Source: Vicinamibacteria bacterium
Lineage (GTDB): Bacteria > Acidobacteriota > Vicinamibacteria > Vicinamibacterales > UBA2999
Length of the DNA stretch: 37,838 nt
Direction: 5' to 3'
Assembly: GCA_025924295.1 (NCBI GenBank)
Contig: JAICEG010000001.1
Coordinates: 1 to 37,838, forward strand
The notes beneath the pieces were generated by a model that had not been told where the DNA came from, ran no database searches, and saw only the letters and a program-made list of their open reading frames with translations. Made by a program: the position numbers and the translations under genes. Positions 1 through 37,838 of the stretch are shown piece by piece; positions within the stretch are counted from its first letter, which is position 1; every line of letters starts with the position of its first letter.

Positions 1-726
1 CGGCGGGATCATCATGTCGAGGATGCCGTTCAAGGCATCGATCTCCCCCTGGATGCTCCCGCCCTTCGCCATATCGATCACAGGAAAGTGGTTCGTATCG
101 AGGATGTCACCGGTCACAATCACATCGGCGCGCCTGAAGAAGACAATGCTGTCGCCGTTGGAGTGGGCGGCGGGCATGTATATGACCTGGATGCCGTCGC
201 CGTTGAGATACATGGGATAGCTGCGGCCCGTATAGGTCTTCGTTGGCTGCGCCGCAAAGGGAAATGGAGACCCTGGCGCGCTCATGCTGGTGAAGACGTT
301 TTCGTGCGCGAGGACACCGGCCGCCCCACCGCTCGTATAGACCTCCTCGCTCACGCCGCTGCTTCCTTGATGACCCAGAATCGTCTGCCCCGCCTTCGAG
401 AGCCTGTCATTGCCACCGACATGATCGGCGTCGGCGCTGGTGTTGATGACATAGCGAATCGGGCGGTCGGTCAGCCGCTTGACGGCCGCCAGCACCGCGT
501 CTGCCATCTGCGCCGATCCGGTGTCCACGAGAACGACGCCCGCCGGACCGATCTGCGCGGCCACGTTGCCGCCGGCGCCCGCGATCATGTAGAAATCGGG
601 TCGGACCTGCACGACATCCAGAGCGCCGCTGCCCTGCTGCGATGCACGGGCAAGTGGCGCTCCGCTCATCACACCGACTACGACACACAGGGACACCGAG
701 ACACCGAGAATCCTTTGGATAGTCAC
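1..726 (-). CDS. Exported MBL-fold metallo-hydrolase, paralog 1 (C-terminus cut by window edge)
   Basis: Absent from the ORF track because it has no stop inside the window. My minus-strand translation from GTG at 726-724 gives VTIQRILGVSVSLCVVVGVMSGAPLARA (signal-like). It continues ...VLVDTGSAQ...IRYVINTSADADHVGGN...PAAHSNGDSIVFFRRADVIVTGDIL. Colinear with the complete paralog at 18634-19668, and alignable at nucleotide level (61-180 vs 18961-19080). Confidence 0.8.
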   Translation of the reverse strand, partial: MTIQRILGVSVSLCVVVGVMSGAPLARASQQGSGALDVVQVRPDFYMIAGAGGNVAAQIGPAGVVLVDTGSAQMADAVLAAVKRLTDRPIRYVINTSADADHVGGNDRLSKAGQTILGHQGSSGVSEEVYTSGGAAGVLAHENVFTSMSAPGSPFPFAAQPTKTYTGRSYPMYLNGDGIQVIYMPAAHSNGDSIVFFRRADVIVTGDILDTNHFPVIDMAKGGSIQGEIDALNGILDMMIPP

Positions 727-729
727 GCT

Positions 730-1533
730 TCACTTCTTGGTTTCGCCCGTCAGCGGGTTGAAGCCGGGAATCGTGTGCACGCCGTATTGATTGTTCTCCT
801 GGCAGATGTATTCCATCAGCTCGTCCCCGGGCGGGCTGAGCGTCGCCATGAAGGTCACCGTGAACGGCTTCGTGAAGGCGCCAGGGTCGTCGATGGTCAC
901 CTTGTTCTCCATGCGGCCGAGATCCAGGCGCGTCCATCGCTCAATGGTGTGCAGTTGCTCGCTGTGAGGAGTCCCGCGGCGGTCGAACCAGAACTTGTCG
1001 TTGTAGCCGACGGTATCGATGACGAGCGTGTCTTTCTCCCACCATCCGATCGAGTGGCCATACCAGGTCGGGTCGGGATCGGGAGGGTGCTTGCGCCCAT
1101 CCATGAACACCTGCCGGTAGCTATGGATGTTGCCCTCTTGCAGGATGAAGAGGTGAGTCGCAGCCTTGTGTGTGGGCGTCTGCACCATGCGAAACGGAAA
1201 CGGCGTCGTTCGCGGCACGCCCATCGGGAGACAGCGATTGTGCGGCTCCTGGGTGACGTCCCTGGTGGCCATGAGCGCTTTCGCTGAAGGGAGCATCAGC
1301 GCGTCGAGCTCGCCGGGCTTGAGCCCTCCTTCGCGTTCGATGTCGTTGATGGGACCGCCACCGACCCAGACGCCGCTGAGATCGATGGTCCCGTCCGGCA
1401 AACGTGGGACGGGACCCGACGGAGGTCCCGCGCGCCGCTGAGTGCTGATCGATGACTGGCCCTGTTCCGGTGTTTGTGCCGACAGCACAAATGTCGTCAG
1501 AGCCAGTGCCGAGATGAGGAAGGTAGTTCTCAC
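730..1533 (-). CDS. Secreted protein of unknown function, WEG family subtype C (C1)
   Basis: 267-aa ORF with signal peptide MRTTFLISALALTTFVLSAQ. Ordered motifs IDLSGVW, NRC, FMDGRKHP, GWWEKDTLVIDT, IDDPGAFTKPF and EYICQENN are shared with 2363-3187 and 14362-15399. 3-nt gap to the MBL start. Confidence 0.85.
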   Translation of the reverse strand: MRTTFLISALALTTFVLSAQTPEQGQSSISTQRRAGPPSGPVPRLPDGTIDLSGVWVGGGPINDIEREGGLKPGELDALMLPSAKALMATRDVTQEPHNRCLPMGVPRTTPFPFRMVQTPTHKAATHLFILQEGNIHSYRQVFMDGRKHPPDPDPTWYGHSIGWWEKDTLVIDTVGYNDKFWFDRRGTPHSEQLHTIERWTRLDLGRMENKVTIDDPGAFTKPFTVTFMATLSPPGDELMEYICQENNQYGVHTIPGFNPLTGETKK

Positions 1534-1553
1534 GGAAGTCTCTCCGATGAGCG

Positions 1554-1940
1554 TTACTGGTCCGCCGTGCCGGAGAACACCTTGCGTCCGTCAGGGAGTA
1601 CAACCGATCGCGCGTTCGCGATAGGTGCGCCCGACCTCGCGTGGAACCCGTCGACGGTCACCGTATCACCCACTTTGAGCGCGTTTCTCGTCCAACCGTT
1701 CCGCGCGAGCGCGCTGACGGCGGCCAGCTCGACGTTCCAGTTGACGACCGTCCCGTTCGGCTGCGCGACGTCGATGTAGATCCGGGCATGCGGATTGGTC
1801 CATTCGATCCTGGTCACGCTCCCCTTCAACATCACCGTTTTCGATGTGTCGAACTCCCCCGCAATCGAGTGATGGGCGGGGAGCGCTCGGGATCCGCAGA
1901 GAACGATGGCGACGAGAAGGAACGCGAATGTCAATCTCAC
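1554..1940 (-). CDS. Small exported protein, DUF6152-like (copy a)
   Basis: 128 aa. Signal peptide ends ...RALPA, followed directly by HHSIAGEF. Has a WTNPH motif. The size and HHS...NPH pattern match my recollection of the DUF6152 family. Tandem paralog of 1962-2342. Confidence 0.8.
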   Translation of the reverse strand: MRLTFAFLLVAIVLCGSRALPAHHSIAGEFDTSKTVMLKGSVTRIEWTNPHARIYIDVAQPNGTVVNWNVELAAVSALARNGWTRNALKVGDTVTVDGFHARSGAPIANARSVVLPDGRKVFSGTADQ

Positions 1941-1961
1941 GGCAACACCTCCTGCGTTACG

Positions 1962-2342
1962 TCACTCCCAGCGGCCGACCGTCCTCCCGTCCTCGAACTT
2001 TGCACCGACGAAGCCGCCAGCCGGCGCACCATTGATCATCGGCCGCAGGCGCATCGTCACTTTCGCGCCGGGCGGAAACGTCGACGGACGGATGCCCTGG
2101 CGGCCGAGCGAATTGGGACTTCCCCACTCGACGCTCCACTCCACCTTCGCGCCCTTGTCGTCCTCGACGATGATCTGGATCCACGTGTGGGGATTGGTGA
2201 ACTGGAACTCCTTGATCGTTCCAGTCAGCTCGATCACCTTGTCGCTATTGAACCCCGCCCCCGAGTGATGCGCGGTGACCGGCGCACCTGCCGCGAGCAG
2301 TGCGGCGAACGCGAGAGCCCCGAGAAGCGCGTGCGTCCTCAT
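1962..2342 (-). CDS. Small exported protein, DUF6152-like (copy b)
   Basis: 126 aa. Signal peptide ends ...APVTA, followed by HHSGAGF. Has an FTNPH motif. Alignable along its whole length with 1554-1940. Confidence 0.8.
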   Translation of the reverse strand: MRTHALLGALAFAALLAAGAPVTAHHSGAGFNSDKVIELTGTIKEFQFTNPHTWIQIIVEDDKGAKVEWSVEWGSPNSLGRQGIRPSTFPPGAKVTMRLRPMINGAPAGGFVGAKFEDGRTVGRWE

Positions 2343-2362
2343 GGCGAATACCTCGCTGCTGA

Positions 2363-3187
2363 TTATTCCTTGTTGAGCGGCTTGCCGTCAGGACCGATGA
2401 CCAGCGTCTTGCCCGTGTCGATGTCGGCCGGATTACGGTTGTTCTCGGCGCAGCCATAGTCGTAGACACGCGTGCCCTCGGGCATCTTCGTGAACTGCTT
2501 GGTCACCACCCACGGCTTGGTCAACGCCTTTGGATCTTCGATCGTCATCTGGACCTGGATGGTCTTCGGATCGGTCTTGCGAATGCGAGTCGTCGCACGC
2601 GATTGATCGCTCAGGACGAGACCGGTCCTGTCGAGAATCACGTCCTTGTCGCGATAGCCCTTCAGCGCCACCGTTGTGAACACGAGCGTGTCGCCCTCCC
2701 AATGACCCACCGAATCGCCGGTGTAGGTCGCCCACTGATCTTCGAGGTGCTTCCGGCCGTCGGTGTAGATGCGCAGAACGTTGGGGCCGTTCTCGGTCAG
2801 CACCCACACCTGCTCCGGACGAACGACGAATTCGTACGGATCGGGAAGGTTGAAGTGGCGAGGGAATCCTGCCGGCACGCCGCAGTTCGAGATCGTATCG
2901 GGAAAGAGATTCTTGTCGCGCCGCTCCAGATGAGACTTGTAGATCGCTTCCCACTCCGCGTTGTAGGGAGGGTGCGACCTGACGCCAGCCGCGGTCGCAC
3001 CGCCCTGGCCTGTCTGCGTAGCGCGATCGAAGACCGTTCCCCCCACCATCGACCAGGCGCCGCTCCAATCGGGAAGCGTGTCGTAGGCCCGGACTGCTGA
3101 CGGCTGAGCTTGGGCGAGTGCGGCCGCGGGAAGCAGGGACAGAGATACCGTGAAGACGAACACTAACGGTCTGACCGTCGTGTGCAT
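2363..3187 (-). CDS. Secreted protein of unknown function, WEG family subtype C (C2)
   Basis: ORF 2363-3244 trimmed to the ATG at 3187, which has GAGGAG 7 nt upstream. This gives signal peptide MHTTVRPLVFVFTVSLSLLPAAALAQA. Motifs DWSGAW, SNC, YTDGRKH, GHWEGDTLVFTT, IEDPKALTKPW and DYGCAENN. Confidence 0.85.
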   Translation of the reverse strand: MHTTVRPLVFVFTVSLSLLPAAALAQAQPSAVRAYDTLPDWSGAWSMVGGTVFDRATQTGQGGATAAGVRSHPPYNAEWEAIYKSHLERRDKNLFPDTISNCGVPAGFPRHFNLPDPYEFVVRPEQVWVLTENGPNVLRIYTDGRKHLEDQWATYTGDSVGHWEGDTLVFTTVALKGYRDKDVILDRTGLVLSDQSRATTRIRKTDPKTIQVQMTIEDPKALTKPWVVTKQFTKMPEGTRVYDYGCAENNRNPADIDTGKTLVIGPDGKPLNKE

Positions 3188-3354
3188 GGGAATTCTCCTC
3201 GCCGGGACTCGAGAAGCTCCGCAACGCCGCGCGGACTCGGGCACACATTAGGAAACGCGGCCTTGTCTGTCAACTTCCAGCGCGTTAGGATTCCTGTCAT
3301 CCCTGAGTTGGCGACACTCACCCCGCGCGTCTGTCCCGACGGCGAGACCGCCCA

Positions 3355-5646
3355 TTGAGCACATTTCTTTCGCTCGTGTCGGCGCAGACCCTGGTCACCC
3401 TGTTCCTGGCCGCAGTGCTGTGGTCGCTCTCTCGGCATCTCCGTCGCCAGGAGTTGAATCGCTGGTGGGCGTGGGCGTGGACCGCGTCAGCCATCTTCCT
3501 CGTCGTCTCCCGGATTGCGGCCACACTCGCGCCCGGCTCGCTGCTGCGCAACGGCCTCGTGCTGATCGCCATAACCGCTGGATTCATGACGGTGCCGCTG
3601 CTCGCGTTCGGTGTCGTCAGCTTTTCGTCCCCCCGCGCTATTGGAAAGAGAGTGGCTGTTGCCGGGCTCGGCGCAGCCTTCGTCATCGGTGTACTGACGT
3701 ACACCGCATCCGAGCTCTGGGTCGATCCCATCGCGAGCTTTTCGGTTCGTCAGGGAGCGCGTACTCTGGCGCTCGGCAGTGTTCTGCTGTTCTGCGCCTG
3801 GGTGTTCTTCCAGCGCGCGCGTGTGACCCGGTCGTGGGCAACCACCATCACGGGAATCTCGTGCCTGATTTACGGCCTCAATCAGTTGTTCTTTGCATCC
3901 ACCCTGCTGCGCGCCGCCTACGCGAGTGCGTTCACCGGTGTCGCCGACCGGGCGGTGTTGAACGCCGTCGATCTGATCCTCCTCGACGTTGCATTCACAG
4001 GAGGCATCTGCCTGGGCATGATGCTCCTGCTCGTCGAAGAACATCAACGGGCAGAACGTGCCCTGAACGAGAGCGTCAACCGCGGCCGCGCGGTCTCAGA
4101 AGAAGTCGTGGCGCTGCAGACGGAAATCTTGAAACGGCAGCTGGTTGAACAGGAACTGCGGCGATCCGAGGAAAAGTTTGCATCCGCCTTTCACGCGAGC
4201 CCATGCGCGATGACCATCACCTCCCTCGACGGGGGGCGGTTCGTGGACGTCAACCACAGCTTCGAGCGGCAAATGGGCTACAGCAAGAGCGAGGTGATGG
4301 GGCGCAGCTCGGCGGAGCTCGACATGTGGCCCGTTCTCGCAGAGCGGGCACGCTTCTATACCGATCTGCTCGAACACGGACGTTCGCCGGAACGCGCAGT
4401 GACCCTGCGCACGAAGTCGGGCCGCACGATGTGGGCGATCCTCTCCGCTGAAACGATCACGGTCGAAGGCCAGCGCTGCGTCCTGTCAGTCGGGTTGGAC
4501 GTCACCGCGCGCAGGGAAGCCGAGGCACGACAAGCCGCGATCGTGAAGGCGCTCCCGGACTGGCTCTTTCTCTTGAGCAAAGAGGGCGAGTTCCTCGAGT
4601 TTCACGCCAAAGATCAAAGCCATCTCATGCTGCCGCCCGACCAGTTCATCGGCCGGCGCCTTGGCGACGTTTTGCCACCTGACCTGGCGACACGCATTTC
4701 CGGTTGCGTCGCCGATGCGCTGCAGTCGGATCAACTGGTCACGTTCGAATACTCGCTCCCGATCGGTGATGGCCTGCGATTCTACGAAGTGCGTGCTGTT
4801 CCCTCGGATCGCGATCGCGTGCTGTGCCTGGTGCGCGACATGACCGAACAGAAGCGCGCGCAGCACCGCGCGCGCGAGGTGCAGGACGAGCTCGCGCATG
4901 TCGGACGGGTGATGGCCCTCGGAACATTGACCGGCTCCCTCGCTCACGAGATCAACCAGCCACTGGCCGCGATCACGACCAACGCCCACACCGCACTGGT
5001 CATGCTCGAGGCGGCACAACCCGATGTCACAGAGGTGTGCGCCGCGCTCAACGACATCCAGAGCGACAGCCGCCGCATCGACGATGTCCTGCGCCAGCTG
5101 CGATCGATGCTCAGGAAAGAGCGCCGCGAGTACGACAAGGTCGAGGTCAATTCGCTGGTCACGGAAGTATCGGCGCTCGTCCACAGCGACATGATCCGCC
5201 ATCAGATCGCGCTCGACGTCGCACTGGCGCCGGATCTCAAACACGTCTACTGCGACCGCATCCAGATCCAGCAGGTCGTGCTCAACCTGCTGATGAACGC
5301 GTGCACGGCGGTGCGCTCGGTCGACGCCAGCCGGCGGCAGGTGCGACTCACCACGGCCGCACAGGACGGATGGGTGGTCGTGTCGGTATCGGATCGCGGA
5401 GTCGGGTGTCCGGACGATCAGCTCGACCGGATGTTCGAGCCGTTCTTCACGACGACAACCGATGGAATGGGGCTGGGTCTGTCCATCTGCCGAACGATCA
5501 TCGACGCGCACGGCGGGCTGATCTCGGCGAGACCCAACCCGGACCACGGGCTGACCTGCTGGTTCAGCCTCGCCGCGCTGGCGCCGGTCGAGGAGGCGCC
5601 CGTCAAACAACCATCACGGTCGATGCGGTCGGAGACGTGGAATTGA
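3355..5646 (+). CDS. Membrane sensor histidine kinase (multi-pass N-terminal domain, coiled coil, 2 PAS-like regions, HisKA, HATPase_c)
   Basis: 763-aa ORF. About 6-7 hydrophobic segments in aa 1-228. PAS-like stretches (EEKFASAFHASPCAMTI..., AIVKALPDWLFLLSKEGEFLEFH...). H-box SLAHEINQPLAAI with the His codon at 4945-4947. ATP-lid motifs DRGVGCP and GMGLGLSICRTII. The start is uncertain: TTG at 3355 or a GTG about 20 nt downstream. Confidence 0.85.
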   Translation: MSTFLSLVSAQTLVTLFLAAVLWSLSRHLRRQELNRWWAWAWTASAIFLVVSRIAATLAPGSLLRNGLVLIAITAGFMTVPLLAFGVVSFSSPRAIGKRVAVAGLGAAFVIGVLTYTASELWVDPIASFSVRQGARTLALGSVLLFCAWVFFQRARVTRSWATTITGISCLIYGLNQLFFASTLLRAAYASAFTGVADRAVLNAVDLILLDVAFTGGICLGMMLLLVEEHQRAERALNESVNRGRAVSEEVVALQTEILKRQLVEQELRRSEEKFASAFHASPCAMTITSLDGGRFVDVNHSFERQMGYSKSEVMGRSSAELDMWPVLAERARFYTDLLEHGRSPERAVTLRTKSGRTMWAILSAETITVEGQRCVLSVGLDVTARREAEARQAAIVKALPDWLFLLSKEGEFLEFHAKDQSHLMLPPDQFIGRRLGDVLPPDLATRISGCVADALQSDQLVTFEYSLPIGDGLRFYEVRAVPSDRDRVLCLVRDMTEQKRAQHRAREVQDELAHVGRVMALGTLTGSLAHEINQPLAAITTNAHTALVMLEAAQPDVTEVCAALNDIQSDSRRIDDVLRQLRSMLRKERREYDKVEVNSLVTEVSALVHSDMIRHQIALDVALAPDLKHVYCDRIQIQQVVLNLLMNACTAVRSVDASRRQVRLTTAAQDGWVVVSVSDRGVGCPDDQLDRMFEPFFTTTTDGMGLGLSICRTIIDAHGGLISARPNPDHGLTCWFSLAALAPVEEAPVKQPSRSMRSETWN

Positions 5647-6065
5647 GCGACGCCGCGGACCCCACGGTGTTCGTAGTCGATGACGATGCGTCGCTGCGAT
5701 TCGCGCTGCAGCGGCTGTTCCGCTCGTCCGGGTGGTCGGTGCAGACGTTCTCGTCGGCCGAGGAATTCCTCGAGCAGCCGCGCGACGACGCTCGCGCCTG
5801 TCTCATTGCCGATGTTCACCTTGGCCGCATGAGCGGACTGGAGCTCCTGGCGATTGTGGTGCGAACGCCGGCCGCCCTGCCGGCGATTCTGATCACCGGC
5901 TTCGATGGCGGCGTCACCGAGACCGAAGCGCTCCGCCTGGGTGCGTTCGCGTTCTTCCGCAAGCCATTCGATGCCTTCGAGCTGCTGCGCTGTGCGAGGC
6001 GCGCAGTCGAGCGCGGAACACCCACCCTCCAGGGCAAGCCTGCCGCGAACCTGCCCCGTTCCTGA
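5637..6065 (+). CDS. Single-domain response regulator (CheY-like receiver, no output domain)
   Basis: C-terminal part of track ORF 4824-6065. The GTG at 5637 overlaps the kinase stop at 5644-5646. Receiver motifs VFVVDDD, LIADVHLGRMSG, ILITG and FFRKPF. Only about 142 aa, so there is no room for a DNA-binding domain. Confidence 0.8.
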   Translation: MELSDAADPTVFVVDDDASLRFALQRLFRSSGWSVQTFSSAEEFLEQPRDDARACLIADVHLGRMSGLELLAIVVRTPAALPAILITGFDGGVTETEALRLGAFAFFRKPFDAFELLRCARRAVERGTPTLQGKPAANLPRS

Positions 6066-7769
6066 TTACCTGGTCGCCGTCGACCGCTCCCCCGCCGCGG
6101 CGTCGTAGACGACCCGGCCCCCGACGATCGTCAACACCGACGTGATGTCCTTGATCTGATCCGCTGGCACGGTCAGGTAGTCCTTGTCGGTCACGACGAG
6201 ATCGGCAAACCGGCCTGCCTGAATCGAGCCGAGATCGTTCTCGCGGAAGAACAGGTATGCGTTGTTCCGCGTGTGCGCGATCAACGCGGCCTCACGGCTG
6301 ACCGTATGCGTATTGACCACCGTCCCGCCGACCATCTTGCCGGTCACCGCGAAATACAACATCTGGAAGGGCCGGAACTGATTGACCTCGAAGGCATCTG
6401 TTCCGAATCCCCACATGATGCCGCTCTCCTGGATCTCGCGCATGGGCGGCATGGCGTTGCCCTTGTCCCCCTGGATGCGATGGAGCAGCCCGCCTGACAC
6501 GATCGGACGCGGGTTGAGAGCAATGAACATGTTGAGCTTCTTCATGCGCTCGATCTGTGACGGGGTCACACCTTCCATGTGCATGAACGACCACCGGAGC
6601 GGGCGCAGGTTGACCTCTTTGCTGATCTTCTCGAGCTGCGTGAGCTGTTCGCCAATCGCGATTTCGGTGACCGAGTGGAGTTGCACGGGAATGCCAGCCT
6701 TGGCGGCCGCGAGCGCGAAGCGGCCCCATGCGTCCCACACTTCCGGCGCTGCGATAGGTTCGGGACCGGGCGCGATGACGTCTCCGCCGCCACCACCGGG
6801 GAACCGCTCACCGTAGTTCGAGTTGTCCATCCACTCGTCGCCGTCGTGGAAGCGAAGCGAGGGAAGCTGCGCGATCATCTTCTCCTGCGCGCCGGCGCCA
6901 CGTCCCCCGCCGGGCACGGTCTTCTGGCAGAAGAAGCGCATGCTCGCGGTACCTTCCTTCTGGAACTGGCGGTAGAGGTCTTCCCACAGGCACTGGCCAC
7001 CCGACGCGGTCAAACCGGCCTTGGCGAGATCCCTGAGCATGACCTTCTGACTCGCGATGATGACGTCCATCGGCAGATTGGCCTTGCCTCCGTTGGGCGC
7101 GTCGAGGAACCCGGCCTGGTCGAACAGCGTGTTGCGGCCGGCGACACCGGTGATGCCGGTCGCCCGCCCGTTCGCGTCGCGCTCGATCCACGGCTCCTTG
7201 CGCTGCTCGAGCTTGAGCTCCTCGATCGCCTTGCTGTTGAGGTACTGCGCCGACCGCGTGAACTGGAGGAAGACGGGATTGTTCGGGGATACCTTGTCCA
7301 GCTCGTCGCGGGTGAACGGCTTCTTGTCGTCGGTGAACTGATCGGGCGACCAGCCCCCGAGGTTGAACACCCACTTGCCGGCGCCGACTTCCTTCGCCTT
7401 GGCGCGGATCATCTCGAGCGCCTGCTTGCGCGAGTCGACGCCGTCGAAGCGCAATTCGAGTGTCCAGTAGGCGCCTTCTTCCTGGAAGTGCGCGTGGTTA
7501 TCGATGAGCCCCGGCACCACGGATCGGCCGCGCAGGTCGATGCGGCGCGTGTTCGGCCCAGCCAGGCGTGTGATGTTCTGATTCGTCCCCACGGCCACGA
7601 TGCGGTCGCCACGGATCGCGACGGCCTGGGCGATCGAGAACTGATCGTCAACCGTGATGATCTTGCCGTTGGTGAGGATCATGTCTGCCGGCGCCGGCTG
7701 CTGTGCGTAGACCGACAACATGCCCACCGTCACCACGGCTACCACGAACGCCGACACCCAATATCTCAT
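6066..7769 (-). CDS. Exported amidohydrolase family protein (Amidohydro_3 / YtcJ-like), copy 1
   Basis: ORF 6066-7802 trimmed to the ATG at 7769 (MRYWVSAFVVAVVTVGMLSVYAQ; GGAGA 7 nt upstream). Motif PGLIDNHAHF. Alignable over its full length with 7823-9496. Confidence 0.85.
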   Translation of the reverse strand: MRYWVSAFVVAVVTVGMLSVYAQQPAPADMILTNGKIITVDDQFSIAQAVAIRGDRIVAVGTNQNITRLAGPNTRRIDLRGRSVVPGLIDNHAHFQEEGAYWTLELRFDGVDSRKQALEMIRAKAKEVGAGKWVFNLGGWSPDQFTDDKKPFTRDELDKVSPNNPVFLQFTRSAQYLNSKAIEELKLEQRKEPWIERDANGRATGITGVAGRNTLFDQAGFLDAPNGGKANLPMDVIIASQKVMLRDLAKAGLTASGGQCLWEDLYRQFQKEGTASMRFFCQKTVPGGGRGAGAQEKMIAQLPSLRFHDGDEWMDNSNYGERFPGGGGGDVIAPGPEPIAAPEVWDAWGRFALAAAKAGIPVQLHSVTEIAIGEQLTQLEKISKEVNLRPLRWSFMHMEGVTPSQIERMKKLNMFIALNPRPIVSGGLLHRIQGDKGNAMPPMREIQESGIMWGFGTDAFEVNQFRPFQMLYFAVTGKMVGGTVVNTHTVSREAALIAHTRNNAYLFFRENDLGSIQAGRFADLVVTDKDYLTVPADQIKDITSVLTIVGGRVVYDAAAGERSTATR

Positions 7770-7775
7770 CGTGAT

Positions 7776-7806
7776 TCTCCAGGTCCGGCTGAAGCCGGAC
7801 ACTACG
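7776..7806. repeat. 31-nt hairpin-containing intergenic repeat, copy 1
   Basis: Sequence TCTCCAGGTCCGGCTGAAGCCGGACACTACG. A 7-bp GC stem (7783-7789 pairing with 7794-7800) encloses a 4-nt loop. 30/31 identical to 23831-23861. Lies between the upstream stop (7823) and the downstream RBS/ATG (7769) on the minus strand. Confidence 0.85.
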
Positions 7807-7822
7807 CTGAATCCTACTCTCT

Positions 7823-9496
7823 TTACTGCGTCGACGTCGTCGGCGACGATTCGTAGACGACCCGCCCGCCGACCATCGTCATCACCGGCTTGATGTCCTT
7901 GATCTGATCAGCCGGGATCGTCAGGTAATCACGATCGATCACCACGAGATCGGCAAGCTTGCCGGACTGTATCGAGCCGAGGTCGTTCTCGCGGACGAAG
8001 AAATACGCGTTCTTGCGCGTGTGTGCGATGAGCGCGTCTTCGCGATCGATCGGCTGATGGTTGACGACCTTGCCACCGACCATCTTGCCGGTCACTGCCC
8101 AATACAGCGTCATGAACGGACGATACTGGTTGACCTCGAACGCGTCGGTCCCAAAGCCCCACTGGATCCCGCTGTCCTGGATCGCCTTGAGCGGCGGCAT
8201 CGAGTAGCCGCGCTCACCGCGCCGACGAATGAACGCGGCGCCTGAGATCACACCACGAGGGTGCACACCAATGTACATCCCCAGCCGCTTCATGCGCTCG
8301 ATCTGCGGCGGGGTCACGCCTTCCATGTGCACGAACGACCAGCGCAGGTGCCGGATCGGCATCTCCTTCGCGATCTGCTCGACCTGACGAAGCTGCTCCT
8401 CGACGGTCCACTCCATCGTCGTGTGGATGAAGATCGTGATCCCGGCCTTCGCCGCCGCGCGCGCCATCTGTCCCCAGCTCGCCCACAGCTCCGGCGGCGC
8501 CGTCGGCTTCGTGTCGTTGATGGTGTCCGGGGTGTTGACCAGGCGCTCGCCCCAGTTGACGTGATCGATCCACTCGTCGCCATCGAAGTAGCGCAGCTTC
8601 GGAATCGCGGCGATGACCTGGTCCACGCCTCCGCCACGTCCACCGCCCCCGGCAGTTCGGAAACAGAAGAACCGCATGCTCAGGCGATTCTCACGTTGCC
8701 ACTGACGATAGATGTCTTCGTACTGACATCCACCACCCGACGATGTGAGGCCGGAGCTGTTGAGATCCCTGAGCATCTGCATGCTGCTCGACTCGAAGAT
8801 GTCTTTCGGCAGTTCCTTGAGGAAGCCGGCAGCGTTTCGAATCTGCCCTGTGCCCCCATCGCCGTTGATGACGCCGGTCGGCCGGCCGTTCGAGTCACGC
8901 ACGACCCAGGGCTCGTTGATCTTGTCCATCCCGGTCGCTTCGATCGCGCGGCTGTTCACGAAGGTCTGCTCGCGCGTGAACTGCAGGAAGACCGGATTGT
9001 TCGGCGCGATCTTGTCGAGCTCTTCCCGTGTGAACGGGCGCGGATCATCCGCGAACTGGTCCGGCGACCAACCACCCAGCGTGAACACCCACTGTCCCGG
9101 CCCCTTGACCTTGGCGCGCTCTCGGATCATCTCGGCAGCCTGCTTGCGCGACTCGACACCGTCGAGACGGAGCTCGAGCTGCCAATAGGCGCCCTCTTCC
9201 ATGAAGTGGCCGTGGTTGTCGATGAGCCCGGGTGTGACCGCGCGCCCGCGCAGGTCGATGCGACGAGTCTTCGGACCTGCCAGCTTCGTGATCTCCGCGT
9301 TTGTGCCAACGGCCGAGAAGCGATCGCCGGTCACAGCCACCGCCTGCGCAATACTGAAGCGATCGTCGACGGTGATGATCTTGCCGTTGACGAGAATCGT
9401 GTCGGGGGCGGCCGGCTGCTGGGCGTACATGACGGACGCGCCCGCCAGTGCCAACATCGCTGCCGCCACAGAGCCCTTCCAAATCGTCCGTGGCAT
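7823..9496 (-). CDS. Exported amidohydrolase family protein (Amidohydro_3 / YtcJ-like), copy 2
   Basis: 557 aa with signal peptide MPRTIWKGSVAAAMLALAGASVMYAQ. GGAGG lies upstream of the ATG at 9496. Motif PGLIDNHGHF. Tandem paralog of 6066-7769. Confidence 0.85.
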   Translation of the reverse strand: MPRTIWKGSVAAAMLALAGASVMYAQQPAAPDTILVNGKIITVDDRFSIAQAVAVTGDRFSAVGTNAEITKLAGPKTRRIDLRGRAVTPGLIDNHGHFMEEGAYWQLELRLDGVESRKQAAEMIRERAKVKGPGQWVFTLGGWSPDQFADDPRPFTREELDKIAPNNPVFLQFTREQTFVNSRAIEATGMDKINEPWVVRDSNGRPTGVINGDGGTGQIRNAAGFLKELPKDIFESSSMQMLRDLNSSGLTSSGGGCQYEDIYRQWQRENRLSMRFFCFRTAGGGGRGGGVDQVIAAIPKLRYFDGDEWIDHVNWGERLVNTPDTINDTKPTAPPELWASWGQMARAAAKAGITIFIHTTMEWTVEEQLRQVEQIAKEMPIRHLRWSFVHMEGVTPPQIERMKRLGMYIGVHPRGVISGAAFIRRRGERGYSMPPLKAIQDSGIQWGFGTDAFEVNQYRPFMTLYWAVTGKMVGGKVVNHQPIDREDALIAHTRKNAYFFVRENDLGSIQSGKLADLVVIDRDYLTIPADQIKDIKPVMTMVGGRVVYESSPTTSTQ

Positions 9497-9510
9497 CGCG
9501 GCCTCCAGGA

Positions 9511-10302
9511 TCAGCGGGGTTCGTCGGCTTTACAGGGCGTGGGATCCCATCCCTGGCGATCGGGGATTTTCTTGAACGGAACCGTCGACGTGTACGGCTG
9601 GGTCAGATACTTCGGATCCGTCACGATCGTCGTGGCGAGGAGCCACGTATCACCGTTGGGCTCGGTGAAGGTGTCGAAGTACTCGTCCACGGACGCGTCC
9701 TCGCTGTAGGGGACGCCGTTCCTGCGCAGGTAGCCCCCGGTCATGCGGGTCGTGCGCACGCGCAGTTGCCCCGTCCCCTTCGGGACCGCACCACCGCGGC
9801 CGCGGGAGCCAAGAAATTCCCAGGACGCGACCGAGTAGCCCTGGAGTTGCGGAGCCTGCCCGGCCGGTGCCGGGGCACCGAATCTGAGGGTTCGTGTCTG
9901 CGTGCCGGCGTCGGTGTCGAGTTGCAGCGTGTTGTCGTCAACCCAGTGGAAATGCACACGGCCCGGCACGCGCATCAAGGCAGGCGGGCCATAGGCCTTG
10001 CATTGATCGGGTTCCGCTTTCGATTTACCGAGGTCCCACGTATCGGCGATCTTGCGCGCTTCGGGCGTGAGCGGCAGCATGCTGTAGTCACCTTTCGGTG
10101 GGACCAGCATCCGCAGGTGCCAATGCTCGGTGACGATCGACACCCAATAGCCCGTGAAGTCTTTCGGTGCCGCCGCGCGCGCAGTGGGCGGCGGTCCGGC
10201 CGCGGCGCCACGCCCGCGCCCCTGTCCCTGCGCCAGTACGGCGGACGCGCCGGCCAGACTCAACACGAGCGCGACAGCGGTGAGGTAAGCGACGGGCCTC
10301 AT
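9511..10302 (-). CDS. Secreted protein of unknown function, WEG family subtype B (B1)
   Basis: ORF 9511-10353 trimmed to the ATG at 10302, which overlaps the MBL stop as ATGA. Signal peptide MRPVAYLTAVALVLSLAGASAVLAQ. Motifs DFTGYW, QCKAYG, LQLDTDAGTQTR, ASWE, LRVRTTRMTGGYLRRNGVPYSED, VTDPKYLTQPY and WDPTPC. Close paralog of 17882-18637. Confidence 0.85.
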   Translation of the reverse strand: MRPVAYLTAVALVLSLAGASAVLAQGQGRGRGAAAGPPPTARAAAPKDFTGYWVSIVTEHWHLRMLVPPKGDYSMLPLTPEARKIADTWDLGKSKAEPDQCKAYGPPALMRVPGRVHFHWVDDNTLQLDTDAGTQTRTLRFGAPAPAGQAPQLQGYSVASWEFLGSRGRGGAVPKGTGQLRVRTTRMTGGYLRRNGVPYSEDASVDEYFDTFTEPNGDTWLLATTIVTDPKYLTQPYTSTVPFKKIPDRQGWDPTPCKADEPR

Positions 10303-11363
10303 TTCTTGCTCAAGCTCGCAAATGCTGCTTCGACGAACATGTCGGTCGTCCACGCACCCGTGGTGCTTCCATAGCGGCCGTCATAGTCGCGCGTCGGTCG
10401 CGCGGCTTTCACCTGTGCCAGCGTCATGCCCTTGTCGATCATGTCCTGGATGCGATCGCGAACGATGTACAGCATGTCGCGGTAGTACGCGACCTCGGCG
10501 TGATCGGCAATGCGCCCGTGACCAGGAACGATCAGCGTGCCCCCGGCACCATGTGACTCAGGGACACACAGATCGATCAGCTTGTTGAGGCTGGTCACGA
10601 AGGCCTGGATGCTGCCGCCGGCTTTGAGATCGATCTGCGGGTAGCGCGTCAGGTCGATGAGGTCGCCGGTGCTGATGACATCGGACTTGCGGAAGAACAC
10701 GACGGTGTTGCCGTCGGTGTTTCCCGGGAGGTTCATCATCACGACGGGCTCGTCGTTGAAGTAGAACCGCTTCTGATCGATCGCGTAGGTATTGTCCGGC
10801 CACGAGTCGGGTGGAGTCGGAGACTTCTGGCCCGTGGGCGCCGACATCCGGTTGAGCACGTTCTGATGCGCCACAACCGATGCGCGGTTGTATTGGATCG
10901 TTCCCTGCGGACCAGCCGTGTAGTTCGCGTCGCGCAGCGGAACGGTCTCCCCCTTGCCCGCGATTACGGCATTGCCGCCCGTGTGCTCGGGATGCTCGGT
11001 CGTGTTGATCACATAACGAAGCGGCTTGCGTGGCGGGGCGATGCGCTGCACCGCAGCCCATACCTTGTCGCTCATCGAGGCGATGCCGGTATCGACGAGG
11101 AGGATGCCCTGCTCTCCCGTCTGCACGGTGACGTTGCCACCGGCGCCGATGATGACGGACACCTGGCCCCGTACGGGGAGGACCTCAACCTCCCCGGCTG
11201 CTGGTTCTTCCAGTTTGGGCGGCCAGACCTGTTTCTGGCCTGCCCCCTGAGCAGCCTGGGTGTAGACCCGCTCGGCGGGGATCAGCAGCGCGAACACGAA
11301 CGCCGCCGCTACGCAGGCGAGCAGCAGACGCGACGCGGGTAGATGACGATGAAGTGGCTTCAA
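10299..11363 (-). CDS. Exported MBL-fold metallo-hydrolase, paralog 2 (divergent ligand motifs)
   Basis: 354 aa. TTG start at 11363 overlaps the upstream stop as TTGA. N-terminus MKPLHRHLPASRLLLACVAAAFVFALLIPA. Fold motifs ILLVDTGIAS, RYVINTTEHPEHTGGN (10974-11003), LPGNTDGNTVVFFRKSDVISTGDLI and IVPGHGRI. Confidence 0.8.
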   Translation of the reverse strand: MKPLHRHLPASRLLLACVAAAFVFALLIPAERVYTQAAQGAGQKQVWPPKLEEPAAGEVEVLPVRGQVSVIIGAGGNVTVQTGEQGILLVDTGIASMSDKVWAAVQRIAPPRKPLRYVINTTEHPEHTGGNAVIAGKGETVPLRDANYTAGPQGTIQYNRASVVAHQNVLNRMSAPTGQKSPTPPDSWPDNTYAIDQKRFYFNDEPVVMMNLPGNTDGNTVVFFRKSDVISTGDLIDLTRYPQIDLKAGGSIQAFVTSLNKLIDLCVPESHGAGGTLIVPGHGRIADHAEVAYYRDMLYIVRDRIQDMIDKGMTLAQVKAARPTRDYDGRYGSTTGAWTTDMFVEAAFASLSKK

Positions 11364-12277
11364 TTTCCGCCCCCTCCTCCGCCTCCACGACCCAGGTCCC
11401 CGCGCTTCAACCCTTCGCGCTTCGGGAACGTCTTCATCTTGGCGATGTACTCCGGATACATCGTCTCCGGTCCCCCGAGCCTCGCCTCATACGGCGTGTT
11501 GAATCGATCGGTGAGGTTGGGATTCAAGCCTGGCAACAGGCTCTGCCCCGGAAGGAAGTGCCGCACTTCGCCTCGTGGCACCGCCACCTCCGTCGCCTCT
11601 TCGCACGGGTAGGGAGCGACGACGAGCGTGGGATCCTCGACCCAGGTCATCGTGGTGCGGATGTAGGGCTCCGCCATGAGGACGGGGTCATAGAGGATCG
11701 ACGTGATCTGCAGGTAGTCGCCCATGCGCCGCCACCGCGATCGCACGATGGAACGATCGCTCCGCATCAGCCCCGAGCGTCGGATGTAGGTTTCCTTGAG
11801 ATGCGTCGTGGTCGTGACGAGGACGTCGCCTTCCCAGGCGCCGGTCGTGAACCCGCTCCACGTGAACAACGCGTTGGCAGGCGGATGCGGGCGGCCATCC
11901 ATCCAGATGGTGGTCTCCTGCTCCTGCTGATTGAGATGCCCGTGATAGGCGATGACCTTCTGGGTTGCGTGATCGACGTCCGACCAGACCCGCATCTGGG
12001 AGAGCGGACCTTCCAGTGAGTAGTCCCACGCGTGCGGACGGCACGCGTACTCAGCCAGATCGTAGTCGTCAGGCGACCAGGTCTCGGCGCGCCACCGGCC
12101 CGCCGGGCTGACGGGCACGCCGGCATAGTCGCCGATCATCCCGCTCCCGTCCTGGTTGCGCGGCTGCGGACGCCAGAGCCCGGCGAGATCCGCCTGGGCC
12201 AAAATGGTGTGACCTGCGGCGACGGTCACGGCCAGGACCACGAACGACAGCCGCAGAACGATGCGCGACGAGTTCAT
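11360..12277 (-). CDS. Secreted protein of unknown function, WEG family subtype A (A1)
   Basis: ORF 11360-12361 trimmed to the ATG at 12277 (AGGAG upstream). Signal peptide MNSSRIVLRLSFVVLAVTVAAGHTILAQ. Motifs DLAGLW, YACRPH, IWMDGRPHPP, GAWEGDVLVTTTTHLKETYIRRSG, LYDPVLMAEPY and YPCEE. C-terminal tail GRGGGGGGGN. Confidence 0.85.
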   Translation of the reverse strand: MNSSRIVLRLSFVVLAVTVAAGHTILAQADLAGLWRPQPRNQDGSGMIGDYAGVPVSPAGRWRAETWSPDDYDLAEYACRPHAWDYSLEGPLSQMRVWSDVDHATQKVIAYHGHLNQQEQETTIWMDGRPHPPANALFTWSGFTTGAWEGDVLVTTTTHLKETYIRRSGLMRSDRSIVRSRWRRMGDYLQITSILYDPVLMAEPYIRTTMTWVEDPTLVVAPYPCEEATEVAVPRGEVRHFLPGQSLLPGLNPNLTDRFNTPYEARLGGPETMYPEYIAKMKTFPKREGLKRGDLGRGGGGGGGN

Positions 12278-12382
12278 TCCGCTGGCTCCTGATCTCCAGT
12301 GCTCCTCGAGTCCCTGACCGGCAGGTCCGGGCATCTTACGTTCACGACTACAACGCGTCAATTACGCGGCGGGGGTAGGCAG

Positions 12383-13435
12383 CTAGACGCCACCCCTTCC
12401 ACGGCCTCCCGGCCGCTGCAGCGCAAAATTCACGACCGCATCAGCCTTCGCGGTCGGCTTCGCATAGGCGACCGTCCCGCGCGGAACCGCGTCCGCCGCA
12501 GGAGTGCCCGACAGCGTGATGGTGAAGTTCTGATGCTCGTGCGCCACGAGCTGGGGCACGCGCCACACGGCCACATCGGCGTTCGACTTCTCGTCCTTCC
12601 GGGTGCCCTGATATCCGGTGCCTGTTGCCGACACGGCCTTGGTGCCGTCCGGCAGCGTGAGCGTGATCGTCAGATCCTCGGCGGTCAGCCCCTTGTCCCT
12701 GAGCCCCTCGTTCTCGACTTCCAGGGTGTAGGTCGTGCCGGTCGCGGATGGTTGTCCGCCGGTGAGCCGGGCGACGAGCGGGACCACCATTCCGAGCTCG
12801 TTCATCCAGTCCCAGATTTCCTTGAGCTGCGATTCGGGCACTCGTCTGGGCGAGAAATTGCCCATCCGCACCCGGCCGCGCTGCCGTTCGGCGTCGAGCT
12901 GCTTCCACTGTTCCGGCATCACGGTCGCGTGGTTGTAGACCTGCTTCTTGAACCACTCGAAGTCGGCATTCATCCCGGCGGCGCCGTGGCGAGGTGTGCT
13001 CATCGTGTTCCCGTGACACTGTCCACACCCGAGGATGTTCACGGCGAGCTGCTGCGCGCGCGGGCCGGTTGCCGGCGCCTCGTTCCGCCACTTCCCGATC
13101 GCCGGGGCGAACGGCAGCGTGTTCCAGTAGGTGACCATGTCGAGGATTTCCTTGTCGCTCAGCTGCGACGGCACGAAAGCAGGCATCCTCCACATCGGAT
13201 TCCTGATGGCCGCGACGGCCTGGTCGTAGGTGATCCTCCGCCCGGCGAGATCCGGTCCCCATCCCCCCTGTGCCTCGAGGCCGTGGCAATTCGTGCAGGA
13301 CGTATTGCCGAAGGCGAACACGGCTTTGCCGTTGGCGGGATCGCCAACCGCCTGCGCCGCATTCTGGGCAGCGCCGGTGTCCGCCTGGGCAACGGCAAGC
13401 ACGAGCATGACGAGGGCGAACAGAGTTGTACGCAT
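12383..13435 (-). CDS. Exported diheme c-type cytochrome with extra C-terminal beta-rich domain
   Basis: ORF 12383-13510 trimmed to the ATG at 13435 (MRTTLFALVMLVLAVAQA). Two CXXCH heme motifs were checked codon by codon: CTNCH at 13283-13297 and CGQCH at 13013-13027. The C-terminal ~130 aa (TYTLEVENEG...TITLTLPDGT...NFTITLSG) has no heme motif. Confidence 0.85.
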   Translation of the reverse strand: MRTTLFALVMLVLAVAQADTGAAQNAAQAVGDPANGKAVFAFGNTSCTNCHGLEAQGGWGPDLAGRRITYDQAVAAIRNPMWRMPAFVPSQLSDKEILDMVTYWNTLPFAPAIGKWRNEAPATGPRAQQLAVNILGCGQCHGNTMSTPRHGAAGMNADFEWFKKQVYNHATVMPEQWKQLDAERQRGRVRMGNFSPRRVPESQLKEIWDWMNELGMVVPLVARLTGGQPSATGTTYTLEVENEGLRDKGLTAEDLTITLTLPDGTKAVSATGTGYQGTRKDEKSNADVAVWRVPQLVAHEHQNFTITLSGTPAADAVPRGTVAYAKPTAKADAVVNFALQRPGGRGRGGV

Positions 13436-13649
13436 AGTCGGTGCCTCAGCTTGGTGGGTGCGTTTGCGATTCGCGCACCGGAGCGTAAAGCACAGTGGCC
13501 AGACTGTCAAACAGGTATATCACCGGCCTTCGCCAAGGCTACGGCCGGCAGGCCCGCCTCTTTGCCAGGCTTCGGGGAGGCAGCCATCTAGCGGCCGGTC
13601 TTTTTAGACCGCCGTGTGCTACAGTCCGCGCTGCCTGACGGAGGGTCAC

Positions 13650-14243
13650 ATGATCGGACGACTGCTCGTCTTCCTCCTCGCCTTTGGCGCCATCACCGCC
13701 ACGGCGCAGCAGCCAGCAGCGCCAGCACAGGGCGCACGTGCTCCCCAGCCACCGAGATTACGCCTGACGAGCCCCGGCTTCCCGGACGGCGCGAGCCTGC
13801 CTCTGCAGTTCACCTGCTACGCCGAGGGCGCCACGCCCGGATCTCCTCCGCTCCGGTGGACGAACGTGCCCAAGGAGACCGCGAGCTTCACGCTGATGGT
13901 GAACGGTCCCGACAATCATCCGGCCAAGGGCATCACCGAAGAGATGTTCTGGGTGCGCTGGAACATTCCACCGACCGCGACTGAGATACCTGCGGGAGTT
14001 CCGGTCGGCGCGTCGCTGCCCGACGGCAGCCGGCAGGTTGCCGGTGGACGCGGCATCGTGGGGTATCGACCGCCATGCGCGCCGGCGGGCGTGGGACCGC
14101 TTCACTATCAGTTCAAGCTGTATGCGCTCGACCAGATGTTGACGCTGCCGCCTGAGGCCACGCGTGCCGACGTCATGAAAGCCATGGACGGCCACATCGT
14201 CGGAACCAGCACCTACTACGCGTTCCTCGACAGGATGCCTTGA
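13650..14243 (+). CDS. Exported YbhB/YbcL-type PEBP (Raf-kinase-inhibitor-like) family protein
   Basis: ORF 13614-14243 trimmed to the ATG at 13650 ([21 protein letters not shown]). PEBP signature GPDNHP...WVRWNIP...[23 protein letters not shown]. Confidence 0.8.
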
Positions 14244-14361
14244 GCATGGTGGATTCTTGATCTTTGAATGTTGATTGGTTGGTGATTGGGCACCAATCAA
14301 GAATCACGAATCCACAAATCGACAACCAATCAAAGATCAAAGAGCGCGCAATCAAGAATGT
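14244..14361. repeat. AT-rich dyad repeat built from TGATTGG / CCAATCA heptamers, copy 1
   Basis: Fills the whole gap between two convergent stops. TGATTGG at 14272 and 14283 faces CCAATCA at 14293 and 14326. An 11-bp outer stem pairs 14257-14267 with 14330-14340. Shares GATTGGTTGGTGATT and GATTCTTGAT with 15961-16105. Much lower GC than the flanks. Confidence 0.8.
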
Positions 14362-15399
14362 TCATCGTTCTTCAGCCCTGGCGCCGCCAAGGATGCCGCG
14401 CACGACGTGATGGTTGCCTTCGTGACACGCGAACTCCTGCAGGCGCTCGTCGGTCGACTTCAATCGAATGAGCGCCGTCCACGGCTTCGTCCACGTCGCC
14501 GGGTCATTGAATGTGAGCTCGTAGTCGAGCGTGGTCGGACTCGTTCGTGTGAAGCGCTCGACGAGATGCAGACCGTCGGCCGATCCCATGAAGAAACTCT
14601 TCGCCGAGAAGTTCGTCGTCTCGACGACGAGCGTGTTTCCTTCCCAGCGCCCACGTGAATCTCCGTTCCATTGACGCAGAGGCGATGGCAGATGCGGGCG
14701 CCCGTCCACCGGGATGACGCGCGCCTCGTGGTTCACCTCGCTCAGGAACACCACGTATCCAGGTCCCTGCACGATCTGGTGATAGCCGGTGTAGTTGATG
14801 TTGCCGGCAATCTTGGGCACGCCCCAGCTGACGCAACGAAGGACGTTGCTCAGATCCTCCGGACCGTTCAGCACTCGAACGGGGGCTGCCGTGGCCGTAG
14901 ACGCTCCACCAAACTGCCACGGCGTCGTCACGTTCGACGCGAGTCCTTCGAGTTGGCGACGACGTCCCTCCGGCGTGACTGGTGGCAGACGCCCATCAGG
15001 AGGATCCGTGATGAGTGAAGTGCGGTTGTCGAATTCCCGCGGCACCATGTTGAACACATTGCCTGTCGCATTCGGATTCTCGACCACGTCGGCATTGGCC
15101 CACAACGCCATGAAGAGGTTGTCACCGGGAATGAAGTCGCTCGCGGGATTGTTGAAGAGCCGCTCGGCTCGCAGTTTCAGCTGAGCGACTTCCGCGTCGG
15201 TCAGGACCTTGCGGTCCGCCAACGCTTTCGGCCGCTCGAGCGGCGTGATGCTGGTATCGGTCCAGACGCCCTGAAGGTCGGGCTGGCCATCCGGCGTGCG
15301 CGGCGGTGTCCCACCCTGCGCGGCCACGGAAACGGGGACCAGAATCGCGATCGCGATTGCGACCGATCGGACGAGCGAGAACGGCTGGCCTTGGAGCAT
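14362..15399 (-). CDS. Secreted protein of unknown function, WEG family subtype C (C3)
   Basis: 345 aa with signal peptide MLQGQPFSLVRSVAIAIAILVPVSVAAQ. Motifs DLQGVW, LRCVSWGVP, PVDGRPH, GRWEGNTLVVETT, FNDPATWTKPW and FACHEGN. Confidence 0.85.
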   Translation of the reverse strand: MLQGQPFSLVRSVAIAIAILVPVSVAAQGGTPPRTPDGQPDLQGVWTDTSITPLERPKALADRKVLTDAEVAQLKLRAERLFNNPASDFIPGDNLFMALWANADVVENPNATGNVFNMVPREFDNRTSLITDPPDGRLPPVTPEGRRRQLEGLASNVTTPWQFGGASTATAAPVRVLNGPEDLSNVLRCVSWGVPKIAGNINYTGYHQIVQGPGYVVFLSEVNHEARVIPVDGRPHLPSPLRQWNGDSRGRWEGNTLVVETTNFSAKSFFMGSADGLHLVERFTRTSPTTLDYELTFNDPATWTKPWTALIRLKSTDERLQEFACHEGNHHVVRGILGGARAEER

Positions 15400-15510
15400 C
15401 GAACTGCCATAGCGTTGACCAAAACCGCTGGGAGGGCAACCCGTGTGGTGCCAGGCCCTGGCCGCGTGTCAGAATGAAGACTCCCGCGAGATGGGATCAC
15501 CGGAGGAGAC

Positions 15511-15960
15511 ATGACGCGAGCGATGCTGGCTGGGGTGTTGGCGCTGACAGTGATAAGTGTGTCGCCACTGGCACAGAGCAAGACCGCAACGGTGGCAATC
15601 TACAAGACGCCAACCTGCGGCTGCTGCTCGCTCTGGGTCAAGCATCTCCAGCAGCACGGCTTCACGACCAAGGTCACCGACATGGACAGCGTGGACGAGG
15701 TGAAGAACACCAACGGCGTCCCGCGCCAGGCGCGCTCGTGCCATACCGGGATCGTCGATGGCTACGTCATCGAAGGACACGTGCCTGCCGCCGACATTCA
15801 GCGACTGCTGAAGGAACGTCCGCGCGGCGTGATCGGCCTTGCCGTACCCGGGATGCCCATCGGATCACCGGGCATGGAAGTGCAGGGCATGTCGGCGCAG
15901 CAGTACAACGTGCTGGCGTTCGACAAGAGCGGACAGACGACTGTCTTTGCGAAACATTGA
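15511..15960 (+). CDS. Exported DUF411 / CopG-like metal-binding protein
   Basis: 149 aa with signal peptide MTRAMLAGVLALTVISVSPLAQS. CxCC motif TCGCCS (codons 15616-15627). Motifs SCHTGIVDGYVIEGHVP and GLAVPGMPIGSPGME are typical of DUF411. GGAGGAG precedes the ATG. Confidence 0.8.
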   Translation: MTRAMLAGVLALTVISVSPLAQSKTATVAIYKTPTCGCCSLWVKHLQQHGFTTKVTDMDSVDEVKNTNGVPRQARSCHTGIVDGYVIEGHVPAADIQRLLKERPRGVIGLAVPGMPIGSPGMEVQGMSAQQYNVLAFDKSGQTTVFAKH

Positions 15961-16105
15961 TGATCGGTGATCTTGGATTATCGATTGGTTGGTGATTAGT
16001 GATTCTTGATGGTTGATTGCGTTCGTTACCAATCACCAATCAACGATCGCCAATCAACAACCAATCACCAATCACAGATCACACATCAACAATTGAGCCC
16101 CAGCG
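15961..16105. repeat. AT-rich dyad repeat built from TGATTGG / CCAATCA heptamers, copy 2
   Basis: Fills the gap between two convergent stops. The right half has five exact CCAATCA units (16029, 16036, 16050, 16061, 16068). The left half has degenerate complementary units (TGATCGG, GATTGGT, TGGTGATT, TGATTG). Shares 15- and 10-nt blocks with copy 1. Confidence 0.8.
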
Positions 16106-16999
16106 TCACCGTCGATAGCGAGACATTTTCTCGAGCACGGCACACACCGCGGCCGTGTCTTCGTCGTGCCTCGTCTTCACTGCGTCAGCGTAGATTGGCG
16201 CGGTCGTCGAGAACAGCGGCGTAGCGCTGCCCACACTCTTCGCGAACTCCGCGATGATCGCCATGTCCTTCTGCCAGGTGCCGAGCGTCATCGTCGCCTT
16301 CCGGTAGCTCCCCTTCACCATCATTGGACCGCGCAACTGGAGGACGCGTGAGCTGCCGGCTCCTTCACTGACCAGCTTCAGGACCCTTGCCGGATCGAGT
16401 CCCGCCTTCATCGCGAGGACAAGTGCTTCGGCCGCGGCCACGTTGTGGATGGCGACGAGCAGGTTGGCGACGAACTTCACTTTCGAGCCGTCGCCAAATG
16501 GGCCAACGTAGTAATGCGCGCGGGTGAAGCCATCGAGCACTCTCGCGACCCGGCGATAGGCTGCACGCGCGCCGCTGGCATAGACGACGATGTCCTTGTT
16601 GCGCGCCTGCGCACCCGTGCCGCTGATGGGACAGTCCAACAGCTCAATGCCACGCGCGCGCAGGGCCCTGCGGGCGCGCTCCTTCACCTCGATCGACAGC
16701 GTGCTGGTTTCAACCACGATCTGTGGCGGACGTTCCGTCTGCGCGAGAGCGGACACGGTCTCGGTCAGCGCATCTGCGGATGGCAGCGAGGTGATGACGA
16801 TACGAGACAGATTACCGAGGTCGGTGCTGCTCTTCGCGGGTGATCCTCCGGCCGCCCGAAGCTGACGCAGGCTCGCGGCCCGGACGTCGTATCCCACAAC
16901 GCGATGGCCCGCACGGATCACATGACCGGCAATTGCCGACCCCATGATCCCCAGACCGATCACCCCGATCGAGGGTGAAGCCGGTGTTTTCGATTTCAT
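16106..16999 (-). CDS. NAD(P)-dependent beta-hydroxyacid dehydrogenase family protein (3-hydroxyisobutyrate dehydrogenase-like), cytoplasmic
   Basis: ORF 16106-17053 trimmed to the ATG at 16999, 4 nt after the upstream stop. Rossmann motif IGVIGLGIMGSAIAG. Mid-domain motif ISGTGAQARNKDIVVYASG. No signal peptide. Confidence 0.8.
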   Translation of the reverse strand: MKSKTPASPSIGVIGLGIMGSAIAGHVIRAGHRVVGYDVRAASLRQLRAAGGSPAKSSTDLGNLSRIVITSLPSADALTETVSALAQTERPPQIVVETSTLSIEVKERARRALRARGIELLDCPISGTGAQARNKDIVVYASGARAAYRRVARVLDGFTRAHYYVGPFGDGSKVKFVANLLVAIHNVAAAEALVLAMKAGLDPARVLKLVSEGAGSSRVLQLRGPMMVKGSYRKATMTLGTWQKDMAIIAEFAKSVGSATPLFSTTAPIYADAVKTRHDEDTAAVCAVLEKMSRYRR

Positions 17000-17003
17000 T
17001 GAA

Positions 17004-17900
17004 TTAGCGGATTGGCGGCGCCCCACAGTTGCGAGTGCATGGCGCGGGCGCAACGTACTTGTCCCTGATCGTCTTTCGATATTCGGGATAGAGCGTCTCC
17101 GCTCGGCCGATCACGACGTCGCGCGGCAGCCCGAACATCTTCGTGAGCTCGTCGACGAACGGGTTCTTCTCGGGCAGGAAGTGCGGCGTGCTCTCACCGA
17201 GCGGACGGCCCTCGAACGTCGAGACGCACGGAGGACCGATCGGCGAGATCGGTGCGGTTGAGAGCTGGAAGCTCTTCGAGATGATGTGCGGCTCGGCAAG
17301 GTAGATCGGATCCTCGATCACCGTCAGCACAGTCAGGATGTCGCCGTGCCGGAAGAAGCGCGAGGTCATCGTCGCCTGATCGCTCGTCGGCGGCCCATTC
17401 TTCCGCAGGAAGCCGGCTTTCATGTGCGTCGTGCGGGCCACGAGCACATTGCCTTCCCACGCGCCGGTGGTGAAACCACCGCGTGTGTGTTCGGCGTACT
17501 TCGAGGGGTGCGGCCGGCCGTCCATCCAGATCGTCATCGGCGCGCGATCCTCCCACGCGCCGATCGTGAACGAGATGGCGGTGCCTTTGACCGGCTCGGT
17601 CTCGCTCCAGATGCGCAGCCCGAAGGGTCCCTGGACGAAGTAGAACTGCGGCCATCCCTCGCACTGCCGCTCGATCATCGCCAACTGCGATTCGTTGTAG
17701 GCGAGTGCGCGCGTTCGCCCTTCATCGTTGAGCGGGAGACCGACGTAGTCGACGGGATACGAGTCACGCGAGATGTCTTCGGTGTTGCGTGCCGCCCACG
17801 ACCCGGTCAGCTCGACCTGGGCGAAGGCGCTCGTAGACCACGCAGCACACAGCAGCGCGACGAGCGCGGCGCGTCGCAACGTCACCATCTGGTCGAACAT
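17004..17900 (-). CDS. Secreted protein of unknown function, WEG family subtype A (A2)
   Basis: ORF 17004-18173 trimmed to the ATG at 17900 (alternative ATG at 17888). Signal peptide (MFDQ)MVTLRRAALVALLCAAWSTSAFAQ. Motifs ELTGSW, RQCEGW, IWMDGRPHP, GAWEGNVLVARTTHMKAGFLRKNGPPTSD, IEDPIYLAEPH and PPCVS. Start overlaps the upstream stop. Confidence 0.8.
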   Translation of the reverse strand: MFDQMVTLRRAALVALLCAAWSTSAFAQVELTGSWAARNTEDISRDSYPVDYVGLPLNDEGRTRALAYNESQLAMIERQCEGWPQFYFVQGPFGLRIWSETEPVKGTAISFTIGAWEDRAPMTIWMDGRPHPSKYAEHTRGGFTTGAWEGNVLVARTTHMKAGFLRKNGPPTSDQATMTSRFFRHGDILTVLTVIEDPIYLAEPHIISKSFQLSTAPISPIGPPCVSTFEGRPLGESTPHFLPEKNPFVDELTKMFGLPRDVVIGRAETLYPEYRKTIRDKYVAPAPCTRNCGAPPIR

Positions 17901-18637
17901 GGCGTGGGATCCCATTTGGAACCGTCCGCTTCCTTCTTGAAGTGCGAGCTGACGATGAACGGCTGCGTGAGGTACTGCGGATCGTCGACCACGGTGGTCA
18001 CGACGAGCAGCTGACCACCGGGCGACGGCGACACATCGAAGTACTCGGTCAGGTTCGCGTTGGCACTGTAGGGAACGCCGTTCTTCCGCAGATAACCAGC
18101 GCGCATGTTCCTGGTCGTCACCGTCAGCGATCCGCTCGTCGGTGCACCACCACGGCCGCCACCCCGCTCCCACTGCGCCGTGGAGTCACCCTGCCACGTC
18201 GGCTTGCCACCAGCGGGCCCGCCGGGCGCAAACCTGAACAGCCGCGTCTGCGTGCCGGCATCGATGTCGACGCGCAGCGTGCTGTCGTCCTGCCACGTGA
18301 TGTTGAGCCGCGCGGGAAGACGCATGACGGCAGCGGCGCCGTACGACTTGCACTGCTCACCCGCCGCTTCGTCCGCGCCCGGGTCCCAGGAGTTGACGAT
18401 CTGAAGCGCTGCCTTGGTAATGGGCACGCCGCGGTAATCACCCTTGGGTGGCGTCACCATCCGATAGCGCCAGTCTTCGTTGATGACTGCCACCCAGTAG
18501 CCGGTGAGATCGATTGGCGCCGATGCCCGCGCCGACGGCGGCGCCGCGCCGCCACCGCGAGCTTGCGCTGCCGCACCGATTGGTGTCAGGCAGTGAATCG
18601 TGAACAGGAGGGCGGTCGACAGCCGGTAGACGTTCAC
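17882..18637 (-). CDS. Secreted protein of unknown function, WEG family subtype B (B2)
   Basis: ORF 17882-18844 trimmed to the GTG at 18637, which overlaps the MBL stop as GTGA. Signal peptide (M)NVYRLSTALLFTIHCLTPIGAAAQA. Motifs DLTGYW, QCKSYG, LRVDIDAGTQTR, AQWE, LTVTTRNMRAGYLRKNGVPYSAN, VDDPQYLTQPF and WDPTPC. Confidence 0.8.
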   Translation of the reverse strand: MNVYRLSTALLFTIHCLTPIGAAAQARGGGAAPPSARASAPIDLTGYWVAVINEDWRYRMVTPPKGDYRGVPITKAALQIVNSWDPGADEAAGEQCKSYGAAAVMRLPARLNITWQDDSTLRVDIDAGTQTRLFRFAPGGPAGGKPTWQGDSTAQWERGGGRGGAPTSGSLTVTTRNMRAGYLRKNGVPYSANANLTEYFDVSPSPGGQLLVVTTVVDDPQYLTQPFIVSSHFKKEADGSKWDPTPCSTRW

Positions 18638-19668
18638 TTCTTCGCTCGCGGGAGGCTGTTGTAGATCGCCTCGATGAAGTTGTTGGTCGAACCAGATTCC
18701 GCGCCGTATCGCCGTGTGTAGCCGCGCGCCGGCGACGCCGCCTTTGCCTGGTCGAGCGTCATGCCCGCGTCCCTGAGATCCCTGACTCGATCGCGAACGA
18801 TGCTGACCATGTCGCGGTACTCCACGACGTCGAGCTGATCGCACAGCCGGCCATGCCCCGGGATGATGACCGTGCCAGCCTCGCGCGAGACGATCGGCAC
18901 TGATGGAATGGCGAGATCGATCAGGCGGTTGAGCGCCGCAATCTCGCCCTCGATCGAGCCGCCGCGTGCGACGTCGATCACCGGAAAGCGCGTCGTATCG
19001 AGAATGTCACCGGCCACGACCACATCCGAGCGACGGAAGAACACCATCGAGTCGCCATCGGTGTGCGCAGCGGGCTGATGGAAGATCTCAATCCCCTCGC
19101 CGTTGAGAAACATGTACTTGCGGGCGTGATCGAACGTCTCGGTCGGCCACGCCGCAGCCGGATATGGCGACGCCAGTCCCGTGGGTGCGCTCATCCTCGA
19201 CAGCACTTTCTCCGCCGACAGGATCGATGCGACACCTTCCAGGAAGTTGCCTGGCAAGCCGAACGATCCCGCGTTGGTGAACAACGTCTGGCCCGCCTTG
19301 GAGAGCGTCTCGTTGCCACCGACGTGATCCGGATCGGCGCTGGTGTCGATGATGTAGCGAATCGGACGTGGCGAGAGCTTCTGAATCGCGGCCAGCACGT
19401 TGGCTGCCGACGCCGCTGACCCCGCGTCGACCACCACGACGCCGTCCTCTCCGATCTGGACACCGATGTTGCTGCCGGCGCCGCCGATCATGAAGAAGTT
19501 CGGTCGCAGCTGCAGGACTTCGAGCCCGCCCGGGGCGGCGACGCTCGTCTGGCCACCGCTGGTCTGCAAACCCTGCGGTGCTGCGGTGAGGTTGACGGAT
19601 GGGCCGGTCAACACGAGGCTCGCGAGCGCAACGAGGAGGCCTGCACGCAGTCCAGGTTCGGTGAACAC
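18634..19668 (-). CDS. Exported MBL-fold metallo-hydrolase, paralog 3
   Basis: 344 aa with a GTG start at 19668. Hydrophobic N-terminus LLVALASLVLTG. Fold motifs VVVVDAGSAAS, RYIIDTSADPDHVGGN (19315-19344, checked codon by codon), PAAHTDGDSMVFFRRSDVVVAGDIL and IIPGHGRL. Confidence 0.85.
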   Translation of the reverse strand: MFTEPGLRAGLLVALASLVLTGPSVNLTAAPQGLQTSGGQTSVAAPGGLEVLQLRPNFFMIGGAGSNIGVQIGEDGVVVVDAGSAASAANVLAAIQKLSPRPIRYIIDTSADPDHVGGNETLSKAGQTLFTNAGSFGLPGNFLEGVASILSAEKVLSRMSAPTGLASPYPAAAWPTETFDHARKYMFLNGEGIEIFHQPAAHTDGDSMVFFRRSDVVVAGDILDTTRFPVIDVARGGSIEGEIAALNRLIDLAIPSVPIVSREAGTVIIPGHGRLCDQLDVVEYRDMVSIVRDRVRDLRDAGMTLDQAKAASPARGYTRRYGAESGSTNNFIEAIYNSLPRAKK

Positions 19669-19714
19669 GGCGATAGGATACTCAACCTGCCTCCGTTTCC
19701 TCTACACTACGCCC

Positions 19715-20755
19715 ATGATTGAGCGACGGCGGTTTCTCAAAGAGTCGGCGCTGATTGGAGCCGCGGCCATGACCACCGGCTTCGAGGGACCCCCCGCGCT
19801 CGGCGCGGCGAGCCAGGCGACCAGTGGTACGAGCAAGCGGCCCATCCGTATCCTGATGGGCGGCTACGGACCGGCGACCACCGGCTTCAGCCTCGCGCTC
19901 AAGCGCATGGGCGACCGCCTCCAGTCCAAGTTCGGCGATCAGGTCGAGGTGAAGTACGTCTACAACATCCTCGACTTCGGCTACCGCGCCGACGACATCA
20001 TCTGGCTCGTCGAGAGTGGCGTCCTGACGCTCGGCTATCAATCGAGCAGTTACTTCACCGACCGCATCCCCGCCGTGGGTGTCGCCGATCTCCCATTCCT
20101 GTTCTCGGATCAGGCCAGGGCGCGCGCCGCGATGGACGGCAAGCTCGGCGCCGCGATGACCTCGCGGATCGAAGCCGACATGGACTTCCGCATCGTCGGC
20201 TACTTCGAGAACGGGTTCCGTCACGTTTCGAATCGCGTGAAGCCGATTCACTCTCCGGCTGACATGAAGGGCCTCGCCATTCGCGTGCTGCCGAGCAAGA
20301 TACAGGCACGGACGTTCGAGTTGCTGGGAGCCAACCCGAAAGTGATGGACCTCACCGAGGCGCTCGCGGCCATCAAGGCCGGCAAGCTCGATGCACAGGA
20401 GAACCCGTTCTCCAACACCGTGACTTACGGTGTGCACAACTTCCATCGCTTTCATACCGAGACGAATCACTTCTACCTGTCGCGCCCGATCTTCGTGCAC
20501 CGTCCGTCCTTCGACGGGTGGCCGCAGGCGATACAGGAGGAACTGCGCGCTGCCGTTCGCGACGCGGTCGCATTCCAGCGCGACCTGCACGTCAAGGAAG
20601 AAGCAGAGGCAGCCGCCGCGATCAAGAAGAACGGAGGCGAGATCGTCGAGCTGACCGCTGAGCAGCACAAGGCGTTCGTCTCGGCAGTCACTCCGATCTA
20701 CAAGGAGGCACGCAGCCAGTTCGATCGAAATCTGCTGGCACTGGTCGATCTCTGA
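19715..20755 (+). CDS. TRAP-type (DctP family) periplasmic solute-binding protein with twin-arginine signal; no DctQ/DctM partner in window
   Basis: In-frame ATG at 19715 within track ORF 19400-20755. MIERRRFLKESALIGAAAMT looks Tat-like. The body is typical of DctP-type binding proteins (VADLPFLF, ENGFRHV, MKGLAIRV, LDAQENP). Confidence 0.75.
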   Translation: MIERRRFLKESALIGAAAMTTGFEGPPALGAASQATSGTSKRPIRILMGGYGPATTGFSLALKRMGDRLQSKFGDQVEVKYVYNILDFGYRADDIIWLVESGVLTLGYQSSSYFTDRIPAVGVADLPFLFSDQARARAAMDGKLGAAMTSRIEADMDFRIVGYFENGFRHVSNRVKPIHSPADMKGLAIRVLPSKIQARTFELLGANPKVMDLTEALAAIKAGKLDAQENPFSNTVTYGVHNFHRFHTETNHFYLSRPIFVHRPSFDGWPQAIQEELRAAVRDAVAFQRDLHVKEEAEAAAAIKKNGGEIVELTAEQHKAFVSAVTPIYKEARSQFDRNLLALVDL

Positions 20756-20808
20756 TGTCCGGTTTCCCGCCCGCCTCTCGTAGTTAGGGGCAAGGAGGAA
20801 ATCTGACA

Positions 20809-21150
20809 ATGACCAAGAAGGCCATCCTGCTCATCGCCATCGTGGGCGCACTTCAGGCAACCGCATTCGCGCTCACCGGCGCGGTCGGGAACGCCGATCG
20901 CATTGCCCTTCGAGACGGCTATTCACAGTACGACGGCAAGATCGACCTGCGCGACGCGACCGGCGCCGTGACCTTTTACTACTGGGGAGGCAGTCGGTGC
21001 GCGGCCGCCCCGATCGCGCCGACGGACCGACAGGTCGACGTCCTGCTCGACGCCCATCTCAGTGGGCATGCGGTCGCGCTCGACTACACCAGCTACAACA
21101 GCGCGCTCGGCGCGAGCCGGTGCTGGGACGGCGGAATTCAGGTCTATTGA
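20809..21150 (+). CDS. Small secreted hypothetical protein (113 aa, two Cys)
   Basis: Strong AAGGAGG lies 8 nt before the ATG. Signal peptide MTKKAILLIAIVGALQATAFA. High GC3. No family recognised. Confidence 0.7.
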   Translation: MTKKAILLIAIVGALQATAFALTGAVGNADRIALRDGYSQYDGKIDLRDATGAVTFYYWGGSRCAAAPIAPTDRQVDVLLDAHLSGHAVALDYTSYNSALGASRCWDGGIQVY

Positions 21151-21167
21151 GGGGCGGTCACGAAGCC

Positions 21168-21193
21168 GCTGGCCCGGCGGCCGCCGAGCCAGC
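21168..21193. terminator. GC-rich hairpin between convergent genes (possible bidirectional terminator)
   Basis: Sequence GCTGGCcCGGC-GGCC-GCCGaGCCAGC forms 6+4 bp with one mismatch and a 4-nt loop. Lies between stops at 21150 (+) and 21219 (-). No clear U-tract on either strand. Confidence 0.4.
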
Positions 21194-21218
21194 ATCTTCG
21201 TCCGATCATGAGCGCGTC

Positions 21219-22550
21219 CTAGGCTGGTAGCGATTTGCCTCGCGTCTCTTCTGCCAGCGGCAGCAGGACCAGCCCGACGAGGAACGCTGCCGCGGTTATC
21301 GCCACGGGAACACCGAGACTCCCGTACGAGCGAATCCCGGTGGCGAGGATGAAGACCATCGCCACGCCAACGAACCGGCCGACCGAGCTCACGTAACCAA
21401 TCGCGCTGGCGCGACAGTCCGTCGAGTACAGCTCGGGGAGCCACAGTGTGTAGAGCGCGAAGTTTGCTCCGCCGAAGCCAAGGAAGAAGACGCAGACATA
21501 GAACCATGTCAGCGCCGCCGTCGTCAGGTAGAAGACGTATCCAAATGCCACGACGATGCTGACACCCATGATCGCGAAGTACAGCGCCATCGCCGGACGG
21601 CGCCCGTAGCGCTCGGCGAGGAACGGGGCGACGACGCAGCCGACGATCGTGCCGATCGCGAGCAGCATCCCGCCATAGGACGCGAGTCGTGCCGCGTCGG
21701 CAGCCGCGGATCCGGTTCTCACCGCCACCTGCGTCACCGCCGTCGGCACGTAGATCGATCCCGCCCACAGTCCGATGATCGACACGAGGAACAGTCCCGA
21801 CATCACCATCGTGCGTCGCAGATACATCGGCGAGAAGATCTTGGCAAACGCATCACGCATCTTCGGACGCTTGTGTTCGTCCTTCCCGAAGCGCTCCTCC
21901 CATTTCGCCGACTCCCGTACGCCGTAGCGGATGAACCCGATGAGCAACGCCGGCAGGCCGCCGAAGATGAACATCCATCGCCACCCGTAGTTGGCGCCGA
22001 TGAAATAGTTCGCGACGGAGGCAAAGAAGAACCCGAAGTAGTAGCCGGTGTGCATCAACCCGGCGCCGATCTTGCGCTGGCTCTCGGACAACTCTTCCGC
22101 CAGATACGCCGCCCCGACCGGCTGCTCGCCACCGATGCCGATCCCGACCAGGATGCGCAGGACCGCCAGTTGCCAGATGTTGTTCACCACACCGCACAAG
22201 AAGGTGAACAGCGAGTAGCACAGGATCGTCAGCATCAGCGCCCGCACGCGTCCGACTCGATCGCTGATCGGTCCCCACACCATCGAGAGCCCCCAGCCGA
22301 GCAGGAACATCGCCTGCAGGATGCTGCCGTAGTAGCCGACGCTCCCCTGGTTCACTTCGACGCCGGAGTTGGGCAGCAACTCGGTCAGGGCCGGCACCAG
22401 CACCAGCGCGTAGATCGAGGCGTCCATCCCGTCGAGCGCCCAACCGCCCCACGCGGCCATGAACCCGCGGCGCTGGTTCCGTGTCAGCCCCGTTGCCGAA
22501 GCCGCCGCGCCCGTCACAACAGTCGCTGAAGACGACGACATCACTTCCAC
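21219..22550 (-). CDS. MFS transporter
   Basis: 443 aa with about 12 hydrophobic segments. MFS loop motif SDRVGRVRALML, plus GIGIGGEQPVGAAYLAEE. Start is either GTG at 22550 or ATG at 22541. The ATG shares 1 nt with the upstream TGA. Confidence 0.85.
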   Translation of the reverse strand: MEVMSSSSATVVTGAAASATGLTRNQRRGFMAAWGGWALDGMDASIYALVLVPALTELLPNSGVEVNQGSVGYYGSILQAMFLLGWGLSMVWGPISDRVGRVRALMLTILCYSLFTFLCGVVNNIWQLAVLRILVGIGIGGEQPVGAAYLAEELSESQRKIGAGLMHTGYYFGFFFASVANYFIGANYGWRWMFIFGGLPALLIGFIRYGVRESAKWEERFGKDEHKRPKMRDAFAKIFSPMYLRRTMVMSGLFLVSIIGLWAGSIYVPTAVTQVAVRTGSAAADAARLASYGGMLLAIGTIVGCVVAPFLAERYGRRPAMALYFAIMGVSIVVAFGYVFYLTTAALTWFYVCVFFLGFGGANFALYTLWLPELYSTDCRASAIGYVSSVGRFVGVAMVFILATGIRSYGSLGVPVAITAAAFLVGLVLLPLAEETRGKSLPA

Positions 22551-23824
22551 CCCGGGTTGACCTGCTTGCCGAGCAGGAACGCGGGGTTCGCACCCTTCCT
22601 GGGCGTGAACTTCTGCGCGCCGCCGCTGTCGACCGCCGCTGTGTAGACGTTGCCTTCCTGATCGACGCTCATGCCGTGCACGCCCCAGAAGCCGCCCTGG
22701 AACTCACCCCACACGCCCCAGGAATACTGGAACTTGCCGTCGAGGCTGTACTTCACCAGCTTCGATGTGCCGCGGTCGGCTGCCCACAAGAAGCGATCGC
22801 TCGTGATGATGAACATGTGAACGTCGGAGATCGGCCGCTGTCCGAAGCTCCACTCGTCGAGATACTTCCCGTTCTCGTCGAACACCTGCACGCGCCCGTT
22901 GTTGCGATCGTTGACGAACACGCGGCGCGTCTGCGGATCGACCGCAATGCCGTGGACGTTGTTGAAGTAGCCGGGACGCTTCTCCTTGCCCGACTCGCCA
23001 CGCTGCCCCCACGTCATCAGGTACTTGCCGTCCTTGTCGAACTTCACGACGCGCGTGTTCTGATAGCCGTCAGCGACGAAGAACGTGCCATCAGGCAGCC
23101 AGGCCATGAACGTCGGGCGATAGAAGTGTTTCTCGTCGTTGCCCGGCACGTTCGGCTCGCCGATGGTCTGCAGCAGCTTCTTGCCGTCGTTGCTGAACTT
23201 GAAGATCGCGTGACGGTAGTCGTCCACGATCCAGACGTTCTTCTGTGCATCGTACGGGCTGACATAGATCGCGTGCGGACGCCGGAACATCTTGTCCCAC
23301 TGCGACCAGTCCTCGATCATGTTTCCCTGTGCGTCCCACACGGTGATGATGTGCTCCCACCGGTAGTCGACACCCGGCTTGCCTACATCGAGATCGTCAC
23401 CGGGCGTCTTGCCGTCAGGACCGAACAACGATCCGGGAGGGCTCGCGCTCGTCGCGTCGCGCAGCGGCAGGCGGAACATCGGGAACTCGACGCTTGGTCC
23501 GATCTGCGGCAAGCGCACGGGCTGCTGCGGCCGCTTCAAGACCGGCAGTTCACCGCGCTGGAGCACGAACACGCGGTTGGGGCTCTCGGCGAAGACGTAC
23601 TGACCCGCTCCCCACGTCCACGTCTCGTGTCCGGGCAGCGTTGACAGCGGCTTCGGCCAGGGAGCGACGTCGTAGGCGCCGAAGATGTCCTGTCCGCCCT
23701 TCTCGCTCGGTACGGCGGCAACGCTGGTCTGCCCGCCCTGTCCTTCGACCGGCGCATGCAGATAGCCCGCGAACACGAACGCCGCGATGAGGACGAGAGC
23801 GACAGTAACTGGATGCTTACGCAT
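22541..23824 (-). CDS. Secreted NHL-repeat beta-propeller protein, peptidyl-alpha-hydroxyglycine alpha-amidating lyase (PAL)-like
   Basis: ORF 22541-23857 trimmed to the ATG at 23824 (AGGAGA 6 nt upstream). Signal peptide MRKHPVTVALVLIAAFVFAGYLHA. Repeats FYRPTFMAWLPDGTFFVADGYQNTRVVKFDKDGKYLMTWG and FNNVHGIAVDPQTRRVFVNDRNNGRVQVFDENGKYL parallel the PAL motifs (SDGYCNSRI.QF; VADRENGRIQCF). Confidence 0.7.
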   Translation of the reverse strand: MRKHPVTVALVLIAAFVFAGYLHAPVEGQGGQTSVAAVPSEKGGQDIFGAYDVAPWPKPLSTLPGHETWTWGAGQYVFAESPNRVFVLQRGELPVLKRPQQPVRLPQIGPSVEFPMFRLPLRDATSASPPGSLFGPDGKTPGDDLDVGKPGVDYRWEHIITVWDAQGNMIEDWSQWDKMFRRPHAIYVSPYDAQKNVWIVDDYRHAIFKFSNDGKKLLQTIGEPNVPGNDEKHFYRPTFMAWLPDGTFFVADGYQNTRVVKFDKDGKYLMTWGQRGESGKEKRPGYFNNVHGIAVDPQTRRVFVNDRNNGRVQVFDENGKYLDEWSFGQRPISDVHMFIITSDRFLWAADRGTSKLVKYSLDGKFQYSWGVWGEFQGGFWGVHGMSVDQEGNVYTAAVDSGGAQKFTPRKGANPAFLLGKQVNPGWK

Positions 23825-23830
23825 GTAAGG

Positions 23831-23861
23831 TCTCCTGGTCCGGCTGAAGCCGGACACTACG
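23831..23861. repeat. 31-nt hairpin-containing intergenic repeat, copy 2
   Basis: Sequence TCTCCTGGTCCGGCTGAAGCCGGACACTACG, with the stem-loop at 23838-23855. Directly abuts the upstream stop (23862-23864) and supplies the RBS of the downstream gene. Confidence 0.85.
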
Positions 23862-26180
23862 TCAGTTCACATTCTTCTGAAGCCAGCCCGCAATGTACTT
23901 GATGATGTCGTCGCTGTTCTTCTCGAGCATCATGACGTGACTGTTCCCTCTGATGCCGACGTCCTCGAACCGCACGAAGTCGGTCTTCACACCCGCCTGG
24001 TTGAGGAACTTCGGGATGCAGGGATCGTAGACGCGGTGGTACGTCCCGTTCGCGCTCGCGGAGAACACCCTGATGTTCTTCCACTTCGCCAGCTTGCGCG
24101 CCGGCTCGACCTGCATCCAGCACGGCGCTTCGTCGGGACGTTCACCCTTCGGCTCGAGCGCGACGTTCAAGTCACCCGGCGCGTTCGCCGGCGGATCGAA
24201 CTCGAATTTCGAGTTCGTCAACCCCCACGAGTTGGGATTGCGCGGTCCCGCCGTCACCTTGGCCGTGTCGACGTTGCCGAACTGCGGACCTCCCGGTTCG
24301 AGACTGACCATCGCCTTGACGAACTGCGGACGCGTCTCGGTCACGTCGAATGCGATCCCACCGCCCTGCGAGTGCGCGAACAGGATCACGGGGTTGCCGA
24401 TCGCGTCGAGCAGCGCGACCGTCGCGTCCTTCGCAAGGCCGGTGCTGGCGCCGGCAAACTGCACCTGCGACCGCATGAAGTTGTCGAAGACCGGATCGCC
24501 GATCTTGCCCGCGCCCGGCCACTGCGTGTGATTCATCTTGAGCGGGAAATCACCGCGCTCGCGGGCGTTGGTCCAGATGCGCTCGAGTTCGAGCGCCGTA
24601 CGGATGTTGAGGTTGCCGTCAATCGGCGTCTTGCCATCGGGACCAGGCAGCGGCACGTACGCCGACCGTCCACGCGCCGGGTAGTCCACCATGTAGACGA
24701 CGTAGCCCTGCTCCACGAGACGATAGGCCCAGCCTTGACGATTGTCCGGTGTCTGCTGCCACTGCACGCCAGTCTGTCCATTCGCGTGGAAGAGGATGAT
24801 CGGATACGGCGATCGCACCTGGCGCGGCACCCACACCTCGGTGTACATCGCGCCTCGCATCACCTGACGGCCTGGCTCACCCCAGTAACTGCCTCCCGCG
24901 AAGAGGAAACCCTTGCGCGCGATGTTCTCGGTCGAGAACGTCGGGATCGCTTTGCCCGGTGTCGCGCGCGAGGCGTTTTCGCCTGAACCGGGCTTCGCGT
25001 TCGTGGACAGCCAGGTGCCGATGTACTTCGCGATGTCGGCGCTGTTCCGCTCGAGCATCATCATGTGTCCGTTGCCCGGCAGGCCGACCTTCTCCATCTC
25101 CACGTACTCGGTCTTCACGCCGGCCTGGTTCAGCCACTTCGCGAGACAGTGGTCGTAGATGCGGTGATAGCTTCCCTCTCCGACCATGAAGAGCACGGGG
25201 ATGTTCTGCAGGTTCTTCAGCTTTCGCGCCGGTTCCTGCTGCACGTAGCACGGCACCTTGTCGGGGGCCGGCGCCTTGTCCTCGAGGACCGTCTGCAACT
25301 CCTTCGCATCGGTGATCGCGGGCTCGTAGGTGATCGGGCTGTTGGCCACGCCCCAGCTCAATCCACCACCGCCGGCATAGGTCACCTTCGCGTTGTCGAC
25401 ACCACGGATTGGAGGCGCCGCGGGCTCGAGCGTGACGATCGCTTTCACGAGGTTCGGCCGCGCATCGGCAACCAGCCACCCGAACGCGCCACCCTGTGAG
25501 TGCGTCAGCAGGATGACCGGTGTGTTGATCATGTCGAGCAGCGCGATGTTCGCATCGCGCGTCAGCGTCTCCTGCCGCCCGCCGGCGAGGAACTGCACCT
25601 GCGTCTTCGTGAAATGGTCGAAGACCTTGTCACCGATCCGGCCGCTCCCCGGCCACTGCGTGTGCTTCTTGGCCTGCGGGTAGTTCCCGCGCGCGGCCAT
25701 TGCGGTGAACGTCTCCTCGAGGTTCTCCGCGGTGCGGATGTTCAGGTTCAGCTGCCCCGCGGTCCCGTCGACGCCTGGCACGTACTGCGAGCGGCCGCGC
25801 GCCGGGAAGTCCTGCAGGTAGACGACGTAGCCCATGTCGAGGAAGTTATAGGCCCAGCCGGGGCGGCCGTCCGGGGTCAGAAGCCAGTCCACACCGGTCT
25901 GTCCGGCGCCGTGCAGGAAGACAACGGGGTATGGCGACCTGATCTGTCGAGGCACCATGACCTCGACATACATCGCCCCTCCCATCGTCGATTCCTTGTT
26001 CTGCCCCAGTTCACCAACGTACTTCCCGCCGGCAAAGAAGAACCCGTGACGGGCGACCTTATCGAGCGCAACTGTCGGAACCGTCGACGGCACGGCACGC
26101 GACTGATGACTTTGCGCCTCGGCGTGAGACAAACCAGCCAGCCCGATAGCGACGACTAAGAGTGCAAGGCGTGAGTTCAT
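23862..26180 (-). CDS. Secreted protein with two tandem alpha/beta-hydrolase domains (internal duplication)
   Basis: 772 aa with signal peptide MNSRLALLVVAIGLAGLSHAEAQ. The halves aa ~45-392 and ~423-768 align motif for motif. Examples: GFFFAGGKY/GFLFAGGSY, PVVFLHGAGQTGVDW/PIILFHANGQTGVQW and HTQWPG in both. Nucleophile elbows THSQGG (Ser codon 25497-25499) and AHSQGG (24369-24371). GNGHMMMLE/GNSHVMMLE. Confidence 0.85.
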   Translation of the reverse strand: MNSRLALLVVAIGLAGLSHAEAQSHQSRAVPSTVPTVALDKVARHGFFFAGGKYVGELGQNKESTMGGAMYVEVMVPRQIRSPYPVVFLHGAGQTGVDWLLTPDGRPGWAYNFLDMGYVVYLQDFPARGRSQYVPGVDGTAGQLNLNIRTAENLEETFTAMAARGNYPQAKKHTQWPGSGRIGDKVFDHFTKTQVQFLAGGRQETLTRDANIALLDMINTPVILLTHSQGGAFGWLVADARPNLVKAIVTLEPAAPPIRGVDNAKVTYAGGGGLSWGVANSPITYEPAITDAKELQTVLEDKAPAPDKVPCYVQQEPARKLKNLQNIPVLFMVGEGSYHRIYDHCLAKWLNQAGVKTEYVEMEKVGLPGNGHMMMLERNSADIAKYIGTWLSTNAKPGSGENASRATPGKAIPTFSTENIARKGFLFAGGSYWGEPGRQVMRGAMYTEVWVPRQVRSPYPIILFHANGQTGVQWQQTPDNRQGWAYRLVEQGYVVYMVDYPARGRSAYVPLPGPDGKTPIDGNLNIRTALELERIWTNARERGDFPLKMNHTQWPGAGKIGDPVFDNFMRSQVQFAGASTGLAKDATVALLDAIGNPVILFAHSQGGGIAFDVTETRPQFVKAMVSLEPGGPQFGNVDTAKVTAGPRNPNSWGLTNSKFEFDPPANAPGDLNVALEPKGERPDEAPCWMQVEPARKLAKWKNIRVFSASANGTYHRVYDPCIPKFLNQAGVKTDFVRFEDVGIRGNSHVMMLEKNSDDIIKYIAGWLQKNVN

Positions 26181-26231
26181 GGCAGTCTCCCAAATGACAA
26201 GGCCCCGTTTCTAGAGCCGCGAGAGACGAAT

Positions 26232-26266
26232 GTCAAGAACGTAATGGACCCCATTACGTTCTTGAC
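26232..26266. promoter_or_regulatory. Perfect 16-bp inverted repeat (candidate operator or 5'-UTR hairpin) in divergent intergenic region
   Basis: GTCAAGAACGTAATGG (26232-26247), spacer acc, CCATTACGTTCTTGAC (26251-26266). Lies between the divergent starts at 26180 (-) and 26279/26300 (+). AT-richer than its surroundings. Confidence 0.6.
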
Positions 26267-26278
26267 GTCTCGACCAGC

Positions 26279-26929
26279 GTGCAGCAGAGTTCGGGGCCGA
26301 TGTTCGACCCGTTCTTCCGGGCGCTCAAGGAGCGCCTGCTCGAGCCAGTGGCACGAGCGCTCGGCCCGCAGCTCCCTCCGGCGGCGATCACCTGGGTCGC
26401 GTTCGCCGTCGGTCTCATGTGTGCGGTCGTCGTGCTTGCCGGCGACCTTCGAGTCGCGCTCGGCTTGTGGCTGCTCAACCGGCTGCTCGACGGCCTCGAC
26501 GGCACCCATGCGCGCGTGCACGCGCGGATCAGTCAGTTCGGCGCCTACCTGGACATCGTCCTCGACTTCGTCGTGTATGCCGCGATCCCAATCGCGTTCG
26601 TCGTCGTCGGACGTCACTACGAGCTCGCGCTCGCGGGTATGTTTCTGCTCGCGTCTTTCTATGTCAACGCCGCGTCGTGGATGTACTTGTCCGCGCTACT
26701 CGAGGCGCGAGGCGAGGGGGCGATCACACACGGTGAGACGACGTCTGCCACGATGCCTCCCGGCATCGTTGCCGGGACGGAGACCGTTATCTTCTACACG
26801 CTGTTCTTCCTGGTGCCTTCGCGTCAGGCAATGCTCTTCACTGTGATGGCGCTGTTGGTGCTGGCCAATGTCGCCCTGCGTCTACGCTGGGCGAATCGTC
26901 GCCTTCGTCCGGAAGCACATCGTCGTTAG
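26279..26929 (+). CDS. CDP-alcohol phosphatidyltransferase family membrane protein
   Basis: Signature DGTHAR-x8-G-x3-D-x3-D, read as DGLDGTHARVHARISQFGAYLDIVLDFVVY (about 26498-26566). Several hydrophobic segments. Start is GTG at 26279 or ATG at 26300. Confidence 0.8.
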   Translation: MQQSSGPMFDPFFRALKERLLEPVARALGPQLPPAAITWVAFAVGLMCAVVVLAGDLRVALGLWLLNRLLDGLDGTHARVHARISQFGAYLDIVLDFVVYAAIPIAFVVVGRHYELALAGMFLLASFYVNAASWMYLSALLEARGEGAITHGETTSATMPPGIVAGTETVIFYTLFFLVPSRQAMLFTVMALLVLANVALRLRWANRRLRPEAHRR

Positions 26930-27011
26930 CCCAGCCCGGAAGCGGTGCGTGCGGCGGCCACAATAGAACGCTGGCGAGAGGGTCGCCCAGTCTCCTACTA
27001 TCGGCTGGCCA

Positions 27012-29579
27012 ATGTCGCACGACGAAGGGGATCACATCGCGCCGGGTGCCGCCGCAGATGCGCTCACGCGTACGGCTCATGTCACCCCGTTACCGGCCTC
27101 ACGCCACGATTACACGCTGGCGAGCGACCAGCGGTTCGGCCACTTCGTCATCGTTCGTGCACTCGGGCGCGGCGGCATGGGTGAGGTGTACGAAGCCGAG
27201 GATGTCGACACCGGGCGACGAGTGGCGCTGAAACTGTTGCGTCAATCGCTGGCTCGCGACGTGGATAGAGCGCGTTTCCTGCGCGAGGGGCGTCTCGCCG
27301 CGTCGATCAACCACGAGCACGTCGTCTATGTGTACGGGAGCGAAGAAATCGACGGCGCTCCGGTCATCACGATGGAGTTGGCGGCCGGGGGAAATCTCCG
27401 GGATCGCGTCGACGCTCAGGGACCGCTGCCGACAGCCGTGGCAGTGGATCTGATTCTTCAAGTGATAGATGGGCTGGAAGCGACAGCCAGCGCAGGCATC
27501 CTGCACCGCGACGTCAAGCCGTCCAATTGCTTCGTCGCCGCCGATGGCACCGTCAAGGTCGGCGACTTCGGTCTCTCGATCTCAACACGAAGTGTCGAGA
27601 GTCAGCTCACGTTGGAAGGAGCGATGCTCGGCACCCCGGCCTTCGCACCGCCGGAGCAGGTCATCGGCGAGCCGCTCGACGTCAGGTCTGACATCTACTC
27701 GACGGGAGCAACGTTATATTTCCTGCTGACCGGCCGGGCACCGTTTTCAGGGGAGTCCCTTGCGCAACTCATCGCAAGCGTGCTCAGGCAGGAACCTGAG
27801 TCGCCTGCGGCTCTGGTCGAGAGTGTGTCGCCGGATCTCGCGCTGATCGTCCTGCGGTGCCTGGACAAGAATCCGACACGCCGCTATCAGTCCTACACCG
27901 ATCTACGCGGTGCACTGCTGCCGTATGGTTCGCAGCGGTCCTCGCCCGCGACCCGACGTTCGCGAATACTGGCGTCGCTGGTCGATCAGGCACTCCTTTC
28001 CGTGCCGTTCCTTCTCGTTGCGCCAGAGGCGTTCGAGTCCTTGGGGGGAGATGTCTTCAGCCGTGAGAGCGGTGCGTTGCTGATTGGCGCAATCGGTGGG
28101 AGCCTGTTCTACTACGGCCTGCTCGAAGGCATCTGGGGAGCCTCCCTTGGAAAGCAGTTGCTCGGGATTCGTGTGGCCCGAGTCGATCAGCAACCGATCG
28201 GACTGCACCTGGCGTTGCTGCGGGTGCTCGTCTGGATCGTAGCCACCATCCTCGTGCCGTTCACACTCCAGGCGGGGTACGAGCTGGCTACCGCTCGAGC
28301 CGCGGATGAGGCCATGGTCGTTTTCGAGATCATCGGCCTGGCCCTGGTGTTTGCCACTGCCCGCCGAGCAAATGGTTTTTCCGGCCTGCACGACATGCTG
28401 ACCGGCGCTCGCGTGATCGAACAGACGGGACCGCCTGCTCGCGTTCCGCCGCTGCTTCCACCACGGCTCACGAAGGCCGACCGCCATGGAAAGCGAATTG
28501 GGCCGTATCTCGTCGTCGAGGCGCTTGGCGCAACCGACGAAGGTCAACTCGTCCTCGGCTTCGATGACGTCCTTCGCCGCAACGTGTGGATCCATGTGCA
28601 TTCGCCCGGAACCGTAGGACTCACCGCCGATCGCCGCGGAATCGGGCGTCCCGGACGGCTGCGGTGGCTTTCGGAACGGCGCACTCACCTCGAGAGATGG
28701 GACGCATATGACGGCCCCGCTGGCATCCCATTCATGGAGTTCGCTCGCCACGCGCGGCACTGGTCACAAGTGAGATTTCTACTCTACGACATCGCCGTCG
28801 AGGCCCGGGAAATCCTGAAGTCTCATGAGAACGTACAGTTCGGCCTGGATCGGATTTGGGTCACGCAGCGAGGGAGCGCGGTGCTGCTGGACTTCGCGAT
28901 CCCGGGGGCTCAGCCTTCGAAGCCGCCGATCTCGGGCGCGAAGGCGCTCATCACGCGGGCGGCCTTCCTGGCCCTGACTGGTAACCCCAGTGCTACGACC
29001 TGCGCTGCAGCGGCCGCCGCGACACCGCTTCCCCTGCATGCGTATGAGTTCCTGATCAAGCTCGAACGTGACGCATTCCCAGACCTGGAAAGGTTGACCG
29101 TCGCGCTGAAGGAGACCTTGACGCGTCCGGCGGTACTCACGCGCCGGCGACGGCTTCTTCCCCTGGTGAGTGTGAGTGCACTGCCCATTGCGGCATTGAT
29201 ACTCGCGCTGCAAGAGACAGTCGCACGGGCCGCCTTCAATCTCTCCGCCCTGCTCGCACCGCTAGCGGGAATTCTGTTCATCTTGACGATTGCCTCGATG
29301 TTTACCGTAGCGTTCTTTCGTGGAGGGCTGATGTTCGAGCTCCTGGGCGTCGCAATAGCGACTCGTGAAGGCCCGGAAGCGTCGCCGAGGCAGGTGTTTC
29401 GGCGAGCCGTGGTGGGGTGGCTGCCTTCGCTGATTTTCGTTGCGGGAGTTGTGTTTCAGATTCCCTGGCTCGCCGCAGCCGCACTCGTCGTGACTGTTCT
29501 TGGCCTCGTATCAGCGGCTCTGACGCCTGACCGCGGGCTGCACGACCGGCTGCTCGGGACGCGCCTGGTCAGGCGATAA
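27012..29579 (+). CDS. Hanks-type Ser/Thr protein kinase fused to RDD membrane domain, degenerate kinase-like region and second RDD-like domain
   Basis: 855 aa. Kinase motifs GRGGMGEVY, VALKLL, HRDVKPSN, DFGLS and GTPAFAPPE (aa ~43-300). RDD-like region aa ~314-470 (RILASLVDQ..., GASLGKQLLGIRV, GLHDMLTGARVIE). The C-terminal hydrophobic region ends with a matching GLHDRLLGTRLV. Confidence 0.8.
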   Translation: MSHDEGDHIAPGAAADALTRTAHVTPLPASRHDYTLASDQRFGHFVIVRALGRGGMGEVYEAEDVDTGRRVALKLLRQSLARDVDRARFLREGRLAASINHEHVVYVYGSEEIDGAPVITMELAAGGNLRDRVDAQGPLPTAVAVDLILQVIDGLEATASAGILHRDVKPSNCFVAADGTVKVGDFGLSISTRSVESQLTLEGAMLGTPAFAPPEQVIGEPLDVRSDIYSTGATLYFLLTGRAPFSGESLAQLIASVLRQEPESPAALVESVSPDLALIVLRCLDKNPTRRYQSYTDLRGALLPYGSQRSSPATRRSRILASLVDQALLSVPFLLVAPEAFESLGGDVFSRESGALLIGAIGGSLFYYGLLEGIWGASLGKQLLGIRVARVDQQPIGLHLALLRVLVWIVATILVPFTLQAGYELATARAADEAMVVFEIIGLALVFATARRANGFSGLHDMLTGARVIEQTGPPARVPPLLPPRLTKADRHGKRIGPYLVVEALGATDEGQLVLGFDDVLRRNVWIHVHSPGTVGLTADRRGIGRPGRLRWLSERRTHLERWDAYDGPAGIPFMEFARHARHWSQVRFLLYDIAVEAREILKSHENVQFGLDRIWVTQRGSAVLLDFAIPGAQPSKPPISGAKALITRAAFLALTGNPSATTCAAAAAATPLPLHAYEFLIKLERDAFPDLERLTVALKETLTRPAVLTRRRRLLPLVSVSALPIAALILALQETVARAAFNLSALLAPLAGILFILTIASMFTVAFFRGGLMFELLGVAIATREGPEASPRQVFRRAVVGWLPSLIFVAGVVFQIPWLAAAALVVTVLGLVSAALTPDRGLHDRLLGTRLVRR

Positions 29580-30768
29580 CCGAAGCCCCGGGTGGCTCGA
29601 CGCCCCAGCCGGGCTTGTCGTTGAGCAGCAACACGCCACCTTCCACGCGCTCGCCCGTGGCTTGCCGCGTCCGCTTGCGGTCGAACGTGTACTCGAGCGT
29701 GCGCACGAGATCGGGATAGACGGCCGCCGCGTGCAGGCTTGCAGCCGTCGATATCGGTCCCGCCGGGTTGTGCGGCGAGACCTCGATCGCACCTGCGCTC
29801 GCTTTCATCACGCCGAGCAGTGGTCCGAACCCGCCGACGTGTTTCACGTCGGGCATGATCACGTCAGCCCACTTGTTTCGCCTGATCTCCGCAAACCGGC
29901 TGTCGCCCCAGAAGATCTCCCCCGCCGAGACGCGCAGTCGCGTGCGGCGCTTCAGCTCCGCGTAGGCGGCCCCCATGGCGAAGGGTTCCTCGATCCAATC
30001 CAGCCGCACGCGCTCGAGCTCCGGGAGAATGGCGAAGAAGTCCTCGGGACGGGCGTAGCGCTCGTGGAAATCAACGCGGATCCCGAGGTCCGGAAACTCC
30101 TCGCGCAGCCGGTTGAGCGTCGCTAACCCCGGAGCGCTCTTTGCGACGGCGTTGTCGGGACTGTTCACCGCCTCGAACGGTGCGCACTTGAAGATCGAAA
30201 AGCCCTGCGCGCGGACCTCGCCGACGATCGTCGAGTACTCCTCGGCGCTGCGCGTCTGCAGCGTGCGATTGATCGTGGTGTAGAGCTTCACCCCGGCGAA
30301 TGGCGCCTTGTCCCTGAACAGTCGCCACACGGGAACCTGCTCGCGCCTGGCCAGCAGATCGTAGAACGCCTGGTTGAGCGCCGAGAACGCCGTGGCCGTG
30401 ACCAGGTCCGCATCGATCGACGCGATCTCCCGTTCCTTGCGAGCGAGGTTCTCGATCGAGGGCGTGAAGTCCGCATAGTGACGCGCGAACAGTTCCGTCA
30501 CCGCCTGCTTGCAGCGCTCGTCGTCGTTGCTGTGCGACGCCTCGCCGTAACCCGACAGCACACCGTCCGACAGTTCGACAACGAGCCAATCGCCCTTGAG
30601 GCGCAGCGCCGGATGCCAGCCATCGGGATCGGGGATCGTCCGGAACCGCAGCATGAGCGGACGTTGCGCGCGCACGATCGACGGCGCTCCGACTGCGGCG
30701 GCCGCCAGGGCGGCCGACGTGCGGACGAATGTGCGACGCGAGACGGGCGACGGTGGCGTAGGCATCAC
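29569..30768 (-). CDS. Enolase-superfamily enzyme (mandelate racemase / muconate lactonizing family, acid-sugar dehydratase-like) with twin-arginine signal
   Basis: 399 aa. N-terminus MMPTPPSPVSRRTFVRTSAALAAAAVGAPSIVRAQ. Metal and catalytic motifs IRVDFHE, LDWIEEPF, VSAGE, DVIMPDVKHVGG and SPHNPAGPI. Confidence 0.75.
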   Translation of the reverse strand: MMPTPPSPVSRRTFVRTSAALAAAAVGAPSIVRAQRPLMLRFRTIPDPDGWHPALRLKGDWLVVELSDGVLSGYGEASHSNDDERCKQAVTELFARHYADFTPSIENLARKEREIASIDADLVTATAFSALNQAFYDLLARREQVPVWRLFRDKAPFAGVKLYTTINRTLQTRSAEEYSTIVGEVRAQGFSIFKCAPFEAVNSPDNAVAKSAPGLATLNRLREEFPDLGIRVDFHERYARPEDFFAILPELERVRLDWIEEPFAMGAAYAELKRRTRLRVSAGEIFWGDSRFAEIRRNKWADVIMPDVKHVGGFGPLLGVMKASAGAIEVSPHNPAGPISTAASLHAAAVYPDLVRTLEYTFDRKRTRQATGERVEGGVLLLNDKPGWGVEPPGASVIA

Positions 30769-30818
30769 CTACTTCTGGCCCGTATCGTAGCTGAATCCGT
30801 GGCGATATACTCCGGCCC

Positions 30819-32279
30819 GTGATGACGGTTACCGGCGTGATCGGGTGGTCGCGGCTTGTGGGCGCCGCGATCGTTGCCGCCTGCGTGACGGCGTGTAGTC
30901 CCGCCCCATCATCAGACGCACCGGTTCCAGCGCGCCCACCCAACATCGTGTTCGTCCTGGTCGACGACATGCGGTGGGACGAGATGGGCGCCGCCGGCCA
31001 CCCGGTGCTCGAGACTCCGCACATGGATCGACTGGCACGCGAGGGCATGCGCTTCGAGAACGCGTTCGCCACGACGCCACTCTGCTCACCGAGCCGCGCG
31101 TCGTTTCTCACCGGTCAATACGCGCACACGAATGGGATCGTCGACAACACGGCCAGGCCCAGCCATGACCTGCCGACGTTTCCGCGCGAGCTGCAGAAAG
31201 CCGGTTATGCCACTGGCTTCTTCGGCAAGTGGCACATGGGGAATGACGCCAGCCCTCGCCCTGGATTCACGCATTGGGTCGCGATGCCCGGCCAGGGTGA
31301 GGCGCTCGATCCCAATCTGAACGTCGACGGCAAGGCACTTCGCGCCACCGGGTACGTGAGCGATGTGCTGACCGACTACGTCGAGTCATTTATCCAGCGA
31401 TCCGGTTCACAGCCGTTCCTCGCTTATCTCGCGCACAAAGCGATTCATCCAAACATCGTCCAGCGTGACGACGGCAGTCTGGTTCCGGTCCCCGGGCAGC
31501 CGGGTGGATTCGTAGCGGCCGAACGCCATCGCGGCCGCTACGGCCAACGACAGATGCCGCGACGCGCCAACGCGTTCAAGCCGCCCGTCGACAAGCCTGC
31601 TCTCTTGAGAAAGATCGGGTCGCTTCCGCCGCTCGGCCGTGAGACGGCCACAACCGACGATGAGATGCGCAGCCGCGGCGAAATGCTGCTTGGCGTGGAC
31701 GACAGTTTGGGTCGCATCCTCGACGTGCTCGAGCGTAGCGGCCAACTCGATAACACGGTCGTCGTCTTCACCAGCGATCACGGCTACTTCTATGGTGAGC
31801 ACGGCCTCAATGAAGAGCGCCGGCTGGCATACGAGGAAACGATCCGCATTCCACTGCTGGTTCGATTCCCGCCCAAGGTCAAGCCCGGTTCGGTGTCACG
31901 CGAGATGGCACTCAGCCTCGACATCGCGCCAACGCTGATGGAGCTCGCGGGCCTGGCACCGTTGCCCGGGATGCAGGGGCGCTCGCTAGTCCCGATCTTC
32001 GCCGGCTCGCCAGCCGAATGGCGGCGTTCGTTCCTGATCGAGTACTTCAGCGACACCGTCTACCCACGCATCTTCAAGATGGGTTACTCCGCCGTTCGCA
32101 CCGAGCGGCACAAGTACATCGCCTATCGCGAACTGCGGGGAATGAACGAGCTCTATGACCTTCAGGTGGATCCGTACGAAGAACACAACCTGGTCGGCAC
32201 GCCGGCAGGGGCTTCAGTCGAGGCGGATCTGCAACTCGAATTACGGACACTGCTGACCGACACGAGCGCCGGCCCGTAA
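30819..32279 (+). CDS. Sulfatase family lipoprotein (formylglycine-dependent)
   Basis: 486 aa. Lipobox-like AACVTAC. Motifs PNIVFVLVDDMRWD and the formylglycine motif CSPSR (31083-31097, checked) followed by ASFLTGQ. Also FTSDHGY. Confidence 0.85.
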   Translation: MMTVTGVIGWSRLVGAAIVAACVTACSPAPSSDAPVPARPPNIVFVLVDDMRWDEMGAAGHPVLETPHMDRLAREGMRFENAFATTPLCSPSRASFLTGQYAHTNGIVDNTARPSHDLPTFPRELQKAGYATGFFGKWHMGNDASPRPGFTHWVAMPGQGEALDPNLNVDGKALRATGYVSDVLTDYVESFIQRSGSQPFLAYLAHKAIHPNIVQRDDGSLVPVPGQPGGFVAAERHRGRYGQRQMPRRANAFKPPVDKPALLRKIGSLPPLGRETATTDDEMRSRGEMLLGVDDSLGRILDVLERSGQLDNTVVVFTSDHGYFYGEHGLNEERRLAYEETIRIPLLVRFPPKVKPGSVSREMALSLDIAPTLMELAGLAPLPGMQGRSLVPIFAGSPAEWRRSFLIEYFSDTVYPRIFKMGYSAVRTERHKYIAYRELRGMNELYDLQVDPYEEHNLVGTPAGASVEADLQLELRTLLTDTSAGP

Positions 32280-32295
32280 CGCGGCGCGCGCTCCA

Positions 32296-32778
32296 CTACT
32301 TCCACGCCTCCATTGCCTTGCGCTGCATTGACTCCGCCGTGAACTCCATGACCTCGATCTGCACGTTGTCTCGATCTGTGATGCGGGTGAAACGTGCGCG
32401 CGCAGGCGTGAGACCCGGGTCGGCCGCCGTGACCCCCTGCTGGCGCAGGTGCGCCACCGCAGCGTCGATGTCGCCGACCTCGAGGCCGAAGTGCGTGATC
32501 CCGGTTGGCTGGTTCGGGCCCACTGGAATCAACTCCACGAACGTCTCGCGGCTCGCCTGCAGGTAGGTGAGCAGCGGGCTGCCGTCAGGCCTGCGCATCG
32601 TGTAGGCCTCGCGCAGACCGAGCGTCTTCGTATAGAACGCCAGAGCCTCCTCGTAGTTCCGGACGTTGATACCGATGTGATTCACCCCGCGCGGTCGAAC
32701 GTCCTGCGCAGAGCCCGGCTGTACCAGCACTGTCCCGATGACGACTCCCGCGACGAAGATCGCCGCCCCTTTCAGCAT
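32296..32778 (-). CDS. VOC (glyoxalase/bleomycin-resistance/dioxygenase) family protein with N-terminal signal or anchor
   Basis: ORF 32296-32889 trimmed to the ATG at 32778 (GGAGGAG upstream). N-terminus MLKGAAIFVAGVVIGTVLVQPGSAQ. VOC motifs GVNHIGINVRNYEEALAFY and GITHFGLEVGDIDAAVAHL. Confidence 0.75.
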   Translation of the reverse strand: MLKGAAIFVAGVVIGTVLVQPGSAQDVRPRGVNHIGINVRNYEEALAFYTKTLGLREAYTMRRPDGSPLLTYLQASRETFVELIPVGPNQPTGITHFGLEVGDIDAAVAHLRQQGVTAADPGLTPARARFTRITDRDNVQIEVMEFTAESMQRKAMEAWK

Positions 32779-32900
32779 GTCTCCTCCGATTCGCTGCCGC
32801 GTGCGCCACGGGCTGCGACGACCGTGCAACGCCCGAGTATCGCACCAGAATCCCGGTCTACCTTGCCGCGCCTCAGCCCCGTAAGACACAATTCAGTTCA

Positions 32901-34096
32901 GTGAGGAATCGAACGCTCGCACTCATAATCTCGGCCACCCTCAGCATCTCTGCCTGCTCGAGCCCGGAACGCGTCGAGGCCCAGGCAGGAAACGGCGCCG
33001 CGCCCCGTGAAGTGAACACGGCCGTGGTCGCCCAGGCAGCGCTGGTCCGCTCGATCACCGTGACCGGGACGCTGGCTGCCGAGGATCAGGTCGCTCTTGG
33101 ATTCAAGGTACCGGGACGCCTTGCAGAGGTCAGCGTCGACCTTGGGAGCCCCGTCACGCAGGGGCAGGTCGTGGCCCGGCTGATTCCGACTGACTATGAA
33201 CTGCGCGTCCAGCAGGCCGAGGCGGCACTGGTCCAGGCGCGCGTGCGCCTCGGCCTGACACCGGATGGCAGCGAGACGACAGTCGACCCGGAGAAGACCG
33301 CGCTCGTCCGCCAGCGGCGCGCGGTCGCACAGGAAGCTCGCCTCACCCGCGACCGGATGCAGACGTTCGTGGATCGCGGCATCTCTGCCCGCGCGACGCT
33401 CGACGCCGCAATTGCCGCACTGGAAGTCGCAGAGGGTCAGTACCAGGACGCCCTCGAAGAGATCCGGACTCGCGAGGCTGTTCTTTCACAGCGGCAGTCC
33501 GAGCTCGAGATCGCCCGCCAGCAGCTGGAGGACACCGTGTTGCGGTCGCCGCTCGATGGAGCGATCCGCGAGCGCCAGGTCGCGAGCGGTGAATACCGCG
33601 CCTCGGGTGAGCCCGTCGTCACGATCGTCCGTACGCGTCCGCTGCGGCTGCAACTGGCCGTGCCCGAGCGCGAGACCACCGATCTGAAGTCGGGCCTCAA
33701 CGTGATCGTCCGCGTCTCAGGCGACAGCACCGGGCACACCGGCCGGCTGGAGCGCATCGGTGCAGCCATCGACGAGACCAACCGCACGCTCCCGGTGGAG
33801 GCGATGGTCCCGAACGAAGGCGACCTCTTGCGCCCGGGACAATTCGCCACCGCCGAGATCGTCATCAGTGAATCCGATCGCGCGCTCGTCGTGCCACTCG
33901 ACGCGATCGTGACCTTCGCAGGCGTGCAGAAGGTACTGACGGTCGAGAACGGGCACGCCAGTGAGCAGCGCATCCGCACCGGCCGGCGCGACGGCGAGCG
34001 CGTGGAAGTGCTCGAAGGTCTTGCCGCCGGGGACATCGTCATCCGCGCCCCGGGCGACCTCGTGGACGGCGTCCCGGTCCTGGCGGGTGACAGCGA

Positions 34097-34100
<4 letters not shown>
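32901..34100 (+). CDS. RND efflux periplasmic adaptor (membrane fusion protein) lipoprotein
   Basis: 399 aa with a GTG start. Lipobox LSISAC. Coiled-coil hairpin region (QAEAALVQARV...LEVAEGQYQDALE...). Motifs LRSPLDGAI and LRPGQFATAEI. The stop overlaps the RND start as ATGA. Confidence 0.85.
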
Positions 34101-37252
<3,152 letters not shown>

Positions 37253-37632
37253 CGCCCGCTTTCCGTACAGCTGTCAGTCCCTGGTTCTTCGTGCTTGGGC
37301 CTTGGTCCGTCCCAGGTCCTTCGTTCATGGTCCATACCGCAAGAACGGCGGCTACATCAGCTCATCCCTGGACGCCGTGCAAGCCTCGTTGCCGCGCCCC
37401 TCGTCATTTTATCGAGACACATGCCAGAATCGGGCGCTCTGGCCCGAGAAGCTTCTCGCCATTCAGACTTACTACCGCATACGGATGCGCGACTCGAAAT
37501 GTGGACTCTTCTTCGTCGACCGGCGTCAGCTCGAAAGAATGGTCGGGCGCGATCCCGACAGCGAGATCCCGATTGCCTCTGTCTTTCCGCTCGACGCCGA
37601 CATTCACGCCAGCAGCCGGTCATGAGACAGCC

Positions 37633-37838
37633 ATGACCGTGACGCGATGGCGAGTCGCCGCGATGCTGATGCCGGCGATGCTGGTGGTCGCCGGATTCTT
37701 CGGCCTCGGCATGTTCGAGGTGATGCGACAAAGCGTGGGTATGGGCTCGATTGTGTCGGAACAGTCAACCGGTCCGACGCTCGAGCACTACGCCGCTCTA
37801 CTTCGCGATCGCGAGATTCACGACGCGCTCGGACTGAC
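37633..37838 (+). CDS. ABC transporter permease, N-terminal fragment (runs off window)
   Basis: ATG at 37633 gives MTVTRWRVAAMLMPAMLVVAGFFGLGMFEV...TLEHYAALLRD. This is the usual N-terminal TM helix plus an (E/D)NY-type segment of binding-protein-dependent permeases. Only 68 codons are visible. Confidence 0.55.
   Translation, partial: MTVTRWRVAAMLMPAMLVVAGFFGLGMFEVMRQSVGMGSIVSEQSTGPTLEHYAALLRDREIHDALGL

Follow-up and report, generated by a model that had tools for sequence, protein, structure and literature searches.

Seven exported proteins encoded in a 37,838-nucleotide stretch of DNA from Vicinamibacteria bacterium (hereafter the window) are, as judged by sequence comparison, true homologues belonging to one very large, unnamed family, and this family and its partners form a real and widespread periplasmic system. 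Subtypes A and B of the family constitute, together with an atypical MBL-fold protein, a conserved three-gene unit whose members are sometimes fused, whereas the recurrent partner of subtype C is DUF6152.

Results

Seven homologues of an uncurated family

The seven minus-strand ORFs of the original prediction were all present at the coordinates in Table 1, and the claimed neighbors were found as well: three Lactamase_B proteins, two DUF6152 proteins, two Amidohydro_3 hydrolases, a dihaem cytochrome c, and a HIBADH-type dehydrogenase. Spacing inside the three operons ranged from −19 to +21 bp; the overlaps between MBL, A, and B genes were 4 bp and 19 bp, and those at MBL3/B2, A1/MBL2, and MBL2/B1 were 4-bp start/stop overlaps. 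C3 sits alone between two plus-strand genes and has orthologues (P0391–P0404); the same position is filled in loci L085, L004, L005, and L013.

Table 1. Genes of the window that encode family members, their partners, and neighbors
Feature	Position	Strand	Product	Observations
MBL1	1..726	−	Exported MBL-fold protein, N-terminal 242 residues	Gene cut by window start; Pfam Lactamase_B 1.1e-12; TSADADHVGGN
C1	730..1533	−	Family member, subtype C, 267 aa	
DUF6152	1554..1940	−	Exported DUF6152 protein	Pfam PF19649 3.8e-30, 104.3 bits (cut-off 27); predicted mature N-terminus His-His-Ser
DUF6152	1962..2342	−	Second DUF6152 protein	Pfam PF19649 3.7e-27, 94.7 bits (cut-off 27)
C2	2363..3187	−	Family member, subtype C, 274 aa	
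Amidohydrolase	6066..7802	−	Exported Amidohydro_3 hydrolase	Pfam 3.5e-68; last gene of operon 2
Amidohydrolase	7823..9496	−	Exported Amidohydro_3 hydrolase	Pfam 3e-75; paralogue of the 6066..7802 gene
B1	9511..10302	−	Family member, subtype B, 263 aa	Without DGRxH
MBL2	10299..11363	−	Exported MBL-fold protein, A-MBL-B arrangement	Pfam Lactamase_B 3.5e-13; TTEHPEH; Asn where His196 would stand
A1	11360..12277	−	Family member, subtype A, 305 aa	DGRPH; C-terminal extension with ETMYPEY
Cytochrome c	12383..13510	−	Dihaem c-type cytochrome	Pfam Cytochrome_CBB3 6.2e-16; CTNCH, CGQCH; DUF11/CLIPPER-like C-terminal domain; 105 bp upstream of A1
C3	14362..15399	−	Family member, long subtype C, 345 aa	Monocistronic
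Dehydrogenase	16106..17053	−	HIBADH/tartronate-semialdehyde-reductase-like NAD(P) dehydrogenase	Pfam NAD_binding_2 9.3e-32; NCBIfam matches below cut-off; no signal peptide; last gene of operon 3; true start probably near 16999
A2	17004..17900	−	Family member, subtype A, 298 aa	Orthologues 73–95% identical
B2	17882..18637	−	Family member, subtype B, 251 aa	
MBL3	18634..19668	−	Exported MBL-fold protein, first gene of MBL-B-A unit	Pfam Lactamase_B 1.4e-12; TSADPDH; His196, Asp221, His263 retained; PDB 8d2z match 1.5e-10

BLASTP and phmmer related the proteins both within subtypes (B1–B2, ~1e-70; A1–A2, ~1e-41; C1–C2, ~1e-20; C1–C3, ~1e-18) and across them (A2–B2, ~1e-13; A1–C1, ~1e-9) and found no eighth paralogue elsewhere in the window. 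Profile–profile comparison of the subtypes, using clean alignments built from database homologues, gave 99.4% for A–B (E 5.6e-21, 188 columns), 98.2% for A–C (E 3.4e-14), and 96.4% for B–C (E 1.4e-9, 186 columns). These results indicate that the motif set proposed as common to the seven proteins reflects common descent, and that the three proposed subtypes are real.

The seven-way alignment retained G..W, P, G, WE, L, T, DP, P, and a C-terminal Cys as invariants. Each protein has the expected two conserved Cys, one ~70 to 100 residues in and the other just after the last strand. DGR(P/K)H was confined to subtypes A and C, as described, among the window proteins and also among database members (166/210 of A, 122/130 of C, and 0/134 of B). 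D127, R129, H131, H138, H159, and D174 are the conserved polar residues of subtype A, and R, S, W, E, and D-P are conserved across all subtypes; such residues would be consistent with a specific site. According to hydropathy and inspection by eye, all seven N-termini resemble the signal peptides that had been predicted, in that a basic residue comes first and then a hydrophobic segment (Kyte–Doolittle 1.8–2.7) that ends in A-x-A or AQ.

Clustered at 50% identity, the family reaches 18,307 clusters with a threshold of E ≤ 1e-3 and still 9,911 with E ≤ 1e-10, and its database entries are all named "hypothetical" with no Pfam domain recorded. The earlier failure to place it in a curated family was borne out by searches of Pfam, NCBIfam, and PDB sequences. 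Pfam-A and NCBIfam contained no family match at E ≤ 1 for six of the seven proteins, and C3 gave a single sub-threshold match to DUF5789 (E 0.19; 12.2 bits versus a cut-off of 21.7). None of 141 diverse representatives had a Pfam match over the family domain; the sole recurrent Pfam family among them was Lactamase_B, in fusion proteins (11 members), and a few other Pfam families occurred in one or two members each. PDB sequence searches with the family returned no match.

AlphaFold models of B2 (pLDDT 75.5, pTM 0.74) and C1 (pLDDT 83.8, pTM 0.78) both consist of a helical N-terminal part and an eight-stranded β-barrel. Foldseek searches with the models retrieved weak PDB matches only, the best being avidins, FABP/CRABP2, NanoLuc, and lipocalin-like proteins (E 0.02–0.3, TM about 0.4–0.5); because these are below significance, the calycin assignment is soft. 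Members of the lipocalin/calycin superfamily have eight to ten antiparallel strands around a ligand pocket and bear G-x-W on the first of them (structurally conserved region 1). The (D/E)L(S/T)G.W motif, found in all seven window proteins, precedes the helical segment at a short predicted strand (residues 46–50 in B2 and 55–58 in C1), with ~60 residues between it and the main strands of the barrel.

A conserved MBL/A/B unit

Among 80 species-level Acidobacteriota loci, the order MBL-B-A occurred in 66 and A-MBL-(DUF6152)-B in six. The proposed linkage to MBL-fold genes thus holds for A and B (72/80 loci, together with A-MBL and A-B fusions) but not for C (0/87), and the shuffling of gene order that had been suggested is not free but reduces to these two recurrent arrangements. 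A-B fusion proteins (P0001–P0007) and ~23 A-MBL fusion clusters among the top 149 representatives were found, and locus L170 encodes, in this order, an A-MBL fusion, DUF6152, and B. Mean identity was 0.54 to 0.59 for MBL, A, and B alike and persisted across orders; their divergences were correlated (r about 0.85), as expected from shared phylogeny alone.

The cytochrome c, amidohydrolases, and dehydrogenase, which the original prediction had counted as parts of the system, were kept only in close relatives (L085, L004, L005, L013, and L045); the cytochrome c upstream of A1, for instance, is kept in the syntenic locus L085 but not generally. The immediate flanks of the triad were otherwise heterogeneous, and because the genes outside the module vary, the triad appears self-contained. 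An amidohydrolase was located near the triad in about 9 of the 80 loci, and the one at 6066..7802 is a lineage-specific passenger, not a core part.

Against Lactamase_B, all three partner MBLs scored 48 to 50 bits (cut-off 22.7) and thus have the MBL fold. They do not carry the canonical H-x-H-x-D-H with His196, Asp/Cys221, and His263; the consensus at the H-x-H-x-D-H position is T-S-A-D-[PA]-D-H. In MBL-B-A units, His116 was present in 0/65 and His118 in 2/65 MBLs, F121 occurred in 8/65 MBLs, and D120, H121, H196, D221, and H263 were all kept in 49/70 MBLs of this type. Of 77 relatives, 5 were canonical, further ligands were missing in 25 to 60% of members depending on the arrangement, and the L170 MBL has lost nearly every one. 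This erosion of the metal sites implies that MBL catalysis is not the universal activity of the unit. No pattern of compensation between A-subunit His and missing MBL His was seen. The closest NCBIfam models of the partner MBLs are PQQ-associated SoxH-like hydrolases; membership in TIGR04558 or TIGR04559 was rejected, with best scores of 84.5, 61.6, and 69.6 bits versus cut-offs of 300 and 280.

Subtype C and DUF6152

DUF6152 adjoins 34 of the 87 evaluable C genes, and an MBL gene adjoins none. The adjacency of C1 and MBL1 in the window represents two modules side by side, C-d-d-C (d, DUF6152) and MBL-B-A, as in locus L039. Since L039 has the order C-d-d-C-MBL-B-A, MBL1 probably opens a third MBL-B-A unit, the B-A part of which was probably lost beyond the contig end. 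C/DUF6152 arrays, each with a cytochrome inside, were found in L084 and L086, and the pair also occurs on alphaproteobacterial plasmids of Novosphingobium, Croceibacterium, Sphingobium, and Sinorhizobium. C-C tandem fusions formed 13 clusters, one of which has 99 members in Bryobacteraceae. DUF6152 proteins have His-His at the predicted mature N-terminus and a conserved NPH; no mention of DUF6152 was found in the literature searched.

PQQ dehydrogenases (5/113) and cytochromes c (4/113) were the commonest flanks of C modules. TonB-dependent receptors lie beside modules in L002, L084, L085, L167, L168, and L170 and account for 3 of 113 flanking genes, an anecdotal association; because these phyla abound in such receptors, the adjacency may be due to chance.

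Discussion

The observations cover membership of one family, signals for export, coupling and conserved synteny of the genes, and fusion proteins. From these we infer a physical complex, ligand binding, and catalysis, and we lean slightly toward a reading in which two modules, MBL/A/B and C/DUF6152, are built from paired exported barrels that bind a small ligand and process it. The family proteins would be Sec-exported, with ~230 mature residues forming a helical N-terminal segment and an eight-stranded antiparallel calycin-like barrel, probably clamped by one disulfide, and would operate in two kinds of module, each built on paired paralogous barrels. In one, subtype A, with DGRxH and two further near-invariant His, would form a heterodimer with subtype B, which is devoid of these, and the heterodimer would bind a remodelled MBL-fold subunit to give a three-subunit periplasmic complex expressed from translationally coupled genes in the order MBL-B-A or A-MBL-(DUF6152)-B. 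In the other, the small exported protein DUF6152, with its N-terminal His, would act together with C/C pairs. The barrels may capture a small periplasmic ligand, possibly delivered via TonB-dependent receptors, and a metal centre would then process it. This centre could be site 2, where the MBL subunit has retained it, the His cluster in A or C, or both.

A bolder reading, which we hold only tentatively, is that MBL-B-A forms a periplasmic metalloprotein machine, heterotrimeric and so far undescribed, that nearly all members of several Acidobacteriota orders possess. Its active centre would lie at or derive from the calycin-like A/B pair, with the MBL fold recruited as a partly degenerate scaffold; C/DUF6152 would be its cross-phylum two-component relative, in which the N-terminal His of DUF6152 handles metal or electrons. 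If true, present annotation is missing a new class of enzyme or binding protein.

We regard it as rather unlikely that the barrels themselves are metal-dependent enzymes, acting in subtypes A and C through the DGRxH/His cluster, with DUF6152 as a periplasmic metallochaperone or redox partner and the MBL mainly as a pseudoenzyme scaffold. The loss of MBL ligands (His116 never retained, F121 in 8/65, nearly all gone in L170) points in this direction, as do the conservation of H138 and H159 (92–99%) and D127/R129 (96–97%) in diverse A-type representatives, the His-His terminus and NPH of DUF6152, and the insertion of DUF6152 in the A-MBL-d-B arrangement. However, subtype B lacks the motif entirely and yet is conserved as much as A, His conservation in C-type proteins is only 68%, 70% of MBL-B-A-type MBLs retain D120, H121, H196, D221, and H263, and the fold matches include no known calycin-fold metalloenzyme template. 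The weak modelled likeness to ligand-binding barrels, the TonB-dependent receptors beside six loci, and the many paralogues per genome would suit non-catalytic lipocalin/FABP-like carriers that pass a hydrophobic nutrient or cofactor from these outer-membrane receptors to inner-membrane transporters or enzymes, but this is improbable: the many conserved charged and polar residues and the 54 to 59% identity across orders are above what is usual for simple hydrophobic carriers, the obligatory MBL-fold partnership and fusion are left unexplained, and the receptor adjacency (3/113 flanks) may be chance. Least probable, and in our view very doubtful, is the modular periplasmic redox or catabolic system first envisaged, with the cytochrome c, amidohydrolases, and dehydrogenase as functional parts; these genes are missing from most loci, the dehydrogenase has no signal peptide, and the scores of the PQQ-associated SoxH-like NCBIfam models, 54 to 85 bits, are far under the cut-offs of 280 to 300, even though those models are the nearest to the MBL, a cytochrome c lies upstream of A1 in the window and L085 and inside the L084 and L086 arrays, and PQQ dehydrogenases (5/113) and cytochromes c (4/113) lead the C-module flanks.

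Few soil bacteria are as abundant as the Acidobacteriota, whose periplasmic proteome is mostly unannotated. The present analysis defines an uncurated family of >18,000 clusters with three subtypes and two conserved gene modules, and gives seven "hypothetical proteins" a place in either a three-subunit MBL/A/B complex or a C/DUF6152 pair, both of them testable. Natural fusion proteins hint at which partners bind each other, and the C/DUF6152 pair is accessible in culturable Sphingomonadales with plasmid copies. The linkage of C-type barrels to DUF6152 is a new observation and the first functional context for DUF6152.

Calycins (avidin/streptavidin, FABP/CRABP, lipocalins, and NanoLuc) were the only PDB folds retrieved for the barrel family, and both models appear to share their small antiparallel up-and-down barrel of ~8 strands. 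The family may also resemble calycins in being exported and disulfide-containing and possibly in its G-x-W near the mature N-terminus; unlike them, it has a helical N-terminal segment of 60 to 100 residues ahead of the barrel. It shows no sequence or profile similarity to them, and the Foldseek matches reached only E ≥ 0.02 and TM about 0.45–0.5. We know of no calycin with obligate paralogue pairing or an MBL-fold partnership. For the partner MBLs, the closest sequence relatives are SoxH-like MBLs, or "quinoprotein relay system zinc metallohydrolases" (TIGR04558, TIGR04559), and PDB 8d2z, an uncharacterised MBL superfamily protein. SoxH-like proteins and partner MBLs are both periplasmic and about 300 to 350 aa long, but scores of 40 to 85 bits (cut-offs 280–300) and T-S-A-D-x-D-H in place of HxHxDH set the latter apart from the SoxH-like models, and to our knowledge no barrel-protein partners are encoded beside SoxH-type proteins. 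The analysis also documents an MBL lineage with zinc site 1 systematically replaced, a caution for inferring "β-lactamase" or "hydrolase" from the MBL fold alone. SdsA1 comprises an MBL catalytic domain and an SCP2-like hydrophobic-substrate recruitment domain. Although this accessory domain is not homologous to the barrel family and SdsA1, unlike the partner MBLs, has a canonical binuclear zinc site, SdsA1-type alkylsulfatases may provide an analogy for the A-MBL fusions, in which an MBL fold would likewise be joined to a small ligand-binding module.

Seven related exported proteins, six of them in tight operons

All seven ORFs lie on the minus strand at exactly the coordinates assigned to them by the original prediction, and they comprise subtypes A (A1 and A2), B (B1 and B2), and C (C1 to C3). 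Pairwise BLASTP/phmmer comparisons gave E values of about 1e-70 for B1-B2, 1e-41 for A1-A2, 1e-20 for C1-C2, 1e-18 for C1-C3, 1e-13 for A2-B2, and 1e-9 for A1-C1. Subtype profiles, made from clean alignments of database homologues, were compared with one another; A matched B with a probability of 99.4% (E 5.6e-21, 188 columns), A matched C with 98.2% (E 3.4e-14), and B matched C with 96.4% (E 1.4e-9, 186 columns). These pairwise and profile statistics rule out chance motif similarity, and the list of motifs in the original prediction corresponds to the columns that are invariant when all seven are aligned. Signal peptides were assigned from hydropathy and visual inspection: each N-terminus carries a basic residue and then a hydrophobic stretch that terminates in A-x-A/AQ. 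All seven proteins also carry a conserved Cys pair, one in the N-terminal part and the other just past the last strand. No further paralogue was detected by BLASTP/phmmer across the remainder of the window.

Among diverse representatives, the features retained in every subtype are G-x-W, the two Cys, one Arg, one Glu, the G/S/W of the G.S.G.WE segment, L..T, R..G.P.S, and D-P...P. Subtype A additionally keeps D127-G-R129-x-H131 (96/93/97/84%), H138 (92%), and H159 (99%), together with K161, R167, D174, and R184. The DGRxH motif is looser in subtype C (D 66%, H 68%) and absent from subtype B (0/134). Gly/Arg-rich low-complexity stretches occur at the C-terminus of A1 (GRGGGGGGGN, 12250-12277) and of the neighboring cytochrome c (RPGGRGRGGV), and B1 and B2 have a Gly/Arg-rich insertion of the GGRGG type between the WE and L.V.TT motifs.

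Gene spacing (gaps of -19 to +21 bp) defines three tight operons, namely, C2-DUF6152-DUF6152-C1-MBL1, which runs off the contig (operon 1), cytochrome c-A1-MBL2-B1-Amidohydro_3-Amidohydro_3 (operon 2), and MBL3-B2-A2-dehydrogenase (operon 3), where MBL1 to MBL3 are metallo-β-lactamase-fold proteins; C3 is monocistronic. Overlaps of 4 bp at MBL3/B2, A1/MBL2, and MBL2/B1 and of 19 bp at B2/A2 suggest that the MBL, A, and B genes are translationally coupled. In the longest ORF of the TRAP DctP gene, which overlaps MBL3, residues 107-127 form a Tat-like signal and the Pfam match begins only at residue 165; translation therefore probably starts near 19700, with the gene divergent from MBL3. At L085, a locus on an independent contig, the C3 orthologue is flanked by PEBP and DUF411 genes as in the window; we take DUF411 to be a CopG-like, copper-associated family. 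The α/β-hydrolase, kinase, and efflux genes of the window have no link to the present finding.

Features of the window, with Pfam assignments
Feature	Position	Strand	Assignment or context
MBL1	1-726	-	Lactamase_B, cut by window start; operon 1
C1	730-1533	-	Family, subtype C; operon 1
DUF6152	1554-1940	-	DUF6152; operon 1
DUF6152	1962-2342	-	DUF6152; operon 1
C2	2363-3187	-	Family, subtype C; operon 1
B1	9511-10302	-	Family, subtype B; operon 2
MBL2	10299-11363	-	Lactamase_B; operon 2
A1	11360-12277	-	Family, subtype A; operon 2
PEBP protein	13614-14240	+	Adjoins C3 on opposite strand
C3	14362-15399	-	Family, subtype C
DUF411 protein	15511-15957	+	Adjoins C3 on opposite strand
A2	17004-17900	-	Family, subtype A; operon 3
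B2	17882-18637	-	Family, subtype B; operon 3
MBL3	18634-19668	-	Lactamase_B; operon 3
TRAP DctP binding protein	19400-20755 (longest ORF)	+
772-aa protein	23862-26180	-	Two α/β-hydrolase domains
Ser/Thr protein kinase	27012-29579	+	Fused to RDD domain
HlyD/AcrB RND efflux pair	32901-37249	+
Amidohydro_3 (two)		-	Exported; operon 2
Cytochrome c		-	Dihaem; operon 2
HIBADH-like dehydrogenase		-	Cytoplasmic; operon 3
PAS histidine kinase and response regulator		+

Annotation and distribution of the family

No Pfam or NCBIfam model gave a match above its cut-off for any of the seven, the sole match at E<=1 being a sub-threshold DUF5789 hit for C3 (E 0.19), and neither single sequences nor three different profiles matched any PDB chain. 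When 141 diverse representatives were searched against Pfam, the only recurrent domain was Lactamase_B, within fusion proteins. An overlooked known family was thus rejected, and the protein family remains unrecognized, as originally proposed. HMMER, run in full over 1.84 billion cluster representatives, matched 924 clusters at E<=1e-30, a number that rose to 9,911 at E<=1e-10 and to 18,307 at E<=1e-3; all source names met were "hypothetical protein". The matches and loci are almost all from Acidobacteriota (Vicinamibacterales, Bryobacterales/Bryobacteraceae, and Terriglobia), which makes an origin in Vicinamibacterales most likely for the window as well. C-type members, also named hypothetical in RefSeq, occur on plasmids of Novosphingobium, Sphingobium, Croceibacterium, and Sinorhizobium.

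Predicted fold

AlphaFold2 models of B2 (pLDDT 75.5, pTM 0.74) and C1 (pLDDT 83.8, pTM 0.78), each modelled singly, begin with an N-terminal region that is helical in part and continue with eight antiparallel strands. Foldseek found nothing in the PDB at E<=0.001 for either model; the best matches were avidins/streptavidin, FABP/CRABP2, NanoLuc, UnaG, and lipocalin-like proteins, at E 0.02-0.3 and a TM score of about 0.45-0.5 on the target. A decisive fold match was thus rejected for both models, all matches being sub-threshold and calycin-like. The most fitting description of the predicted fold is a divergent calycin-like barrel, at most a putative member of that superfamily. In a fusion-anchored MAFFT alignment for the A-B fusion, A-type sequences landed on the B half.

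A and B subtypes form a unit with an MBL-fold gene

A B-type pattern scan of GTDB representatives, one genome per species, gave at least 560 confirmed loci, the best 80 of which were analyzed with HMMs from the window genes. The order MBL-B-A, on one strand with gaps <400 bp, was found in 66/80, A-MBL-(DUF6152)-B in six, and MBL-B plus B-A in one; the seven loci lacking an adjacent MBL include a 2.5-kb contig. The linkage originally proposed on the basis of the window is hence conserved in other genomes for subtypes A and B. Independent contigs L001, L003, and L085 also carry the MBL-B-A unit, L085 being syntenic with about 9.5-23 kb of the window. Natural A-B fusions of about 500 aa (P0001-P0007) exist, and about 23 clusters among the top 149 representatives are A-MBL fusions of about 600 aa. 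At locus L170 (4817-7709), an A-MBL fusion is followed by DUF6152 and B.

Across the 66 triads the three proteins are conserved to the same degree (mean identity 0.59 for MBL, 0.59 for B, and 0.54 for A), and the pairwise divergences correlate (r about 0.85). Such a correlation fits joint inheritance of the three genes, but a common phylogeny would by itself produce some of it. No conserved pathway context emerged from 107 flanking genes, in which no family dominates (top Pfam families: glyoxalase, 6/107; DctP, 4; ankyrin, 4). With such heterogeneous flanks, the triad looks like a self-contained module. At locus L002, a B-type gene (5714-6757) extends a MetE-like (Meth_synt_2) protein in frame at its C-terminal end; a further A-B fusion is encoded at this locus, and behind a TonB-dependent receptor lie tannase, esterase, cupin, and FAA-hydrolase genes.

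The partner MBL has an eroded metal site

Alignment of 77 MBL relatives showed that motif 2 of the partner MBL is T-S-A-D-[PA]-D-H-V-G-G-N, not HxHxDH. In MBL-B-A units, His116 is kept in 0/65 MBLs and His118 in 2/65, mostly with Asp/Glu instead, and D120, H121, H196, D221, and H263 are all kept in 49/70. This five-ligand set is kept in 5/11 units of the A-MBL arrangement and 6/15 fusions. Some lineages have Phe121 or Arg263, MBL2 of the window has Asn at position 196, and the fusion at L170 retains almost none of the metal ligands (TEGRDY, ANTDGN, PGRG), making its MBL domain an apparent pseudo-MBL. A few relatives are canonical, e.g., NTHAHPDH in L002. Given the eroded ligand set, the conserved activity is unlikely to be that of a classical binuclear-zinc hydrolase; a site that is mononuclear or rich in carboxylates, or an MBL that is largely structural, fits better. 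A composite site, in which His residues of the A subunit replace the lost His116/118, was rejected because 96 A/MBL pairs showed no clear compensatory pattern and A subunits of the HHH type occur with canonical HHDH MBLs as well.

Subtype C is paired with DUF6152

C-type patterns located 80 loci in a scan of metagenomes. For subtype C, the proposed MBL linkage did not hold: an MBL gene was adjacent to 0/87 C genes with enough flank, whereas DUF6152 was adjacent on the same strand to 34/87. Among loci of at least 3 kb, 29/52 contain DUF6152 and 6/52 an MBL gene. DUF6152 + C pairs form arrays at L084, L086, L114, and L128, and on plasmids of Alphaproteobacteria the orders are DUF6152-DUF6152-C-TonB-dependent receptor in Croceibacterium, C-DUF6152-TetR regulator in Novosphingobium, and C-DUF6152-C-DUF6152 in Sphingobium. 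C-C tandem proteins account for 13 of the top 149 representative clusters, one having 99 members from Bryobacteraceae. A conserved pathway context was again rejected, as no family dominates 113 flanking genes (top: PQQ dehydrogenase, 5).

The order C2-DUF6152-DUF6152-C1-MBL1 in the window matches that of locus L039 (Amidohydro-C-DUF6152-DUF6152-C-MBL-B-A), so MBL1 most likely heads a third MBL-B-A unit cut by the contig end, with its B-A pair probably beyond the window start and C1 simply juxtaposed.

The Sphingobium array lies within a sulfonate/organosulfur-scavenging cluster (sp. TomTYG65 plasmid, L168, 2356-16699) that comprises two luciferase-like monooxygenases, TauD, a sulfonate binding protein, and two TonB-dependent receptors. 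On this plasmid and on that of Novosphingobium humi (L166), the C/DUF6152 pair adjoins DUF6644 genes, which also make up 2/113 metagenome flanking genes. Predicted signal-peptide cleavage of DUF6152 leaves an N-terminal His-His-Ser, which, together with a conserved NPH (window pair, L084, L166-L168, and L170), suggests a putative metal site involving the N-terminal histidine.

Discussion

One family in three subtypes carries export signals and lies in tight operons. The MBL-B-A and A-MBL-(DUF6152)-B orders are conserved, A-B, A-MBL, and C-C fusions occur, and C is paired with DUF6152 across phyla. We consider the family and its complex architecture highly probable. The paralogous barrels A and B would pair as a heterodimer and dock on the MBL-fold protein, making an assembly of three subunits in the periplasm, and C would work as C/C pairs with DUF6152. 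How such complexes might act is a far more tentative matter, and the following mechanism is doubtful: the barrels may bind a small ligand, which would then be processed at a metal center. This center could be site 2 of the MBL, the His cluster of A or C, or both, and DUF6152 may serve as a partner for metal or electrons.

Three rival readings assign the parts differently. The barrels could be the true enzymes and the MBL their scaffold. Alternatively, they could be pure carriers for TonB-dependent import; the many conserved polar residues of the barrels speak against this, since they point to a specific site and not to the greasy pocket of a carrier. The original prediction envisaged a wider redox or catabolic system; its unrecognized family and its MBL linkage for A and B stand, but the partner of C is DUF6152, and the cytochrome and hydrolases are not core parts. 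Ligand capture by the barrels followed by metal processing, tentative as it is, remains the reading that we propose.

The domain, the MBL-B-A unit, and the C/DUF6152 pair were undescribed in Pfam (2025 copy), NCBIfam (2026), the PDB, and the literature searched, which held no mention of DUF6152 and nothing relevant on 8D2Z, SoxH, or Vicinamibacter. We regard the system as categorically new, undescribed though partly of known fold, and the barrel might still tie to a named DUF. It represents a large, well-defined piece of periplasmic "dark matter".

The family resembles calycin barrels at the fold level only. Among curated models, SoxH-like "quinoprotein relay system" hydrolases come nearest to the partner MBL, with scores of 54-85 bits where the cut-offs are 280-300, and among structures the nearest is the uncharacterized 8d2z (1.5e-10). 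SoxH-like periplasmic MBL proteins, themselves uncharacterized in role, are among the nearest known things. By analogy only, the arrangement can be likened to SdsA1, an MBL enzyme with an appended ligand-recruiting domain.

What the first reader, a model, noticed from the sequence alone, without database searches (positions are those of the whole stretch)
14244..16105. Two AT-rich dyad arrays of TGATTGG/CCAATCA heptamers at convergent gene ends, bracketing a two-gene module
In a genome segment that is otherwise very GC-rich, the two intergenic gaps 14244-14361 and 15961-16105 are AT-rich. Each has G/T-rich TGATTGG-type units on the left half and complementary CCAATCA units on the right half. 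Copy 2 has five exact CCAATCA units, two of them in direct tandem.

Each gap can fold into a long imperfect hairpin on either strand. In copy 1, 14257-14267 pairs with 14330-14340, 14275-14281 with 14323-14329, and 14283-14289 with 14293-14299. The two copies share the blocks GATTGGTTGGTGATT and GATTCTTGAT in a different order.

They could be bidirectional terminators of an unusual AT-rich type, a REP/MITE-like dispersed repeat, or arrays of binding sites for a CCAAT-type recognising protein. Together they bracket exactly the divergent pair C3 (14362-15399) and the DUF411 gene (15511-15960). This raises the possibility that the pair was inserted as a unit.
Basis: seen in the sequence. Interest (0 to 1): 0.65.

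Follow-up and report, generated by a model that had tools for sequence, protein, structure and literature searches.

The report
Heptamer-built palindromic repeats between genes
The two AT-rich gaps are two copies of a family of long hairpin-forming intergenic repeats built from 7-base units in a soil Acidobacteriota bacterium; they come and go one at a time between the same genes in relatives, so they do not mark an inserted gene pair, and they belong to a widespread but poorly understood class of bacterial heptamer-repeat hairpins.

Summary
Both gaps are 41-43% GC in a 64% GC window. Each is one long imperfect palindrome with a G/T-rich TGATnnn left arm and an A/C-rich nnnATCA right arm, and each has strong 7-nt periodicity. 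Nothing else like them occurs in the 38 kb.

The idea that a module was inserted as a unit is refuted. Five relatives (C3 protein 83-90% identical) keep the same gene order. Each element is present, trimmed or absent independently of the other.

The copies form a defined family. They are about 120-170 nt long, and each arm holds two ~32-nt blocks of heptamers. The termini resemble CATTGTTGAT...ATCAACAATG, and the GAT/ATC cores are invariant.

The hairpins fill tight gaps that are mostly co-directional or convergent and rarely divergent.

The closest published relatives are the Xanthomonas GGGAATC inverted heptamer pairs, cyanobacterial STRR and TAACTGA repeats.

The best reading is a REP-like 3'-UTR or intercistronic hairpin element that evolves by slippage and hairpin-tip deletion. 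Any function as a transcript-end or stop structure is inferred, not shown. I rate it a new variant of a known kind, of moderate interest.

The parts
14244..14361 (.). Element 1: a 118-nt AT-rich imperfect palindrome that fills the gap between the convergent PBP and C3 genes. The foot of the hairpin pairs 14241-14247 (including the TGA stop of the PBP gene) with 14358-14364 (including the TCA that is the stop of C3 on the other strand).
   Evidence: GC 0.415. Inverted repeats I1-I10. Single hairpin in the MFE fold, RNA z -4.0/-2.4 and DNA z -4.0/-3.9. Full-length nhmmer match to the family profile at 14242-14366, 97 bits. Orthologous copies in L157, L159 and L160.
14244..14289 (+). Element 1, G/T-rich 5' arm made of TGATnnn-type units (TGATCTT, TGAATGT, TGATTGG, TTGG, TGATTGG). 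It is about 36 nt shorter at the hairpin tip than its orthologue in L157.
   Evidence: Composition A7 C3 G17 T20, lag-7 identity 0.60. Alignment with L157 shows the tip deletion.
14293..14361 (+). Element 1, A/C-rich 3' arm: two ~33-nt blocks of nnnATCA units (ACCAATCA AGAATCA CGAATCC ACAAATCG ACA | ACCAATCA AAGATCA AAGAGCG CGCAATCA AGA).
   Evidence: Direct-repeat family D1. Composition A33 C19 G10 T9 for 14291-14361. Nearly identical to the L157 orthologue.
15961..16105 (.). Element 2: a 145-nt AT-rich imperfect palindrome that fills the gap between the convergent DUF411 and dehydrogenase genes. The arms are 15956-16019 and 16030-16093, with a 10-nt tip at 16020-16029.
   Evidence: GC 0.434. 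Inverted repeat I1 with 64-nt arms, 77% complementary. RNA z -6.7/-7.1 and DNA z -5.4/-5.1. nhmmer match at 15953-16099, 122 bits. Orthologues in L159 and L160.
16028..16091 (+). Element 2, 3' arm: two 32-nt higher-order blocks (16028-16059 and 16060-16091, 84% identical). Each block is ACCAATCA + three nnnATCA-type units + ACA. The 11-nt step ATCAACAACCAATCA is the boundary between the blocks.
   Evidence: the repeat finder D1. TRF period 32, 2.0 copies, 84% matches, and period 7, 9.9 copies.
13614..14243 (+). Flanking gene: PBP/YbhB-family (Raf kinase inhibitor-like) protein. Its TGA stop abuts element 1.
   Evidence: Pfam PF01161 at 3e-25, TIGR00481.
14362..15399 (-). Flanking gene 'C3': a 345-aa hypothetical protein with a hydrophobic N-terminal stretch that I read as a likely signal peptide. 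It has no Pfam or NCBIfam family but more than 8000 homologues. It is conserved in synteny whether or not the elements are present.
   Evidence: Synteny.
15511..15960 (+). Flanking gene: DUF411 protein. Its TGA stop is followed directly by the first TGAT units of element 2 (catTGATGATCGGTGATC).
   Evidence: Pfam PF04214 at 7e-28. Sequence.
16106..17053 (-). Flanking gene: NAD-binding beta-hydroxyacid dehydrogenase (HIBADH / tartronate semialdehyde reductase-like).
   Evidence: PF03446 and PF14833. NCBIfam hits are below the equivalog cut-offs.

Best explanation
**What it is (well supported).** The two gaps are two copies of one family of roughly 120-170-nt AT-rich imperfect palindromes in a soil Vicinamibacterales (Acidobacteriota) genome.
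- On either strand the 5' arm is a run of TGATnnn heptamers and the 3' arm is the complementary nnnATCA run.
- Each arm consists of two ~32-nt blocks (8+7+7+7+3 nt).
- The termini resemble CATTGTTGAT...ATCAACAATG.
- The elements are independent intergenic insertions that fill gene-to-gene gaps from stop codon to stop codon.
- They are inherited at orthologous sites and are trimmed at the hairpin tip, reduced to half-arms, or lost one by one. They are not the borders of an inserted gene pair.
- They are a lineage-specific family within a broad class of intergenic hairpins whose stems are tandem heptamers. That class is especially common in Acidobacteriota and has been published for Xanthomonas.

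**How it most likely works (inferred, not shown).** It works like a REP element.
- It is transcribed as the first bases of the 3' UTR of both convergent genes, and as an intercistronic spacer at co-directional sites.
- There it folds into a 45-65-bp imperfect hairpin that marks or protects the transcript end and hinders transcription from running antisense into the neighbouring gene.
- TGA triplets spaced 7 nt apart put stop codons in all three frames in front of ribosomes arriving from either side.
- The heptamer arrays change by replication slippage. The palindrome is kept by intra-strand templating and eroded by tip deletions.
- The invariant GAT/ATC cores and the fixed arm order suggest an additional sequence-specific constraint: a binding protein or a copying enzyme that has not been identified.
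For: **Anatomy and significance:**

**Family with a defined build.** Nine copies from four different intergenic sites align end to end (A3, 64% column identity, invariant GAT/ATC cores). Full-length profile hits above 97 bits occur only in this lineage. In this lineage every island of 60 nt below 45% GC in the window, L157, L159 and L160 is such an element or a fragment of one, and so are three of the four in L001.

**Independent presence and absence with conserved synteny**.
- Site 1 (PBP|C3): present in window, L157, L159, L160; absent in L001, L163.
- Site 2 (DUF411|dehydrogenase): present in window, L159, L160; absent in L157, L001.
- Site 3 (upstream of the dehydrogenase start): present in L160, L001, L157; absent in window, L159.
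- Site 4 (upstream of the PBP gene start): present in L160 only.

**Orthologues stay alignable and all stay hairpins.** z-scores range from -3.3 to -8.8 in nine copies, although the host proteins are only 85-90% identical.

**Tip deletions.** The window's element 1 lacks about 36 nt of the tip compared with L157. A soil metagenome contig skips 15976-16032 inside element 2.

**The wider class.**
- Contexts: 72 co-directional, 26 convergent, 9 divergent. Typically only 0-30 nt are left on either side, and about 30 neighbouring ORFs end inside the array at offsets -3, -10 or -17.
- Arm order is fixed: 128 forward against 1 reverse, and the reverse case is an artefact.

**Stop codons.** Stops occur in all three frames within 35 nt after each of the four flanking stop codons.

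**Literature.** Xanthomonas GGGAATC heptamer repeats include 70-75 inverted pairs; they lie close behind the upstream ORF, 16% between convergent and 7-8% between divergent ORFs, and most are transcribed (PMC4692102). Heptamers are the most over-represented long SSR in bacteria (PMC4679880).
Against: - **No direct evidence for any RNA-level role.** Soil metatranscriptome contigs are too sparse to show 3' ends.
- **Not canonical terminators.** The hairpins lack a U-tract and a G+C-rich stem, and the terminator scan does not call them.
- **A counter-example in the wider class.** In the one class member with isolate RNA data (Chryseobacterium, L090), a canonical terminator lies upstream of the heptamer hairpin. 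An adapter-tagged contig in one of the four runs (X48) ends at 4227, before the hairpin.
- **Little sign of selection on pairing.** Only one compensatory pair was found per orthologue set. Conservation sits in the GAT/ATC cores rather than in pairing as such. That fits sequence recognition or a mutational process as well as RNA structure.
- **The stop-codon idea is not general.** CTGAT-type heptamer hairpins in viral contigs have the stops in the 3' arm.
- **No evidence of mobility.** No target-site duplication, no near-identical copies at different sites and no partner transposase were found.
- **Copy number is unknown.** There are 0 copies in 46 kb from two more distant relatives.
Confidence: 0.55

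Rival explanations
1. The elements are a neutral or selfish by-product with no host function. Heptamer microsatellites arise by polymerase slippage (heptamers are the favoured long SSR in bacteria). They become palindromes by fold-back or template switching, or spread as MITE/REP-like selfish DNA. They survive only where they do no harm, in gene-to-gene gaps away from promoters.
For: - Gain, loss and trimming are rapid between close relatives.
- Half-arm remnants at site 2 in L001 and L157 contain only TGAT units.
- The centre of the hairpin varies from copy to copy within one genome, for example among the Pyrinomonadaceae loci.
- Deletion variants occur within soil populations.
- Several unrelated heptamer arrays with other units occur in the same order: GTGGAAA, AGGTCAA, GTAGGCA, GAGTTGG.
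- An IS3-type element inserted into one hairpin loop.
- Heptamer hairpins with many different units exist: TAGT type 39 loci, GTAT 5, TATG 2 in viral contigs.
- The slippage hypothesis is in the literature.
Against: - Arm order is fixed, whereas random fold-back should give both orders: 128 against 1 in the genome loci, and 39 against 1 for TAGT/ACTA.
- The GAT/ATC cores are invariant while the three spacer bases vary, which is unlike young slippage arrays with identical units.
- The 2 x 32-nt block build and the termini are conserved across four sites.
- Orthologues remain alignable although host proteins are only 85-90% identical.
- No target-site duplication, no near-identical paralogues and no parent transposase were found.
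Confidence: 0.3
2. The elements are arrays of binding sites on double-stranded DNA for a sequence-specific protein that reads GAT-cored heptads in direct and inverted orientation. Candidates would be a ribbon-helix-helix protein of the omega/pSM19035 kind (heptad WATCACW), or a nucleoid-associated protein attracted to AT-rich islands. On this reading the elements act as chromosome-organising, silencing or barrier sites rather than as RNA hairpins.
For: - Conservation is concentrated in the GAT/ATC cores at 7-bp spacing, not in base-pairing.
- Several units are exact or near-exact omega-type heptads: AATCACA, AATCACC, GATCACA at 16064-16084 (omega heptad consensus from my own knowledge and from the title of 10.1101/2022.05.29.493902).
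- A 32-bp block is close to three helical turns (inference).
- These are the only AT-rich islands in a 64% GC region.
Against: - No regulator gene is associated with the elements.
- The sites lie at gene 3' ends and between cistrons rather than at promoters, and no promoter-like sites were found.
- Units differ between lineages and the TGAT core is not universal in the class.
- The perfect dyad over 60 nt per arm and its maintenance in all copies are not needed for heptad binding.
- The IHF and DnaA consensus sequences do not fit (my inspection).
Confidence: 0.15
3. The two arrays would be the borders (recombination sites or terminal repeats) of a two-gene cassette, C3 + DUF411, that was inserted as a unit.
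For: Only the geometry supports it: the arrays bracket exactly these two genes.
Against: - The four-gene order is the same in L001, L157, L159 and L160, and in the contig of P0002.
- L001 has both genes with neither full element. L157 has both genes with only one element.
- The same family occurs at two further sites outside the pair.
- There is no integrase or transposase next to the pair.
Confidence: 0.02

Closest known systems
Xanthomonas GGGAATC heptamer repeats in inverted pairs (Rehm et al. 2015, PMC4692102), and heptameric SSRs in general (Mrazek et al. 2007 as cited there)
   Same: - Tandem heptamers in intergenic DNA of a GC-rich genome.
- Often arranged as two arrays in inverted orientation that can form a stem-loop (70-75 cases per genome).
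- Lying close behind the upstream ORF, more often between convergent than divergent genes.
- Length and sequence vary between close relatives at the same site (compared).
   Different: - The unit here is TGATnnn with variable spacer bases, AT-rich and without G-runs, so no G-quadruplex can form.
- The arrays are organised in 32-nt blocks with conserved termini and a roughly constant total length, giving a defined element rather than a free-running SSR.
- The host is Acidobacteriota, for which I found no published description.
REP/BIME elements (repetitive extragenic palindromes) of Enterobacteria and Pseudomonas
   Same: - Extragenic imperfect palindromes found at 3' ends of genes and between cistrons.
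- They avoid promoter regions.
- They vary in presence between strains.
- They are targets of IS insertion into the loop. IS1397/ISKpn1 do this in REP (my knowledge); an IS3-type remnant sits in the loop of the site-3 element here.
   Different: - REPs are 20-40 nt with a conserved GTAG or CGTC head and are linked to RAYT transposases (PMC3733652, PMC2817692 abstracts).
- These elements are 120-170 nt, built of heptamers, have no GTAG/CGTC head, and no RAYT link could be tested.
Cyanobacterial STRR and TAACTGA heptamer repeats (Mazel 1990 as cited; MacGregor 2015, PMC4679880)
   Same: Lineage-specific tandem heptamers, overwhelmingly intergenic, of unknown function. TAACTGA equals the TGATAAC unit in another register, and TGAT-type heptamer arrays and dyads also turned up in cyanobacterial loci (L065, L101).
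   Different: - Those are mostly direct arrays. Only one inverted set was found among 170 in the Beggiatoa genome, and many lie just upstream of start codons.
- The elements here are obligatory dyads.
MITEs (miniature inverted-repeat transposable elements)
   Same: Size of 100-200 nt, AT-rich, the whole element is an inverted repeat, dispersed in intergenic DNA, with presence/absence polymorphism between relatives.
   Different: - No target-site duplication at filled versus empty sites.
- Paralogues are only about 64% identical.
- No parent IS with matching ends was found. Two other loci carrying homologues of the IS3 remnant (L210, L211) have no heptamer arms.
Rho-independent (intrinsic) bidirectional terminators
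   Same: A hairpin placed between convergent genes that reads as a hairpin on both strands.
   Different: The stem is AT-rich, 45-65 bp long and imperfect. There is no U/A tract on either side, and the terminator scan does not detect it.

Membership tests
Intergenic heptamer-repeat (7-nt SSR) hairpins / inverted heptamer pairs | Arms made of tandem 7-nt units | tested here: met
   Lag-7 identity is 0.52-0.62 against 0.32 in shuffles, reached by at most 1 of 2000 shuffles. TRF finds period 7 with 9.9 copies. The three-unit ATCA pattern occurs 24 times against 1.4 expected.
Intergenic heptamer-repeat (7-nt SSR) hairpins / inverted heptamer pairs | Two arrays of complementary units in inverted orientation that form one stem-loop | tested here: met
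   64-nt arms that are 77% complementary. Single hairpins in the MFE folds, z -4 to -7.
Intergenic heptamer-repeat (7-nt SSR) hairpins / inverted heptamer pairs | Intergenic, close behind ORF ends, rare between divergent genes, variable between close relatives | tested here: met
   The window copies run from stop codon to stop codon. Class contexts are 72 co-directional, 26 convergent and 9 divergent. Orthologous sites vary.
REP/BIME | Short (20-40 nt) palindromic unit with a conserved GTAG or CGTC head | tested here: not met
   The elements are 118-176 nt. The termini are CATTGTTGAT-like, with no GTAG/CGTC head.
REP/BIME | High copy number (more than 100 per genome) | not testable with these tools
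   Only fragments of the genome are available: 2 copies in 37.8 kb, 4 in 13 kb of L160, and 0 in 46 kb of two more distant relatives.
REP/BIME | Association with a RAYT (Y1) transposase | not tested
   No whole genome was available to scan. I did not run a domain search over the rest of the window's ORFs, so a transposase there is not excluded.
REP/BIME | Extragenic location at 3' ends or between cistrons | tested here: met
MITE | Target-site duplication flanking the element | tested here: not met
   Comparison of filled and empty sites at sites 1, 2 and 3 shows no duplicated flank.
MITE | Near-identical copies at different loci, and a parent IS with the same ends | tested here: not met
   Paralogues show about 64% column identity. 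The IS3-type remnant lies inside a hairpin loop, and its homologues elsewhere lack heptamer arms.
Intrinsic terminator | G+C-rich stem followed by a U-tract | tested here: not met
   Stems are 41-43% GC, no T-run follows either arm, and the scan does not call them.
Intrinsic terminator | RNA 3' ends at the hairpin in vivo | tested here: inconclusive
   Soil metatranscriptome contigs are too sparse. In the Chryseobacterium class member the contigs break at the repeated arms, and a canonical terminator lies upstream.
omega-type (RHH) heptad operator / centromere | Contiguous 7-bp heptads WATCACW in direct or inverted orientation, at promoters or parS, next to the regulator gene | tested here: not met
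   Some units match (AATCACA, AATCACC) but most do not. The location is at gene 3' ends, with no promoter-like sites and no RHH gene among the six ORFs checked around the elements.
Integron attC / gene-cassette border | The cassette (gene plus site) is present or absent as a unit, with sites in one orientation after each gene | tested here: not met
   The genes are present in all relatives regardless of the elements.

The most novel reading that the evidence does not exclude
Heptamer-stem hairpins may be a distinct, phylum-spanning kind of genetic element, most abundant in Acidobacteriota, that is made or maintained by a dedicated sequence-specific factor. That factor could be a heptad-reading DNA/RNA-binding protein or a copying enzyme.

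Three findings point this way, and plain slippage and plain RNA-structure selection do not explain them:
- the invariant GAT cores;
- the fixed order of the arms, G/T-rich 5' and A/C-rich 3' on both strands;
- the 32-nt block build, about three helical turns.

The element would act as a two-way insulator between neighbouring genes, stopping both transcription and translation.
Probability: 0.15. Interest if true: 0.75.

Novelty: new variant of a known kind. Interest (0 to 1): 0.45.

Why it matters
Heptamers are the most over-represented long microsatellite in bacteria, yet nobody knows why, and the only detailed studies concern Xanthomonas, cyanobacteria and Beggiatoa.

This finding, together with the scan it prompted, shows three things:
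- Hairpins with heptamer stems are common across Acidobacteriota, a dominant and poorly studied soil phylum.
- Each lineage has its own unit and a fixed arm order.
- At least one lineage has a defined, block-built element of about 145 nt.

If these hairpins set transcript ends or insulate neighbouring genes, they would matter for annotating operons and 3' UTRs in such genomes. If they are selfish or mutational by-products, they are a clean system for studying how palindromes arise, persist and decay.

For annotation of this window, the practical result is negative. The C3-DUF411 pair is not a mobile module.

Tried and rejected
- **Rfam.** The whole window was searched at gathering thresholds, with no match.
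- **Promoter and terminator scan.** No promoter-like site was found, and the elements are not called as terminators.
- **Cassette idea.** Rejected by synteny.
- **IS3-type remnant as parent of the elements.** An rve_3 remnant lies between the arms of the site-3 copy in L001 and L157. All of its listed homologues are short rve_3-only ORFs of 47-125 aa (one also has PF00665), and the two other loci I examined have no heptamer arms. So it was an IS insertion into the hairpin loop.
- **TGAT as a universal core of the class.** Rejected. Control scans with other tetramers gave 39 loci (TAGT..ACTA), 5 (GTAT) and 2 (TATG) in viral contigs.
- **'Stop codons in the 5' arm' as a general rule.** It holds for the TGAT and TAGT families (39 against 1 for TAGT orientation). 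It fails for CTGAT-type hairpins, where 19 of 22 have stops only in the 3' arm.
- **A one-arm pattern (ATCRACAACNNATCANNNATCA) in viral contigs.** It returned only chance hits in coding DNA.
- **Exact two-block pattern in metagenome contigs.** It returned 0 hits, and did not return the window or its close relatives (L157/L158) either, so that collection or the pattern was too narrow.
- **RNA evidence.** Soil metatranscriptome contigs are too sparse. Chryseobacterium RNA-run contigs break at repeated k-mers and may contain DNA.
- **Covariation.** There was only one compensatory pair per orthologue set, so there is no statistical support for RNA-structure selection.
- **Taxonomy from local tblastn against the genome loci.** This was uninformative. 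It was settled instead by a 100%-identical RND pump that NCBI names as Vicinamibacterales.
- **Density estimate.** Two unbiased 23-kb loci of more distant relatives hold no copy.


Full report
**1. Observation**

The two gaps are real and unusual for this window.
- GC is 0.415 (14244-14361) and 0.434 (15961-16105) against 0.642 overall. No other 100-nt stretch of the 37.8 kb falls below 48%.
- CCAATCA/TGATTGG occurs 11 times against 3.3 expected, and nine of these are in the gaps.
- Each gap folds as one long imperfect hairpin on either strand, far better than shuffled sequence. This holds with RNA parameters (z -4.0/-2.4 and -6.7/-7.1) and with DNA parameters (z about -4 and -5).

The real unit is a 7-nt period with a TGAT core on the left arm and ATCA on the right.
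- Lag-7 identity is 0.52-0.62 against 0.32 in shuffles.
- The three-unit ATCA pattern occurs 24 times against 1.4 expected, with 22 of the 24 in the gaps.
- The left arms are G/T-rich and the right arms A/C-rich.
- The heptamers are grouped in ~32-nt blocks (8+7+7+7+3). The two blocks of the right arm of copy 2 are 84% identical. The 'ATCAACAACCAATCA' step is the block boundary.

**2. Host and genes**

A 1051-aa RND pump encoded in the window is 100% identical to an NCBI protein labelled Vicinamibacterales bacterium. Near-identical DNA is present in many soil metagenomes.

The genes around the elements are:
- a PBP/YbhB-family protein (+);
- a 345-aa protein of an uncharacterised but very large family, with a hydrophobic N-terminal stretch that I read as a likely signal peptide (-);
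- a DUF411 protein (+);
- a beta-hydroxyacid-type dehydrogenase (-).

Both elements lie between convergent stop codons. The hairpin foot of element 1 pairs the two stop codons with each other.

**3. The module idea fails**

Contigs of relatives whose C3 protein is 90% (L157/L158), 87% (L001, L159) and 85% (L160-L162) identical keep the order dehydrogenase | DUF411 | C3 | PBP. The 83% relative L163 keeps C3 and the dehydrogenase but has two unannotated genes where DUF411 would lie, and its gene next to C3 is cut off by the contig end.
- At the PBP|C3 gap the element is present in the window, L157, L159 and L160. It is absent in L001 (13 nt) and L163 (20 nt).
- At the DUF411|dehydrogenase gap it is present in the window, L159 and L160. 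It is reduced to a few TGAT units in L001 (37 nt) and L157 (25 nt).
- A third site, just upstream of the dehydrogenase start codon, carries a copy in L160, L001 and L157. In the window and L159 that spacer is only 4 nt.
- A fourth copy, upstream of the PBP gene, exists only in L160.

So the genes are ancestral and the hairpins vary independently.

Orthologous copies are clearly homologous. The right arm of the window's copy 1 is almost identical to that of L157, and the window copy lacks about 36 nt at the hairpin tip. Soil metagenome contigs of the same strain carry both elements. One contig skips 15976-16032, a tip deletion in element 2. Another joins 14241 to 14368, which would remove the whole of element 1. 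That junction would delete both stop codons, so I treat it as a possible artefact.

**4. A defined family**

- Nine copies from four sites align over their full length, with 64% column identity.
- The consensus is CATTGTTGATTGnTGATCTTTGATTnTTGATTnGTTGGTGATTG...loop...AACCAATCAACAATCAAGAATC...ATCAAnAATG, with invariant GAT/ATC cores.
- A profile built from them gives full-length hits only in this lineage. Other heptamer hairpins match it only in part.
- All nine copies fold as single hairpins, with z from -3.3 to -8.8.
- In the orthologue alignments the conserved columns are mostly the cores. The three spacer bases vary and often break pairs, and there is only one compensatory pair per set.
- No target-site duplication is visible at filled versus empty sites.
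- In L001 and L157 the site-3 copy has a ~360-nt frameshifted remnant of an IS3-type transposase (rve_3, E = 5e-9) in its loop. Two other loci carrying homologues of that remnant (L210, L211) have no heptamer arms. So this was an IS insertion into the hairpin and not a parent element.

**5. A much wider class**

I scanned one genome for each of 185,579 species with TGATnnnTGATnnnTGAT-N20-50-ATCAnnnATCAnnnATCA. By my calculation fewer than one match is expected by chance.
- 72 of the 120 loci are Acidobacteriota. The rest include Gemmatimonadaceae, Luteimonas/Thermomonas, Burkholderiales, Verrucomicrobia, Bacteroidota, Planctomycetota, Chloroflexota, Nitrospira and cyanobacteria.
- Units are lineage-specific:
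  - Pyrinomonadaceae/Blastocatellia: TGATRAG
  - Acidobacteriaceae/Terriglobia: TGATTGC/TGATTGT
  - Vicinamibacterales: TGATTCT/TGATTCA/TGATTCG
  - Thermoanaerobaculia: TGATCGG
- All are hairpins with heptamer stems and a copy-specific centre.
- By a simple ORF model they lie in 72 co-directional, 26 convergent and only 9 divergent gaps. They nearly fill those gaps, and about 30 neighbouring ORFs end inside the array at offsets -3, -10 or -17.
- Within these genomes the arm order is fixed. There are 128 forward clusters, 8 of which were not used for ascertainment, against one reverse cluster that is an artefact.
- Control scans of viral contigs show the class is not tied to TGAT. TAGT...ACTA gave 39 loci against 1 for the reverse order, GTAT gave 5 and TATG gave 2. 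For TGAT both orders occur (19 against 30). The reverse order belongs to CTGAT-type units.

**6. Literature**

- Heptamers are the most over-represented long SSR in bacteria, and polymerase slippage has been proposed as the cause.
- Xanthomonas has about 190 GGGAATC arrays per genome, with 70-75 inverted pairs able to form stem-loops. They lie close behind the upstream ORF, 16% between convergent and 7-8% between divergent genes. They vary between close relatives and are mostly transcribed. They were studied as G-quadruplexes (PMC4692102).
- Cyanobacterial STRR and the TAACTGA repeats of Beggiatoaceae are mostly direct arrays (PMC4679880).
- I found no description of such elements in Acidobacteria.

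**7. Mechanism**

*Shown:*
- the palindromic, heptamer-block anatomy;
- family membership;
- vertical inheritance with independent loss, trimming and possibly gain;
- a bias towards non-promoter gaps across the class;
- stop codons in all three frames within 35 nt after each of the four flanking stop codons.

*Inferred:* the element is transcribed into the 3' UTRs and acts like a REP hairpin, as a transcript-end or protective structure and a barrier to antisense read-through. It evolves by slippage and palindrome-templated repair, with tip deletions.

*Against a simple terminator:*
- there is no U-tract and the stems are AT-rich;
- many class members sit 4-30 nt in front of the next co-directional gene;
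- in the Chryseobacterium example a canonical terminator precedes the hairpin.

*Not explained:* the conserved cores, the fixed arm order and the 32-nt blocks are not accounted for by slippage or RNA pairing alone. They keep open a sequence-specific factor.

RNA data for the window's organism are too sparse to decide.

**8. Verdict**

The cassette interpretation is refuted. The 'dispersed REP/MITE-like hairpin repeat' reading is supported in the broad sense, while REP and MITE membership in the strict sense both fail on defining features.

It is a new variant of the known but little-studied class of heptamer-repeat hairpins. Interest is moderate: ordinary as a kind of thing, but the breadth in Acidobacteriota, the fixed polarity and the block architecture are new and testable.

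Noticed in passing
L001:8076-8433 and L157:~3280-3520 (relatives; no counterpart in the window): A frameshifted remnant of an IS3-type transposase C-terminus (Pfam rve_3, E = 5e-9) sits in the loop of the hairpin element upstream of the dehydrogenase gene. L160 has the same hairpin without it. This recalls the loop-specific insertion of IS1397/ISKpn1 into REPs (my knowledge). All listed homologues of the remnant are short rve_3-only ORFs of 47-125 aa (one also has PF00665).
   Followed up: yes
window:14604-14652 (inside the C3 gene): This ~45-nt stretch encodes RWEGNTLVVETTNFS. It has about 200-fold higher contig depth than its surroundings in soil metagenomes (about 2400 against 10) and is also raised in metatranscriptomes, with many unrelated loose ends. 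The motif is conserved at the nucleotide level across a very large, unnamed soil protein family (more than 8000 homologues, no Pfam or NCBIfam model).
   Followed up: partly
L156:44-106 and 5096-5278; L134:7016-7076; L163:4203-4301: Other Vicinamibacterales loci carry further heptamer arrays and hairpins with quite different units: AGGTCAA-like, GTGGAAA/TTTCCAC, GTAGGCA, and GAGTTGG with CTTCGTG. Several heptamer families therefore coexist in this order.
   Followed up: no
window:14241/14368 and 15975/16033: Soil metagenome contigs join 14241 to 14368, skipping the whole of hairpin 1 and both stop codons (run X3). Others join 15975 to 16033, skipping the tip of hairpin 2 (run X8). Unitigs break at the same points in other runs. 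These are either population variants or hairpin-induced library or assembly artefacts.
   Followed up: partly
L212-L250 versus L257 (viral contigs): TAGTnnn...nnnACTA heptamer hairpins (commonest unit TAGTGGT) occur in 39 viral-contig loci. The opposite arm order occurs in 1. This is a strong polarity with the G/T-rich, stop-bearing arm first.
   Followed up: partly
L090:4180-4330 (Chryseobacterium cucumeris): A canonical intrinsic terminator (AAACCGCC...GGCGGTTT followed by a T-run) lies directly upstream of a TGATAAT/ATCATTC heptamer hairpin. An RNA-run contig from one run (X48) ends with adapter sequence at 4227, inside or just after that terminator and before the hairpin.
   Followed up: partly
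window:16106-17053 and 17004-18173: The dehydrogenase ORF as listed overlaps the upstream ORF by 50 nt. Comparison with L159 and L001 places the real start at the ATG 4 nt after the upstream stop (TAAttcaATG), so the listed TTG start at 17053 is probably too far upstream.
   Followed up: partly
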